The position numbers and the translations under genes are program-made. This document shows positions 1 through 64,000 of a stretch of DNA of 64,000 bases, one piece after another (position 1 is the first letter of the stretch; the number at the start of each line of letters is the position of its first letter). The stretch lies in assembly GCA_002269645.1 (NCBI GenBank), contig NIVC01000221.1, positions 62,001 through 126,000 on the forward strand, in the 5' to 3' direction. Under the pieces are notes generated by a model that saw only the letters and a list, made by a program, of their open reading frames with translations, ran no database searches and was not told the origin of the DNA. Source of the stretch: Macrostomum lignano (lineage: Eukaryota).

Positions 1-939
1 TTTTGGTCACCGACGAGATATCGTGCAGTTCGTCGGAAAAGTGAGGTTGACGACTGTGGCTGCATATTTATTACATGACGGCGATGGTAGACACACTGAG
101 AAGTGATGACAGCGGACAGTAGACAGTGGTGTGCTATGATGTTTCGGCGTTGGTAGCGACGGCGGTGCTGATCGCGAATGATGGCGTGATGAGCGGGCAC
201 AACGTGCGTGCGTATGCACACATTCTGAAATAGGTCGCTCGACGCCTCACCGGACCATTTGTAGAATTTTCTTTAATAGATTATTGAATAAGAGCAAGGC
301 GGTGGTTCATTTAGTAGTTTATCAACGGAAATCAGATCGAAGAGAAAACAAGGGGAGCGTGATTCGTGTCACTGCCGTCGCCGTATATTTATAGATTTGT
401 ATCTGTCTTCCGGAAATTTCTAGAAAGATTGAGCGCATCTTAACAAAGCGATTAAACACTTAATTATATACGTTACGCAAATACGAGTAGAATATTAACA
501 GTTAAGTAATAAATAGTTATTTACTATTTATATGCGTATATTATAGATAAGATGCTAACTTGAAGAAGTTTCTGGAAATATAAATCTTTTTGACTTTAGA
601 AATCTAACGAAATTTCGAGAAAGTTATTAAAGTACGCTACAATGGCTTTTGTCCCCCCCCATTTGAGCCTTGAAATCTTGGCTGTTCCACCATGAGCCAG
701 AGCATTTCAATAATTACTTAATTAACCTTGAATTTTCATGACTTCCCACAGAGATAATTAATGTTAACAATTCCGTTCTGAAATCTTAGCAAAAACCCAC
801 TGATAAGATTAGAAAGACAAAGCCGACAAGAAAAATTTATTTTTTGAGTATTTGTCGATACTGATGGCGAATAAAACTTCGTCGGCTTTGTCTCTCTAAT
901 CTTATTAAAGAAAAGTAGCCTGCCTCAAAAAAACTCACT

Positions 940-1520
940 GAGTATTTGATGAAGAAGTAAAAATACACAAAGCCAATTTTAATGCCTAAGAAAGTTTTTA
1001 AAAAGAATCTGCAGAATAAATCAAACGGTTTTAACACAACCTGTCTGCCACAGGTATCGCTACCAGATCGGAACGAATGAGCCAAGAAAAGTTGCTGGCG
1101 CCAGAAGAAACCTCACCAGTTCAAGCTCTCCGACTCTACGCTCGAATGCGAGAGGAAGTGGAAATAGGAGGAAGTGCTGCTTCCTTCGTTCAGCCACGGC
1201 CACGTAGTGATTAAAATTATTTTTAGCTTGGGCAAACAATGCCCGTTTCTGTCGCAAAGATGCAATGGAGGAAAGCCTGTAGAATCGGCATCAGCTTCCC
1301 AGCTTCCTGGGAATAACTTTTTTTCTCTCGCGCGGCTTGATTGACAGAGAGACGAAGACTGCGAACGAAGACAAAACGATTTCCGTTACATTGTCTTGTA
1401 AGAATCAAGAATATGAAGCCGTAGTTTGTACCTCGCAGCAGTCAGAGTGGTTGAGCTCAAGCCTAACATATTTGCTGAGGCCAGTGTTTAAAGTGAGCCG
1501 AAATTCACAAGATTCAGGAC
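940..1520 (+). repeat. Segmental-duplication block homologous to the downstream flanks of K and L
   Basis: tcgctaccagatcg.a.cgaatgagccaagaaaag...gcgagaggaagtgg...cttcccagcttcctg recurs at about 44400-44680, 54780-55170 and 57550-58120. This implies the cluster continues left of the window. Confidence 0.8.
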
Positions 1521-2577
1521 AAGATTCGCTGGCTAGATCTCGTAATAACAAGATTTATTGCATCCAGCCTCCCAGAAATTTCCGCCTGAACAACACTTTA
1601 GGCAATATAAATAATTAGGCAATATGATCTTCAGCGCGCATGCTTCCTGAATGTTCTCGAATAAAATCAATCGAAAGTTCTTCAAAATGGTCTATAAATA
1701 AAAGGCACAACTTTTGACAACGAAAAACTACTGAACAAAACGAAAGAAAAATGAGTCACTGCCTTGGGGCCTCCGTATGATTGAACTTTCTACGTAGAAA
1801 AACGTGGATAGGATGCTGTGAAGACTTGACAACGCGTAGTTTTGTCAATACTAGCAAATGTGCCGGCTTACAAGCCGAGACGCGTATATTTATCTGATTT
1901 GCAACTATTTGCGACAGTCCTCCGTAACGTACACACGCAACCCAGGGTTACACATCGTACACTGTGTCCTATTAAATGTACACTGACCGAAACTAATGCT
2001 ATAGTAAAATAATTTAACATCGAGCCACCTAAACCAAGATCAACAGTACAAAATACTTTTTTCAAAAATGAGTAAAAACAAAGAAGAACGTTGAGCAGGT
2101 TTTTATATCATGGGGACGGTGGGATGCGTACTCTCTCTTCCACAGCTCTCCGTCTCTCCTTTATGAGCCGGGCTTGGGCCCGGCTTTGGCGGAGTTTTGA
2201 TCGAGGCTTCATCACCACTCGGATTTATTGACTAGCGTAGTCGAATACTACTAATAAAAGTGACTACTCCAGCATCGAACTGTCTAAAGCGAAGCTGCTA
2301 ACACCTTAGGTAACCCAATGGAGCACGTACCGGCAGGAGTCGGATTTGCGTCTTCCTTAACACGTTCGTAGTGACAAAGCTGGCTGTTTTGAGCACTTGA
2401 CCAGTTCAAGCTTTTTGGAATCATGCAACAGTCTCAGTCTAGACATCCAGTTGTACCAAACAACACGGTGGGCAGTTTCATGTTGTAAGCGTCGAAAAAG
2501 ACTAGATAACACTTCAACCCATATGAGCGTCTATAGACCCTCATAGAATACAAGAGAACACTGAATTACTCTGAATA

Positions 2578-3000
2578 TTGTCAGTAAACAAGATTCGCAG
2601 CCTGATGCGAAAATTATCTGGTCAGACAAGGATATCGGCAGTGATTTCGACGGGATGCGAAAATTATCTGGTCATGCTCTCCTATTTGCCAGAAAAAAGC
2701 CAACATTTCTCGCATCCGCAAGCCTTCAAATATTGCGCTGAACACAGCGTAGATAGCTAATTTTGAAATGGGATTCATTTCATCATGCCGGCAGCTTAAA
2801 TGCTATGCTAACTACTAGAAGTAGAAAGTAGCGAATCTATGAGTCATTTGAGCCAGCTAATTAAATTTTTAAAGTTGATGAAAAGGGACTCGACTTCCGG
2901 ATTTCTGGTCTGGTAAAAAAAATCATTAAAATATTCTTCAAATCAAAATATAAATATGATGGGAGTGTGTGAATTTTTGTTTTCATGTTTGTTGTCAAGG
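2578..3000 (+). repeat. Segmental-duplication block upstream of C/I/J-type genes
   Basis: gatgcgaaaattatctggtcatgctct...gaatctatgagtcatttgagc recurs at about 45430-45810 and partly at about 49700-49850. Confidence 0.8.
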
Positions 3001-3456
3001 CGAGAAATAAAAAATTCCACACAGTATGTTAGTGCTTTATGAGAAATATTTGAGAGCACATTGCCCCTTTCAAAGCAATCTGCTTAGCTAAACTATCTGC
3101 TTAGCTAAACTGGTAACTACTCTGCTCTGGAGAGTTGATGATAAACTCAAATAAAAATTTGCAGGTCCTACAAGGACGATTACGGGATTGAACTTTAAGT
3201 TAGTTTGTTAAATTTATTTCTTACGGCTATTTTCACAACTTTTACTGATCATCAACTTGCTGTTAGGCTGATGGAATGACAGAAAATTGAAGGGAATGGC
3301 TTCGCTTCCCCCAACAAGACGTGCAATTGGACGGAAGAAATCATGCAGTCTATTTAGAATTTCCACCGCTAGTGCGAGCTATTTAACAGGGCAAAATTAG
3401 CGTCAGGCTTTTCCTCTCCTGAGAGTAACGGCAAAGCCATCGACTGACTGCAGATA

Positions 3457-3540
3457 ATGAGAAATGGCATACAGGGTCGTCCGCTTCTCCTACGTTGGCT
3501 GCTACGTGGACTTCACTGGCGGAGTCAAAGACTTGGCTGT
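3457..3540 (+). pseudogene. Truncated WSC-gene fragment (A) of the C/I/J subfamily
   Basis: agggtcgtccgcttctcctacgttggctgctacgtggacttcactggcggagtcaaagacttg matches the C/I exon-1 start. Signal peptide internally deleted and the rest of the gene is missing. Upstream flank is homologous to that of J (about 49900-50270). Confidence 0.75.
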
Positions 3541-4223
3541 GAAAACGCAGCTCTTTGCGAGCTGCATGAGACCTGCGGACCGGAGTCAGCCGACCCAGGA
3601 CTCATACACCTCCTTTTACACCTCCTTTTCCGCTTTCTTTTTCGCTGCCTAAAATAAAGAATTTGAATGCAAACTGCCGACGCCTATTGCGAGCAAAAAG
3701 TACAAAGTGAATAGTAGCTGCTCAGGATCTACTAAGTGTTTACGAATATTTTAATGTCTCTAGTTTAGTACATTTCAGCCTGAATTTTCAGTTCAACCTG
3801 AACAATCTAAGGGGTTCGGTAAGCCCTAATCAATCGAGCGACATCTCGGGACAGTTGACTGACGGGAGCGAACACGCATCCCTAATAATTGAGGAGCGGC
3901 TTATCATCTTCACAGCAGCAATTTTTATCAATCCTAAAACACTACTAAGTTTGATCAAGTTTGCAGAATCGCATTCCAGCTTAAAATTCTTCGCCTTCTT
4001 TTCTTCTTGGTAGTTATCAGTTTTTCATTCGATATTGCCTATCAAGCTTATTAATTAATTTAAAGCCCAAATTGCCCCAATTATCATACTCGTTGTTTGA
4101 TTGACATCAGGCCACATTCATTTTGGGGCTTGTGTACGAAAATTGGCGATTCATACCAACCCACACGCACAGAGAGTGAATAGGCCTGACGATTGCAAAA
4201 TCAGGGCCACCGTAAACCCGTAA

Positions 4224-4289
4224 AGAGCCCACCCCGGGCTGATCCGCGGGTAGCTAAGCTTCCCACCCCCGTTTAACAACAACAAACCC
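4224..4289 (+). mobile_element. 5'-truncated retroposon tail (copy 0 of the SL-like-headed family)
   Basis: agagccc...gggctgatccgcgg...cccaccccgtttaacaacaacaaaccc, flanked by the repeat aaacccgtaaaga (4214-4226 and 4284-4296). Confidence 0.65.
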
Positions 4290-5623
4290 GTAAAGACGGT
4301 CTCTGACTGTTTTTACCCTGGTTGCCTCTCTGGTAGCTTGTCTAAGGGTTGTGCGCAATCCGATTGGCCTAGCTTCGGCTAGCCCAATAACTAAGGGTCC
4401 GCCCCGGAGGGGCTGTGCCCAGTCTAAAAATAACCCTATTCTTTTTTCTTACCAATAGAATTTCGGTCTTCGGCCTTGGTTTAGGGGGGGGGGGTGGTGC
4501 CCGGAGTGAGTTGGATCTCTGGACTGCAGTGTGGCTAGGACGGGACTGAGCCCCCCGGTCGTACCCGCCCTGCAGGAAAGAAAATGACCAACTCACAAAG
4601 GTGAACGGTAGACCCAGTAGACTGCCAGCCCTGAGGCTGAGCACCCGGGTTGCAGGTCGGCAAGCTGCCTGCATTAGGGCTATGGTGCTCCTCCTTCTGC
4701 CAATATTTTTTTCTGGGCTGGCATCCCAGCGCTGTTTTATCCCTAGCTTTGTGCCTTTGTGGCTTTTTATTCTTTTATCTTTTTACCTGGCCATTTAGAT
4801 GCCTCCAATCTTCGGAGTTATGAGCTCTGCCCTCGCCCGGTCCATCTTGCCCTGTCCTCAGGTCCATCTTCTGGCTCCTGCTGAAGGTCCCTGCTTGCGT
4901 GTCTCTGGCTCTCATCCTGACAGTGGATTGGTGTCCTGGGAAGGATGTTCGTCCCGTACCGGGGACTACCGGCTGAGTCCGGAGTCCTCTTGCCCCGGGT
5001 GCCTCTCTCTCCCGACCCCTTGGCCTGGCCCCCAAAACTGAGCTGGATAGGCGATGCCCTTGGGTTGGTAGCAATAGAGGTGTTCTGCTGTCCGCCTAGA
5101 GTCTCCCCCTCGGATACAAGCCTTCCAGACTCACTCCAAAATAGAGCTGGGTAGTGAAAAGCCTTGAGGCTCGAGACCTACAGTTGACCTGTGCTGTATA
5201 GGATCGCTCTTGGTAATTAGCTGCCCAGACTCGCTCCAATAGTTTAAGCCATTTCCGCAGGTTTAGGAATAACTCCTCACTCGGACCGCTTTCTTAGTAG
5301 TATTCCAAGCATTTCGCTTTCCAATTTTTCTGCGCACTCCTAAAGACTCGCTGGCTGGGGGGGGTGGCCTGGGAGGACTCGGTCCTAGCACCGTCCCTGA
5401 TTCCACTTTTGGGGTGGCGGTGTCTTGTACCGTAGGCTTGGGTCAACTTCGCCCACCCGCGCTTTGAGCCGGGTCCAATTCCCTTGTCTCTCGGGGTATC
5501 TCGGGCCCTGAACAGCTAATGTCTTGGCCCCTGGTAGTGCCCCTCGCGGCAGAGCCCTAGCTTGGGCTGATCCGCGGTAGGCCCCTAGGCTTTCCAACCC
5601 CGTTTAACAACAACAACAAACCC
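4288..5623 (+). mobile_element. Non-autonomous retroposon, copy 1 (SL-like head, (AAC)n tail)
   Basis: Begins ccgtaaagacggtctctgactg and ends ccccgtttaacaacaacaacaaaccc. Shares about 190 nt of 5' sequence and about 420 nt of 3' sequence with copy 2. No credible ORF. Confidence 0.65.
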
Positions 5624-5637
5624 AGTGTTTTACCCAG

Positions 5638-6338
5638 CCGTAAAGACGGTCTCTGACTGTTTTTACCCTGGCTGCCTCTCTGGCGGCATTTCTCGGGTTG
5701 TGTGCAATCCAATTGGCCTAGGCTCTCGCTAGCCCAATCCAAAAGTGTCCTCACCGGATGTGATGTACACATCTAAAAATAGCCCAACCTTTCTTTAGTT
5801 CCAATTTGTTGGCCATCGGCCTTGGGTTAGGGGGTGTACCTGGAGTAATTGTGACTGGGTAGTCTTGAGGTCTTGAGCCTTGAGGCTTGCAGCCCTATAG
5901 GGGGTTTTTGCACGGATCCTACTTCTGATAGGAGACTCGCCTTTGGTAAATAAGCTGCCCAGACTCGCTCCAATCTTAAAGCCATTTCTGTAGACTCAGG
6001 TTTCCCGCTCTCGGACCGCTTTCCAGAAATTTTTCAAATTTTTTTAATTCCAATCTTTTTCGCGCTCACTCGAGACTTGTCCTTGGAGGTGGCTTGGGTG
6101 GATCAGTCTTTGCACCGTCCCTGATTCCACTGTTGGGTTGGCGGTGTTCCCATAGGCTTGGGCTAGTAACATCCAATAAGGTTTCTTAGCTAGGCCTAGT
6201 CCTAGCCCCAATCTGGGCCTCTCAGGCTTTATGCCCCTGGTAGTATGGCCCCTACAATATCCAGCGGCAGAGCCCTTCCCTGGTGGGCTGATCCGCGGAA
6301 AGCACACGCTTCCCACCCCGTTTAACAACAACAAACCC
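5638..6338 (+). mobile_element. Non-autonomous retroposon, copy 2 (SL-like head, (AAC)n tail)
   Basis: Same head (gccgtaaagacggtctctgactgtttttaccctgg) and tail as copy 1, shorter interior, many substitutions relative to copy 1. Confidence 0.65.
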
Positions 6339-8016
6339 TGTGTGAGCGTGCGTATCAGAGCGTGCCTGTGTACAGTATTGGCGTGCTTGGATGCGCTCAG
6401 GAGTCTGGGGAACGGGCAGAGTTGCCGTAGAAACTTGTTGTGGGACGCTGTTGCCGACAGCGTTGCACCAGGGTAGCCACAAGCACACAGCGAATAACCA
6501 AATATTTGTTAGCGTCGATGTCAAACAGACCGACCGTAACGCATAATCAATTGAGTCTTAACTATTGATTGTCGTACTGGAATCAGGTTGAAATCTCATG
6601 CGTGCATGTACAATTAAGAGCAAAATGTTTTTACTGACAGAGATTCAAAGGGCATGAATCAGATTTTCAAATTAAGTAATTTGAACACAAGTAATTTTGC
6701 AAATTAGCTATGAAAAGTTTTTGCCTACAAAAGTTTTACTTTTAAAAGTTAATTTAGTCTGGGTTCATTCAACAGAGACAATTATTCTGTGAATAGTGAA
6801 AGAAGCTTCTTCCTTAAACGGTATTTTAACTTGAATTATTGTCGTACAAATGCTGTATTGACAGCTGCCTCTCCTAATGCTGGATGAGTCTTCCACAGAT
6901 CCATTACTTCATTAACAGCCAAAATGCTGGGTAGCCTCTACGCACCTCGTGCATTCTTTCTGTCAAAAATTTAAAACCTTTTTTATCCAGATTGATGGAG
7001 TCTGCCAGTCTTGCTACAAAGATCCCGACTTCCCAAACATTTTAAGCGCTTTTATCTCTCGTTTCGGTAAGCAAAGTCGCTGTGTAATCAGACTTGGCCT
7101 CCGCTCAGGCAGATTCAGTGCAGGATGAAGTCTGCCACAACTTCTGTGGCCAGTGCTTGCTTCTTTGCAGAAGCGGATAAGTCGTGTTTCACCTGGCCCA
7201 GAGACTCGAAGCAGCAAATGCGGCAAATCGAAGCTAATCGTAACTAATGGAAGTTTCAGTGGCTCTGCAAAACTTTACTGCCGTGTATCTGCCGTATCCG
7301 GTACTACATGCAACTATAGATCCAGAAAATTGTTATAAGCTTTAGCATATACACTGAGCTGCTTGAGTTCTTTTGAATTACAATAAGCTAACTCAGTCTT
7401 CAGCTGTGATAGCAAATGCCGATTTTAACCGTAGGCTCCAAAATGAAAAAGAAAACTTTAGTTTCAAAAAGTTGCGCCCTAGGTAAAAGCTTATGTCGCC
7501 TACTTAACCGGAAAGGTATAGTCATTGAAGTCCGTTGCATGTGCGCTTAATTCCAATGTCATGCCAGAGAAGCGTTAAGTCGACACAAGCTATTTCAAAT
7601 TAAAAAGCTTAAGTTTTTAGTGAAAATATTTAAGATAAAAGCTCAAATATCACTTTCCAGAAAAATAATAACACAACTATAACCCTAACTCATTGAAAAT
7701 CTTATCCGGAATTGTCGACTGTGAGCTGTAGTAATTTTCCATCTTAGGTCCAAATTAGCAATCTCAGCTTTACACAGAAAGCAACAATATGCCACGAGGA
7801 TCTGAGCACAACGGACGCATAACTGTTACAGCATTGAGCCAAACTGCTGTGTGCGATTAATTTGCATCGGATTCGTCCAGGATAAAACTAGCGAAATCAC
7901 GCGACCTATGTGATTGGTTGCTGGCCTATTATCCACTGCCAATTGGTTTCCTACTAAGCTATAAACCCGACTAATTCCATTAACAGTAAAATATCCAAAG
8001 TATACTCGTAAAGCAC

Positions 8017-8796
8017 ATGGAGCAGCTATCTCGAATTTCGATTTTACTCGGCGCTCTGCTTACCTGTGCGACCTGCAGGTTTGTCAATTACTCCTACGTG
8101 GGTTGCTACGTGGACTACACGGGCAAGGCCAGAGACTTAGACGGACTGACTGGAGTCACCCAGCTGGGTCCGTTTGAGGTTCGGTCAAACGACCCTTTCA
8201 TAAGAGCAAGCATGACTCTCGAGCTGTGCAGCAGCGCCTGCTCTCTCGGCGGATTCTCGTACTTCGGGGTGCAGGTTGGTCGTGAGTGCTTTTGCGGCAA
8301 CTCAATCGGATCGCAGGGCAAAGGCAATGAGAGCGACTGCAATAAAAAGTGCAGTGGAAACTCGCAGCAAATATGCGGAGGTCCAGCTCGCAACTCGGTG
8401 TTCGCTCTGACCTACCCGAGTAAGTGAAGGGCGATTGATTAATCCATGGTCTGAAATAATTTTCAATCAACTATTTTGCGGTATTTTAAAATTTTTTCAA
8501 GACCTAATGAAAGAGACAGCAGAAAAACCGTGGTTGTTTCGCAAATTTCTATTTTAGACCGTTACTACTTGATTCAGAAGGACAACAGCCTCTTCGTCAA
8601 GACCGACAGCTCCAAAACCTCGTCCTGGCCGGCCGTTGACCAGTCTGTCGCGGACTGCCTGCTCCGATGCAGCGCCAGAGCCGCCTGCCAGGCCGCCGTT
8701 TTTTCGAAGCGGCTGCTCGCCTGCCACCTGCTGGCGTTCGCCTACCCGCCAGCCAGCCTGACCGGACCCGACTGGACTCTCTACCAGCGTGGCTGA
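8017..8796 (+). CDS. Secreted WSC-domain + PAN/Apple-like protein, paralog B (2 exons, 213 aa)
   Basis: Exon 1 8017-8419 (hydrophobic signal peptide; WSC motifs YVGCYVD, MTLELCSSAC, YFGVQVGRECFCGN, C..C..CGG = 8 Cys). GT donor at 8420, tttag acceptor, exon 2 8558-8796 (DCLLRCSARAACQAAVFSKRLLACHL). Phase-1 join keeps the frame (642 nt). Confidence 0.88.
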
Positions 8797-11439
8797 GCGC
8801 GAAACTGACTTGAGTCTTGCGACAAGAGGGTGTCGGCATGGAGAAGACGAACAATGAACAATAAAAATTAGATATTTTTAACTTCGGAAAAACTAAAATG
8901 GATATACATACAGTTACTACCTCTGTAAGATTGCTTAAGACCCGTGACAGTTAGAATGATCCAGTCTTGGCTAAAATACGAGTAGTTCATAAATTACTTA
9001 AGCCTGAGCAGACAGTCGAATATTCTTCATTAGTTAATGCTGCTATCCAATGTTTGACAACCGATCTCAATATAAACAAAAGAAGCTAAGCAGAGCCCAA
9101 TAAATTTCGCAAAACACGATCATTTTCTCTGCATCTGGGACGCAGGATAGGGGCTTGAGGAGGTTTTTTGTCATCATTCGAGTATATTAAACCTAAAGAC
9201 ATAATAATTTGTCCTATATATTAAACCTTGATATTTCAACGCTTACCAACAGCAGAAAACGCCCTTGTTTACAAGTTCTTAGTTAATGCGATCAGGGTGA
9301 GTCAGATGGCGCGCCGCAGCGCGGAGAAGTCCACTCGCCTACGATGTTGGCCGCCCGTCGTCGCACAGCACGCAGTTCACTTATCGACTGGTTTGAGGTT
9401 GGCTCTGTCTAAATGAAGTCTGCAAGGTGAACAGCAGGACGTCCTGTACAGGCTGATGGCAGTAGCTCTGGGTTCACTTATCAACTGTGACATTTTCTCA
9501 GCCAGCTGGAGTGAGTCATCGACGGCGCAAAAAGTCTCTTGGATAGACCGGTGATCCAGTCGCGCGTTGGTGATTTGGTCAACTCAACTCAACTTCGGAA
9601 CAAACCCAAGCCTTGAACACCGGAAGCACATCCGTTTCTCTTACACGATAAACTTTTGACGCATGAAGATTCAGCGACTTAATCTTGGGGCTTCGAGTAC
9701 TGGATTGTTTGAGTTTCCAGGCCTGACGCACTACTGGTGCATCCAGGGGGCTAGGGCTAGGGGGCTGCGCCCCCTCAGTCCCAATTCGCTGTGAAAGTAT
9801 TGGCACACCCTTGCAACCCTGGTGCTGGCTGGAAAATGCAATGGTGCAGTTCCTCCGTATTTTAGAAAAAAAAGCCGTATTTTAAATTTAGCCAGTCTTA
9901 AAATCATGGTAAGGCCGGCCATAATGGGTTTTGTAGCAGCGCGAGTCGCTGCACCAGTTTTCCAATCTAACGTGTTTTATTAGTAGCTCGTAAGACACGC
10001 ATGAGGAATCCGACTACATAGCCAGCCGGCACAATGTCAGCCTAATGGACTGTATATTCTGGCTTTGGCAAAATTCTTAAATTCCAAAATACTCGTAAAT
10101 CCTAGCTTTTTTCGCATCCCTACTTTGCAAACAAATCAAAGAAACTCCTAGACTTCGTGTCGCTTGTTTGTCCATCAATTTATACGTACGAGCTTAGCTA
10201 GCTCAAGAAAAAAATTTCTGCGGAAGCCAGAAATCACGCTACATGTATTTTATTTTGTTTTATTTTACTCATGTCGTATTGCGTCAATAAGCTGAATTTG
10301 TCACTGCAATGGTGGATTGTATGGTTGGGTAGCGGAGATACCGGTAGACAATTGAATAAATAGATAGTCTATATCGAAACTACCCAGCATAAAACTTCAG
10401 TGTACGGCCGACAGCCGGTGCAGTCACCCTACAGGCGAGGACAGACATTCACGTGGCGTTTTGTTCATTTCCTGTTGGCTGACGGCGATGCATTTCACAA
10501 TTTATCGTAAAGCAAACAAAGAGAACAGAGGAGTAAAGTTGTTGCAGTATCCTATGTTTGGTTAACCATATCAGGAAGTTAGAATCCATTTATTTCTACG
10601 CTCGTAGAAGGAAGCAAATGGATTTTAATAGCCCAGAATTTTAAGCCCGTTAAACAAACAATTGGCTTGGAATGGCACCAAATTTTTTTCCTGGAATCTA
10701 ATAGATTAGGAAATAAATTTACAAGGTGTTTTCCATTTAGAAAGTATTTTGAGCACAGAAAACCTAGAAAATTTTACTCGTATTTAAATTAACACACATT
10801 ATGTTTATGAATCTATTTCATTAAGGAAGGGGAAAGTCATTTAAATTATTCATAAAATTCCAAAATCAAACACATGAGACCTACGATATTACGAATATTT
10901 TATCGACTGAAAATTCTATCGGCATACGGCAAATTTTAGAATCTTAGATATCTTAGTTTGAGCTCGTTTGAGCAATGATGAGTCCCTCAGCTTAGCTTTG
11001 TTAGATCAAGAAACTATCACAAACTGATTCCTGGAAGCCTAACTAAGTGAAATAGCAGAACGGATCGAAGGTTCCGATCTTTCGTTTCAGAGTTGACATT
11101 AATTGACTTGTAGCTGTCAAAAGTTTCTAGAATTCTGAGGCGCTAAGTTAGTATAGATGTTCCTTCGTTGTGATGCTATATTTTTTATTTGGTTATAGAG
11201 CCGGATGTAGTATTTATAGTTGGTTATAGACTTTACTAATAGTCAGTAGTAAAGAACGAGAGCACTTCCAATTTCAGTTTCGACTATTGTCTATTCACTG
11301 ACTGAATAGGTCGCTAACTGTGGCTTTAATGTTATAGGTTCTCCTCCTTAAGAGTAAACAGTATTGCAATAATTTTGGAATATTAGTAAATAGTAATAAC
11401 TACCTCTTCTGAGCTGCTTCTGAGGGATGAGAGAGCCTT

Positions 11440-11812
11440 CATTTTGACTCTGACTGGGGAGTAGACTTTTTGAGAAGAGCGGCCCAAAGGCGTGGCTTCT
11501 AACATCTCCACCTCTCTGTGGCCACTCGGTGTATTTTGTTGCTATTGTTGTAAAAATTGCTTGTACCTTCGCTGATAGTCAGATGTGCAACCGACAGCTC
11601 AGCCGCAGCTATTGCTCGGCGCAGCTGAAGGCTGCTTACGGCTGCACCTCATACCCCAGCTAATGCTGGCACCCGTTTTACAGTTGGGTGAACTGCAGAA
11701 ATGCAGAATTAAGTGTCTTCTTGCTCAAGGACACAAATTGTCCCGAGTGAGTCGAGAGTCGACTCACTTTTCAGTCGTGAGTCCGACGCTCTAACCACTA
11801 GGCTACAGCCTG
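11440..11812 (-). mobile_element. tRNA-derived SINE
   Basis: Minus strand begins ccaggctgtagcctagtggttagagcgtcggactc (A-box, tRNA-like), followed by gtgtccttgagcaagaagacacttaa...cacccaactgtaaacgggtgcc, resembling conserved SINE central domains. 3' boundary approximate. Confidence 0.65.
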
Positions 11813-14303
11813 GTAGTGACGCATTATAGAAGAAAGTTCCAGGTAACCGAGCTAACAGCATAACCAGTATTTGTGGCCTAGGGCAATTACTCCCTCAGGG
11901 AGTGAGCGAAAGCCGTGCCGTAGCCACTCTTAAATACGTCAGCCTGTGCGCTCAGTTGCCTCGCTGAAGTCATGAGCCCTCGCACCCGTGCCTTGCCTAT
12001 CCTTGCACTTGACAAACTGTACCCTGTTACAGTTAAACTTTGAGGGATTAAATGATAGGAGCTACAAAAACTGGCGTTCCAACAAAGCAGATATCCAACA
12101 CCTTCATCACACTCAAGCACCACTTCCGGTCGCTCTGTCTGGTACACCATAAGTATAGGATAGAGTATAGGGTACTACTTGCATACGTTAATTGGTGAAT
12201 GCTTACATATAGTTAGCGCATAGTCCCTGAGAACTGTTCGAAAGTAAATGACGAGCGTTGAATTCTCATACATTAATATAATGATTGACTGATTATTTTA
12301 TACTGCATGAGAACATGAGAACCATTATTTACTTGATTTCGAGGTCACAGAATCACATCATCAGAAATTATGGTACTATGTTTTGATAAAATGTTTAAAT
12401 TTGTGCTGGGATCGGTGATGTTACTACGAGTAGTGACAAACTTTCTGCTGCTAAAGTCGAAACATTAATTACTCATGGGCGACTATAGTAACATATATGC
12501 TATCTACCGGTATCCACCAGAGGCATAGACGGGGAGCAAGGAGGTTGCAGTCTCCAATAAGCTGAAAAGAAGCTTGGCATCCTTTTTTCGGATATTTTGG
12601 TACAGCACCACTGTTCTCAATTTTAGCATATACACAACAAATATTTGGCTTTCGATCTACCGCTGCTGATGCGTCTCTCGGTGTCGGCGCCCTTTGTTTT
12701 CAGCGCTCTTTGGCACCCCTGTTACGGGCGTCCCTGTTGTAGACGCCTCTAATACTGACACCCTAGCTCTGGCGCCCATGTTGTTGGCGCCTCTATTTAT
12801 GGCGCTGGCGCGAGTTCAGATTCTGAGTGACAAAAAGTAAAAAAAATAAAAAACGACGGGTTCAGAACTAAGAATCTACGAGCGTTACATTGCAGCCCTC
12901 ACTCTTTTCTGGCAAAATGCAACAAAGAACTGCGATTCTGAGTAGTATCTCGTTTTGGATCTAGAACCTACAACCAGACCTATGTAGAACCTACAACCAG
13001 ACCTATGTAGAACCTACAACCAGACATATGTAGAACCTACAACCAGACCTATGTAGAACCTACAACCAGACCTATGTAGAACCTACAACCAGACCTATGT
13101 AGAACCTACAACCAGACCTATGTAGAACCTACAACCAGACCTATGTAGAATCTACAACCAGACCTATGCAGAACCTACAACCAGACCTATGTAGAACCTA
13201 CAACCAGACCTATGTAGAACCTACAACAAGACCTATGTAGAACCTACAACCAGACCTATGTAGAACCTACAACCAGACCTATGTAGAACCTACAACCAGA
13301 CCTATGTAGAACCTACAACCAGACCTATGTAGAACCTACAACCAGACCTATGTAGAACCTACAACAAGACCTATGTAGAACCTACAACCAGATCTATGTA
13401 GAACCTACAACCAGACCTATGTAGAACCTACAACCAGATCTATGCAGAACCTACAACCAGACCTATGTAGAACCTACAACCAGACCTATGTAGAACCTAC
13501 AACCAGACCTATGTAGAACCTACAACCAGATCTATGTAGAACCTACAACCAGACCTATGTAGAACCTACAACCAGACCTATGTAGAACCTACAACCAGAC
13601 CTATGTAGAACCTACAACAAGACCTATGTAGAACCTACAACCAGACCTATGTAGAACCTACAACCAGACCTATGTAGAACCTACAACCAGACCTATGTAG
13701 AACCTACAACCAGACCTATGTAGAACCTACAACCAGACCTATGTAGAACCTACAACCAGACCTATGTAGAACCTACAACCAGACCTATGTAGAACCTACA
13801 ACAAGACCTATGTAGAACCTACAACCAGATCTATGTAGAACCTACAACCAGACCTATGTAGAACCTACAACCAGATCTATGCAGAACCTACAACCAGACC
13901 TATGTAGAACCTACAACCAGACCTATGTAGAACCTACAACCAGACCTATGTAGAACCTACAACCAGATCTATGCAGAACCTACATAACCTATGTAGAACC
14001 TACAACCAGACCTATGTAGAACCTAGAACCAGGTCTATGTAGAACCTACAACAAGACCTATGTAGAACCTACAACCAGACCTATGTAGAACCTACAACCA
14101 GACCTATGTAGAACCTACAACCAGATCTATGCAGAACCTACAACCAGACCTATGTAGAACCTACAACCAGATCTATGTAGAACCTACAACCAGACCTATG
14201 TAGAACCTACAACCAGACCTATGTAGAACCTACAACCAGATCTATGCAGAACCTACATAACCTATGTAGAACCTACAACCAGACCTATGTAGAACCTAGA
14301 ACC
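11806..14303 (+). repeat. Direct duplication, copy 1 (2,498 bp), immediately left of the LINE
   Basis: Starts cagcctggtagtgacg, ends agaacctagaacc. Matches 20085-22582 at constant offset 8279 wherever compared, including satellite variant order. Confidence 0.92.
12962..14303 (+). repeat. 23-bp satellite array (tagaacctacaaccagacctatg)n
   Basis: Direct tandem repeats with occasional variants. Confidence 0.97.
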
Positions 14304-14755
14304 CCGGGTCCTGCACGTAATGGCGTGGTGAACTATCTGTGCAGTATGAGACTGGTATGGCCTTTATCCCAGCCAGCGATGCTCACACCTGCCTCCCCTG
14401 GCGGGCTGATAGCTCAAGAGACTCTGTCTCCTGATTTTCACCTTGCAAGGCGCACTTCGAAGGGTACTCGTCCCGTGGGTGTTAAGGCAGGCCCCCTTGG
14501 GCCCTGCCGAGCTGATTCGTTGGCGCCGGGTCCTGGTGTGACCATAAACGCACCCTCTAATGTCCCAGTGTAACTCCGTGCTGATGGACGCTTGGCCAGG
14601 GAGTAGTCTGGTCGCTAACGGTTCCCCTTGCGCTTTTGGGTCCCCCCGCAGGGTGGTATTTTGCTTTTTGGGGGCCTGCCGCTTGGTTTGGGGTTGCGGC
14701 CTTGCGGCTCTTTGCCTGTTTTCTGCAGGAAGTCCCACCTTTTTACTTCCAGCCA

Positions 14756-16276
14756 ATGGCTTCTAACCGAAGTAACAAACCGGCTGTGGATGACACAGTG
14801 CCTCCGGCCTCGGCTGGGGCCGTGGACTCCTCGGCCATACCACCTGCTACCATCGGGGACGCCTCGGCGAGACCCGTGGAGCCAACTCTGAGCGGTGCCT
14901 CCGAGAAGACACCTGCTACTCCAGCTGCTAAGAAACGCAGCACCACCTCTGGAGCTGCCCGCCGTCGACTTAACAAGGCGAGGCGGGCCAAGGAGGGCGG
15001 AAGCCAAACCGGTGCCAGGGGCCAACGGCCCGCGGCAGCGGAAGCTTCCCAGTCTGGGGCGGTGGCGGAAGAGGGCCTCGAGCCCACGGAAGCCCCTGCC
15101 CAGGATAGGGAGGCCGATGCAGCCGGGAGGGTGGACAGCCCACCTGAAGAAAGCTCCACTGACCCCCGGGCCTCCTACGCTGATGCGGCAAAGAGGCAAC
15201 CGGCGGTTGTCATCCTGGGAAAGGACGCGCGCCTGTCTCCCGATCAGCTGAAGCAGGTGAGAAGTGCCGTTGATGGCCTCCTGTGGAAGCAAACTCTGAA
15301 GGGCACGCCTCTGAACATTCATTCGAATGCGACGAGGGACTCGTGCCTTCTCATTTGGCCCAGTGATGCTGACTCGGGTCGGCGGCTCCTTGAGCTGCTG
15401 CCCGAGCAGAGCTGGGACCTCAACCTAGCCTTCTGCAGAGAGGACGAGCGCCCCCGGACCAAGAGGCATCGAATCTGGGTCCCGGCCAGGAGCGTTGTTA
15501 CCTCTGCTGACGAGCTCCGGAAAGGACTGCTAGCAGTCAACCGGGAGCTTCCCGCCGCGGGCCTAGTGGTGCATGACACCCTTAAGCGCACCGACGGCAC
15601 TGGCTTCACAGCCATCCTGGGGCTGTCGGACGCCTGGATGAGGCGTTATCCACACGGCAGCTTCATCAACGTCGGCCTTTGGAAGCTGCGCATCCGCTCC
15701 TACGAGGCCGACCCTCCCCGTGGCAGTGAGCAGGGCGGGCGGGATGCGGAGGCGGCCGGGGCCGAGGCGCAAGCCTCTGCTCAGACTGCCAAAGCAAACC
15801 GCCCTGCCCGGCAGCACGGCCGCGCGGGCAAAGCTGAGCGCGCTGCTGAGGGCGGAGGCGACCGACGCCCGGCGCGTAGCACCAAGCGGCGCGGCCTGTA
15901 CCAGCGTGCAGCTGAGGCAGTCCGTACCGCCAAAATCTCCCAGCTGAGGCGAGAGGTCGCCGGGACGCCTAGGCGCACCAGTTCGTCCAGGGAGGGTGGG
16001 GACGTCCCAGCTGGGCCCAACCCCTCGGGGCAGGGCCGACTGGAGACGGACCCGCCTGCCCAGGCGGCTGGCTGCTCCAGGGCATTGGGCCAATCTGAGG
16101 CGGAGGACCCCATGGATGGTGGGCAAAGGGCGGCGAACGCTGCCTACTGCCTTCCGGCCAATCGGGGGCCTTTTGCTGAAGAAGAGCCCATGGACACCGG
16201 CGACCCCGACCTGAAGCCGGTGAGCGCCGAGGAGGAGGAGGAACTCCTGGCGGCTGCAAAATCCGATCTGCAATGA
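14756..16276 (+). CDS. LINE ORF1 (gag-like/nucleic-acid-binding protein), about 506 aa
   Basis: First ATG in the 14636-16276 open frame. Basic/low-complexity termini around a folded core. Stop overlaps the ORF2 start (ATGA). No CCHC knuckle seen. Confidence 0.75.
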   Translation: MASNRSNKPAVDDTVPPASAGAVDSSAIPPATIGDASARPVEPTLSGASEKTPATPAAKKRSTTSGAARRRLNKARRAKEGGSQTGARGQRPAAAEASQSGAVAEEGLEPTEAPAQDREADAAGRVDSPPEESSTDPRASYADAAKRQPAVVILGKDARLSPDQLKQVRSAVDGLLWKQTLKGTPLNIHSNATRDSCLLIWPSDADSGRRLLELLPEQSWDLNLAFCREDERPRTKRHRIWVPARSVVTSADELRKGLLAVNRELPAAGLVVHDTLKRTDGTGFTAILGLSDAWMRRYPHGSFINVGLWKLRIRSYEADPPRGSEQGGRDAEAAGAEAQASAQTAKANRPARQHGRAGKAERAAEGGGDRRPARSTKRRGLYQRAAEAVRTAKISQLRREVAGTPRRTSSSREGGDVPAGPNPSGQGRLETDPPAQAAGCSRALGQSEAEDPMDGGQRAANAAYCLPANRGPFAEEEPMDTGDPDLKPVSAEEEEELLAAAKSDLQ

Positions 16277-19200
16277 TGCCAACGACTACCTGGTGTCTGC
16301 AGATCAACACCCAGCACTGCGTGGCGGCGTCGGTCAACCTGATGCGCACGGCAGAGCAACAGCTTCCGGGCCTGGTCTTCGTACAGGAGCCCTGGATGAC
16401 TAAAGGTAAGCCAAATAATGTGCCATCTGGCTACCACTGTTTTTGCATGGCGGGCTCTCAGCCTCGCCCAAGATCTCTGGTCTTTGCTGCAAAAGCTTTT
16501 GAGGCATGGATGAGACCTGATCTCTCGACTGGGGACATCTGTGTTGTTCAAATCAATAACCTCATTCCCAATAAACCTGTGCTGGTAGCTTCTGCCTATT
16601 TCCCGGGCGATGCCCCAGTTGTCTGCGACGCGTTAGTCAACCTTACTGACTATGCTGCGTCCCATCGGTTCGAGCTGCTCATTGCAGGGGATGTGAACGC
16701 ACACCACCTGCATTGGGGCAGCAAGAACATCAATAGCAGAGGCGAGGAGCTGCTGGCCTATGTCAGCAGCACTAACCTCAACTTCTGTAACGTGGGCAAT
16801 GCACCAACGTTCAATAATGGGCGGTGGGCCGAAGTCATCGACACCACCATCGCCTCACCCGGACTGCTTTCCGCAGTTACGGGCTGGCGAGTGTGGGACG
16901 AGGACTCGCTCTCGGACCACCGCTTTATCCGCTTTTGCATTGGGCCGACCAAGCAAAAGCCTAAGGTCACTTGGAGTCGGAACGTCAGAAACACCGATTG
17001 GGCCGCCTTTGGCTCGAAGCTGAGCCGCGGCCTTCGGGATCTTGACCCCCCAGTGACCTCTCTGACTGCCAGGTGGTGGACGATCTCGCCTCCTCCCTGG
17101 GCGGGGCGATCACCACTGCCTTTGAAGCAGCCTGCCCCCTAAAGGCCTATAAAGGCAAGAAATCTGCTCCCTGGTGGAACCCAGAGCTCGGGGCCCTTCG
17201 GCGCCGAGCCAGGACCCTCCAAAGGCGAGCGCTCAAAACCAAAGACCCATCTGACAGAGAGGCCTATACCCGTGCGATCCACGAGTTTAAGGGCCAAGTC
17301 AGAAGGGCCAAGACGGCCAAGTGGCGCCAATATTGCGAAGGGCTTGAGGGCTCTCGCCCCGTAGCCCGCGTGGTTAAGGCACTCACTAATGACCGTTTTT
17401 CTAAACTCTCTGTTGTGAAGAGACCTGACGGCTCGGTCACAGAGAGTTCGGAAGAGACTCTAGAGCTCATGCTCAACAGTTTTTTCCCTAAATCTCCGAC
17501 TCAGCAGGGCCCGCCCGACCACACAGTGGGAGGGCAAGGCCTAGCAAAGTCTATGATCACCAAAGACCGCATTATTAGAGCGGCAAGGTCCTTTAACCCG
17601 TTCAAGGCGCCTGGGCCCGACGGCATCTACCCAGCGTTCTTGCACGAGGCGGTGAAAAACCACCGCTTCCTGGACCTGCTCTGTCGTCTCCTTCGAGCTT
17701 GTATGGAGCTGGGCTATGTACCAGTTGCATGGAGAGAGGCCCGGGTGGTCTTTATCCCCAAGCCTGGAAAGAGCGACTACCAATCGGTGAAGGCCTTCAG
17801 GCCTATCAGCCTCACTTCTTTCTGCCTCAAGCTCCTCGAGAGACTGGTGCTTTGGCGCCTACTTTCGGTCGAGCTGAAGCGCTTCCCACTCTCGCAGAAC
17901 CAGCACGCCTTCCGCGCGGGCAGGTCAACCGAGAGTGCTCTCCATGTCATTGTTGACTTCCTGGAGAGGGCCGTTCTTGGCAGCGGCTTTGCCCTCTCGC
18001 TTTTCCTGGACATTGAGGGGGCCTTCGACAACGTCATCTTCGAGGCCTTTTGCAGAGCCCTGGAATCCAGGGCCACGCACCCTCACCTTGTCCGGTGGAT
18101 CATGTTCATGATCCGAAACCGCACTGTTGTGGCCCACCTGAGCGGCAGCTCTCTTTCGGTGCCTGTCCTGAAAGGGGGCCCCCAGGGCGGCGTTCTCACC
18201 CCCGTTCTCTGGAACATGGTCATGGATGAGTTGCTTTGCAGTGATCTCCACGACCCCATTCTCAAGGTGGGCTATGCCGATGATGTGACCGCGATATGCG
18301 CGGGCCCCTCGGTTGATACCATCAGAGACCTTCTGCAGGGCTTTCTGGGACGAGCGGAGCGTTGGGCAGACCAATGTGGCCTTAGACTCTCAGAGTCGAA
18401 AACCACAGCAGTCATGTTTACCAACAAACTGCTCTGGACCATTAAGCCCCTCACCCTCTATGGAAAGAATATTTCCATGGAGAAGCAGGTCCGCTGCCTG
18501 GGCCTCACTCTGGACCACAGGCTTAACTGGACTCCGCACATTCAAACTAAAGCCAAAAAAGCCCTGGCTGTACTGGCTCAGATCAGGCGCGCCGTGGGCA
18601 CCACCTGGGGGCTCACCCCCAGGAAGCTGTGGTGGATTTACACTGCCATCATCCGCCCCTCGATCAGTTACGCCAGCCTCGTGTGGGCTAGCGGCCTGAG
18701 CGTCAAGAGCAACCTCGACGCTCTCTACAAAATCCAGGGCAGAGCCTGCCGCATGACTATGGGCGCTCCACCCTCTACTCCTTTTGAAGGCATGAATGCC
18801 TTCCTCTGCGCCCCTCCTTTGGATATTTATATCAAAGGAGAGGCGGCGAAGAGCACCCGGCGTCTTCTGGATGCTGGGGTGGCCTTCAAGAAAGTGCGGG
18901 CCTTTAAGAAGCGGTCGCTTATCCCGCACTCTGACCTCTGCCTCAAGGCTCTCGAGGAGTGTGGCGGGCTCAACATCCTCACGGACTCGATCCCAGCCAC
19001 CCTTCTCCTGAGCCAAAGGTATAAGGTCACCATTCAGCCTCGACACGAGGCGAGTGACAGCTGGAGCGACTCTGAAGTCCACTGTTACACTGACGGCTCT
19101 ATGAGGCATGGTCTTTCAGGCTTCGGAGCTTGCGTCTTCTTCAAGGGAGAAGTGGTGTGGAGCTACTCCCAGCACACTGGGCTCAACTCCAGTGTTTTTC

Positions 19201-19976
19201 AGAGCGAGGTGCTTGCCATCAGCTCCTGCGCGGCAGAGCTGCGCCGAAGGCAGCTTAGCGGCCGGAAATTTATTTTTCACTCTGACAGCCAAGCAGCCCT
19301 TCGGGCCCTCTGCCGCAGCACCGCCAGCTCCAGGTCCGTCCTGGACTGCAACACCCAGCTCAACGGGCTTGCGCTAGGCAACCAGGTGGAGCTCAGATGG
19401 ATCCCGGGCCACGCCGGCTTCCTCGGCAACGAGCGCGCTGACCTGCTGGCCAAGGCTGGCTCCGCCGGCGCGCTATTGGGGCCGGGCCCGGGTGCCCCCA
19501 TCCCCGCCTCGGTGATCAATTCCCGCGTTAAGCGCTGGGCTGACTCCGAGCATCTCCGCAGGTGGCACGACACCCGGAATTGTAGGCAATCCCGTGCTGC
19601 CGTCCCCTGTCCCTCTCCTCTCCTGCGTAGAGCCCTCCTCAGGCTCAACCGCAGAGACCTCAGAGCAGTTAGCATGGCCCTCTCCGGGCATGGCTGCTTC
19701 TCTCGCCACCGCTTCCTTCAGGGCCAAGTACCCGAGGAGCGGTGCCCCTTCTGCCGCTCAGGCAGTGAAAACGCCGAGCATTTTATCTGCCACTGCCCGG
19801 TTTTCACCAGGGCCAGGCTTACTCACCTCGGGCCAAACCCGGTTCTCTCCGACGTTTGCAGGCCCGAGAGCATCCCACTGCTCGCCCGGTACCTCAGGGA
19901 CACCGGACGAGCTGATTTCTTCCCCACCGTCGGTGAGGAGGACCGCGCTGCAGGCGAGACCGACGGGTCCCCCTGA
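16273..19976 (+). CDS. LINE ORF2 (APE-RT-RNase H-CCHC), split by one frameshift near 17065-17075
   Basis: 16273-17142 encodes APE (LQIN, VQEPW, GDVNAHH, PTF, IDTT, SDHRFI). 17073-19976 continues with EAACPLK...WW, RT, RNase H and the zinc finger in another frame. Confidence 0.87.
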
Positions 19977-20084
19977 GCGACACCACTTCAACGGAAGTCG
20001 TTGGTCGCCAGGGGCTAGCGGAATGGGCGGTCTCCTCCGCCTCCTCGCTGCATCCGCCGGACGCCCCCTGCAGCTAAGTCAAGT

Positions 20085-22582
20085 CAGCCTGGTAGTGACG
20101 CATTATAGAAGAAAGTTCCAGGTAACCGAGCTAACAGCATAACCAGTATTTGTGGCCTAGGGCAATTACTCCCTCAGGGAGTGAGCGAAAGCCGTGCCGT
20201 AGCCACTCTTAAATACGTCAGCCTGTGCGCTCAGTTGCCTCGCTGAAGTCATGAGCCCTCGCACCCGTGCCTTGCCTATCCTTGCACTTGACAAACTGTA
20301 CCCTGTTACAGTTAAACTTTGAGGGATTAAATGATAGGAGCTACAAAAACTGGCGTTCCAACAAAGCAGATATCCAACACCTTCATCACACTCAAGCACC
20401 ACTTCCGGTCGCTCTGTCTGGTACACCATAAGTATAGGATAGAGTATAGGGTACTACTTGCATACGTTAATTGGTGAATGCTTACATATAGTTAGCGCAT
20501 AGTCCCTGAGAACTGTTCGAAAGTAAATGACGAGCGTTGAATTCTCATACATTAATATAATGATTGACTGATTATTTTATACTGCATGAGAACATGAGAA
20601 CCATTATTTACTTGATTTCGAGGTCACAGAATCACATCATCAGAAATTATGGTACTATGTTTTGATAAAATGTTTAAATTTGTGCTGGGATCGGTGATGT
20701 TACTACGAGTAGTGACAAACTTTCTGCTGCTAAAGTCGAAACATTAATTACTCATGGGCGACTATAGTAACATATATGCTATCTACCGGTATCCACCAGA
20801 GGCATAGACGGGGAGCAAGGAGGTTGCAGTCTCCAATAAGCTGAAAAGAAGCTTGGCATCCTTTTTTCGGATATTTTGGTACAGCACCACTGTTCTCAAT
20901 TTTAGCATATACACAACAAATATTTGGCTTTCGATCTACCGCTGCTGATGCGTCTCTCGGTGTCGGCGCCCTTTGTTTTCAGCGCTCTTTGGCACCCCTG
21001 TTACGGGCGTCCCTGTTGTAGACGCCTCTAATACTGACACCCTAGCTCTGGCGCCCATGTTGTTGGCGCCTCTATTTATGGCGCTGGCGCGAGTTCAGAT
21101 TCTGAGTGACAAAAAGTAAAAAAAATAAAAAACGACGGGTTCAGAACTAAGAATCTACGAGCGTTACATTGCAGCCCTCACTCTTTTCTGGCAAAATGCA
21201 ACAAAGAACTGCGATTCTGAGTAGTATCTCGTTTTGGATCTAGAACCTACAACCAGACCTATGTAGAACCTACAACCAGACCTATGTAGAACCTACAACC
21301 AGACATATGTAGAACCTACAACCAGACCTATGTAGAACCTACAACCAGACCTATGTAGAACCTACAACCAGACCTATGTAGAACCTACAACCAGACCTAT
21401 GTAGAACCTACAACCAGACCTATGTAGAATCTACAACCAGACCTATGCAGAACCTACAACCAGACCTATGTAGAACCTACAACCAGACCTATGTAGAACC
21501 TACAACAAGACCTATGTAGAACCTACAACCAGACCTATGTAGAACCTACAACCAGACCTATGTAGAACCTACAACCAGACCTATGTAGAACCTACAACCA
21601 GACCTATGTAGAACCTACAACCAGACCTATGTAGAACCTACAACAAGACCTATGTAGAACCTACAACCAGATCTATGTAGAACCTACAACCAGACCTATG
21701 TAGAACCTACAACCAGATCTATGCAGAACCTACAACCAGACCTATGTAGAACCTACAACCAGACCTATGTAGAACCTACAACCAGACCTATGTAGAACCT
21801 ACAACCAGATCTATGTAGAACCTACAACCAGACCTATGTAGAACCTACAACCAGACCTATGTAGAACCTACAACCAGACCTATGTAGAACCTACAACAAG
21901 ACCTATGTAGAACCTACAACCAGACCTATGTAGAACCTACAACCAGACCTATGTAGAACCTACAACCAGACCTATGTAGAACCTACAACCAGACCTATGT
22001 AGAACCTACAACCAGACCTATGTAGAACCTACAACCAGACCTATGTAGAACCTACAACCAGACCTATGTAGAACCTACAACAAGACCTATGTAGAACCTA
22101 CAACCAGATCTATGTAGAACCTACAACCAGACCTATGTAGAACCTACAACCAGATCTATGCAGAACCTACAACCAGACCTATGTAGAACCTACAACCAGA
22201 CCTATGTAGAACCTACAACCAGACCTATGTAGAACCTACAACCAGATCTATGCAGAACCTACATAACCTATGTAGAACCTACAACCAGACCTATGTAGAA
22301 CCTAGAACCAGGTCTATGTAGAACCTACAACAAGACCTATGTAGAACCTACAACCAGACCTATGTAGAACCTACAACCAGACCTATGTAGAACCTACAAC
22401 CAGATCTATGCAGAACCTACAACCAGACCTATGTAGAACCTACAACCAGATCTATGTAGAACCTACAACCAGACCTATGTAGAACCTACAACCAGACCTA
22501 TGTAGAACCTACAACCAGATCTATGCAGAACCTACATAACCTATGTAGAACCTACAACCAGACCTATGTAGAACCTAGAACC
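20085..22582 (+). repeat. Direct duplication, copy 2 (2,498 bp), immediately right of the LINE
   Basis: Begins at the last base of the LINE tail (aagtc|agcctgg) and continues into further satellite. Confidence 0.92.
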
Positions 22583-23787
22583 AGGTCTATGTAGAACCTA
22601 CAACAAGACCTATGTAGAACCTACAACCAGACCTATGTAGAACCTACAACCAGACCTATGCAGAACCTACATAACCTATGTAGACCCTACAACCAGACCT
22701 ATGTAGAACCTACAACCAGATCTATGTAGAACCTGCAACCAGACCTATGTAGAACCTACAACCAGACCTATGTAGAACCTACAACCAGACCTATGTAGAA
22801 CCTACAACCAGATCTATGCAGAACCTACATAACCTATGTAGAACCTACAACCAGACCTATGTAGAACCTAGAACCAGGTCTATGTAGAACCTACAACAAG
22901 ACCTATGTAGAACCTACAACCAGACCTATGTAGAACCTACAACCAGACCTATGTAGAACCTACAACCAGACCTATGTAGAACCTACAACCAGACCTATGT
23001 AGAACCTACAACCAGACCTATGTAGAACCTACAACAAGACCTATGTAGAACCTACAACCAGATCTATGTAGAACCTACAACCAGACCTATGTAGAACCTA
23101 CAACCAGATCTATGCAGAACCTACAACCAGACCTATGTAGAACCTACAACCAGACCTATGTAGAACCTACAACCAGACCTATGTAGAACCTACAACCAGA
23201 TCTATGCAGAACCTACATAACCTATGTAGAACCTACAACCAGACCTATGTAGAACCTAGAACCAGGTCTATGTAGAACCTACAACAAGACCTATGTAGAA
23301 CCTACAACCAGACCTATGTAGAACCTACAACCAGACCTATGTAGAACCTACAACCAGATCTATGCAGAACCTACAACCAGACCTATGTAGAACCTACAAC
23401 CAGACCTATGTAGAACCTACAACCAGACCTATGCAGAACCTACAACCAGACCTATGTAGAACCTACAACCAGATCTATGCAGAACCTACATAACCTATGT
23501 AGAACCTACAACCAGACCTATGTAGAACCTAGAACCAGGTCTATGTAGAACCTACAACAAGACCTATGTAGAACCTACAACCAGACCTATGTAGAACCTA
23601 CAACCAGACCTATGCAGAACCTACATAACCTATGTAGACCCTACAACCAGACCTATGTAGAACCTACAACCAGATCTATGTAGAACCTGCAACCAGACCT
23701 ATGTAGAACCTACAACCAGATCTATGTAGAACCTACAACCAGATTTATGTAGAACCTACAACCAGATCTATGTAGAAACTACAACCA
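21241..23787 (+). repeat. 23-bp satellite array (tagaacctacaaccagacctatg)n with higher-order variant blocks
   Basis: Same unit as 12962-14303; interrupted at the right by the LTR-like insert. Confidence 0.97.
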
Positions 23788-25216
23788 TGTTATAAAGGCA
23801 ATTAGATAAATAGCATGCACGGTAAGCAATTATTTAGGCCCTAGACAAACCTACTTGGAGCGTTCGGAGATTTTAAAACTATTGGCCCTAATTGCCTATC
23901 GCCGGTCGGCGAGTTCTACCAATCTTTCTCCAATTGTCGCAGTACGGTACAAGAAAAGGAAGAACACAGGTGAACACGATTCGAATAGATTTAGAGAGTG
24001 ATAATCCTAGTTCAAGAGGGGCTAAATTTGATTGACGGTTTAATTTGATTAATAAAGTTACAAGATTCTTAACGTAATTCGCGGTGCAGATAATTCGAAC
24101 TGATGATAATAAGGATACAACGATTAATACTCGTAATAATAAATCAATTACGCAACTGGCAAGCGGATCTCAGCTGAAGAAGAAGAGGAACCGAACACGA
24201 CCACGGAGAAGACTCCTAACCCCTGGCCTAAACCAGAACCTACACTCAAACGAGAGCCCTGCCGAATTGACCGTTCAACGGAGCACTGACTAAGTTCTAT
24301 CAGTACTGCCCTTCAGTGTGACACTGAGGCCCTCAGGATCGAGGCCACGTACTTGGTCAATCCGACAATCTCTATCTAACCGCGCTTGATAGCGACGACC
24401 TCAGACAGAAATTTGCCGTAGACGTTACGCTACAAGACTGAAGCGGTCGGGCAGGGAGCAAAACACGGACCGGGGTGACGAACTCAGGCGCCTCAAAGCG
24501 CGAACCACAAAAATAGGGCAAAGCGGCCGGGAAGTTGAACAAAACCAAAGCCGGGACGAGCAGGGAAAAAGAAGTGAGATCCGATTGCCAAACACACTTT
24601 CATATATAGTCACTGTCAAACCCCTCACAACCCCCCCCCCCAAGCCGGGTAGTGGTCGTCTGGCCGGCCGCTCGCTAAGCTGAATTGCACTGTGCCCGCG
24701 GCGCCGGGTAGACTTGGATTTTGCCGCGTGCCAGGGTCCAGGCCGGTTCTGATTGGCCGGCCGCGCAAAGCCGGGTTTCGCAGAAAAACTCAACCCTGGT
24801 CGATGCCCCTGCAGCTAAGTCAAGTCACAGGGAGCGAGTGGTAACCCTAACCTGCTCTGATAATATAGGGCAACAAATTGCAGCTAGAAATTGAACTCGA
24901 ATCCGATTCACAGTCTGAGTGCTACAGAGAACGGGTTATCATAAAAAGAGCACAATGAGAATGTGCTGATCCTGCAATGTTCACCTCCGAGGTCGCGGAG
25001 GTCGCCTACGCTCTGCCGTACCGCTCCAGTCTCTGCCCCTGCCGCTTCCGTGTCCCACCCGACCCATTGAGATGTGGTGGGTCGGCCTTGTGTGAGCGGA
25101 TACGCAGCTTCCAAAGACCGACTTTGATGAAACTCTTGTGTGGATAATGCCGCATACAGGCGTCCAACAGCCCCAGGATGGCTGTAAATCCGGTGCCTTC
25201 GGTGCGCCATGTGACA
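23788..25216 (-). mobile_element. Probable solo LTR (about 1.43 kb)
   Basis: TG...CA termini (tgttata / tgtcaca on opposite strands). On the minus strand a CCAAT box (about 24752) and TATA-like ctatatatgaa (about 24605) precede a pyrimidine-rich R-like segment. No TSD, PBS or PPT verified. Confidence 0.5.
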
Positions 25217-26500
25217 CAAGCCTATTTTACGGAGTACTAACCACGTCCCTTATGTTTAAATTGCAGCACTAGCGTTGAATGTACGAATCCCACTCAGCTA
25301 GATACTGTATGCTATTGAATCTCTAAAGAGTGAAATGTATCAAAATTTTGATTAATCAATAGGGCTACTTGAATAGATGGTAGACAGCATGGGGGCGCGT
25401 CATGAGGATATTATGGGGCCAATACTAGAGGCGCCACCTCGGGGACGCTATCATTGAAGCACCTTCTAAGGCAAGGGGTGCCAGCATCAAGGCACGCTAG
25501 CTACAGGGGCCCCAACAACAAAGAGGGCTGAAAACAAAGAGTGCTGAAAACAAAGAGGACCGACACCGAGAGGCCCGTCAGCGCAAAATCAGAAGTATTT
25601 GTTTGGTAAATGCTAAAACTGGGGACAGTGGTGCCAAAAACTGCTGTGAAATCGCACCAAACATCTGGCATAAGGGTGCCATGCTTCTTTCCAGTTTATC
25701 CGGGGAACTGCAAATCCCTTGCTCCCCTGGTCCAGGTTTGAGCCAGACCCGCATACCCAAGTTCGGCAAAAACCACTGGATGGGTAGCCAGCGTCGGAGC
25801 CTAGTTCAGTCCAGCAGCCCTAGGGTCTGCCTTGAATACTCGCGGGGACGGGGACGAGTCAGTAGGTTTCGAAAATTTCCACAGTTTTTACTTTAACTTG
25901 GATGAAGTTCTTAAAAATATCTTCGAAAACTGAGACTAGAAAACCTCTCCATCATTTCGGTCAATGTTTTCAGCCCTCCATTGTTGTTTAAGACAATACG
26001 CTCGTTGGTGAAGCAAACGTCTGTTGACATGTGACTTGAATATGAGATGCAGATGCAAGCTTGTTTGAGGCTCCAACCTAAATACTGCATAAATAATCCA
26101 GATTTGTTCAACATTTTTGTCGCAAGTACCTATATTCTATTAGGAGAATCTTATTTGATTGTCTTAAAAGTAACAGAGTCGAATGAGACTGAACTACTCT
26201 TACTTAACAAGAGAAATCTAATTACATTCAAAATATCGACAGTGCGGTGCTAGACATGCTTACTAAAGTTCCATTAGCTCAAGTACACACTAATCACTAT
26301 TACTCACTGTTGCAACACGTTTAACTCTATTGAAAATATCTGAAAGCACCTGAAATAACGAAGATTTGCAAATTCAAAAACATATGTTGGCCCGATCGGT
26401 TTGCAGAAAATTTAGATGACTAATCTAAGCCAGATTAAATGGAAGCTGCGATGCCATTGGGCGAGCGAAACAATTCTCTGCGGCCGTACAGCTGTTCAAC

Positions 26501-26507
26501 TATAAAA
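26501..26507 (+). promoter_or_regulatory. Conserved TATA box of the WSC-PAN genes
   Basis: tataaaa 58 nt before the ATG of C. Equivalent motifs at 7960 (B), 29556 (D) and 46001 (I), 54-58 nt before the ATG, each preceded by a CCAAT-like ccattgg/gattgg. Confidence 0.65.
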
Positions 26508-26558
26508 GCTGGAACTTGTGCGCTCCAGCCGAGTAGCTTGCAGTTGAGCAGCTGAAAG

Positions 26559-27288
26559 ATGCTTCGGGTGCCGAAACTGCCAGTTTTTATCTGCGCCCTC
26601 CTGACCTGCGCTGCATGCAGGGTCGTCCGCTTCTCCTACGTTGGTTGCTACGTGGATTTAAATGGTGGAGTCAGAGACTTGAACGGGCTAAGCGGTGTCA
26701 CAAGGATTGGCGAGTACGAAATCACCTTCAGAAAGTGGATAAACAAGACCGAAATGTCGCACGAGCTCTGCAACAGTGTGTGCTCACTTGGCGGCTTCGC
26801 CTACTTTGGGGTGCAGGTTGGAAAAGCGTGCCTCTGCAGCAACTCCTTCGGATCTCAGGGCAAAGCCAACGAAAGCGACTGCAGCACAAAGTGCAGAGGA
26901 AACTCATCGCAGATCTGCGGAGCTCCAAGGCGAAACTCGGTGTTCGCTCTGACCTACCCGAGTGAGTAGCTTTTGTTCTTGCGACGATTGACTTTCAGGG
27001 TTATGTACAGGTGGTCCTTTCTGAAACACATCTCAACCACAATCTGTTTCAGACAAAAACTTTTACAAGATGATCAAGCACTCGATCCTCACTGTGGAGA
27101 CCAGCAAGACCTCGTCCTGGCCGGCCGCTGCCCCATCCGTCATGGACTGCCTGGCCCGGTGCAGCGCCACAGCCGACTGCCTAGCCGCCGTTTTCTCCAA
27201 GCGGCTGCTCGCCTGCCGCCTGCTGGCGTTCGCCTACCCGCCAGCCAGCCTGACCGGACCCGACTGGACTCTCTACCAGCGCGGCTGA
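26559..27288 (+). CDS. Secreted WSC + PAN/Apple-like protein, paralog C (2 exons, 212 aa)
   Basis: Exon 1 26559-26961, gtgagt donor, exon 2 27053-27288 after tttcag. Phase 1, open frame of 639 nt, same motifs as paralog B. Confidence 0.88.
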
Positions 27289-27289
27289 G

Positions 27290-29340
27290 ATACAAAGCAC
27301 TTGACGAAACATTCTGGCATGGTCAGCCTGAAACTGTGAAGTTGCGTGGCCCTTCTGATCTTTGCAGTTCTGTTGCGATCAGTTCCGCTTGTCAATCAAT
27401 AAAAAGTTTGGGAAAGTTGTCAAAAGATTATTGTTTTTGGCATTAAGAAATAATACCACTGGGAAATGGCAATGAAATCTGTCTTTTTCAGCAATTTTAG
27501 CTTCGATCCGAGAATACATGCGCAAAGGTTCACGTTGCTGAATGGGATTATCAGCAGAGATTTCTTTGAGCTCTGGAAGTCGTTCAAATTTGGGCATTGA
27601 AGCACATCAAAATAAGTTCTAAGATTTTTTTATGATTTCGCCCTTTAACTTCTAATCCGTAACTGATTGATGCGATAACAATTTTGATGGCAGTGGGATG
27701 ATCTGACAGAGAAGTTAAAGCTGCCATTGCTTCTGCAGTATGATAAAGAAATCTCCTTTCGATAGACTCAGAGCAGCTCAGGCCACTTCAGGAAGTTCAA
27801 TGCAGATCAGAAAGATTTTCGGTTTACCAGCTCGAATGAGGCAACATTGGAAGCTGTGTGGCTGTCACATTACCAGTCAGAATTGCCTGAGAATTTGAAC
27901 AGCAGGTTCGAAGCTTTTCGAGAAAATTCAAATTAATGGAAAATATCCGCAGCAGCGGTGGAAGCACAAAAGAAACAGAAAAAAAGAAAAAAGAAGGCAA
28001 AGCCTTGACTAGAACCGACTGGGATGCAGTAAAAAGTTATTGATGCCGGCTCTGCCTCTCACTTAAAGCTTAATGAGCCATCAGATATTTAATAGCAGTG
28101 TCTGCCTGACAGTAAACTGCAATATATAGGATTTATGCCAGGAGACCGTTGGATTCTGTGGGATAAACCCAAGCATTATCGCTTCAGTAACACACCAGCT
28201 GGATAGTGTGAAATGCACTACGAGTATTAGCTATGGATGTCTCCGAATTTCTCAGGATATGTATCCCACCACAGGTGTGTCTACCCGGGAAACTTTTCTT
28301 TTAATGAATATTTGCTCAGTAGAGCTTAAGACACGGGAATGCATGAAGTTGAGAATGGAAAAAAAAATATTTCTGAAACGAGTGCGGTACAGACGCAGGC
28401 AAGGACTTTGCTTAGTTTACGACTCGTAAGAGAGAGGCAGAATTATATAGCAATCAGAAGCGTAGCTAACAAGAATAGTCGTGGTTCAGAAGCAATTGTT
28501 ACTATGACAACATAACCTCATTACATAGCACTTGAACCCGATATTGGCGTCAACGATTAGAAAATTTAGTTTTATGAGCCGGCTAAAAAGTCCACACTTA
28601 CCCAGTCTGAACAATGTCCGACACGTTGAAGTGATCCGAATTTTCCAATTACAACTTTGGACTTTCACACAAAAAGCTGACTTTAGCAAATAGGAAGAAT
28701 AATCGAGAGAAATAACGAAAAAGGAAGACGGAATCTGTTTGTTCAGAAGCAAACGAAAGTTGTTTGGTGTGCGTCCTGGCGCATCAGATTGCGGGATTTG
28801 TGAGCACTGGCAACCAGGAGAAGGCCAGCAAAAACCCGCCTCAAAGTACCGCACCGCTTAGCCCAGGGATTCAGAGATTCGGAAGCGGGCTTGAGAATAA
28901 ATCAGGATTCAATCAAAATGAGATAGAAACAAAGGAAAGACGCTCAACTAGGTTATTTTTGCAAAAGAGCTGCCCAGTCGGATGATGGACAAACGGTCCA
29001 TGGTTTGGAGAGACTCAAAAGCTGCCACTTCAACACAGCAGCTCCGATCCACCCCAACATTCCTATCCATGCCATGCAGTCGATATGCTGCAGCAGCCTT
29101 CGCTTAGCTTTGGTAAATCATGGGGCGAAAGTGAAGCACTGTCAGACATGCCTGCTAATATCGGCAGGTCTGAATCTAAACATCACGAAGATTTCGTCAA
29201 CACTCTGAAGAGTGACGGGCACTCCTTGCATTGCACCGGGCCGTCTGCCCGCTCACGCAAAAGTAAAGCTCATTGAAAATACTAGTGTCTCGAAGGCAGC
29301 GAGAAACTCAGTAGAGCATTGCAAACATGGTTTGGATAGC
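27290..29340 (+). repeat. Segmental-duplication block downstream of C/I-type genes
   Basis: Homologous to about 36500-38240 and about 46790-48910 (e.g. attggaagctgt.tggc, tgatgctggctctgcctctca, gcgtcctggcgcat.ag, ctcaaaagctgccact). Confidence 0.8.
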
Positions 29341-29609
29341 ATCGGAAAATGAGTGACTCACCATAATAGTTTGAGAACTATTACTGTCGCAATGGAAGTC
29401 CGTTGCGTATGCGCATTTGCATAGTAGCACAACTGTTACAGTATTCGAATTAACTGCTGTGCGTTTGTATCGGATTCGTCCAGGATAAAACTAGCAAAAT
29501 CACACGGCCGATGTGATTGGATGACGGGGTTTAAAGGTTTAGTTTCATCCTAGGCTATAAACCCCATTATGCGATAAGCAGAAAGAAAAAAAACAAAGCC
29601 TAAAGCAGC

Positions 29610-30345
29610 ATGGAGCAGCTATCGCGAATTTCGATTTTACTCGGCGCTCTGGCTACCTGCGCGACCTGCAGGTTTGTCAATTACTCGTACGTGGGTTGCT
29701 ACGTGGACTACACGGGCAAGGCCAGAGACTTGGACGGACTGACTGGAGTCACCCAGCTGGGTCCGTTTGAGATTCGGTCAAACGACCCTTCCATAAGAGC
29801 AAGCATGACTCTCGAGCTGTGCAGCAGCGCCTGCTCTCTGGGCGGATTCTCGTACTTCGGGGTGCAGGTTGGTGTCGAGTGCTTCTGCGGCAACTCAATC
29901 GGATCGCAGGGCAAAGGCAAAGAGAGCGACTGCAACAGACCGTGCATAGGAAACTCATCGCAGATCTGCGGAGCTCCCTACCGAAACTCGGTGTTCGCTC
30001 TTAGCTACCCCTGTGAGTGACGGGAGGTATTAATCCATGGTCAGAAATAATTTCTCAATCAAAAAACAGGATGAAGAAAATGTGGCACTAAACTTCTCTA
30101 TTTCAGACCGTTGCTACCTGGTTCAGAAGGACAACAGCCTCTTCGTCAAGACCGACAGCTCCAAAACCTCGTCCTGGCCGGCCGCTGCCCATTCTGACGC
30201 GGACTGCCTGCTCCATTGCAGCGCCAGAGCCGACTGCCAGGCCGCCGTTTTCTCCAAGCGGCTGCTCGCCTGCCACCTGCTGACGTTCGCCTACCCACCA
30301 GCCAGCCTGACCGGACCCGACTGGACTCTCTACCAGCGTGGCTGA
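29610..30345 (+). CDS. Secreted WSC + PAN/Apple-like protein, paralog D (2 exons, 213 aa)
   Basis: Exon 1 29610-30012, gtgagt donor, exon 2 30107-30345 after tttcag. Closest relative of paralog B. Confidence 0.88.
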
Positions 30346-30718
30346 GCGCGAAACGGGCTTGACTCTTGCGACAAGACGGTGTCGGCATGGAGAAGAAGAA
30401 CAATGAACGATAAATAACTTGAGATTTTTACTTTGGAAACATAAAAAATACGAGTAGCTATCCCTGCAGTTACTAGTCCTGTTACATTGCCTAAGTCTCG
30501 TGATAGTTAGTGCGGTTGATTAAAATGTAGCTCATAAAACACTCAAGCCTGAGCAATCCAATCCAATTCAATGTTGGACAACCGATCTGAATATAAACAA
30601 AAGAAGCTAAGCCAAGCCCAATACAACTTGCGAAACACGATCTTTTCCTCTGCATCTGCAACGTGGGTTATTGGTTTGAATGTTTTTTAAAATATCATTT
30701 TTAGCATGTAGGACTATC

Positions 30719-30843
30719 GAGTTGCCAGAGCACGGCTGGTTGCAGCCGCTGGTGTTGCCTTGAGATCTGAACGAGTTGCCGCAGAAGCACTGCTTGCCGA
30801 CATGCACGCTGAAGTACGAGAATCTGCCTAGAGAGCAGGCGCC
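30719..30843 (-). pseudogene. Inverted internal fragment (E) of a WSC exon
   Basis: Minus strand reads GACSLGRFSYFSVHVGKQCFCGNSFRSQGNTSGCNQPCSGNS. No signal peptide or exon 2; abuts a 23-bp satellite. Confidence 0.8.
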
Positions 30844-30845
30844 TG

Positions 30846-31042
30846 GTAGAACCAATACCCAGACCTATGCAGAACCAGTACCCAGGCCTATGCAGAACCA
30901 GTACCCAGACCTATGCAGAACCAGTACCCAGGCCTATGCAGAACCAATACCCAGACCTATGCAGAACCAGTATCCAGGCCTATGCAGAACCAATACCCAG
31001 ACCTATGCAGAACTAGTACCCAGACCTATGCAGAACCTACAC
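30846..31042 (+). repeat. Short 23-bp satellite variant (agaaccagtacccagacctatgc)n
   Basis: About 8 units related to the 23-bp satellite. Confidence 0.9.
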
Positions 31043-31544
31043 TTATTTTAGTGAATACTCAAATTTTGAGTGTAAAAACGTTTGAAAGCACTTTGAGGCA
31101 GTTCTGATCGAGCAATTCAAATCGGAAGTGCCTTTCCTTGTGGCTAATTAACGGTCTAATGCTTTTAAGATTCTTTCACCAACACCCCGCGATCGAATGA
31201 ACGACTTGTTTCTTGACCAGCTGAGCAGCTTGTACATATTACAAGCTGTTGAAACCCGCGGATTTTGAACCCGGGGAATTCCAATCCCCGGAACTACTTT
31301 TGCATGTATTCTGAAATCTAAGGTCATACACAAACAAAAACTTGTTAATAGTTAGTAGGATAGAGGTAGACATAAAATGAACACATTAGTGTAAAATTAG
31401 GATTTGAAGCAAACATTGATATTGTTGGCTGGGTTACTTCACAGAATGTCAGGCAATGTCTGTCTGACTCTAAAACATGTATTGGCAAACTCTGGCCTCT
31501 CCCTGACTCTCCCTATGTCCCTTGGATCCTTTAAAATTTCTATC

Positions 31545-32168
31545 GTTTCTTCTGTTTCCTCTCTCCTCTCTCTTCTCTCCTCTCTTCTCTCATATCTTCC
31601 CTCATCTCTCTTCTCTTTCATCTCTCTTATCTCTTCTCTCTTCTCTCTTCTCTCCTCTCTCCTGTCTCCTCTCTACTTTTCGTTTTCTCTCTCCTCTCCT
31701 CTCTCCTCTCTACTCTTTCGTTTTCTCTCTCCTCTCCTCTCTCCTATCTTCTTTCGTATCTTCCCTCATCTCTCTTCTCTTTCATATCTCTTATCTCATC
31801 TCTTCCCTTTTCTTTTCTCTCTCCTCTCCTCTCTCCTCTCTACTTTTTCGTTTTCTCTCTTCTCCTCTCTCTCCTCTCTCCCCCTCTTCTCTCGTCAATT
31901 CCTTCTCCTCTCTATTCTTTTTCTCTCTTCTCTTAACTCTCTCCTCTCTCCTCTTTCCTCTCTCTCTCCTCTCTCCCCTCTTCTCTCGTCTCTTCTCTCA
32001 CCTCTTTCCTCTCTCTCTTTCTTCTCATCTCTTTTCTTGTTTTATCTCTTCTCTCTCCCCTCGTCACTCGTCTCTTCCCTCACCTCTCTTCTCTCTTGTC
32101 TGCGTTTTTATCTCTCCTTTCTCTTATTTTATCTTTTCTCTCTTATCTCTTCTCGTTTCTCTCTGCTC

Positions 32169-32234
<66 letters not shown>

Positions 32235-33085
32235 TCTCCTCTCCCATCTCTCTTCTCCTCTACTCTCTCCCCTCTTCATTCTCCTATTTCCTCTTCTCTC
32301 TCCCTCTCTCCTCTCTCCTCTAGTCACTGTAATCTCTTCTCTCTTATCTCTCCTCTGTTCTCTCTACTCTCCCATCTCTCGTCTGTTCACCCTCATCTCT
32401 GCTCTCTCATCTGTCATCTTTACTCTCTAATACGTTCTCTCACTTATCTCCTCTGTACTCTTCTCTTTCACCTCTTCTGACTCCTCTCTTTCCTTACTCC
32501 TCTCTTCTTTTCTCTTCCCTCTTCTATACTCTCTCTCCTCTATTATCTTCTCTCGTCTCTCTGCACTCTCCTCTCACCTTTTTCATCTCTCATCTTTACT
32601 CTCTCATCTCTCCTTTCATCTGTCTCATCTCTACAATCTCATCTCTTTCCTCTTTCCTCCTCTTCCCTTTACTCTCTCATCTCTCCTTTCTCCCCTCTTC
32701 TTACACCCCTATCTTATCTCTATCTCTTCTCTTCTCACCCCTTCTCTCACTCTCTTATCTCCTCTCTTTTCTATCCTTTCTACTCTCTCCTCTCTAATCT
32801 CTCCTCTCCTCTTGACCTCTGTCATCTTCTTTCTGCTCTCTCATCTCTACTCTCTTCTCACTCTTCTCTACTCTCCTCTCATCGATCCTCTGTCTCATAT
32901 CTCCCCTCTTCTCACCTTTACTCTTTCCTCTCCCTCCTTTCTCCCCTCCTCTCGCTTCTTCCTCCCTTCTTCTCTGCTCTCTCCTCACCACTTGTCTCTC
33001 CTCTTATCTTCCATGTTTTCTCTTATCCCCGTCTCGCCTCTCCTCTCTTCTAATAGTCTATTCCTTCTCCTTTCCACTCTCATCT
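31545..33085 (+). repeat. About 1.5-kb CT-rich polypyrimidine low-complexity tract including (CT)n
   Basis: Almost exclusively C/T on the + strand; pure (ct)n at about 32173-32230. Confidence 0.95.
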
Positions 33086-33619
33086 GGCCCGCACATAAGC
33101 TGGATTCTTTATCTGGCTTTTGAAGTAAAAGTCTGCCGATCCCTGCTTCGAAAGCCAGTTTGTGGGACGTAGTACTCTCATCGTTATTCTCATGCTTTGA
33201 TCACGTCATCTTTCTTGCCAATTTGCAGCCCTGAAAGGAATTTGTGAATCTTCAGCTCCACTGCAGTCTGCATCAGTCTAACAACCAAGGAAATACGCAT
33301 TTCTTAGGCCATTTAAATTTCAAAGTTTAAGAGAAACTTTAAGAGAAACTTAAAATTTCCATGGTGTGCCTAATTTAGTAGGGTTGTATTTCATTGCATC
33401 GCATCGCCTTTTCATAAATATTTCGCTTTTACAAACCATGCTGGATTGCCTCGATTTACCAATTGCCATCCACTGTTAAACTGCTGCAGAGTTTGCCTAT
33501 ACAGAGGGGAGGGCAGTGGTTAGAATTTCTCACTAAACTGTTATGGCTAAACGTAGGCTCTCCACTCGCGGGGTACAGAGAAGGCTATTAAAAAGTTATT
33601 CCAAAACACTGTACATTCG

Positions 33620-34312
33620 CTATGTACATTGAGCCCTATCGCCTGACCCTTCGTCTGGCTCTGGGGGAATGAGTGAGTGAGTGGCACAAACAACAGAAAA
33701 AGCAGACAAACTTCACATGCTTACAGTTTCTTTTTCGGTTGAGTTACAGAGTTGAAACTTTACATTTAGATAGAGAATGAGTCAATGAAGAATTGTGTCA
33801 AGTTTGAAGTCAATCGCTTTACGTGGAGCAAACTTATGGCAGCTGAAAGTTAGTCAATTTTGAAACCCTTTTACACATCTGGGCCCAGATCGGTATCGGG
33901 AAAGAGAGGCAGGCGGGCGGAGGTTGGGGTGGTTGCTACGCTGAAAAAAACAGCCTAACTTTAAAAGTGCACAGCACCGCTCAGGATTAACTTTGAGACT
34001 CGAAATTTTACATGATTGTGCCAAAATAGTTAAAGATTATCTGTGTCAAATTTGAAGAGAATCGGTAGAAGTGGAGCGGCGCTATGGAGGATTAAGTGAA
34101 AAAATCGCGCATTTTGAGCAGTTTTTTGTACTTTTAGGTAGGAAGACTTGAGTCTAGGAAATTTAAAGGTAGCCTAAGACATTCTCCGTAGTAAGTTTAG
34201 GGTGGGTGTAAAGTTTGGTGTCATTTGGTTGAGCGGTTTGGGAGTCCATAGCGAAGTAATTTGTCCACAGACAGACAGACAGACAGAGTTTTGATTTTTA
34301 TAGGTAGAGATT
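33620..34312 (+). mobile_element. DINE-1/HINE-like (Helentron-associated) non-autonomous element, tentative
   Basis: Repeated tgtgtcaa(a/g)tttgaag..aatcg motifs and a 3' (acag)n microsatellite followed by tttttataggtagagat, an architecture typical of DINE-like elements. Left boundary approximate. Confidence 0.45.
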
Positions 34313-34693
34313 GCATTCCTTCGCACACCAATCATGTGATTTTATGACTGATCAAAGTGATGCTGGTGTGGACCAGCTGCTTGGTTCTAAACGAGGGGTC
34401 TGCCAAGTAACATCCTATCAAGGCAAAAAATTAAATTTAACTGTTAACTGTCACCTAGACCGTAAAATTTAAGGATTAGCAGAAAGTTCCTCATATTGCA
34501 GAATTGGCCGTGTTTGAGAATGTGTTGGTCGTGAGAATATTTCAGTGGCAAGCATATGAATGAATCATGAACAATCTCATTGGCTGTTACAGAGTCCATT
34601 CAACACAAATAAAACGACATGGTTCCAGTCTACTTACCTAGTGTAAACTGAATTTTAGAAGCGAAAAAAACAAAACCTTTCAATTCAAGCAAC

Positions 34694-35108
34694 ATGTCAT
34701 TCGCTTTGAAAGTATAAATTTTTCTTCACGTTCTGCTGACCTGCGCGACCTGCAGGGTGGTCAGTTGCACCTACGAGGGCTGCTACGCGGACTACACGGA
34801 TAATGCCAGAGACATGACAGGAGTTGCAGGATTCATCCGGCTGGGTCCATTTTCCATGGATCCAGCAAGCTGTTTAATACACAGCAGCAGCAGCATGTCA
34901 CTCGAGCTGTGCAGCCGCGCCTGCTCACTGGGAAAGTTTCTGTACTTCGGCGTGCAGGATGGCGACCAGTGCTTCTGCGGCAACTTCTTCGGGTCGCAGG
35001 GCTCTGGAGACCCGAGCGACTGCAACAGTCCGTGCACTGGCAACGCGCTGCAAAATTGTGGAGCTCCTTATCGAAACTCGGTGTTCGCTTTGAACTACTT
35101 GAAGCCCA
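34694..35108 (+). pseudogene. WSC exon-1 pseudogene (F)
   Basis: ATG at 34694 is followed by an in-frame TAA at 34715-34717 inside the signal peptide. The WSC frame is otherwise intact to a gtgagt donor at 35109. No PAN exon found downstream. Confidence 0.78.
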
Positions 35109-35289
35109 GTGAGTTGCTCACTATAGCTTTTTACAGAAAACTTGTATTCAAAACGATTGAACAAAAGTCGATGTGTCTACGAAACCTATGTCAGTATACC
35201 GGACACAGTGGCGTACGCAATAATTTTAATTTGAGGGTCCGCAACTCTCAGGGGCGCAAAGAATAGGGGCCCTTGCTGGGCATCCCTGT

Positions 35290-35650
35290 CTCTTCATAGG
35301 TGCCCCCTGCCTCTTGTTGGGCGCCCCTGTCTCTTGGTGGGTGCCCCCTGCCTCTTGTTGGGCGCCCCTGTCTCTTGGTGGGTGCCCCCTGCCTCTTGTT
35401 GGGCGCCCCTGTCTCTTGGTGGGTGCCCCTGTCTCTTGGTGGGCGCCTCTGTCTCTTGGTGGGTGCCCCCTGCCTCTTGTTGGGCGCCCCTGTCTCTTGG
35501 TGGGTGTCCCCTGCCTCTTGTTGGGCGCCCCTGTCTCTTGGTGGGTGTCCCCTGCCTCTTGTTGGGCGTCCCTGTCTCTTGGTGGGTGCCCCCTGCCTCT
35601 TGTTGGGCGCCCCTGTCTCTTGGTGGGTGCCCCTGTCTCTTGGTGAGCGC
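35290..35650 (+). repeat. GC-rich minisatellite (about 20/40-bp units, cccctgcctcttgttgggcgcccctgtctcttggtgggtg)
   Basis: Tandem units; produces spurious ORFs in several frames. Confidence 0.92.
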
Positions 35651-35912
35651 CATTGTCAAGGAAAGTGACGCGACGCCGGTAAGACTTGTTTCAGTTGGAG
35701 CGATAGCAATACAGCGGACTGTTATATTTGCTGAGTAAGTAAAACACACCGAAGAAAATTAGATGCAATTATTTAAATACGAAGTGGTATAAAACTATAT
35801 TTTAGTTATTGATAAAAGTTGGTGTAAAAGTACATTATGTACGCATTGATTTACGCATGAGTGGAGTGCACGCTTGGCACGTTAAGCAGGGCACAGAGTG
35901 AGTTAAAGCTTA

Positions 35913-36044
35913 AGGCTCATTCGCACTGCCATCAAACGAGCCACCAAATCACACGACCAATGTACAAAAGGAATCAAATTTGATGTACAAGTTCTGTAAT
36001 CACAAGAAATTTGGTCGTTTTTTGATGGCAGTGTGAACGTGCCT
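35913..36044. mobile_element. PIF/Harbinger-type MITE (132 bp)
   Basis: Imperfect TIRs aggctcattcgcactgccatcaaa / tttgatggcagtgtgaacgtgcct, flanked by a TTA duplication (35910-35912, 36045-36047). Confidence 0.75.
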
Positions 36045-38761
36045 TTAATAGTCAGCCAGCCAATAGTCAGTGACAACCCCCCCCTGACAAGTCAGAAAGC
36101 ACACACAGGATTGGTTTTTTGTGACATCGTCTGTAAAATTGCAGATGCTCGTACGCGTACTTCTGTGGCTTCTGGAGCTGCATGTAGTGCTAGCTATAGG
36201 GTGAACCATGAGGACTTGTAAGGCTTAAGGAAAAAAACTTTTTACAAAATACAGTGTATTTAAATTTCTACAAGTAAATTACTAGTACTATTGCTCCGAG
36301 TTTCCAACGCTCGAATGCACGAATTTCAAAAGTTTTGATGTTGTTATTCTTCACTTTCGTATTTTATGATACCTAAAGATTCCAATTACTCCTACTCGTG
36401 CTTTTGAGGATAGAAAAAACGCAGACATTCATCACCCCATAAATTTAGTCGTTTATGGTCTTTAACAATTTGAGACATGGGATATTTTGTTGCTAGGTCA
36501 CCTGAAAACAGTCAAGTCAAGTCCGCCACTCAGTGCGCGGCCCGGTAATCACTACAATATACGATGATCTTGCAGAGAAGCGAGAGCTGCCATTTGTTCT
36601 GCAGTCAGTTAAAAAGCGAGTTTCAACAGATTCAGAACAGCTGTGCCAACATTTCACGCATTTTATTGCGGATGGGAAAGATTTACGGTTTACAAGCTTG
36701 AATGAGGAAGCATTGGAAGCTGTATGGCCCGTCAAATCTTCTCAGCGTAAGAATTCCCTGAGAATCGGAAATGCAGGTGCGAAGTTTCTCAAAAAAATCT
36801 ATTTAGCTCGTAATGGCAAATAACTGCTTCTGTGAGAAGCACAAAAGAGTAAATTCAGACAGAGCTTTAACTATAGGACTTAGTAGGACGATTTTGATGC
36901 AGTTGAAAATGATTGATGCTGGCTCTGCCTCTCAGCCAAAATTTAATGAGCACTTGGAATTCAAATAGTACAATGTCTGCCTGACAGTTAACAGATCTCC
37001 CCTTTGTGCGTGCAATGTAGGATTAATGTCTGGCAGGTGCTACCGTTGGATTCTGGGAAAAACCCGAGCAGTGTCGCTTCCAGCTAGATAGAGATGAAAA
37101 TGCACTTTTAGCTATGGATATCTTTTAGCTAAAGGCCACATTGCAGAGGCCACTGCAAACTAATTAGAGGACACATGAACCTGATATTGGTGTCAGCAAT
37201 TAGACAAGTTGGTTTCATAAGAAAGTGGCTGTGTGAAAACCTGCTGATGGTATGCACACTGACTAAAAATCCACCATCTTATCCAGCTTGAACAATAGCA
37301 CAACTGGTTGATTGAACTTAAACAGTTAGTTGATACCATTCTTGAATTACAAATTTAGACTTTAACGCAAATGTGCCGACTTTAGCAAATAGAAAGAAGA
37401 ATCGAGAGAAATAAAGAAGAATTTTAGAAAGAATCTGCTTTTTAACGGCTGCAAACTTTCAAAACCATTACAACCCCATAAATTTAAAGCAAAAGAAAGA
37501 GCGTTGCTAAGAGCACAAAACTTAAAATTATACTCCAGTTTATTTCAGTGAAATTACAGATACAAATGAGATCGATGATCCTTCAGAGTTATTTGGGATG
37601 TTGGATTGGTGGGAAAGATTTATTGACAGTCCATCGCAATGTGGCTAGTTGGAAGCCTTATTACCCACATGCGTGCATGCAAATTACGATCAGTCGTTGA
37701 CATTATCAAAACATGCCATTGTTTTGAATTGAGTCTCATTCAACGCTCCTCCACCGAACTTGAGTATTCTTGCAGTGTCCCACGCATGTCATACTAAGCG
37801 ATGCAGGTGCTCAGCTTCCATTTTTATCGGCGATCGGCTACCCGAAACCAACGGTACTCGCGTACGAAGTTGAGTCGGTAGGACGATAGCTTGAACGGCG
37901 CCCCGCTGAGGACAGCTGCACCAGTGAGTCCAGTCGCGTATTAATTCTGTGTGGGTGCGTCCTGGCGCATGAGATTGCGGGATTTTTGAGCACTCGCAAC
38001 CAGGAGAAGGCCAGCAAGGACCCACATGACTCAGAACTGCACCCTGTATGCTCTATCGCACCGCTTGGCCCACGGATTCAGAGATTCAAAACCGGGGTTG
38101 AGATGACAATTATGAGCCAACCAAAATGAGATAAAGTACAGAAGGCAGACGCTCGGCTGGGATATTTGTGCCAACAAGCTGCCCAGTCGGATGAAGGACA
38201 AAAGGTCCATGTTTTGGAGAGACTCAAAAGCTGCCACTTCAACACTCAATGATCAGTGCGCAGCAGAGTAAGGCAAGATACTGGAGTATTATTGAAGCCG
38301 CGGAAGGTAAATTGTGAGCTTTAATGTGTTACTTTTTGTTGCATTTTATTTTACTAAAAGTAGAATAATAAACTTTCAAATCATACTCGGGATGTCGGGA
38401 TGTAGCTAGAGCGACAGAGAACTGCCGTTTTATCTTGAATACTTTGCAATAAGCGGGCGGCGAAAGAGGTCCAACTACGTGAGAATCAATCGCACTATCT
38501 AAAATAAAGAATATTTGCAAAATTAAAAATTTTTACTGTCCTGATTGTTTGCGGAAACTTTAGAAGACTAATCTTAGCCAGATTAAATGGAAGCTGCGAC
38601 GCCATTGGACAGCAGAACAATTCCTTGCGGCTGTACGAGCGTCACAGACTACTTAAATAAACGACAATGAAGTAGTCCGTGATGAGCGTACAGCTGCTCA
38701 ACTTTAAATGCTCAAACTCGCGCGCTCCAGCCGAGTAGCTTGCAGTTGAGCAGCTCAAAGC

Positions 38762-39004
38762 ATGCTTTGGCTGCCGAAACTGCCAGTTCTCGTCTGCACC
38801 CTCCTGACCTGCGAGGCACGCAGGGTCGTCCGCTTCTCCTACGTTGGCTGCTACGTGGACTTCACTGGTTGAGTTAGAGACTTGAACGGGCTAAGCGGTG
38901 TCGCAAGGATAGGCGAATTCGAAATCGTTAGCAGCAGGTGTGTGAGCAACACAGACATGTCGCACGAGCTCTGCAGCAGTGTGTGCTCACTTGGTGGCTT
39001 CGCT
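38762..39004 (+). pseudogene. Truncated WSC pseudogene (G), C/I subfamily
   Basis: MLWLPKLPVLVCTLLTCEARRVVRFSYVGCYVDFTG* with in-frame TGA replacing GGA. Homology ends abruptly after ggtggcttcgct. Confidence 0.8.
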
Positions 39005-39289
39005 CAAATATATAAAAAAAACACAGTGCTGATGAACCCTATTTACGAAAGGAATTTGCAGTTAGTAAAACGCATTTCAGCAGAAACGTATTCGGTGATC
39101 TGATCTACTGGAATAATACATAAAATATTTTGACCGATTAAAATTGGCAATAGTTCTAGGCCTACTCACACTGCCATGATGTCTGCAAGCCGGATTTTTT
39201 TTATTTTCGAATCTACGCTGCCGTCACCTCCAGTTTTGATTCCCCATCCAACCCTTAACCTCAAGGCACAGAAAGTGTACATGCCTTGT

Positions 39290-39850
39290 GGTTAGAAAGT
39301 CAGGCATGTCACTTTACATGGTACAATATTAACGCGTTTCTCCTTGTGTAATAATTTGGTTTACATTTCTTGTAGTGTTGAATTCAAACATTCTTTTTGG
39401 TGATAGCAAGGTATAACTGACCGCACTGAAGGCCTTTTGATCCCCGGTGGCAGCACGTGAGACTAAAGTTTGAGCTCAAGTCATGTTCTCACAGTAAGTA
39501 AGTAAATAAAAAATATAGCAATTCTCTTGTTTTCACAAACAAAACTTTACAAGAATCAATGCAGCAATAAAACATGCAAGTTATGCTACCAAGATGAGGG
39601 AGCATTTGATCTGCTTTCAATTAAAACTGACGCTACTTTTGCGCTGAAAAATGAAATTTTCCTGTCACCGTACCCTATTGAGGGTGCTGATCCTGCCAGG
39701 GTCATGGAGGGTGCTGATCCTCCAGGGTCATGAACTTTTGCCCAAAATCAGCCCCATTTTTTCTAAGAAACAAAGTTTCTCGTTTTTTTACATAATTGCC
39801 CCGTATGCAGAACCCGTCTGATTGGATGAAAATATGAATGCTAGTGCAGG
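39290..39850 (+). repeat. Duplicated block or dispersed repeat, second copy at about 42400-42930
   Basis: ttttggtgata.caaggta.aactgaccgc, ggtggcagcac.tg.gactaaagtttga and ttttgcccaaaatcagcccca are shared. Confidence 0.75.
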
Positions 39851-39856
39851 CGTTTC

Positions 39857-40036
39857 TAGTGCTGGCGCCCCCGGTGCTGGCGTCCCCGGTGCTGGCGCCC
39901 CCGGTGCTGGCGCCCCCGGTGCTGGCGCCCCCGGTGCTGGCGCCCCCGGTGCTGGCGCCCCCGGTGCTGGCGCCCCCGGTGCTGGCGCCCCCGGTGCTGG
40001 CGCCCCCGGTGCTGGCGCCCCCGGTGCTGGCGCCCC
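39857..40036 (+). repeat. 15-bp minisatellite (ggtgctggcgccccc)n, about 12 units
   Basis: Near-perfect tandem units; the GAPGA ORF is a by-product. Confidence 0.95.
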
Positions 40037-40379
40037 TATACCCAGACCTACTCAGATATATACCAGATACATTAAACGTGCAGTTTTGAAACGTTCCATT
40101 GAAGTTTACCACGATGATTGGCGTAGCCTTCGTAGCTCGATGTTCCTCCGCGCAACGCTCATTAGCGATGGTCTGTTGATAGGCCGGAGACCATTTGGTC
40201 AGGCAGATTGCTTAAGTTCAGCATTCTCTAGAATTAGTAAGCAGATCAGAGTGTTAACAAAACTCTGTATCGTCCCCCTAAGATTAAAGTGAACACGTCT
40301 TGTCTTATCATGGAATTTTATCTATGGCTCAACTCTATTTATCAGCGTATCCGAAACAGACTTGACCATAGAAAGTATT

Positions 40380-41120
40380 ATATTGCACTTGGTGAGTAAA
40401 GGATTATTGCACTAACTGAGACATGAATTATTGCACTTGATGAGTAAAGGATTATTGCGCTTGCTAAGACATCGATTATTGCACTTGGTGAGTAAAGGAT
40501 TATTGCATTTGATGAGACAATGGATAAATGTTATATATTCCCCGTTCATACCAGTGCAAAGGCAATAAATGCCGAAGCACAAAAGAAGGAAAGAACGCGA
40601 AAGCATTTTTGCCATAGGCACTTGTATAAATGGGACTTTTTGATATATCCATCAGTTGCCATTTATTTGCACTCAGTTACTTAATCAGCCGTCCCAGTGC
40701 GTGACAACGATTGTCTTGCGAGCGCCGGTAGGCGAGAGCCATAGACAAATCGTTGTCACGTGCTGCGACCGCTGATTCTTTGCATTGTTATGCTGCTTGA
40801 CGATCCTAAAAACAATGCATGCATATTGTTCTGCATAAAATGTGAATAATGATCGTAAAATTGCTAGACTATAATTATTGCACTTGATGAGACATCGATT
40901 ATTGCACTTGATGAGACATCGATTATTGCACTAGCTGAGGCATGGGTTATTGCACTTGATAAGTAAAGGATTATTGCACTTGATGAGTAAAGAATAATTG
41001 CACTAGATGAGAAAGGAATTAGTCCACTGGCTGAAAAAGAACTGTTGCACTAGCTGAGACATGGATTATTGCACTACCTGAGAAAGCAATTATTGCATTA
41101 GCCGAGGAAATAGTTGCACT
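40380..41120 (+). repeat. Degenerate 24-bp repeats (gattattgcacttgatgag...) in two patches
   Basis: Units at about 40400-40520 and about 40870-41120, separated by unique sequence containing a long hairpin. Confidence 0.8.
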
Positions 41121-41144
41121 AGCTACTTGCTGTCTGTGGTGCAT

Positions 41145-41390
41145 GCTTGCTATTTGGGGGGTGCTTGCTATATGGGGGGTGCTTGCTATCTGGGGGATGC
41201 TTGCTATCTGGGGGATGCTTGCTATCTGGGGAATGCTTGCTGTCTGGGGGATGCTTGCTGTCTGGGGGATGCTTGCTGTCTGGGGGATGCTTGCTATCTG
41301 GGGGATGCTTGCTGTCTGGGGGATGCTTGCTGTCTGGGGGATGCTTGCTGTCTGGGGGATGCTTGCTATCTGGGGGATGCTTGCTATCTT
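41145..41390 (+). repeat. 19-bp minisatellite (gatgcttgct(a/g)tctggggg)n
   Basis: Direct tandem units. Confidence 0.93.
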
Positions 41391-42234
41391 GTCTTGGGGA
41401 TGTTTTCTATTTGGGGGGAATCCCTGTATTCTTTTTGAAAGCTTTATTTTATTGTCTTTTTGTTACTTTTAGAAAAAAGAGATTCATAGCAAACATCTTT
41501 GTCCGTGACAATTTTACTCGAATAAGGTGGTTTATGAAAAAATTTGCTCCTTGCTTAGGAGCACTAGATTGGGGGCACTAGATTGCTGTTTAAACTAAAT
41601 TGCCATATATAACAAATAAATTAAACAACGAAACAAGAACCATGCAATTTATTAAAACCGCATAGCAGCTTCAAAAAGCCTATGTGCTTCATTTTCGCCT
41701 CCCAACTCGGTGGAGAATGGAAGAGTCATGCTGATAGAGAAGCCAAAACCCCACTCAATCTCTATCTTAAGGTAAGAGAGAGCAGGAGGAAGTTTCTTTT
41801 GTTTTAAACATCCCGCAAGGAGAAGCGTTTCGCCTCAACCAAACAAGAGCCTTAATGTTAGAAGACTATACAAACGAGTTTTTTGACTTCCCGAGAGAAA
41901 GTTTTCTCATGCCCGGGGCATGCAAAGAAAGCGAGTTGAAAAACACAAAAGAACCGCTGAAAGAAAGAGACAGGAGACTTCCTTCTTGAATTGTCTCAAA
42001 GTTACAGGAATAGCACTAGTCAGAGAAAGAGTTGGGTTTAGATAGTCCCGAGAAAGTTTTCTGGTCGGAAGTAGAAATTGACAAATTTTCTCCATGTCTT
42101 GCAGTCACAGGGGCGCCACGGTCACGGCAATGCGCTGTAGATCACTCCGTAAAACAAGGGCAGATGCGCCACGTCATTCAGCAGTCAGCTCTACGCTGCT
42201 CGAGATATTGCATAGAACGCGCCACGAAGCGAAG

Positions 42235-42372
42235 CTATTCACCTGACTGCAGCTACTCACCTGACTGCAGCTACTCACCTGACTGCAGCTACTCACCTGA
42301 CTGCAGCTACTCACCTGACTGCAGCTACTCACCTGACTGCAGCTACTCACCTGACTGCAGCTACTCACCTGA
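42235..42372 (+). repeat. 18-bp minisatellite (ctactcacctgactgcag)n, about 7.5 units
   Basis: Perfect tandem units. Confidence 0.95.
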
Positions 42373-43035
42373 TCAGCAAAACCCAATAAGTTAAGACAAA
42401 ATTTTACATGACACGTCTGTACTATGGGTATAGTTTTCATGAGTTAATTGTACACTATTTAATGTATGTTCATCTATTCAAATATGGAATCATTTAATAC
42501 GCTTCTTCTAAAGTGTTGACTAAAATATTCCTTTTGGTGATATCAAGGTACAACTGACCGCCTTCAGTTTTATAAAAGCCTTCTGATCTTCGGTGGCAGC
42601 ACTTGGGACTAAAGTTTGACCTGAGTCGTGTAAAAGTAAGTAAATAAAATTTAAATAACAAAAATCAGTTTTGTTTCTACAAATTAAACTTTACAAGGAT
42701 TAACAGAGCAATAAAACTGGCATGCTATCCTACCAAGATGAGCGAGCATCCGATCTGATTTAAATCAAAACTTACGCTATTTTTACGCCGGAAAAATGAA
42801 ATTTTTTGTCTCTGTACCGTAAATTTTGCCCAAAATCAGCCCCAATTTTTTTTCTAAGAAACCAAGTTTTCCGCTCTTCAACAAAATCTTCCGTGAGCAG
42901 AACCCGTCTAATTGGATAAAACCTGAATGCCTGTACTCACAAAATGATAAAAGGGTGACGCTCGTCTGAGAAAGGCTTCCAAGCTCCGTTTGTTAAGATT
43001 CGATAGCTTGCACCCGTTGTAATTCGTGAATTAGA

Positions 43036-43756
43036 ATGAGAATCTCACTGTTAGAGTCGGCGTTGCTGTGCGCCCTCCTGACCTGTGCAGCTGGCAGGGT
43101 GGCTCATTTCTCTTATGTCGGTTGCTACCAAGACGGCGATAACTTGAACAGAGACCTGACAGGTCTGAAAGGACTGAATAATCTGGGGCCGTACAGCATT
43201 GCTGTTGGCAACCTAGTGCAAGGCGTCGACAACATGTCGCACGAGTTCTGCAGCAACGTCTGCTCTCTGGGCCGCTTCCCCTACTTCGGCGTGCAGGTCG
43301 GCAGGCAGTGCTTCTGCGGCAGCTCCTACGGACTCCACGGACAGCTCAGCGAAAGCAAGTGCAACAAGCAGTGTACGGGAAACCCAGAGCAGATTTGCGG
43401 TGGCTCCTCCATCAACTCCGTGTTCGCTCTGCACTACCCAAGTAAGTTAGCCTTGCTCCGTTCTCATAGATTTTCGAATGAAACATTGCGGAACGCTATT
43501 GTTGGAACCAAAACTTCCAGGCAACAATGCCTACACTGTGCTGAAGAATTCGGACATCTCGGTGACCTCTACCATGGACTCATCCTGGCCGGCCGCTGCC
43601 CAGTCCGATGCGGACTGCCTGCTCCAGTGCAGCGCCAGAGCCAACTGCAGCGGCGCCGTCTTCTCCAAGCAGCTGTTCGCCTGCCGCCTGCTGCCGTTCG
43701 CCTTCCCGCCAGCCAGCCTGACCGGACCCGGATGGGCTGTGTTCATCAAAACCTGA
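43036..43756 (+). CDS. Secreted WSC + PAN/Apple-like protein, divergent paralog H (2 exons, 213 aa)
   Basis: Exon 1 43036-43441, gtaagt donor, 79-nt intron, exon 2 43521-43756 after ttccag. All WSC and PAN cysteines retained; C-terminus PGWAVFIKT differs from the other copies. Confidence 0.85.
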
Positions 43757-46058
43757 GTCTTGCAAGGACGGACAAGCGACTTCGAGGCCAAACAGCATGA
43801 GAACGATTTTGCAATAAACAGTTCCGTAAAATAACGTTTTGAAGTATCCGTTTTTGCATCCAATTAATCTGTCTGCAAACCTGGAAATCGTTCTTTTGAT
43901 TGAGAAATTCATATGCATGACATCTTTGAAATGCGCAAAATTCGAAATCGAAATACATGAACCGATATTTTGGCAAGCATGTGAATTAGATATTGGATAT
44001 TGACAACTGGCATTAAATTGTTTCACGTAGTTGTCTTTTTAACTTATATTAGTTTCTGAACCCAGACAGCCCCAGAGCTGTAGCCACTTTTCATGCTAAT
44101 GAAATGAGCCGCTAGTTTAGTGTTAGGCATCGCCCTACTGTCATCAGTTTCCCTCGACCTCGCCCCGCTTTGGGTTGCTGTCTGAAGCTAGGTCTGCCTT
44201 TTGGTCTGCCTATGAGAGATCATAGGCTTTCATACCCTTCCCTGCTCCGCGTTTCCTCTGTGTTCTTGTTTGCAGCCACGGGCATCGATTCCCGTTTACA
44301 TGATGCTGCAGTTTAATAAATGAAAATACCCAAAGGCAATTTTGAAAAAAGTCTTGAGAAGAAACAGCAGCCCAAAAGCAGAGCCTGTGTGCCACTGGCA
44401 TCGCTACCAGATCGAAGCGAATGAGCCAAGAAAAGTTTCTGGCAGTAGAAGAATCCTCACAGCGTCTCCCCGACTCTGTGCGAGAGGAAGTGGCAAGAGG
44501 AGGAAGTGCTGCTTCCTTGATTCAGCCACGGCTAGCAAGTGATTCAAATGATTTTTAGCTGGGGCAAACAAAGCCCCGTTTGAAAGCCTGTAGAATCGGC
44601 ATCAGCTTCCCAGCTTCCTGGGAATAACTTATTTTCTCTCACGCGGCTTGATTGACAGAGAGACGAAGACTGCAAACAATGACACAAAACAGATTAACAC
44701 TTTGTTATCAAGGACCACTGTAGTAGAAGGACTCGGCACTCACAAACCACAGAAAAAAGTTTTAATTTCAAAGTTTCAAATTTTCAAAGTTTGATGTTGC
44801 CTCTTCGGATACAGATATTAAGATGGTTTTTAGACCACATTAGCAGCTGAATGTTGGGACATTGGCTGACCTTTTACCCGGTTTTAGTGATTTTTGCCAC
44901 TTTCAATGAAGATTATGCATGGTACTGTACTCCAATAGCGCAGTGACATGGCTAATGATTTTTACGTATGGCACGAGTTTGCTTCACTTAGTGCCTTTTG
45001 CTTTCTACGATGCATTTGGAGTTCTCAGTAGGCGATTAATATTTCATGTGAAGAGCAGAGCAGCAGGTACTTGACAGTCGGCATGTCTGCACATAAGTTA
45101 TAAGAGCAAAATGGCATTCTACTTAGTGATCTAGGTCAATTAGTAGAGTAGTCCAGATACAGCCAGCTAACAAACTGACCAATAGAAGCTTGGTACTAAG
45201 CAATAACGTTCAATACCTGATTATTACAAAGCTGTTAAACATGATTAAACCCTCAAAAGGCGTGCAAATTTTGAATATGGCTACATATTATTAACTGAGT
45301 GAGGAAGTTGTGTAGCAAAGGAAGTTGTGGCTGCAGGAGTCCTTTTACTACAGTGGTCCTTAGTGGCTATACTCGTATCTGGAGAAATTTCGATTATTTA
45401 TCAGATAACGGACAAGCCATGCAGATAAGACGAAAATTATCTGATCAATCAAGGAAATCGGCAGTGATGCGAAAGATGCGAAAGATGCGAAAATTATCTG
45501 GTCATGCTCTCTCCTATTTGCCAGAAAGAAGCCACATTGCTCGCATCCGCAAGAGTCTTCAAATATTGCGCTGAACACAGCGTAGATAATATTTTGGAAT
45601 GGAATTCATTTCATCATGCCGGCAGCTTAAATGCTATGCTAACTACTAAAAGTAGAAAATATCGAATCTATGAGTCATTTGAGCTAGCTAATTAAAATTT
45701 TAAAGTTTCTGAAAAGGGACCAGACTTCTGGATTTCTGGTCGGGTGAAAAAAATCAGTAAAATATTCTTTAAATTAAAATCTAAATACGATGGGAGTGTG
45801 TGAATATTCTGTTTTTTCAAATGTCAAGCATAAATGTGCGATCAATGAGAAACGACTGCGTTCAGCTCGATTGAAAATTGAACACCCGAAAAATGATCTC
45901 TTACGCACATTAAAAAAGAAGCCTGTCTTGACTCAAGAACTGCATCCGATTGGTTAAATCGAAGACTGTACGCCATTGGACGAGCGGACAGATGCTAAAC
46001 TATAAAAGCTCGAACTCGCGCGCTCCAGCCGAGTAGCTTGCAGTTGAGCAGCTGAAAG

Positions 46059-46791
46059 ATGCTTCGGGTGCCGAAACTGTCAGTTTTTATCTGCGCTCTC
46101 CTGACCTGCGCTGCATGCAGGGCCGTCCGCTTCTCCTACGTTGGTTGCTACGTGGACTTCACTGGCGGAGTTCGAGACATGAACGAGCTAAGCGGTGTCA
46201 CAAGGATTGGCGAATACGAAATCATTAGCAGCAGGTGTGTGAGCAACACCGACATGTCGCACGAGCTCTGCAGCAGTGTGTGCTCACTTGGTGGCTTCGC
46301 CTACTTTGGTGTGCAGAGTGGATTCGCGTGCCTCTGCGGCAGCTCCTTCGGATCTCAGGGCAAAGCCAACGAAAGCGACTGCAGCACACAGTGCAGAGGA
46401 AACTCGTCGCAGATTTGCGGAGCTCCATGGCGAAACTCGGTGTTCGCTCTGACCTACCCGAGTGAGTAGCTTTTGTTCTTAAGACGATTAGTTGAACTTC
46501 AAATCTATCTACAGTTGGCCTTTCTAAAACACATCTCAACCACAATCTGTTTTAGACCAAAACTTCTACAAGATGTTAAAGCATTCGAACTTCACTGTGG
46601 AGACCAGCAAGACCTCGTCCTGGCCGGCCGCTGCCCCATCCGTCATGGACTGCCTCGCCCGGTGCAGTGCCAAAGCCGACTGCCAGGCCGCCGTGTTCTC
46701 CCAGCGGCTGCTCGCCTGCCACCTGCTGGCGTTCGCCTACCCGCCAGCCAGCCTGACCGGACCCGACTGGACTCTCTACCAGCGTGGCTGA
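46059..46791 (+). CDS. Secreted WSC + PAN/Apple-like protein, paralog I (2 exons, 212 aa)
   Basis: Exon 1 46059-46461, gtgagt donor, exon 2 46556-46791 after tttag. Closest relative of paralog C. Confidence 0.88.
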
Positions 46792-49700
46792 ACGAGATGA
46801 TCAGCCTGAATTTCTATGAGCTCTGGAAGTGGGTCGACTGTGGGCATTGAATCACGTCAAGAACAGTTCTAAGATTTTTTATGATTTCGCTGTCTAAATT
46901 TCAAGCCGAAACTGATTGATGCGATGACAATTTTGATGGCAGTGGGCCTTATTGATATTGCTTGTATATCATTTTGATGCCTGGAGTTGTTTTTCCTTTT
47001 CAAGTCATCACTCTAATATACGATGATCTGGAAGAGAATCAAAGCTACATGTACCATTGCTTCTGCAGTCCGATAAAGAAATCTCGTTTTGATAAACTCA
47101 GAGCAGCTGTGCCGACATTTCAGGCATTTTATTGCTGCTCGGGAAGATTCACGATTCGCAAGCTAGAATGAGGCAATATTGGAAGCTGTGTGGCCTTTTA
47201 CATTCCCTGTCACTGCTGTCAGCTTTTCTAGAAAATTCAAATTAATGTTAACAAACCGCTGCTGCGGCGGCGGGAAGCACAAACGAAAGTTGAGTAGTCT
47301 CAGGCAAAGCCTTGACTAGAACTGACTGGGACGATTGGGATGCAGTAAAAAGCTATTGATGCTGGCTCTGCCTCTCACTCAAAACTTAATGAGCCATCAG
47401 TGCAGTGTCTGCCTGACAGTTAACTGTAATGTAGGATTAAAATGCCTGGCGAGGACACCGTAGGATGTGTTTGATGAAACTGAGCAGTGTCGCTTCAGCG
47501 ACACACCAGCTAGATGGGGTAAAAATGTACTATTAGGTATGGATGCCTTCAAATTTCTCTGGATATGTATACCACACAGGTGCGTCTACCCAAGGAATTT
47601 TTCTTTTAATGACTATTTGCTTAGCAGAACTTAAGACACGGAATTCATGATGTTAGGAATAAAAAGGTTTTCATTTTTGAAACGAGTGCAGCGCAGGCAC
47701 ACGCAAGGACTTTGCTGACTTTACGACTCGTAAGAAAGAGACAGAATTATCTAGCAATCAAAAGCGCAGTTATAAGAATAGTCGTGATTCATAAGCGATT
47801 GCTTTAGTAACAACATTAACTAATTGCAGGACGAATTAAACCCGATATTGACGTCCGCAATTAGAAAGTTCGTTTCATGAGCAAACAGCTGTGTGATCCT
47901 AGCTGCTTACTCCATGCAAAATGAATGACGGAAAAAATCACCATTTACCCAACATGAACAATTTGAGACACGTTGAATTGATACGACTTTACGACTTATT
48001 TGTCTGTGTTTCAAACAGCTACCCATAAAACATAGAATTAACCCATAAAACACAACAGAGATCGATGATCTTTCGGAGTTATTTGGTACGTTGGACTGGT
48101 GAGGAAAGTTTTACTTTAAATGTCTATCGCAATATGGCTATAGTTTGGAAATCCTGTTGGAATGTTGTGAACAATGAAAGCATACATTTCTTTGAGTCTC
48201 ATTCAACGCCTCTTTCTTCCGACCTTGAGTAGTCTTTTATTTCCCACCAAGCAATGCAGCTGCTCAGCCTCCATTTTTATCGGCTATCAGACTCTCCCCC
48301 CCCCCTGAAAACACCGTTACTCGCGTACGACGTAGTGTTGGTAGGATCTATCGCTGCCCTGCTGAGGACAGCTGCACCAGAGCGTCCAGTCGAGGGTCAA
48401 GTCTGTCTGGTTGCGTCCTGGCGCATCAGGTTTCGAGACTTTTTGAGCACTCGCGTTCAAGCACAGGAAAGAAAGAACCCGTGCACTTGGTACTGTGCCC
48501 TCCACAGGTATGCTCTACTATACTGCTTAGGCCAAGGATCAGAGATTCAGACCACCGTGCTTGCGATGAGAATTATGAATCAGTCAAAATTGAATATTCA
48601 AAAGGTTTCAAAACTCAAAAGCTGCCACTCCAATCGATGCCATGCAGTCGATATGCTGCAGCAGAAGCCTTTTGCCTAACTCTGCTAAACCCGTAGGGCG
48701 AAAGTAAAGCACTAAAAGACATATCTACTGATATCAGCAGATCTGTACCTAAAGATCACCATAATTTTTTTACACTCTGAAGAGTGACGGGCACTCCTTT
48801 TATTGAACCAGACCGTCTGCCCTCTCACGCTAAAGCAAAGCTCGTTGGAGACACTACAGTGTCTCGAAGGCAGCCGAGAAACTCAGTGGAGAGCATTGCA
48901 AACATGGTTTGGAGTGATGAGCAGCACTAAGGAGTCGTGTTTTGGTGGCTCAAGAGCATTGTAAAATGTGTGAATCAACGGAATAATTTTAGCAAGACAG
49001 CACTTTGAGCAGTCTTAATTAAAAAAATTAAGGTACCGCTTAAGCCTAAGAAAGAGGCTCTAAAAAGCGGACCAATCTAAACTGCTAAAGTGCATTTGAT
49101 GGTCTTCGGGGCACTGTAGTAGACCACGGAGGCTGCCACCACCCATAATGTGCAGGCGCACCGTCATCTAAGCCCTCTAATAAAGAGGGCTTATTGGGAG
49201 TGTTCAAGGCGGCTGCGGAGTGGCCTATTGAGATGGAATAGGCCTGAGATGGAAGACTGGTGAACTCTGCTTGGGCGTTCATCAGGAATCGGCTACATCA
49301 GCCAGGGGAATTTTCAGCAGGAAATCCTTCGTGGCTGTGATATGGGAAGATACCAGCGAGCCAGATACTACTAAGAGTAGTATGAATGAACGCAAACTCT
49401 ATGGTTTCCAGATGCTCAGTGCGAGAAGGGTCCTATAAAGGAAAACCAATTATAACTGAAACCATTCATCAAAAAACGTTTAAAACTAGATATGCAGCGA
49501 CTACCTGTCATTTTTTCAAAGAATCCAACGCTGACCTCGTGATCTTTTTGGGCACGTGGTTTTCGATCACATCGACCCAATATTTGTTGATAGATACAAG
49601 CGTTTTGAACGAGCAGATAATTAATAGCTTAAAATGGTTTTCACTTCATTATGTTGACATAGTGAAATTTCGACTAAAATGCTATGCTACTACTTAAAGT

Positions 49701-50277
49701 TGGATAACGTAGAATCTATGAGTCATTTGAGCTAGATGATTCGGATTTTAAAGCTGTTGAATTGATACCAGGCTTCCGGATTCCTGGTCAGGTGAAAAGG
49801 ACATTAATATATTATTCAACTATAAAAATAAACATCATGGAAGTGCATAAACACGCAAAATTTCATTTTTGTTTTGGAATTCGTTAATAAGTGGAGAACT
49901 CTGCTCTGGAGAGTAGATGATGAACCCAAATTAACAGGTGAAATCCACAATGAGCGATGAGCAAATGGGCATCAGCCATTGCAGGTTTTGTGCTTTCAAA
50001 AGTTGCTGGTACTACAAAGATTACTGCAGGCATGAACTCAAAATTTACTGGTTGAATTTATTTTTAACGACTGAAACGCTATTGCTAAGAAATCATAGGC
50101 TGATGGGATGACACAAAAGTGGCTTCTCTTTCCCAAGACGCGCAATTGGACCGAAGAAATCATGCATTCTCTTTAGAGTTTCCACTGGTAGTATATAGCA
50201 GAGCAAAGGCCCCGGGCTTTTTCGCTCTCGAGAAATAGCAAAAATTAGCCTTTGATTGACTGTAGATAATGAGAAAT

Positions 50278-50949
50278 ATGATATCCATTTACAAATCGAC
50301 GGTTTTCCTCTGGGCCCTCCTGATTTGCGCGGCATGCAGGGTCGTCCGCTTCTCCTATGTTGGCTGCTACGTGGACTTCACTGACAAAGTCAGAGACTTA
50401 AACGAGCTAAGCGGAGTCAAAGATTGGAGAATTCGAAATCGTTAGCAGCAGGTGTGTGAGCAACACCGACATGTCGCACGAGCTCTGTAGCAGTGTGTGC
50501 TCACTTGGTGGCTTCGCTTTGCGTGCCTCTGCGGCTACTCCTTCGGATCTCAGGGCAAAGCCATGGAAAGCGACTGCCGCAAACAGTGCAAAGGAAACTG
50601 CGGAAGGAAACAGATCTGCGAAGCTCCGTACCGAAACTCGGTGTTCGCTCTGACCTACCCGAGTGAGTAGCCTCTGTTTTTGCGACGATTGACTTTCGAT
50701 TTTATCGACAGGAGGACCTTTCTGAAATCATGTACATCTGAAGCACAATCTGTTTCAGACAAAAACTTCTACAAGATGTTAAAGCATTCTAACCTCACTG
50801 TGGTGACCAGCAAGACCTCGTCCTGGCCGGCCGCTGCAGCGCCAGAGCCGACTGCCAGGCCGCCGTTTTCTCCCAGCGGCTGCTCGCCTGCCGCCTACTG
50901 GCGTTCGCCTACCCGCCAGCCAGCCTGGACTCTCTACCAGCGTGGCTGA
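50278..50949 (+). pseudogene. Frameshifted WSC + PAN pseudogene (J), C/I subfamily
   Basis: Both exons and the intron are recognisable, but there is a frameshift at gtcaaagattgg (about 50418) and several internal deletions in exon 1 and exon 2 relative to paralog I. Confidence 0.82.
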
Positions 50950-51174
50950 GTTACAAAGCACTTGACGAAACATTCTGGCATGATCAAACTGAAACTCTAG
51001 AGTTGTGCGGCGTTTCTGAACTTTGCAGTCTAATCGCATAATTCCGCCTGTCAAGCAATAAAACATTTTGTGGAAGTGCCTCAAAGTTTTAAAGAGATAA
51101 CATTTTCATAGGAAGTAACCTTTTCATCATTTTTTTCACCAACAAATGGCAATTAAATCGGCTTTTTAAGCTAT

Positions 51175-52075
51175 TACTGGCAATAAGTTGGGTCTCGACA
51201 ACTGCCTTGATTATCGCCGCCCTTTGGCGATCAGTTAGGGTCTTGGACTATCGTATCGCCCTCACAGAACAAATGCATCGGCTCTCGGTGACTATCGCAG
51301 ACGTCGGCACTAGACCGCCGAGGTAGGCGAACTGCTGACCTCGCGGAAGTTCCGTCGCATGTCCATAAGCGCTGCGGCACAAAGTCGCAGCTTTGATTTT
51401 ATTTGACACAGAGCACGAGGGTCTTTGCGTGTTGAAAATTGGACGGAAACTCCACGCAGCAACAGCCAGCTCGTCCAGATGTGGCTGGGCGCCCTCAACG
51501 GTTGAGACAACAGGACGAGATCGTCGGCGTAGCCAAGCTCGCTGAGTCGCCTCTCCAGTTGGTGTTGGCTCTTCAACAATTTCAGCTGTTCGCTTTACCT
51601 CGGCTGTCTGGTGCTGACTTCTTCGAGGATCAGAGAAGCTGCTATCGTTTTTACTAGGAGCAGTCGGCGGCAGCCAGTCAGGCACCAGAACAAACAAGAA
51701 CGATGCTAGCATATCTACCTGGAGCACCCCTAGTGATGCCTCGAAGAAGTCTGTTAGGCCGTCAGGTGTTGCCACAGCAGTGTTCTTGCTTGCGCGAGTC
51801 GGAGGAGGCCCTTGGCGGCTGTTAATCCGAAATTAGCACAGCCGACGTTGTAAGGCTCGACCAACGGTCGCCGTGTGGGAACGCGCTAGGTACAGACGGG
51901 GTGCCCATTGAAGCATTGTGCATCGTGCTGCGTTGCTCTGCGAGTAGAGTCGTCGAGGAGACTTTGATGCGCCAGTCGATCCTGCTTGTTTTCTCCCTAA
52001 AGTTCATGAAGGCATTCGACTGGACAACGTGCCACAGCTTCTGTTTCCGCTACTACGACGATGTAGATGTACTGT
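51175..52075 (-). mobile_element. Degenerate RTE-clade LINE fragment with an inverted 5' segment
   Basis: Minus strand 51175-51820: ATPDGLTDFF..GVLQ..LASFLFVLVPDW and LGYADDLVLLS, plus an RTE-like 3' end (gtcgagacccaacttattgcc). Plus strand 51825-52075: ALGTDGVPIEAL and RVVEE...FMKAFD. Confidence 0.65.
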
Positions 52076-53765
52076 AGCACGAAAGCTGCTGAAAGCACGT
52101 GAGCTCTGAAATAAACTCGGGCCAGTCGTCAAATACCCCGTGTTTATTGACACACCAACTGGAGAAAACACTCAAAGGGAAGAAGGCTTAGAGATCTATA
52201 AAATGGCGTGTCGACTCGGTCATATTGGCCCTGGACACTTGTATTACGAGGAGTAGGCTGACTGTGGAAGACTCCAAGGCTGATTTTGTCTCGACTTTTT
52301 GAAATTTTATTCAAACAAAGTCAACAATTGGGAAGGTCGTTTACTTTGCGTGTTGAAACATTTTCGCCTCCAAACTAGCAATCCATGCAGGTAGGATTTA
52401 TCATCCTTGATCAAAACTATAGCCAGTCACTTGTATATCGTTTAGAGGATTGTATAGTTAGTGTCAGAGGAATAAAAGTTTAAGCGAAGTTTTGAGAATT
52501 TATTAAACTTTAATATGCAGCAGAGATTGTCAAAATCGGTTGCAGTTAGACTGAAGTATGCCTTATTGCGTGAGAAAGTGCTCCAAGACTCGCCTAAATG
52601 TGTAATACGTTTGTATGTCCCGAACAGCGCCAGGAGCCGCGACACAGGGAGTTGCTGCAGTCGGTCTCGCTGGCCGGCCCCAGCGATCCATAGGAGGAGC
52701 CGCGCATGCACCGCGAGCCGCCCCTGCCACTGGCAGCTGACTTTTCTGAGACTCCTTGCTGGCCTCTCTACGAGTACTAGTAGGCCTTATTTTAGAGTTA
52801 CGACCATGCACAGATGTTTGATTATAACGGGCTACTCATGAAAAGATGAGCTGTCAATTAATACCGTCCTAGTCATCGCATCTCCATGTAATTCAAGCAT
52901 AAAGAAACAGTACAGGAACAATTGTCTGCTTTGCTAAAGTTTCGTGTCCATCTGTAACGCATGTGTGCGAGCAGTGGAAATCTGTTTATGGGTATTTGTC
53001 TATGGTTATGTTTCTATGGTTTTTGTCTAGGGTTATTTGTCTATCGGTGATTTTCAGGTAATTCTAAGCTGTCCCTTAGGCGCCAACCAAAACTGAGTAC
53101 ACAAACAAAACCTAAATTACAAAAGTCAGACAGGAAATGCTCACTCAACATGGTCTACTATCTAAGGCTCAATTCATTTTTATCACTAGAATTTATAGAC
53201 ATTACCTATAGTAGTTTAAAAAGGAAATTGTGTTCTGATTGTGGGGCAGGTTAGAAATCCAGGTCCGGTGTACACCCTCTGAGAACTTGAAACAGTGCCA
53301 TTAATGGTTTCAAAAGCGGTTGCAGTGCAAAATTCACCGAATTACCATATCCGGCAAGTCCATCTAAATTAAACAATCAATCTTGAAATTTTTAATATAA
53401 AGGACTCTATATTATCTACATGTACATTGCACCACACTTTGTCTTCGCGATTCAGCCTTAAAACCTCTTCCTGACGAATTGAAACAAGTCATCTATCTCA
53501 AAATCGAACGGGTGACCTGCACCGCAGGTCATAAAAAAACTTCTAAGTTTTGTCAACCTTCTGATCTCCCCACTTAAATAAGGATTATCTCCTCACCATT
53601 ACTCGCAATGAATTTTCAGTAAGCTTTCAACCTAGCTGATCGGTCCCTGATAGGCTCGTATTTTATCCAATAAAAATGAGACTGACGAGGATCATTGCTT
53701 ATAAATTTGTGTACAACAGAGGATTGACGCGCGTGATGGTCTTTAAACGACAGCCATCAGGCACC

Positions 53766-54652
53766 ATGGCGGGCGTTTCACCAGAGTTAGTTTTTCTCTT
53801 CGCTCTGCTTACCAGCACGGCCTGCAAGCTACTGAATCATTCCTACTTGGGCTGCTACGTGGACAACACGAACGGAAGTAGAGACATGACAGGACTAAGT
53901 GGCCTGAAACAATTAGGCAAATTTCATGTTCAGCCGGCTGCACCGCTAGTTAACAGTGACGAAATGACAATTGAGCTGTGCAGCAGCATCTGCTCACTGG
54001 GGAGGTTCTCGCACTTCGGCGTGCAGTCTGAAACCCAGTGCTTCTGCGGCAACTCATTCGGATCGCAGGGCGCCGCCGCCAAAGACGGCGACTGCAATAA
54101 AAAATGCAGAGGAAACCTGTGGCAGAAGTGCGGCGGCATCAACCGAAACTCTGTGTACTCCTTGAACTACTCGAACTTTAGTAAGCATGACGCAATGGTA
54201 CCGCATTTTCGATGTTGTGAACTGAACTCGTGGGTTTTGCTTGTTTAGTAGGAGTGCAGTTAAGTCTCGACTGACTCTGATACTTTTGAAACAGTCAAAT
54301 AAGATTCTCCAAATGCAATTTACGTGCCAAGAGTGTTTATTAAAGCCGAAGTGTCTTAGTTTAAAGTATCAGTGCATTCAACCACCAGATGATTCATGCT
54401 GTGCCTCTTTCAGAAAACCTTTACACGGTGGTAAAGAACAACAGCCTCTTCATCAAGACCGACGGCTCTAAGACGTCCTGGCGGCCGGCCGCTGCCCAGT
54501 CTGACGCGGACTGCCTGCTCCGGTGCAGCGCCAGAGCCGACTGCCAGGCCGCCGTTTTCTCCCAGCTCCGGCTTGAGTGCCACCTGCTGGCGTTCGCCTA
54601 CCCGCCAGCCAGCCTGACCGGACCCGACTGGACTCTCTACCAGCGCGACTAG
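53766..54652 (+). CDS. Secreted WSC + PAN/Apple-like protein, paralog K (2 exons, 217 aa)
   Basis: ATG at 53766 (ccATGg) begins MAGVSPELVFLFALLTSTAC. Exon 1 ends 54180, gtaagc donor, exon 2 54414-54652 after tttcag. Phase 1. Confidence 0.85.
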
Positions 54653-56367
54653 CGGCATAAAAACAGCATAGCAACGGCATAACAACAGCATAGCAACGGC
54701 ATAACGAAAGTCAGCAGTGACACTGAAAATACTTGAAAACATTTTTAGCAAACAAACCAACTAAACGCAGTCTAAGAAGTAAAATACACAAAGCCATCGT
54801 TAATGCCGAATTCTAAGACAGAGAAGTCTTGGCAAAATCTGCAGCATAAATCTAACGGTTTTAACAGAGCCTGTCTGCTACTGAAATCGCTACTCGATCG
54901 CTACCAGACCGAAACGAATAAGCCAAGAAAAAAAAGAAAGATAGGAAAAGTTGCTAGCAGCAGAAGACACCTCGCAGTGTCTCTCTGACTCTATGTGAGA
55001 GGAAGTGGCAAGAGGAAGTGCTGCTTCCTCGATTGAGCCACAGGCAGCAAGGGAAAAATTGCAAACAATGCCTGCTTCTATAGCCTTTATTAGAAACAGC
55101 TTCAGCTTCCCAGCTTCCTGAGAATAACTTTTCTCTCGCGTGGCTTGATTCACATAGAGACAAGATTTGCAAGCGAAGACACAAGGAGCAAGAATATGGA
55201 GCTACTTCTCTATAGAAACAACTTTTTTGGCTTCCTGAGCGAAAAATTTCCTTGTGCTCGGGTGACGCAAAGAAAGCAAGTAAAAAACACAAAAGAAGCA
55301 CAGAAACAAAGAGACAACTTTCTTCTCGAATGGTCTCAAAGCTACAAGAATAGCTCTAGTCAGAGAAAGAGTTGGGGTTGGATAGCCCGAGAAAGTTTTC
55401 TAGTCGCGGAAGTAGAAATTTACAAATTTTCTCCCCTGAGTCCCCTTCTTGCAGTCGCAATGGCGCCACGATGCTGGCACGGACTCTGCTACGAGTATTG
55501 GTATTGCGAGACAAAGCCTGGGCTGATACTATGGACTCGTACAATGTATATGCATTCGGGTTGTCTTTTATCGAGTGAAGATAATTTTCATACCTGTAAA
55601 ATTATTGCATCATCAGCGGATGGTAATAATTTTGTGGGCCTTTTTATGCATCACCTGCTGCTTTGATTAATCTGCTGACAAATCATTCACCTCGGCAGTT
55701 CAGCCTTGTACTCAACTAGACCCATACTCGACATGCATCTCCCTTTAGCGACTGCTTGTAATTTCGAAATCTTGAAGCTTTGATTTGACAAGGGTGGGAA
55801 ATTTTTTAATGCTTGAGGGAAGCCCTTAAGCTGCTAATATTTCGAGTTTATATACGATTTTCACGGTACAAATAATCTTTCAATATATTAGCCTTCAGTC
55901 GCAAGGAAACAACCCTTAAAAACGATCCTACCGTCCAAAAACGAGTTTGTGACTAATCGACAGCAAACAAAATTTTTCCATCGTTTTTTCAAATACAGCC
56001 ATCATGTAAATTAAGCAGAACAGTCGAGAATTTCTCAGATATCTGCCCTGCCTTTTCCCAGATTTGGTCTATGTGCAAAGCCTGCTATAATGTCATCTGT
56101 GCTTAGTCTATGGCCAAGAGTCCCCGGCCTGATGAATGAAATAAATAAGCAAGCAAGCAAGCCAAACAAAATCTCCGGTTCCAGAGTTGCAAAACTCAGT
56201 TCCTTTTGAAATGTCAGCTGATTGGTGCCTTCTAGATTATCCAATGCCGCTGGGGCTGGCTAAAACTATACTCTGCTAAGTAGCCATAGAAGCCGTTTTA
56301 AAACTGATCCTTGTGGATTTGAGCAGTTTCTGAAAATACAGCCATCAACAATAAACTTGAAAGTAAC

Positions 56368-57126
56368 ATGCCGCAAGTTTTGCAACTGACTATATTTTTC
56401 TGTGCTCTACTGACCTGCGTGATCTGCAGGATGGTTAATTACACCTATGTTGGATGCTATGTAGATTACACCGATCATGCTAGAGACTTGACCGCGCTAA
56501 GTGGAGTCACCCAGCTGGGTCCGTTCAAAGTTAATTCTGCTAACCAATTGATTCACAGCACCAGCATGACTCTCGAGCTGTGCAGCAGCGCGTGCTCTCT
56601 GGGCAGATTCTCGTACTTCGGCGTGCAGGTCGGTGTGCAGTGCTTCTGCGGAAACTTCTACGGATCGCAGGGCAAAGGAAACGAAGGCGACTGCAAGAAA
56701 GAGTGCACAGGCAACCCGCTGCAGACGTGCGGTGGCCCAAGTCGCAACTCGGTGTTTTATCTGAGCTACACAAACTTCAGTAAGCGGCTTTCGATATATT
56801 GGAAAAGTACACAAATCAGTTCTGTGTACTTTAGGCAATAAACTTCATCAAGCGACAAGCGTACATGCAAATTTTAACTTTTTTCAGAAAATCTTTACAC
56901 GGTGGTAAAAAGCAACAGCCTCCTCATCAAGACCGACAGCTCCAGGACCTCATCCTGGCCGACCGCTGCCCAGACTGACGCTGACTGCCTGCTCCGGTGC
57001 AGCGCCACAGCCGACTGTCAGGCCGCTGTTTTCTCCCAGCGGCTGCTCGCCTGCCACCTGCTGGCGTTCGCCTACCCGCCAGCCAGCCTGACCGGACCCG
57101 ACTGGACTCTCTACCAGCGCGACTAG
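56368..57126 (+). CDS. Secreted WSC + PAN/Apple-like protein, paralog L (2 exons, 216 aa)
   Basis: Exon 1 56368-56779, gtaagc donor, exon 2 56888-57126 after tttcag. Phase 1, open frame of 651 nt. Confidence 0.87.
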
Positions 57127-57475
57127 CGGCATAACAACAGCATAGCAACGGCATAGCAACAACATAGCAACAACATAGCAACAGCATAGCAACAGAATAG
57201 CAACGGCATAGCAACGGCATAGCAACGGCATAGCAACAGCATAGCAACGGCATAGCAACAACATAACAACATCCTAGTAACGGCATAGCAACAGCATAGC
57301 AACAGCATAGCAACAGAATAGCAATAGCATAGCAACGGCATAGCAACGGCATAGCAACAGCATAGCAACGGCATAGCAACAGCAGAGCAACGGCATAGCA
57401 ACAACAAAACAACATCCTAGTAACGGCATAGCAACGGCATAGCAACATCATAGCAACAGCATAACAACGGCATAC
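57127..57475 (+). repeat. 11-bp minisatellite (catagcaac(g/a)g)n directly after the paralog L stop codon
   Basis: About 30 degenerate units; a short version follows paralog K (54653-54705). Confidence 0.92.
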
Positions 57476-58462
57476 CGAAATTCAGCAGTGGCACAGAAAA
57501 TACTTGAAAACATTTCCAGCAAAACCACCAACTGAACGCAGTTTTAAAAGTAAAAAAATACACAAGGCCACTGTTAAAACATGAATTCTAAGACAAAAAA
57601 GTCTTAGCAAGAATCTAGCTGCAGCATAATTTAAACGGTTTTAATTAGGAAAACCGGTCTGCTACTCGCTTTGCTACCAGATCGAAACGGATGAGCCAAG
57701 AAAAGTTGCTGACAGGTGATAGCAGCCGAAACCTTGCATAGCGTCTCTCAGACTCTGTGCGAGAGGAAGTGGCAACAGGAAAAAGTGCTGCTTCCTTGGT
57801 TCAGCCACAACAGCAAGCGAAAAAACGGTATTTTTTATGGGCAAACAATGCCTGTCTCTGTCGCAAAGCTGCGATGAAGTGAAGCTGTAGAATCAGCTCC
57901 CCTCCCAGCTTCCTGAGAATAACTTCTTTCTCTCACGTGCTTTGATTGACAGAGAGACAAAGACTGCGAGCAAAGACACACAGCTATTTCCGTTGAATTG
58001 TCTTGTAAAAAGCAAGAATATGGAGCAATAATTTGTAGCTCGCAGCAGTCAGAGTGGCTGATCTCAGGTCTAACTACATTGCTCAGCCTAGTGTTTAAAG
58101 TGAGCCGAAATCCATCATTTCAAACGTTGATTTATTTTTGCCCTAAACTAGCGACCTGCGGACCCGACGGAGAGGCAACAAAAGAAAATATTAATAAACT
58201 ACATGTAGGTTTTGGCCTTCTACAGTCACTAAAGCCATCTATCTCAGCTTTTAGACACATCCGATTACCCCATGAATCTTTTATAATTACGTCATCAAAA
58301 CTCGATTAAAAAAACAAAAAAACAAAAGACAAAGTAATCGGTCATTTTTAAATAAAATATGTTAGCCCAAAGAATAGTTATATTATTATAGCAAATATTA
58401 ACCGTGTTGTCTTTGACTTTCATAAAGGCGCTAGGATAAGATAATTCAGGGTGGCGGGCACG

Positions 58463-58545
58463 ATCCTCGAATGAGCAGTTTGTCGCGATCGAAGCCCCAG
58501 TGTGAAGACACTTTTTATCGGCCGATCGGTCATGAGCTCGAGGAT
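58463..58545 (-). promoter_or_regulatory. SECIS element (type II) in the TrxR 3' UTR
   Basis: Minus strand: atcctcga-gctc-ATGAC-cgatcggccgat-AAAAA-gtgt-cttc-acac-tggggctt-cgatcg-CGAC-aaactgctcat-tcgaggat. Helix I atcctcga/tcgaggat (8 bp), AUGA/GA kink-turn core, helix II cgatcg/cgatcg plus extension, unpaired AA and an apical mini-stem. Folded by eye only. Confidence 0.75.
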
Positions 58546-59172
58546 GCTCAGGTGAGAGCAGGGGATAGGAGTGAGAGGGAGGTAGGTTTGTTAATAACCG
58601 GGAGCATAGTGAGCTATCCATGTAGGCGCATATAAAATACAAAATATATAAATTACTGATTAACTGAACTCAGCGATATTTAAATTCACATGCGGAATAA
58701 TATATAAAGGTCATCGCATGTACCGAAACTGAAGAACCAAATATACTGACAGCCAATTATTTTGCTGACGTGGATGGGTGATCGAATAACATGGGAAAAG
58801 TTTGCATCCATGTGTAAAAAACTGGCCTTTTTGTGAAAGAAACACAACAGATGACTCAATGATAGTTGAGAGTTGCTCTCCAAATTTGGGATATTCTTCA
58901 ATTCAGATTTAGTCCCATTTATTCTGATCACCCGGCCACCGTTATTTTAAAGACTAATTCTTTAGGAGGGAATGATAAAAATTAATCAACAATCAAGGCA
59001 TACTGGGTGACTCTACAGGAAACAAGGATCTTGGAGACAGAGAGGTGGAGGACAGAGTCATTAGAAAACTTGGAACAGGCGCAAGGCGCTACTCAACAAA
59101 CAAGCAGCTCAAAGCAGATTTGAGCAGTTAATTTGCGAGCAGCGCCAGTGCAAAAATGCCGCCTGTTCCAAG

Positions 59173-62100
59173 CTAACCTCAGCAACCTGTTGCGGCGGCG
59201 GACACTCCGCTGCCTTTGACCACATCCAGGCCGGTGAACCATTCGGCGTTGGTCGGGTGAATCCCGATGGTGTTGTCGAGGTCCCACTTGGTGGCGCCTG
59301 GATGGGAGAAAGTCGGGTTTGTTGTGCTTGCAAAGCTTTTCTTTTGCTAACCTGATTACTACAAGTAGAATTTAATGCTGAGGCAAATAATTATTCTATA
59401 AACATAATAATACTCGGCTCAAACACGTTTGAACGTTAAAGAATCGTCTTACTGACGACACAAAACCCTTGAGAAATAGATAGTGACTGAGTTACAGTAA
59501 AGTGCTCAACAGTTGCATAGTTATCTCCACAGCTACGCACCCTATGAGTTCATAGAATTTATGATTATTATCAGCATAGGCGGGCCTGATTGCAGGTTAA
59601 AGGTCGGGTCAGATAACTGAGACAACTTCAAAGCTGAATTTGTAGCTGGTGTAATCCATGGCGGGCAAGTTTTGGTTTGATATTTCACAGGCATGTAACT
59701 TGTAACTGTAATGAATCTTGTGACTGAGAAAGCTTACTGACTTTACCAGCAAACAATACACCAAAAAGGTCAGAAGGCAGCCTCTTAAACACAGAGGGAC
59801 TAAGACACCTTTAAGGACACCAAAAGACAAAAGGCACCCTCCTAAAGACAAAAATACAAAACGACGCCATTAAACACACACTAAGATGCAGCAGAAGACA
59901 CCCTCCTAAAGACAACCAATAAAGCCTAAAGACACACCGTCAAAGGCACACTAAGTGGCCAAAAAACACCCCCTTAAAGACACACCAATAAGGCTTAACG
60001 ACAACCCTAAAGACACATCAAAAGACCATAAGTCACCCCGTTAAAGACACAAAGAGGCCAATAGACACCCCTTGAAGACACTCCAGAAGAAGCCAAAAGA
60101 CACCCCTTAAAGACACACCAGAAGAGGCCAAAAGACACCCCTTAAAGACACACCAGAAGAGGCCGAAAGACACCCCTTAAAGACATACCAGAGAGGCAAA
60201 AAGACACCCGGCCTTAAAGACACACCAGAAGAGGCCAAAAGACACCCCTTAAAGACATACCAGAGAGGCAAAAAGACACCCGGCCTTAAAGACACACCAG
60301 AAGAGGCCAAAAGACACCCCCTTAAAGACACACCAGAAGAGGCTAAAAGACACCCCTTAAAGACATACCAGAGAGGCAAAAAGACACCCGGCCTTAAAGA
60401 CACACCAGAAGAGGCCGAAAGACACCCCTTGAAGACACACCAGAAAAGGCCGAAAGACACCCATTGAAGACACACCAGAAGAGGCCGAAGGACACCCCTT
60501 TAAGACACACCAGAGGCCAAAACACACTATAAACGAACTTGCAGAACAAAGCTCAGTGCCTCACCCTTCTTGAGTCCAAGAGCGAAGCCCTGCATCACTT
60601 CGCCGGCATTAGGGCCCAGGTAGTGCATGCCAAGAATCGGCTCGCGACCCTCCTGCCCCGGGGCCTTGGCGCACACCAGCTTCATGTAGCAGGCATTCTC
60701 GGGCCTGTGCGGCACAGTCCACTCCAGCGGATTGAAATTCTTGTGATAAACAATGACGCCGTCTTTGCCGAACTTCTCCATGGCGGCGTCCTCGCTCAGG
60801 CCGCAGCAGGAGTACTCCAGCGGGGTGAACACGGTGGTGGGCACCCCGGCGTAGTCGCAGTTCTCAGCTGATCCGCCATAGAGACGGCGGGCCAGCATGC
60901 GGCCAGCCTGCAGAACGGCATGGGACTTCTGCTGCTGCACTGGACTGCCTTTGAGTCCTCGCTGACTCCGCATCTGACTCTCACTGTCCCCCTGTCATCT
61001 CTCTACTTATCCCATAAACTCCCAGTCCATCCCATAAACTCCCAGTCTATCCCATAAACTCCTAGTCTATCCTATAAACTCCCAGTTTATCCCATAAAAT
61101 CCTAGTCTATCCCATAAACTCCCAGTCTATCCCATAAACTCCCAGTCTATCCCATAAACTCCCAGTCTATCCATAAACTCCCAGTCCATCCCATAAACTC
61201 CCAGTCTATCCCATAAACTCCTAGTCTATCCTATAAACTCCCAGTTTATCCCATAAAATCCTAGTCTATCCATAAACTCCCAGTCTATCCCATAAACTCC
61301 CAGTCTATCCCATAAACTCCCAGTCTATCCCATAAACTCCCAGTCCATCCCATAAACTCCCAGTCTATCCCATAAACTCATAGTCTATCCTATAAACTCC
61401 CAGTTTATCCATAAAATCCTAGTCTATCCCATAAACTCCCAGTCTATCCCATAAACTCCCAGTCTATCCCATAAACTCCCAGTCTATCCCATAAACTCCC
61501 AGTCCATCCCATAAACTCCCAGTCTATCCCATAAACTCCTAGTCTATCCTATAAACTCCCAGTTTATCCCATAAAATCCTAGTCTATCCCATAAACTCCC
61601 AGTCTATCCCATAAACTCCCAGTCTATCCCATAAACTCCCAGTCTATCCATAAACTCCCAGTCTATCCCATAAACTCCCAGTCTATCCCATAAACTCCCA
61701 GTCTATCTCATAAACTCACAGTCCATCCCATAAACTCCTAGTCTATCCCATAAACTCTCAGTCTATCCCACAAACTCCCAGTCTATCCCATAAACTCCCA
61801 GTCTATCTCATAAACTCCCAGTCCATCCCATAAACTCCCAGTCCATCCCATAAACTCCCAGTCTATCCCATAAACTCCCAGTCTATCCCATAAACTCCCA
61901 GTCTATCCCATAAACTCCTAGTCTATCCCATAATCTTCTAATATATCCCATAAACTCACATGAAATCTAATCCTTAAACTTGCTATCAATCTCAGTAGAT
62001 TATAATCTATCACAACACATTTATTTATCTCATTATCTCAACCATTCCCGCCAACCTGAATAGCCGCCGGCGTGAGCTGCGGACGGCCTTCAGCAGCGTC

Positions 62101-62460
62101 GCCGATGGCGTAGATGGACTCGCAGGTGGTCCTGTCGGCATCGTTGACAACAATACGACCAGCTTTGCTCAGCGACACCCCGGCGGACTCCAAGCCCAGC
62201 TGCGAGAACACCGGAGCGCGCCCGATAGCGAAGAGCACCGTGTCGCACTGGACAACCTGCTGGCTGGGTTTGCCGCCATCGGCTGGCGTCACCGACACCT
62301 TGAAGTTGATCCGGCCGCTGCTGGAGTCGCGCTCGAGGGACACCGGCACAGCGGGACGGATGAACTTCACGCCGGAGTGCTCGCTCATGTAGGCGCCAAT
62401 CAGATCCGCCATCTCCTGGTCGAATCCGCGCAGAAGGATGCTGCGGACTACGACATGCAC
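59173..62460 (-). CDS. TrxR: Selenocysteine-containing thioredoxin reductase-family gene (TrxR or TGR), last three coding exons; 5' part lies beyond the window
   Basis: Exons 62460-62056 ([14 protein letters not shown]...VLFAIGR...IYAIGD...LTPAAIQ), 60907-60565 (AGRMLARRL...[17 protein letters not shown]...[12 protein letters not shown]) and 59297-59173 ([46 protein letters not shown]). Canonical GT-AG splice sites with consistent phases (0, 1). TrxR versus TGR cannot be decided without the N-terminus. Confidence 0.93.
59760..60530. repeat. Intronic minisatellite (aaagacacc-based, about 28-bp units)
   Basis: Tandem units inside the last TrxR intron. Confidence 0.9.
60990..61935. repeat. Intronic 20-bp minisatellite (cccataaactcccagtctat)n
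   Basis: Tandem units fill most of the TrxR intron 60908-62055. Confidence 0.95.
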
Positions 62461-62479
62461 CTGCGGTGGGGTGGAATGA

Positions 62480-64000
62480 GGCGGATTGCTCAGGCCTAGT
62501 ACCAGATAAAATGGAAGATTTCTCAGGTCTAGTACTAGATGAAATGGTAGATTGTTCAGGTCTAGTGCCAGATAAAATGGAAGATTTCTCAGGTCTAGTA
62601 CTAGATGAAATGGTAGATTGTTCAGGTCTAGTGCCAGATAAAATGGCAGATTGCTCAGGTCTAGTACTAGATGAAATGGTAGATTGTTCAGGTCTAGTGC
62701 CAGATAAAATGGCAGATTGCTCAGGTCTAGTACTAGATGAAATGGTAGATTGCTCAGGTCTAGTGCCAGATAAAATGGCAGATTGCTCAGGTCTAGTACT
62801 AGATGAAATGGTAGATTGCTCAGGTCTAGTGCCAGATAAAATGGCAGATTGCTCAGGTCTAGTACTAGATGAAATGGTAGATTGCTCAGGTCTAGTGCCA
62901 GATAAAATGGCAGATTGCTCAGGTCTAGTACTAGATGAAATGGTAGATTGTTCAGGTCTAGTGCCAGATAAAATGGCAGATTGCTCAGGTCTAGTACTAG
63001 ATGAAATGGTAGATTGCTCAGGTCTAGTGCCAGATAAAATGGCAGATTGCTCAGGTCTAGTACTAGATGAAATGGTAGATTGCTCAGGTCTAGTGCCAGA
63101 TAAAATGGCAGATTGCTCAGGTCTAGTACTAGATGAAATGGTAGATTGCTCAGGTCTAGTGCCAGATAAAATGGCAGATTGCTCAGGTCTAGTACTAGAT
63201 GAAATGGTAGATTGTTCAGGTCTAGTGCCAGATAAAATGGTAGATTGCTCAGGTCTAGTGCTAGATGAAATTTCAGATTGTTGAGGCTTAGTGGTAGATG
63301 AATTGGTAGATTGCTTCGGCTTGGCGGTAGATGAAATGGCAGATTGTTCAGGCTTGGTGCCAGATGAAATGGTAGATTGTTCAGGCTTAGTGGTAGATAA
63401 AATGGCAGAATGCTCACGCTTGGTGTTAGATAAAATGGTAGATTGTTCAGGCTTGTTGCTAGATGAAATGGCAGATTGTTCATAGATAAAATGACAGATA
63501 ATATGGCAGAGTGTTCAGGCTTGGTGCTAGATGAAATGGCCAGATTGTTCAGGCTTGGTGCTAGATGAAATGGCAGATTGTTCAGGCTTGGTGCCAGATG
63601 AAATGGCAGATTGTTCAGGCTTGGTGCTAGATGAAATGGCAGATTGTTCAGGCTTGGTGCCAGATGAAATGGCAGATTGTTCATAGATAAAATGACAGAT
63701 AATATGGCAGAGTGTTCAGGCTTGGTGCTAGATGAAATGGCCAGATTGTTCAGGCTTGGTGCTAGATGAAATGGCAGATTGTTCAGGCTTGGTGCCAGAT
63801 GAAATGGCAGATTGTTCATAGATAAAATGACAGATAATATGGCAGAGTGTTCAGGCTTGGTGCTAGATGAAATGGCCAGATTGTTCAGGCTTGGTGGTAG
63901 ATAAAATGGCAGAATGCTCACGCTTGGTGTTAGATAAAATGGTAGATTGTTCAGGCTTGTTGCTAGATGAAATGGCAGATTGTTCATAGATAAAATGACA
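62480..64000. repeat. Intronic 21-bp (42-bp dimeric) minisatellite (gattgctcaggtctagt.c.agat.aaatgg.a)n
   Basis: Tandem units upstream of TrxR exon 62460; runs off the window end. Confidence 0.95.

What the first reader, a model, noticed from the sequence alone, without database searches (positions are those of the whole stretch)
4214..6338. Non-autonomous retroposon family whose 5' end matches the flatworm spliced-leader head
Seen: two diverged elements (4288-5623, 5638-6338) both begin with ccgtaaagacggtctctgactg, which contains a perfect ccgt-aaag-acgg hairpin, and both end in a conserved stem-loop plus an (AAC)n tail. A third, tail-only copy sits immediately upstream. Knowledge (recalled, must be verified): the Macrostomum lignano SL exon begins CCGTAAAGACGGTCTCTTACTG..., a 21/22 match, and SL-gene-targeting non-LTR elements exist in other phyla (NeSL in nematodes, SLACS/CZAR in trypanosomes). 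Inference: this is either an SL-RNA-derived SINE, or the non-autonomous partner of a retroelement that inserts about 22 nt into SL genes and is transcribed from the SL promoter, carrying the capped SL head to new sites. I know of no description of such a family in flatworms.
Basis: partly seen in the sequence, partly recalled or inferred. Interest (0 to 1): 0.85.

Follow-up and report, generated by a model that had tools for sequence, protein, structure and literature searches.

The report
Flatworm retroposon headed by spliced-leader start
Three non-coding retroposon copies sit head to tail in a Macrostomum flatworm genome, and each begins with the first bases of the worm's spliced-leader RNA, so a mobile element appears to have captured and kept the 5' end of that small nuclear RNA.

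Summary
CCGTAAAGACGGTCTCTGACTG occurs exactly twice in the window (4288, 5638), and three conserved stem-loop plus (AAC)n tails end at 4287, 5623 and 6338. The published Macrostomum SL is CCGTAAAGACGGTCTCTTACTG..., a 21/22 match counted from SL +1. It is identical in three species and in a genomic SL gene I retrieved (L001).

Similarity to the SL RNA stops at nt 22. In the element, nt 23-29 (UUUUUAC) and the T18G change turn the SL start into a 12-bp 5'-terminal hairpin. This is the first of four hairpins in a 101-nt 5' domain, the best-conserved part of the two copies. The "tail-only" copy also starts with head nt 1-9.

None of the three copies lies in an SL gene. They sit in one another's tails. 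Best reading: a non-autonomous, LINE-dependent, Pol II-type retroposon with an SL-RNA-derived head, conceptually like SINEU. The SL-gene-targeting idea is not supported at this locus, and simple trans-splicing does not fit either.

No further copies, no partner LINE and no empty site could be found with the accessible collections. Family size and the function of the head therefore remain untested.

The parts
4210..4217 (+). Extra partial head CCGTAAAC directly upstream of copy T
   Evidence: Read from the sequence. The same 8-mer lies 6 nt upstream of SL +1 in the genomic SL gene (L001:602-609). The match is not significant on its own (p = 0.25).
4218..4287 (+). Copy T: a mini-copy made of head nt 1-9 (CCGTAAAGA) fused to the last ~64 nt of the element through an AGA overlap. 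It carries the stem-loop (4216-4251) and the tail GTTTAACAACAACAAAC.
   Evidence: Homology to A and B starts at AGAGCCC (4224). The preceding bases match the head 9/9 and do not match A or B at that position.
4288..5623 (+). Copy A, 1336 bp, full length, with no coding capacity
   Evidence: No protein relatives were found.
4288..4309 (+). SL-derived segment of A: 21/22 identical to SL exon nt 1-22 (T18G)
4290..4316 (+). 5'-terminal 12-bp hairpin of A (nt 3-14 pair with nt 18-29, two G.U pairs)
   Evidence: -13.2 kcal/mol, z = -5.1. The same stretch of the genuine SL gives -4.1 kcal/mol, z = +0.2.
4288..4388 (+). Structured 101-nt 5' domain of A (four hairpins)
5546..5575 (+). 3' two-tier stem-loop of A (GCGG/CCGC plus AGCCC/GGGCU)
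5606..5623 (+). (AAC)n-ACCC tail of A
5624..5637 (+). 14-nt spacer AGTGTTTTACCCAG between A and B. It resembles head nt 19-33. Its first 5 nt, together with A's tail, form a possible target-site duplication for B.
   Evidence: Read from the sequence. 5606-5628 (AACAACAACAACAAACCCAGTGT) compares with 6324-6343 (AACAACAACAAACCCTGTGT).
5638..6338 (+). Copy B, 701 bp, full-length ends with a shorter middle
5638..5659 (+). SL-derived segment of B, 21/22 identical to SL exon nt 1-22
5638..5738 (+). Structured 101-nt 5' domain of B
6264..6296 (+). 3' two-tier stem-loop of B
6324..6338 (+). (AAC)n-ACCC tail of B

Best explanation
Window 4210-6338 is a head-to-tail array of three copies (T, A, B) of a non-coding retroposon in Macrostomum, most likely M. 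lignano. It would be mobilised in trans by a LINE.

What the sequence shows:
- Each copy ends in a conserved two-tier stem-loop followed by GUUUAAC(AAC)n-ACCC. This is the kind of 3' module that 'stringent' LINE reverse transcriptases recognise.
- Each copy starts exactly where the SL RNA starts.
- In the two full-length copies, SL nt 1-22 (with T18G) is followed by UUUUUAC. This converts the SL start into a 12-bp 5'-terminal hairpin.
- That hairpin is the first of four hairpins in a 101-nt 5' domain. The domain is the best-conserved part of the element and is constrained as plus-strand RNA.

What I infer:
- The SL piece was captured once in an ancestor. Capture was either by the reverse transcriptase switching template onto the abundant, capped SL RNA, or by read-through from an SL gene carrying an insertion.
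- It has been kept because it gives the element RNA a useful 5' end. That could be an initiator or intragenic promoter element for the Pol II SL/snRNA-type machinery, and/or a protected SL-like capped end.
- New copies insert into (AAC)n-rich targets, including the tails of older copies. Alternatively they are strung together by end-to-end template jumping. Either route gives the array.
For: - Exact heads and tails are present far beyond chance.
- The head matches the published SL 21/22 from +1. That SL is invariant in three Macrostomum species and is present in a genomic SL gene.
- A and B are diverged subfamilies. Identity without gaps is 76-83% in the body, 89% over head nt 1-101 and 88% in the tail. 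The longest identical run is the first 34 nt.
- Both share the same junction after nt 22 and the same G18. The fusion was therefore inherited, not remade at each insertion.
- The head domain folds at -40.4 and -39.6 kcal/mol (z = -3.8 and -3.95, 0 of 200 shuffles). The minus strand gives only -27.1 and -31.9 kcal/mol (z = -1.5 and -2.4).
- All 34 predicted pairs are kept in both copies. The 3 stem differences are wobble-compatible, and the other 10 differences fall in 34 unpaired columns (Fisher p = 0.0008).
- G.U pairs exist only on the plus strand.
- There are no coding remnants, no tRNA, and no ribozyme or other Rfam family.
- A T5 run at nt 23-27 argues against Pol III.
- Copy T begins with head nt 1-9.
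- B has a candidate 20-nt target-site duplication.
Against: - Only one locus was seen. No further head or tail was found in the rest of the window or in about 58 kb of other loci (about 41 kb of it M. lignano genome). Nothing was found in the collections that could be scanned. 'Family' and 'mobile' therefore rest on anatomy alone.
- No partner LINE was identified. The only LINE in the window ends in ...CTGCAGCTAAGTCAAGTCA, not in this tail.
- No clean target-site duplication flanks the whole array, and no empty site was found.
- With two sequences there is no double-sided compensatory change.
- The structure was predicted from the same sequences that were then used to test it.
- A promoter or cap function for the head is pure inference.
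- The element shares nothing with the 150 nt upstream of the SL gene.
Confidence: 0.7

Rival explanations
1. SL-gene-targeting retroelement. The family inserts after nt 22 of SL exons, is transcribed from the SL promoter, and carries SL nt 1-22 to new sites. This would be analogous to SLACS/CZAR/NeSL.
For: The head starts exactly at SL +1 and stops at a sharp boundary after nt 22. A single ancestral event of this kind cannot be told apart from template switching.
Against: - None of the three copies lies in an SL gene.
- The window has no second half of the SL exon, and the 3' flanks are unrelated to it.
- The one genomic SL gene I retrieved is intact.
- Both copies have G18 and a hairpin-completing extension. 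A master copy sitting in an SL gene array would be expected to match the SL at that position.
- The elements encode no endonuclease or reverse transcriptase.
Confidence: 0.1
2. Deletion derivatives of an autonomous LINE. A and B would be the 5' UTR plus 3' UTR of an RT-encoding LINE that itself begins with the SL-derived head. They would then be non-autonomous LINEs rather than a SINE-like chimera.
For: A and B share both ends but differ by a ~700-bp middle. T is an even more extreme internal deletion. This pattern is typical of Bov-A-type or NARTc/RIME-type derivatives (PMC4494074; PMC8190864).
Against: No coding remnant is detectable in any frame. The only LINE available for comparison shares neither end.
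Confidence: 0.25
3. Trans-spliced transcript re-integrated. An element RNA received the SL by trans-splicing and was then reverse-transcribed. This is the explanation proposed for partial-leader loci in parasitic flatworms.
For: PMC12582326 reports 597 partial-leader loci next to LTR/LINE elements and offers this explanation.
Against: Trans-splicing adds the whole 44-nt exon ending in ...TTGCATG, and 5' truncation would keep the 3' part of the leader. Here the 5' 22 nt are kept and the 3' 22 nt are absent in both diverged copies. SL nt 22/23 is not a splice donor.
Confidence: 0.05
4. Local tandem duplication, not a mobile element. A single unit duplicated in place, and 'head' and 'tail' are merely unit boundaries.
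For: All three copies are at one locus in the same orientation, and no dispersed copy was seen.
Against: - The array's outer ends coincide with the unit's ends: CCGTAAA.. on the left and (AAC)n-ACCC on the right.
- The junctions differ, with a 2-nt overlap at T/A and a 14-nt spacer at A/B.
- The unit start equals an RNA's +1, and the unit end is a stem-loop plus microsatellite.
- T is a head-plus-tail deletion product, which is hard to obtain by DNA duplication.
Confidence: 0.07
5. A variant SL RNA gene or an SL pseudogene.
For: The first 22 nt match, and the ~100-nt multi-hairpin domain is similar in size to the ~110-nt SL RNA.
Against: - There is no similarity beyond nt 22.
- There is no conserved GU donor: A reads CUG|GUUGCC and B reads CUG|GCUGCC.
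- The only U-rich linker (nt 51-58) is the least conserved stretch of the domain.
- The domain continues without a break into 0.6-1.2 kb of element.
- Only one SL is known in three Macrostomum species.
- The genuine SL gene does not score with the head model.
Confidence: 0.03

Closest known systems
SINEU (SINEs with U1/U2 snRNA-derived heads; Kojima 2015, PMC4494074)
   Same: Short to medium non-coding retroposons. The 5' head derives from a Pol II snRNA-type gene and starts at the RNA's 5' end. The tail is of LINE type. Internal oligo-T runs exclude Pol III. The head is thought to have been acquired by template switching. How they are transcribed is an open question.
   Different: Here the donor is the SL RNA rather than U1 or U2. 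Only 22 nt are taken, and they have been remodelled into a new hairpin. The elements are longer (0.7-1.3 kb). The host is a flatworm rather than a crocodilian. The partner clade is unknown.
SLACS / CZAR / CRE (trypanosomatids) and NeSL-1 (nematodes): SL-gene-specific non-LTR retrotransposons (recalled knowledge)
   Same: Retroelements physically linked to the SL sequence. SLACS-type copies are flanked upstream by the first nucleotides of the SL exon.
   Different: Those are autonomous elements encoding a reverse transcriptase and a restriction-like endonuclease, and they sit inside SL genes with the rest of the exon downstream. The copies here are non-coding, lie outside SL genes and lack the downstream SL half.
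Pr77 hallmark of trypanosomatid L1Tc/ingi, NARTc/RIME and SIDER retroposons (PMC8190864, PMC3383444)
   Same: A conserved 5'-terminal module of ~77-100 nt is shared by elements of different length. In trypanosomatids it is an internal Pol II promoter bound by TBP and SNAP50, the same factors that bind the SL RNA gene promoter. It is the best functional analogy for what the head may do.
   Different: Pr77 has no sequence identity to the SL exon and doubles as an HDV-like ribozyme. No ribozyme was detected here, and promoter activity is untested.
U6-L1 and other snRNA-LINE chimeric retrocopies made by template switching (Buzdin 2002, as cited in PMC4494074)
   Same: A small nuclear RNA's 5' end is fused upstream of a LINE-mobilised sequence. 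This is a plausible origin for the head.
   Different: Those chimeras are independent dead-end events that usually carry the whole snRNA. Here a 22-nt piece is inherited and conserved across diverged subfamilies.
Partial-leader loci next to LTR/LINE elements in parasitic flatworms (PMC12582326)
   Same: Flatworm genomes contain many SL fragments associated with retroelements.
   Different: Those loci were filtered out of the study, not characterised, and attributed to trans-splicing. In the case here it is the 5' half of the leader that is kept, which trans-splicing does not explain.

Membership tests
Non-autonomous non-LTR (LINE-dependent) retroposon | No protein-coding capacity of its own | tested here: met
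   Only short spurious ORFs are present. A six-frame query and the 137-aa ORF found no relatives; may have been weakened by low-complexity words.
Non-autonomous non-LTR (LINE-dependent) retroposon | 3' end with a conserved stem-loop and a simple-repeat tail | tested here: met
   Three copies end in a two-tier stem-loop followed by GTTTAAC(AAC)n-ACCC.
Non-autonomous non-LTR (LINE-dependent) retroposon | Target-site duplications | tested here: inconclusive
   B has a candidate duplication of about 20 nt that includes A's tail (5606-5628 versus 6324-6343, one mismatch). No duplication flanks the whole array.
Non-autonomous non-LTR (LINE-dependent) retroposon | Dispersed multicopy family | not testable with these tools
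   No eukaryotic genome collection could be searched by DNA. There was no copy in the rest of the window or in about 58 kb of other loci. Scans of viral and prokaryotic collections were empty.
Non-autonomous non-LTR (LINE-dependent) retroposon | Autonomous LINE partner sharing the 3' tail | tested here: not met
   The only LINE in the window (about 14304-20088) and its Logan relative L004 end in ...CTGCAGCTAAGTCAAGTCA. A partner elsewhere in the genome could not be searched for.
SINE in the strict sense (Pol III, tRNA/7SL/5S head) | Head derived from a Pol III gene with an internal A/B-box promoter and no early oligo-T terminator | tested here: not met
   No tRNA was found and no Rfam match. 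A T5 run lies at nt 23-27, and longer T runs lie inside A.
SINEU-like retroposon (snRNA-type head) | 5' end derived from a Pol II small nuclear RNA, starting at its +1 | tested here: met
   21/22 identity to SL nt 1-22, starting at +1, in two copies, and 9/9 in the third. Only 22 nt are shared.
SL-gene-specific retrotransposon (SLACS/CZAR/NeSL type) | Inserted within an SL exon, with the rest of the exon downstream | tested here: not met
   CGAAGACTCAATTTATTGCATG is absent from the window even with 3 mismatches. The 3' flanks are unrelated.
SL-gene-specific retrotransposon (SLACS/CZAR/NeSL type) | Encodes a reverse transcriptase and a restriction-like endonuclease | tested here: not met
SL RNA gene | Full leader, GU splice donor, Sm-like site and terminal hairpins | tested here: not met
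   No similarity beyond nt 22. No conserved donor. The genuine SL gene L001 does not match the head model. Rfam cannot serve as a control, because it does not recognise the real Macrostomum SL gene either.
Penelope-like element / retrozyme | Hammerhead ribozyme in the terminal repeat, with a partial tandem arrangement | tested here: not met
   The tandem arrangement is present, but there is no hammerhead (or HDV-like) match at E <= 10.

The most novel reading that the evidence does not exclude
The first 22 nt of the flatworm spliced leader, locked into a 5' hairpin, act as a portable initiator or intragenic promoter and cap determinant. This would let a retroposon be transcribed by the SL/snRNA-type Pol II machinery and carry an SL-like, possibly trimethylguanosine-capped, 5' end. 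The element would then be the founding member of a new class of retroposons with SL-RNA-derived heads, and a natural reporter for which part of the SL gene specifies its transcription start.
Probability: 0.22. Interest if true: 0.8.

Novelty: new variant of a known kind. Interest (0 to 1): 0.55.

Why it matters
- Retroposon heads are known to derive from tRNA, 7SL, 5S and U1/U2 RNAs. I found no description of an SL-RNA-derived head, so this would extend that list.
- If the head works as a promoter or cap module, it would point to the functional core of the flatworm SL gene. Nothing is known about that gene's promoter. It could also give a compact tool for the M. lignano transgenesis community.
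- Many partial-leader loci next to retroelements were set aside in parasitic flatworm genomes and attributed to trans-splicing. This case shows they may include a different phenomenon and deserve re-examination.
- In practice, such copies can confuse SL-based searches for SL genes or trans-splice sites.

Tried and rejected
**Searches for more copies, a partner or an empty site**
- Six-frame concatenated protein query of the element: no hit. It was probably swamped by low-complexity words.
- Exhaustive HMMER search with the 137-aa ORF: only two chance hits to bacterial repeat proteins.
- DNA pattern scans for head, tail and two internal conserved motifs in viral contigs and genome contigs: all empty.
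- M. lignano loci L002 and L003, the Logan LINE contig L004 and the JGI contig L005 contain no copy.
- A covariance model of the head found only the two known heads in 122 kb.
- Paralogous segments in the window and in L003 stop short of the insertion site, so no empty site was found.

**Ideas rejected**
- A whole-SL-RNA origin of the head domain. The ATCCAATT and CCAAT resemblances I noticed are not significant.
- Carry-over of the SL upstream promoter.
- A hammerhead or HDV-like ribozyme, a tRNA head, or any other Rfam family.
- The window's own LINE as the partner.

**Control that failed**
- Rfam does not recognise the true Macrostomum SL RNA gene. Its silence therefore says nothing about SL-likeness.
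Full report
**1.

The 22-mer CCGTAAAGACGGTCTCTGACTG occurs at 4288 and 5638 on the + strand. It occurs nowhere else in the window with up to three mismatches, and none are expected by chance.

Three tails are present. GGGCTGATCCGCGG lies at 4236, 5564 and 6285, and CCCCGTTTAACAACAACAA lies at 4267, 5598 and 6316. These are the only (AAC)n tracts in the window.

Element A (4288-5623) and element B (5638-6338) align in three blocks at 74-79% identity. A carries about 700 extra bases in the middle.

**2. The recalled spliced leader is correct**

- Grudniewska et al. 2016 give the M. lignano leader as CCGTAAAGACGGTCTCTTACTGCGAAGACTCAATTTATTGCATG (PMC5173321).
- M. cliftonense and M. hystrix have the same leader (PMC10468722 supplement).
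- A metagenome contig I retrieved (L001) carries a complete SL RNA gene with this exon. It is followed by GTAAG, a U-rich site and a terminal hairpin.
- The element head therefore matches SL nt 1-22 at 21/22 (T18 to G), counted from SL +1.
- The host is Macrostomum and very probably M. lignano. The window's LINE ORF2 is 100% identical over the matched part (43% of the query) to an M. lignano protein. A neighbouring WSC-domain ORF has M. lignano proteins as its best relatives.

**3. What the head is, and what it is not**

Beyond nt 22 neither copy resembles the SL RNA. Local alignment scores are no better than shuffles, with p = 0.48 and 0.19. The genuine SL gene does not score with a covariance model of the head. 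The sequences upstream of the heads share nothing with the 150 nt upstream of the SL gene.

Instead, nt 23-29 (UUUUUAC) complement nt 3-9, and G18 pairs with C14. SL nt 3-14 thus become the 5' arm of a 12-bp terminal hairpin. It folds at -13.2 kcal/mol (z = -5.1). The same stretch of the real SL gives -4.1 kcal/mol (z = +0.2).

Three further hairpins follow, at nt 34-50, 59-74 and 76-102. Evidence that this domain is a constrained plus-strand RNA:

| Measure | Plus strand | Minus strand |
|---|---|---|
| Fold energy, A / B (kcal/mol) | -40.4 / -39.6 | -27.1 / -31.9 |
| z-score, A / B | -3.8 / -3.95 | -1.5 / -2.4 |

- The domain is 89% identical between A and B, against 76-83% in the body. The first 34 nt are the longest identical run.
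- All 34 predicted pairs are intact in both copies.
- The three differences in stems are wobble-compatible. The other ten differences fall in unpaired columns (Fisher p = 0.0008).
- Several pairs are G.U, which works only in plus-strand RNA.

Caveats: there are only two sequences, there is no double-sided compensatory change, and the structure was derived from the same sequences used to test it.

A T5 run at nt 23-27 and longer T runs inside A argue against Pol III. No tRNA, ribozyme or other Rfam family is present. Rfam also fails to recognise the true SL gene, so it cannot speak to SL-likeness.

**4. The tails**

Each copy folds on its own into the same two-tier stem-loop, a lower GCGG/CCGC stem and an upper AGCCC/GGGCU stem. 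The loops differ in sequence and length (UAGCUU, UUCCCUGGU, ACCCC). Copy T uses different bases for the lower stem. A small second hairpin follows, then GUUUAAC(AAC)n-ACCC. This is the anatomy of a 3' recognition module for a stringent-type LINE reverse transcriptase. That reading is inferred from established SINE/LINE biology.

**5. The upstream copy is not tail-only**

Homology of T to A and B starts at AGAGCCC (4224). The preceding bases are CCGTAAAGA (4218-4226), which equal head nt 1-9 and overlap the body by AGA. They are preceded in turn by another CCGTAAAC (4210-4217).

T is therefore a head-plus-tail mini-copy, as expected from a microhomology-mediated template jump. All three copies begin with the SL start. 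The SL gene itself has CCGTAAAC 6 nt upstream of +1. This may be coincidence.

**6. Arrangement**

- T/A junction: the tail runs into the head with a CC overlap.
- A/B junction: a 14-nt spacer, AGTGTTTTACCCAG, resembles head nt 19-33.
- A's tail plus the next five bases (AACAACAACAACAAACCCAGTGT) recurs after B (AACAACAACAAACCCTGTGT). This is a plausible target-site duplication showing that B inserted into A's tail.
- Two routes explain the array: successive insertion into (AAC)n-rich tails, or end-to-end template jumping in one event.
- None of the copies lies in an SL gene. The second half of the leader is absent from the window.

**7. Interpretation**

The shared junction and shared G18 in two diverged subfamilies mean the SL piece was captured once and inherited.

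- Simple trans-splicing is the explanation offered for 597 partial-leader loci near LTR/LINE elements in parasitic flatworms (PMC12582326). It would leave the 3' half of the leader, not the 5' half.
- Ongoing SL-gene targeting is not supported at this locus.
- The closest concept is SINEU, a group of retroposons with U1/U2-derived heads. They are transcribed by an unknown route and are thought to have arisen by template switching (PMC4494074).
- The closest functional analogy is Pr77 of trypanosomatid retroposons. It is an internal Pol II promoter bound by the same factors that bind the SL promoter (PMC8190864).
- From my own recollection, unverified here, the Ascaris SL sequence is itself an intragenic promoter element (Hannon et al. 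1990). That makes a promoter role for SL nt 1-22 plausible.

**8. What could not be done**

No eukaryotic genome collection was searchable by DNA. Protein-based detours found nothing. About 58 kb of additional loci, about 41 kb of it M. lignano genome, held no copy. Copy number, the partner LINE, true target-site duplications, SL-locus association genome-wide and expression therefore remain open.

**Verdict**

This is a real and well-defined feature. It is most likely a new variant of a known kind, an snRNA-headed non-autonomous retroposon whose head comes from the spliced leader. I rate it moderately high in interest, pending a genome-wide census.

Noticed in passing
window 14304-~20088 (+): A near-full-length LINE with a 546-aa ORF1, APE endonuclease, RT and RNase H is inserted in a 23-nt satellite. 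Its RNase H part is 100% identical to an M. lignano UniRef protein. ORF2 is split into two overlapping frames (16273-17142 and 17073-19976), whereas relatives encode one ~1232-aa protein, so this copy carries a frameshift near 17.1 kb. The 3' end reads ...CTGCAGCTAAGTCAAGTCA, as in the Logan relative L004.
   Followed up: partly
window 12962-14303 and 21241-23787; also 30848-31037: A large 23-nt satellite (TAGAACCTACAACCAGACCTATG) is interrupted by the LINE and by about 1.1 kb of unrelated sequence (20089-21240). A diverged short array lies at 30.8 kb.
   Followed up: no
L001 (JGI metagenome contig Ga0302322_100095745), 602-725: An environmental metagenome contig carries a complete Macrostomum-type SL RNA gene: a 44-nt exon identical to the published SL, a GTAAG donor, AUUUUUAG and a terminal hairpin. 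The 8-mer CCGTAAAC is repeated 6 nt upstream of +1. A complete ORF of about 380 aa lies downstream (1775-2922). Flatworm DNA is therefore present in that metagenome.
   Followed up: partly
window 8017-8796, 43036-43800, 53676-54248, plus fragments at ~3.47, 26.6, 29.4-30.4, 38.8, 46.1, 50.3, 56.4 kb: A cluster of WSC-domain secreted-protein genes and gene fragments, 82-87% alike with M. lignano loci L002 and L003. The SL-headed array lies 1.7 kb upstream of one of them, on the same strand.
   Followed up: partly
window 62038-63987 (-): A 649-aa ORF whose C-terminal part matches Pyr_redox_2 (E = 4e-20). Its N-terminal two-thirds run in frame through a 33/66-nt tandem repeat (62480-63986). It is probably a real oxidoreductase exon extended artificially by the repeat.
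   Followed up: no
window 31557-32986; 35272-35651; 59895-60514; 61008-61957: Several further simple and tandem repeats: a 1.4-kb CT-rich tract, and arrays with 41-nt, 35-nt and 20-nt units. The window is very repeat-rich.
   Followed up: no
window 5226-5247 / 5954-5975 and 5388-5407 / 6116-6135: Two internal blocks are identical between the diverged copies A and B: AGCTGCCCAGACTCGCTCCAAT (22 nt) and GCACCGTCCCTGATTCCACT (20 nt). They may be further functional motifs of the element RNA. Neither occurs in the viral contig collection.
   Followed up: partly

Follow-up and report, generated by a model that had tools for sequence, protein, structure and literature searches.

Organisation of the gene cluster

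The window analysed here, a stretch of 64,000 nucleotides from Macrostomum lignano, carries a tandem cluster at positions 8017-57126. Searches with tblastn, using the exon peptides of the first copy and then all seven spliced proteins, identified seven intact two-exon genes on the + strand, each encoding 212-217 amino acids. An initial annotation had proposed seven genes of this size, strand and common architecture, amplified in tandem and interspersed with pseudogenes; all seven were recovered, together with five clear broken copies. The intact genes are:

G1, 8017..8796, + strand: exon 1 8017-8419 (leader and WSC), exon 2 8558-8796 (PAN); intron 138 nt; 213 aa
G2, 26559..27288, + strand: exons 26559-26961 and 27053-27288; intron 91 nt; 212 aa
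G3, 29610..30345, + strand: exons 29610-30012 and 30107-30345; intron 94 nt; 213 aa
G4, 43036..43756, + strand: exons 43036-43441 and 43521-43756; intron 79 nt; 213 aa
G5, 46059..46791, + strand: exons 46059-46461 and 46556-46791; intron 94 nt; 212 aa
G6, 53766..54652, + strand: exons 53766-54180 and 54414-54652; intron 233 nt; 217 aa
G7, 56368..57126, + strand: exons 56368-56779 and 56888-57126; intron 108 nt; 216 aa

Every intron has GT..AG borders, is in phase 1 and measures 79-233 nt. CCAAT/ATTGG boxes lie upstream of all seven genes and TATA-like boxes accompany six of them, at about -54 to -71 relative to the ATG. G2 and G5 form a recent sister pair. G1 and G3 are also sisters, with 90% amino acid identity, and the duplicated unit can be traced from 7817-9169 (G1) to 29427-30688 (G3) with an 80% match. 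G4 is the most divergent of the seven copies and has the C-terminus GPGWAVFIKT; UniProt entry A0A1I8FZH1 differs from it by one residue.

The window aligns to the published M. lignano scaffold NIVC01000462.1 with ~95% identity. There, the counterparts of G6 and G7 are the gene models Mlig032201.g2 and Mlig023418.g2, respectively. The splice junctions predicted in the initial annotation are identical in these two transcript-based NCBI models and in UniProt models.

Domain architecture and predicted fold

The mature proteins contain 12 cysteines in an 8 + 4 pattern (13 in G3 and G5). Pfam WSC matched all seven proteins with 52-62 bits against a cut-off of 27.8, whereas PAN_1 passed only narrowly, since the full proteins scored 21.8-22.8 bits against a cut-off of 21.4. 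PAN_1 was also matched by 13 of 14 diverse family members, with a best E-value of 3.9e-8. A profile of exon 1 retrieved the WSC domains of Kremen1 (1.5e-8) and yeast Wsc1 (1.8e-8), and a profile of exon 2 retrieved PAN/Apple structures only, namely SML-2 (8.4e-7), TgMIC4 (5e-5) and the HGF N domain (2e-3).

AlphaFold2 gave a model with a pLDDT of 80.9 and a pTM of 0.70 from an alignment of 57 sequences; a shallow alignment yielded no usable model. In the model, the C-terminal module consists of strands, a helix and further strands, at moderate confidence (pLDDT 61-85 in the PAN half). With this model, Foldseek found Kremen (5.7e-7) and Wsc1 (target TM-score 0.78), followed by the PAN domains of factor XI, HGF, SML-2 and plasminogen; the latter matches could derive in part from the WSC half, which belongs to the same fold class (PMC9024836). 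In profile alignments with Kremen1 and yeast Wsc1, the window WSC domain has ~15-20 additional residues between the GCY.D motif and the helix, and AlphaFold2 models the extra stretch as a beta-hairpin. The long extra loop noticed initially is therefore real. In summary, the first module, a WSC domain with eight cysteines, carries a family-specific hairpin of this length in loop L1, and the second is a 4-Cys PAN-core domain on its own exon behind the phase-1 intron, with a near-invariant CHLLxFAYPPASL motif at its end.

All seven proteins start with a hydrophobic leader, and it is purely from this hydrophobic N-terminus that a signal peptide is predicted. No transmembrane segment was detected in the seven proteins (19-residue Kyte-Doolittle mean of at most 1.53 outside the leader), and the C-terminus is not hydrophobic. 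The order of leader, WSC, phase-1 intron and 4-Cys PAN is as had been claimed.

Distribution of the family

Every match that covers both domains comes from M. lignano, where such proteins form ~55 clusters at 90% identity; matches outside Macrostomum are confined to the WSC domain. This bears out the proposed lineage specificity. The initial annotation did not recognise the family, yet the databases contain dozens of its members as entries that carry only a domain name ('WSC domain-containing protein', 'Apple domain-containing protein') or are labelled hypothetical. Judged by these comparisons, the window genes are one cluster of a large family that is so far found only in Macrostomum.

Broken copies and turnover of the cluster

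The tblastn searches revealed five clear broken copies and one doubtful trace:

3467-3535, + strand: exon-1 pseudogene fragment of 23 codons that resembles G5/G2; upstream of the 8017-57126 interval
30715-30840, - strand: pseudogene fragment, exon-1 codons 74-116; adjoins a 23-bp satellite
34694-35170, + strand: pseudogene, exon 1 complete with a stop at codon 8; exon 2 absent
38762-39010, + strand: pseudogene, G5-like exon 1 truncated after its first 81 codons, which include one stop
50278-50957, + strand: pseudogene, exons 1 and 2 both present, with stops and frameshifts
52633-52725, - strand: doubtful sixth trace, WSC-like match of 31 aa (E = 0.003)

Downstream of the exon 1 at 34694-35170, a 41-bp tandem repeat (35272-35651) occupies the place expected for the intron and exon 2. 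The exon-2 frameshift of the pseudogene at 50278-50957 is identical in the published scaffold. Tandem and segmental duplication enlarge the cluster, and pseudogenisation erodes it.

With five or six broken copies among about thirteen, satellites around the cluster and one retrotransposon inside it, the array could be read as mostly decaying, non-functional DNA in which the intact copies are simply not broken yet. We consider this very improbable, as open frames, all 12 cysteines, splice sites and promoter-like boxes are kept in all seven genes, the dN/dS of the WSC domain is 0.2-0.47, and the counterparts in the ~5% diverged second assembly are intact, two of them with transcript-based models. 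The earlier description of the family as rapidly turning over holds in part: pseudogenes and segmental duplicates occur, but whole-gene dN/dS is 0.33-0.59 and purifying selection acts on the WSC core.

Contrasting evolution of the two exons

Between paralogues, dS amounts to 0.78-1.62 in the WSC exon compared to 0.13-0.25 in the PAN core, a contrast that is significant in 19 of 21 pairs (Fisher p 1e-7 to 3e-3). In the WSC exon, synonymous sites diverge without restraint, the core is under purifying selection, and change is fastest in the hairpin. This insertion has the highest entropy within the mature WSC domain, and its non-synonymous divergence equals or exceeds the synonymous one in the G2-G5 pair and between G7 and its counterpart. 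The ~170-bp PAN core of exon 2, on the other hand, is nearly identical among paralogues, and its GC3 is 0.79-0.85 compared to 0.65-0.74 in the WSC exon. In the published scaffold, the exon 2 of the G5 counterpart carries a G3/G6-like patch, and G6 differs from its counterpart in the same manner. Together with the dS contrast, such paralogue-like patches between assemblies indicate gene conversion, and ectopic conversion is most likely the cause of the near-identity.

An alternative, which we regard as unlikely, is that the PAN cores are kept alike by selection on the nucleotides themselves (through codon bias, an RNA element or an overlapping signal) or by a mutation rate that is low in this region. 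Nucleotide identity between paralogues does end sharply at the stop codon, and in the protein, too, conservation is highest in the PAN core. However, the copies share non-preferred third positions (CCA, GGA, ACT, CGT), and the patches that match other paralogues comprise multiple substitutions. The region also mutates, as PAN divergence reaches 0.12 between the assemblies for the G5 and G6 counterparts. Compared with a second cluster, PAN dS is low for two genes but not for a third, more distant one. With the distant gene L2a it rises 3-5-fold, to 0.65-0.88, although the peptide motif is retained; even there it stays somewhat below the WSC value (1.0-1.5). Constraint on synonymous sites, instead of conversion, could account for part of the low PAN dS.

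Relation to known WSC and PAN proteins

The window WSC domain resembles those of yeast Wsc1 (PDB 7PZ2) and human Kremen1 (5FWS) in its 8-Cys pattern, its CGG motif and a PAN-like fold around which loop L5 wraps. Both of these proteins are membrane sensors or receptors, in which the domain adjoins a Ser/Thr-rich stalk (Wsc1) or is placed between Kringle and CUB (Kremen1). The window proteins, in contrast, are soluble, combine WSC with PAN and contain the L1 insertion, which both others lack. The best sequence matches to exon 2, Sarcocystis SML-2 (2YIL) and Toxoplasma MIC4 (4A5V), consist of tandem PAN-fold modules. SML-2 is a small secreted protein that was crystallised with galactoside (2YIO, 2YIP), and in MIC4 the corresponding region is that of the two N-terminal apple domains. 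In both, the two modules are canonical PAN/Apple without WSC and the lineage is unrelated.

CBEL-type proteins of stramenopiles are small secreted proteins that join a carbohydrate-binding module to PAN/Apple. They follow the same design principle as the window proteins, but with CBM1 in place of WSC, and no homology is implied; PMC3532174 describes the combination of CBM1 and PAN/Apple in oomycetes. Fungal copper-radical oxidases (9N3U, 6RYV/6STX), structures of which with WSC and PAN modules were among the profile and Foldseek matches, carry N-terminal WSC or PAN as accessory binding modules on a large catalytic domain, which the window proteins lack.

Comparison with prostate-limited transcripts

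The initial annotation mentioned a WSC-like prostate or seminal-fluid gene in Macrostomum. Such genes do exist: Mlig-pro46 (RNA815_16008.2) is described as WSCD2-like (PMC6953679), Mlig-pro5 (RNA815_80.4) has two WSC domains (PMC4490696), and about two dozen of 76 prostate-limited M. lignano transcripts have WSC-type BLAST matches, several of them as multi-copy clusters (PMC5977470, including its Table S1). Like the window proteins, these candidates come from M. lignano, contain WSC domains, are small and predicted to be secreted, and occur in multi-copy clusters. Knock-down of Mlig-pro46 lowered second-mate paternity (P2; p = 0.0035 unadjusted, 0.06 adjusted).

The suggested link to the window genes was not supported. 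We mapped 147 published primer pairs, including every prostate-annotated pair of Brand 2020 Table S11, and none of the 18 RNAi pairs (up to 4 mismatches) or the 129 in situ hybridisation pairs (up to 3 mismatches) maps to either the window or the published locus that is orthologous to it. No primer pair was assigned to Mlig032201 or Mlig023418 by the publishing authors, and none of the published IDs of the seven genes is among the supplement entries listed. The prostate-limited candidates are hence different genes. No PAN is reported for RNA815_80.4, and the leaders inferred from several primers (ML/QFSTLAL...) are unlike those of the window proteins. Prostate expression is demonstrated for them.

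Within the family, an expression annotation was found only for orthogroup OG0000005 (paralogues Mlig011376, Mlig012529 and Mlig003596), which is annotated as testis region and germline_FACS, not tail (PMC7336406); it is a sister subfamily distinct from the window genes, and 'testis region' refers to a body region rather than a cell type. That the window proteins belong to the same functional set as the WSC-type prostate transcripts is accordingly quite improbable, despite their small size and apparent secretion. As the published screen covered socially plastic, tail-specific transcripts only, a non-plastic prostate gene could have escaped it.

Proposed function

By analogy with known modules, we infer that the window proteins may act extracellularly as lectin-like adaptors. 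The variable WSC 'head' would bind differing glycan or protein ligands, while the constant PAN 'tail' with its terminal motif would dock to a common partner. Besides binding glycans, WSC domains can make protein contacts, as in Kremen-Dkk (PMC9024836), and the label 'lectin' is therefore not assured. A reproductive setting, in the testis or germline or in transferred ejaculate, is the leading guess, for which the sister subfamily's annotation is the sole basis.

The proteins could instead form a repertoire secreted by gut, epidermis or glands that recognises foreign or dietary glycans, such as those of microbial and fungal walls or diatom beta-1,3-glucan, with a role in feeding, mucus or immunity and not in reproduction. 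The fungal WSC domains of SiWSC3 and ThCrd2 bind beta-glucan (PMC9024836), among PAN proteins the best match is SML-2, a microneme lectin that binds galactose, and a tandemly multiplied scaffold that stays constant but for a variable hairpin is what one would expect of a recognition repertoire. Nevertheless, we give this alternative only a minor chance, as the family's one annotation points to testis region and germline, and dN/dS is mostly below 1 and hence shows no strong diversifying signal.

Taken as a whole, an account in which a Macrostomum-only family of secreted WSC-PAN proteins undergoes exon-2 conversion and serves a lectin-like role appears reasonably probable to us. The mosaic evolution of the two exons is a new finding.

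A cluster of two-exon genes with a common layout

A tblastn search with the exon peptides of the first copy returned paired exon-1-like and exon-2-like matches on the plus strand from 8 kb to 57 kb, together with lone fragments. Reading of the exon boundaries gave seven intact genes (G1-G7) with the same layout. Each opens with an ATG; exon 1 (403-415 nt) ends one base into a codon and encodes the leader and WSC domain, exon 2 (approximately 236-239 nt) encodes the PAN module, and the GT..AG intron between them measures 79-233 nt. The products are 212-217 amino acids long. Broken copies were defined by a second tblastn search with all seven spliced proteins. The initial annotation had described seven intact and five broken copies with a phase-1 intron, and these numbers, the coordinates and the intron phase all proved correct.

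Features of the gene cluster and the retrotransposon within it. Intact genes are from exon-boundary reading, broken copies from tblastn.
8017-8796 (+), intact gene G1
26559-27288 (+), intact gene G2
29610-30345 (+), intact gene G3
43036-43756 (+), intact gene G4
46059-46791 (+), intact gene G5
53766-54652 (+), intact gene G6
56368-57126 (+), intact gene G7
3467-3535, broken copy, fragment
30715-30840 (-), broken copy, fragment
34694-35170, broken copy, entire exon 1 with a stop at codon 8, without exon 2
38762-39010, broken copy, 81 codons with one stop
50278-50957, broken copy, both exons with stops and frameshifts
52633-52725, doubtful trace of a broken copy
14636-16276, retrotransposon ORF1
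16273-17142, retrotransposon endonuclease
17073-19976, retrotransposon reverse transcriptase and RNase H

Promoter-like elements shared upstream of the ATG are a TATA-like box in six of the seven genes (approximately -54 to -71; TATAAA in five) and CCAAT/ATTGG boxes, one or two per gene, in all seven (-78 to -147).

Self-comparison revealed recent duplications of single units (G1/G3 with 80% identity over 1.4 kb, G2/G5 with 90%) as well as a larger block, comprising a gene and about 2 kb of its downstream flank, in three copies (26485-29336, 36545-39003 and 45985-48913; 66-90% identity). The cluster therefore grew segmentally as well as by single genes.

The region also contains an apparently intact non-LTR retrotransposon (14304-20084, +). 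Its flanks (11806-14303 and 20085-22582) are direct repeats of 2498 bp. Their identity is 100%, even across a variable 23-bp satellite, which suggests either an artefact of assembly or very recent duplication. Arrays of this satellite (TAGAACCTACAACCAGACCTATG) are located at 12962-14303, 21241-23787 and 30848-31037, and one of them adjoins the pseudogene fragment on the minus strand. Further repeats between the genes, a CT-rich microsatellite and a number of GC-rich minisatellites (31557-32986, 35272-35651, 39859-40036, 41126-41389 and 57129-57474), yield many long spurious ORFs on both strands.

Domain composition of the encoded proteins

The proteins begin with about 20 hydrophobic residues, after which comes the first conserved cysteine-rich domain. 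Outside this leader the 19-residue Kyte-Doolittle mean stays below 1.6, and the C-terminal end is polar. Judged from these features of the translated sequence, the proteins are likely secreted.

Membership of the first module in the WSC family is firm. All five proteins scanned matched Pfam WSC (PF01822) with 52.4-61.8 bits (curated gathering cut-off 27.8), and the eight-cysteine pattern and CGG motif that define WSC domains (PMC9024836) are present in an alignment of 15 family members, in which C30, C71, C75, C91, C93, C108, C112, C120 and G121 are invariant. With an exon-1 profile, WSC in both Kremen1 and yeast Wsc1 was retrieved with E-values of about 1e-8. Structure prediction and an exhaustive sequence search were based on database orthologues and per-exon translations. 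AlphaFold2 with a 57-sequence alignment produced a model with a pLDDT of 80.9 and a pTM of 0.70 (pLDDT 85-97 in the WSC half), and a shallow alignment of 22 sequences gave a pLDDT of 47 and no usable model. In the Foldseek search the top matches were Kremen1 (5.7e-7) and Wsc1 (target TM-score 0.78, rmsd 2.8 A), and the exon-1 module is predicted to have a PAN-like fold wrapped by loop L5, as in solved WSC structures. The long extra loop that had been noticed in the WSC domain corresponds to about 15-20 additional residues that separate the GCY.D strand from the helix in profile alignments with Kremen1 and Wsc1. This insertion, in loop L1, appears as a beta-hairpin in the AlphaFold2 model.

Exon 2 matched Pfam PAN_1 (PF00024) narrowly in full-length proteins (21.8-22.8 bits) and with 23.8 bits when scanned alone (gathering cut-off 21.4). 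Individually, 13 of 14 diverse family members matched PAN_1, with a best E-value of 3.9e-8. The exon-2 cysteines C168-x3-C172-x5-C178-x11-C190 are invariant across 14 diverse members, and their spacing follows the PAN and not the WSC pattern. When a profile of 14 diverse members was compared with the PDB, exclusively PAN/Apple structures were retrieved (SML-2 at 8.4e-7, TgMIC4 at 5e-5 and the HGF N domain at 2e-3), and the best PAN relatives are galactose-binding microneme lectins. The C-terminal half of the AlphaFold2 model shows strands, a helix and further strands (pLDDT 61-85). Following Kremen1 and Wsc1, Foldseek listed PAN domains of factor XI/prekallikrein, HGF, SML-2 and plasminogen, and many PAN/Apple structures had E-values of about 0.01 and probabilities up to 1.0; the aligned half is unreported for these matches, and the WSC half belongs to the same fold class. 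Since WSC domains themselves adopt the PAN fold and add two disulphides to it (PMC9024836), the structural matches are ambiguous with regard to exon 2, and it is the sequence-profile evidence that is assignable to it. For the same reason, the whole protein represents a tandem pair of PAN-class modules.

Two other readings of exon 2 were considered. A degenerate copy of the WSC exon was rejected based on an HHalign probability of 0.6% and the lack of detectable similarity between the exons. An Apple domain sensu stricto, as in factor XI or prekallikrein, has six cysteines including an extra disulphide that links the N- and C-termini, and was rejected as only four cysteines are conserved. By its sequence, exon 2 is classified as a PAN-core module and not as a six-cysteine Apple domain.

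Published counterparts and distribution of the family

Several genes have close counterparts in public M. lignano data. G4 differs from UniProt A0A1I8FZH1 by one residue, and one fused UniProt model consists of G5 followed by G6. On the published scaffold NIVC01000462.1, Mlig032201.g2 and Mlig023418.g2 (the counterparts of G6 and G7) are adjacent and lie upstream of a thioredoxin-glutathione-reductase-like gene. Their order in the window is identical, and window positions 43.8-62.6 kb are collinear with this locus at about 95% identity. Given this identity, the synteny and the single-residue difference of G4, the window would represent another haplotype, subgenome or assembly of M. lignano, or else a very close relative. 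The splice junctions of the public models are exactly those predicted here, which indirectly supports spliced transcripts of G6 and G7. The models belong to the Mlig_3_7 annotation, which we take to be transcript-derived. This is consistent with the in-frame 5'UTR residues carried by the 'partial' NCBI proteins. For G1 and G3 no counterpart with at least 90% identity was found in public protein collections (best 68-71%), and both may be absent from or unannotated in earlier M. lignano assemblies.

The reductase-like gene in the window (60527-64000, -) contains Pyr_redox_2 and Pyr_redox_dim exons; its published neighbour also has Glutaredoxin. Minisatellites of 20, 33/66 and 35 bp between its coding segments give rise to a spurious 649-aa ORF at 62038-63987.

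Homologues covering both domains were retrieved from M. lignano only. A profile search returned about 55 clusters (90% identity) of two-domain proteins of 190-220 aa, all from M. lignano, and the matches outside Macrostomum covered the WSC part only. The exhaustive HMMER search added further two-domain members at the 50% level; the best 150 of its 9,232 matches were mostly multi-WSC proteins of the fungal type. None of eight long multi-WSC matches scanned contained PAN, the WSC domains occurring alone or with a glycoside hydrolase or DUF1996. Rare WSC and PAN proteins from other organisms are possible below the best 150 of the 9,232 matches. A search of a large database with exon 2 only returned just five short proteins, all from M. 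lignano.

On the same published scaffold, at a distance of 430 kb, lies a second cluster of three genes. The homogenised PAN core of the window genes is present in two of these and absent from the third, which is 3.5 kb away.

Genes of the second cluster (positions within L002, the stretch 674076-695033 of NIVC01000462.1).
6046-6781 (+), family member
10238-10955 (+), family member
17277-18014 (-), family member

Furthermore, three of the more distant paralogues were assigned by Brand et al. 2020 to the orthogroup OG0000005, a sister subfamily (PMC7336406). Its 92 members come from M. lignano, M. spirale and M. hystrix, and M. pusillum contributes none. The family is therefore older than M. 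lignano.

Different evolution of the two exons

Estimated according to Nei-Gojobori, dN/dS is 0.33-0.59 for the whole gene and 0.20-0.47 for the WSC domain. The two exons differ in synonymous divergence: dS in the WSC exon is 0.78-1.62 in all non-sister pairs, whereas dS in the PAN core (codons 161-213) is 0.13-0.25 in every pair, and 19 of the 21 pairs show a significant difference. In the alignment, exon-2 DNA shows long runs of identical third positions, non-preferred codons included, and its similarity stops at the stop codon and weakens towards the intron. With 0.79-0.85, the GC3 of the PAN core exceeds that of the WSC exon (0.65-0.74). The PAN dS between paralogues is similar to the WSC dS of G5 and G7 against their counterparts on the published scaffold (0.14-0.16). 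Within exon 2, G5 carries the patch APSVMDCLARCSAKADC in the window and AAAQSDADCLLHCSATADC in its published counterpart, the latter being a match to other paralogues; G6 and its counterpart show a similar swap. Compared with the second cluster, PAN dS is low for two genes (0.23-0.32) and 0.65-0.88 for the neighbouring, more distant gene. Together, the dS contrast, third-position identity, GC3, patches and second-cluster values point to ectopic gene conversion, apparently confined to the clade in which exon 2 is similar enough to pair. The conversion is probably GC-biased, and some added constraint may act on the PAN-core sequence besides it.

Family-wide, variability within the WSC domain peaks in the hairpin insertion, and conservation is strongest in CHLLxFAY of the PAN module. 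Non-synonymous versus synonymous divergence in the hairpin is 0.23 versus 0.23 for G2-G5 and 0.13 versus 0.07 for G7 and its counterpart, with counts too small for a test in both comparisons.

Possible functions and implications

WSC and PAN domains belong to families of glycan- and protein-binding modules. Fungal WSC domains bind beta-glucan (PMC9024836). The proteins might be pictured as secreted adaptors that would combine a variable WSC head with a constant PAN tail.

A reproductive role in testis, germline or ejaculate is a tentative reading that we consider quite conceivable, with a prostate seminal-fluid role as one part of it. The only annotation found for the family is that of OG0000005, which is testis region and germline_FACS with no tail label (PMC7336406); it concerns the sister subfamily and a body region, and gives no more than a hint of a reproductive role. 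As had been mentioned in the initial annotation, WSC-type prostate transcripts do exist in the M. lignano literature. The suggested link of the window genes to them was not supported by primer mapping. Of 147 published pairs, namely the 18 RNAi pairs of Patlar et al. and 129 in situ pairs that Brand et al. compiled and that include all prostate pairs, none could be placed in the window or at the orthologous published locus. Table S11 of Brand et al., taken in full, lists no primer pair for Mlig032201 or Mlig023418, and these identifiers, Mlig003751 and others were not found in the portions of the paper texts and supplements searched. Taken by itself, the prostate role appears improbable. Recognition in immunity, mucus or feeding seems rather doubtful.

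It may further be speculated, as a fairly unlikely but more specific version, that conversion keeps the PAN module uniform over dozens of paralogues for one docking partner while the WSC hairpin diversifies for different glycans. Such a 'variable head, constant tail' system would provide germline-encoded diversity with which a hermaphrodite exposed to strong sexual conflict could recognise gametes, ejaculate, or self and non-self.

In the literature searched, we found no description of the minimal secreted WSC and PAN pair, the L1 hairpin, the expansion in Macrostomum or the exon-specific homogenisation, and public databases label these proteins by domain or as hypothetical only. WSC and PAN are each well known. 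The minimal architecture was not found elsewhere, and the evolutionary modes differ by domain, one being homogenised and the other diverging freely. M. lignano is a model of sexual selection in hermaphrodites, WSC-type secreted proteins dominate its list of seminal-fluid candidates, and the cluster represents a second, uncharacterised branch of the WSC expansion. With exon 2 homogenised, a single dsRNA should knock down the entire clade, and exon-1 probes should separate the paralogues. If the proteins are not glycan readers, the family would be an ordinary lineage-specific expansion; if they do read glycans in reproduction or immunity, it would offer a compact system for studying how recognition repertoires arise.
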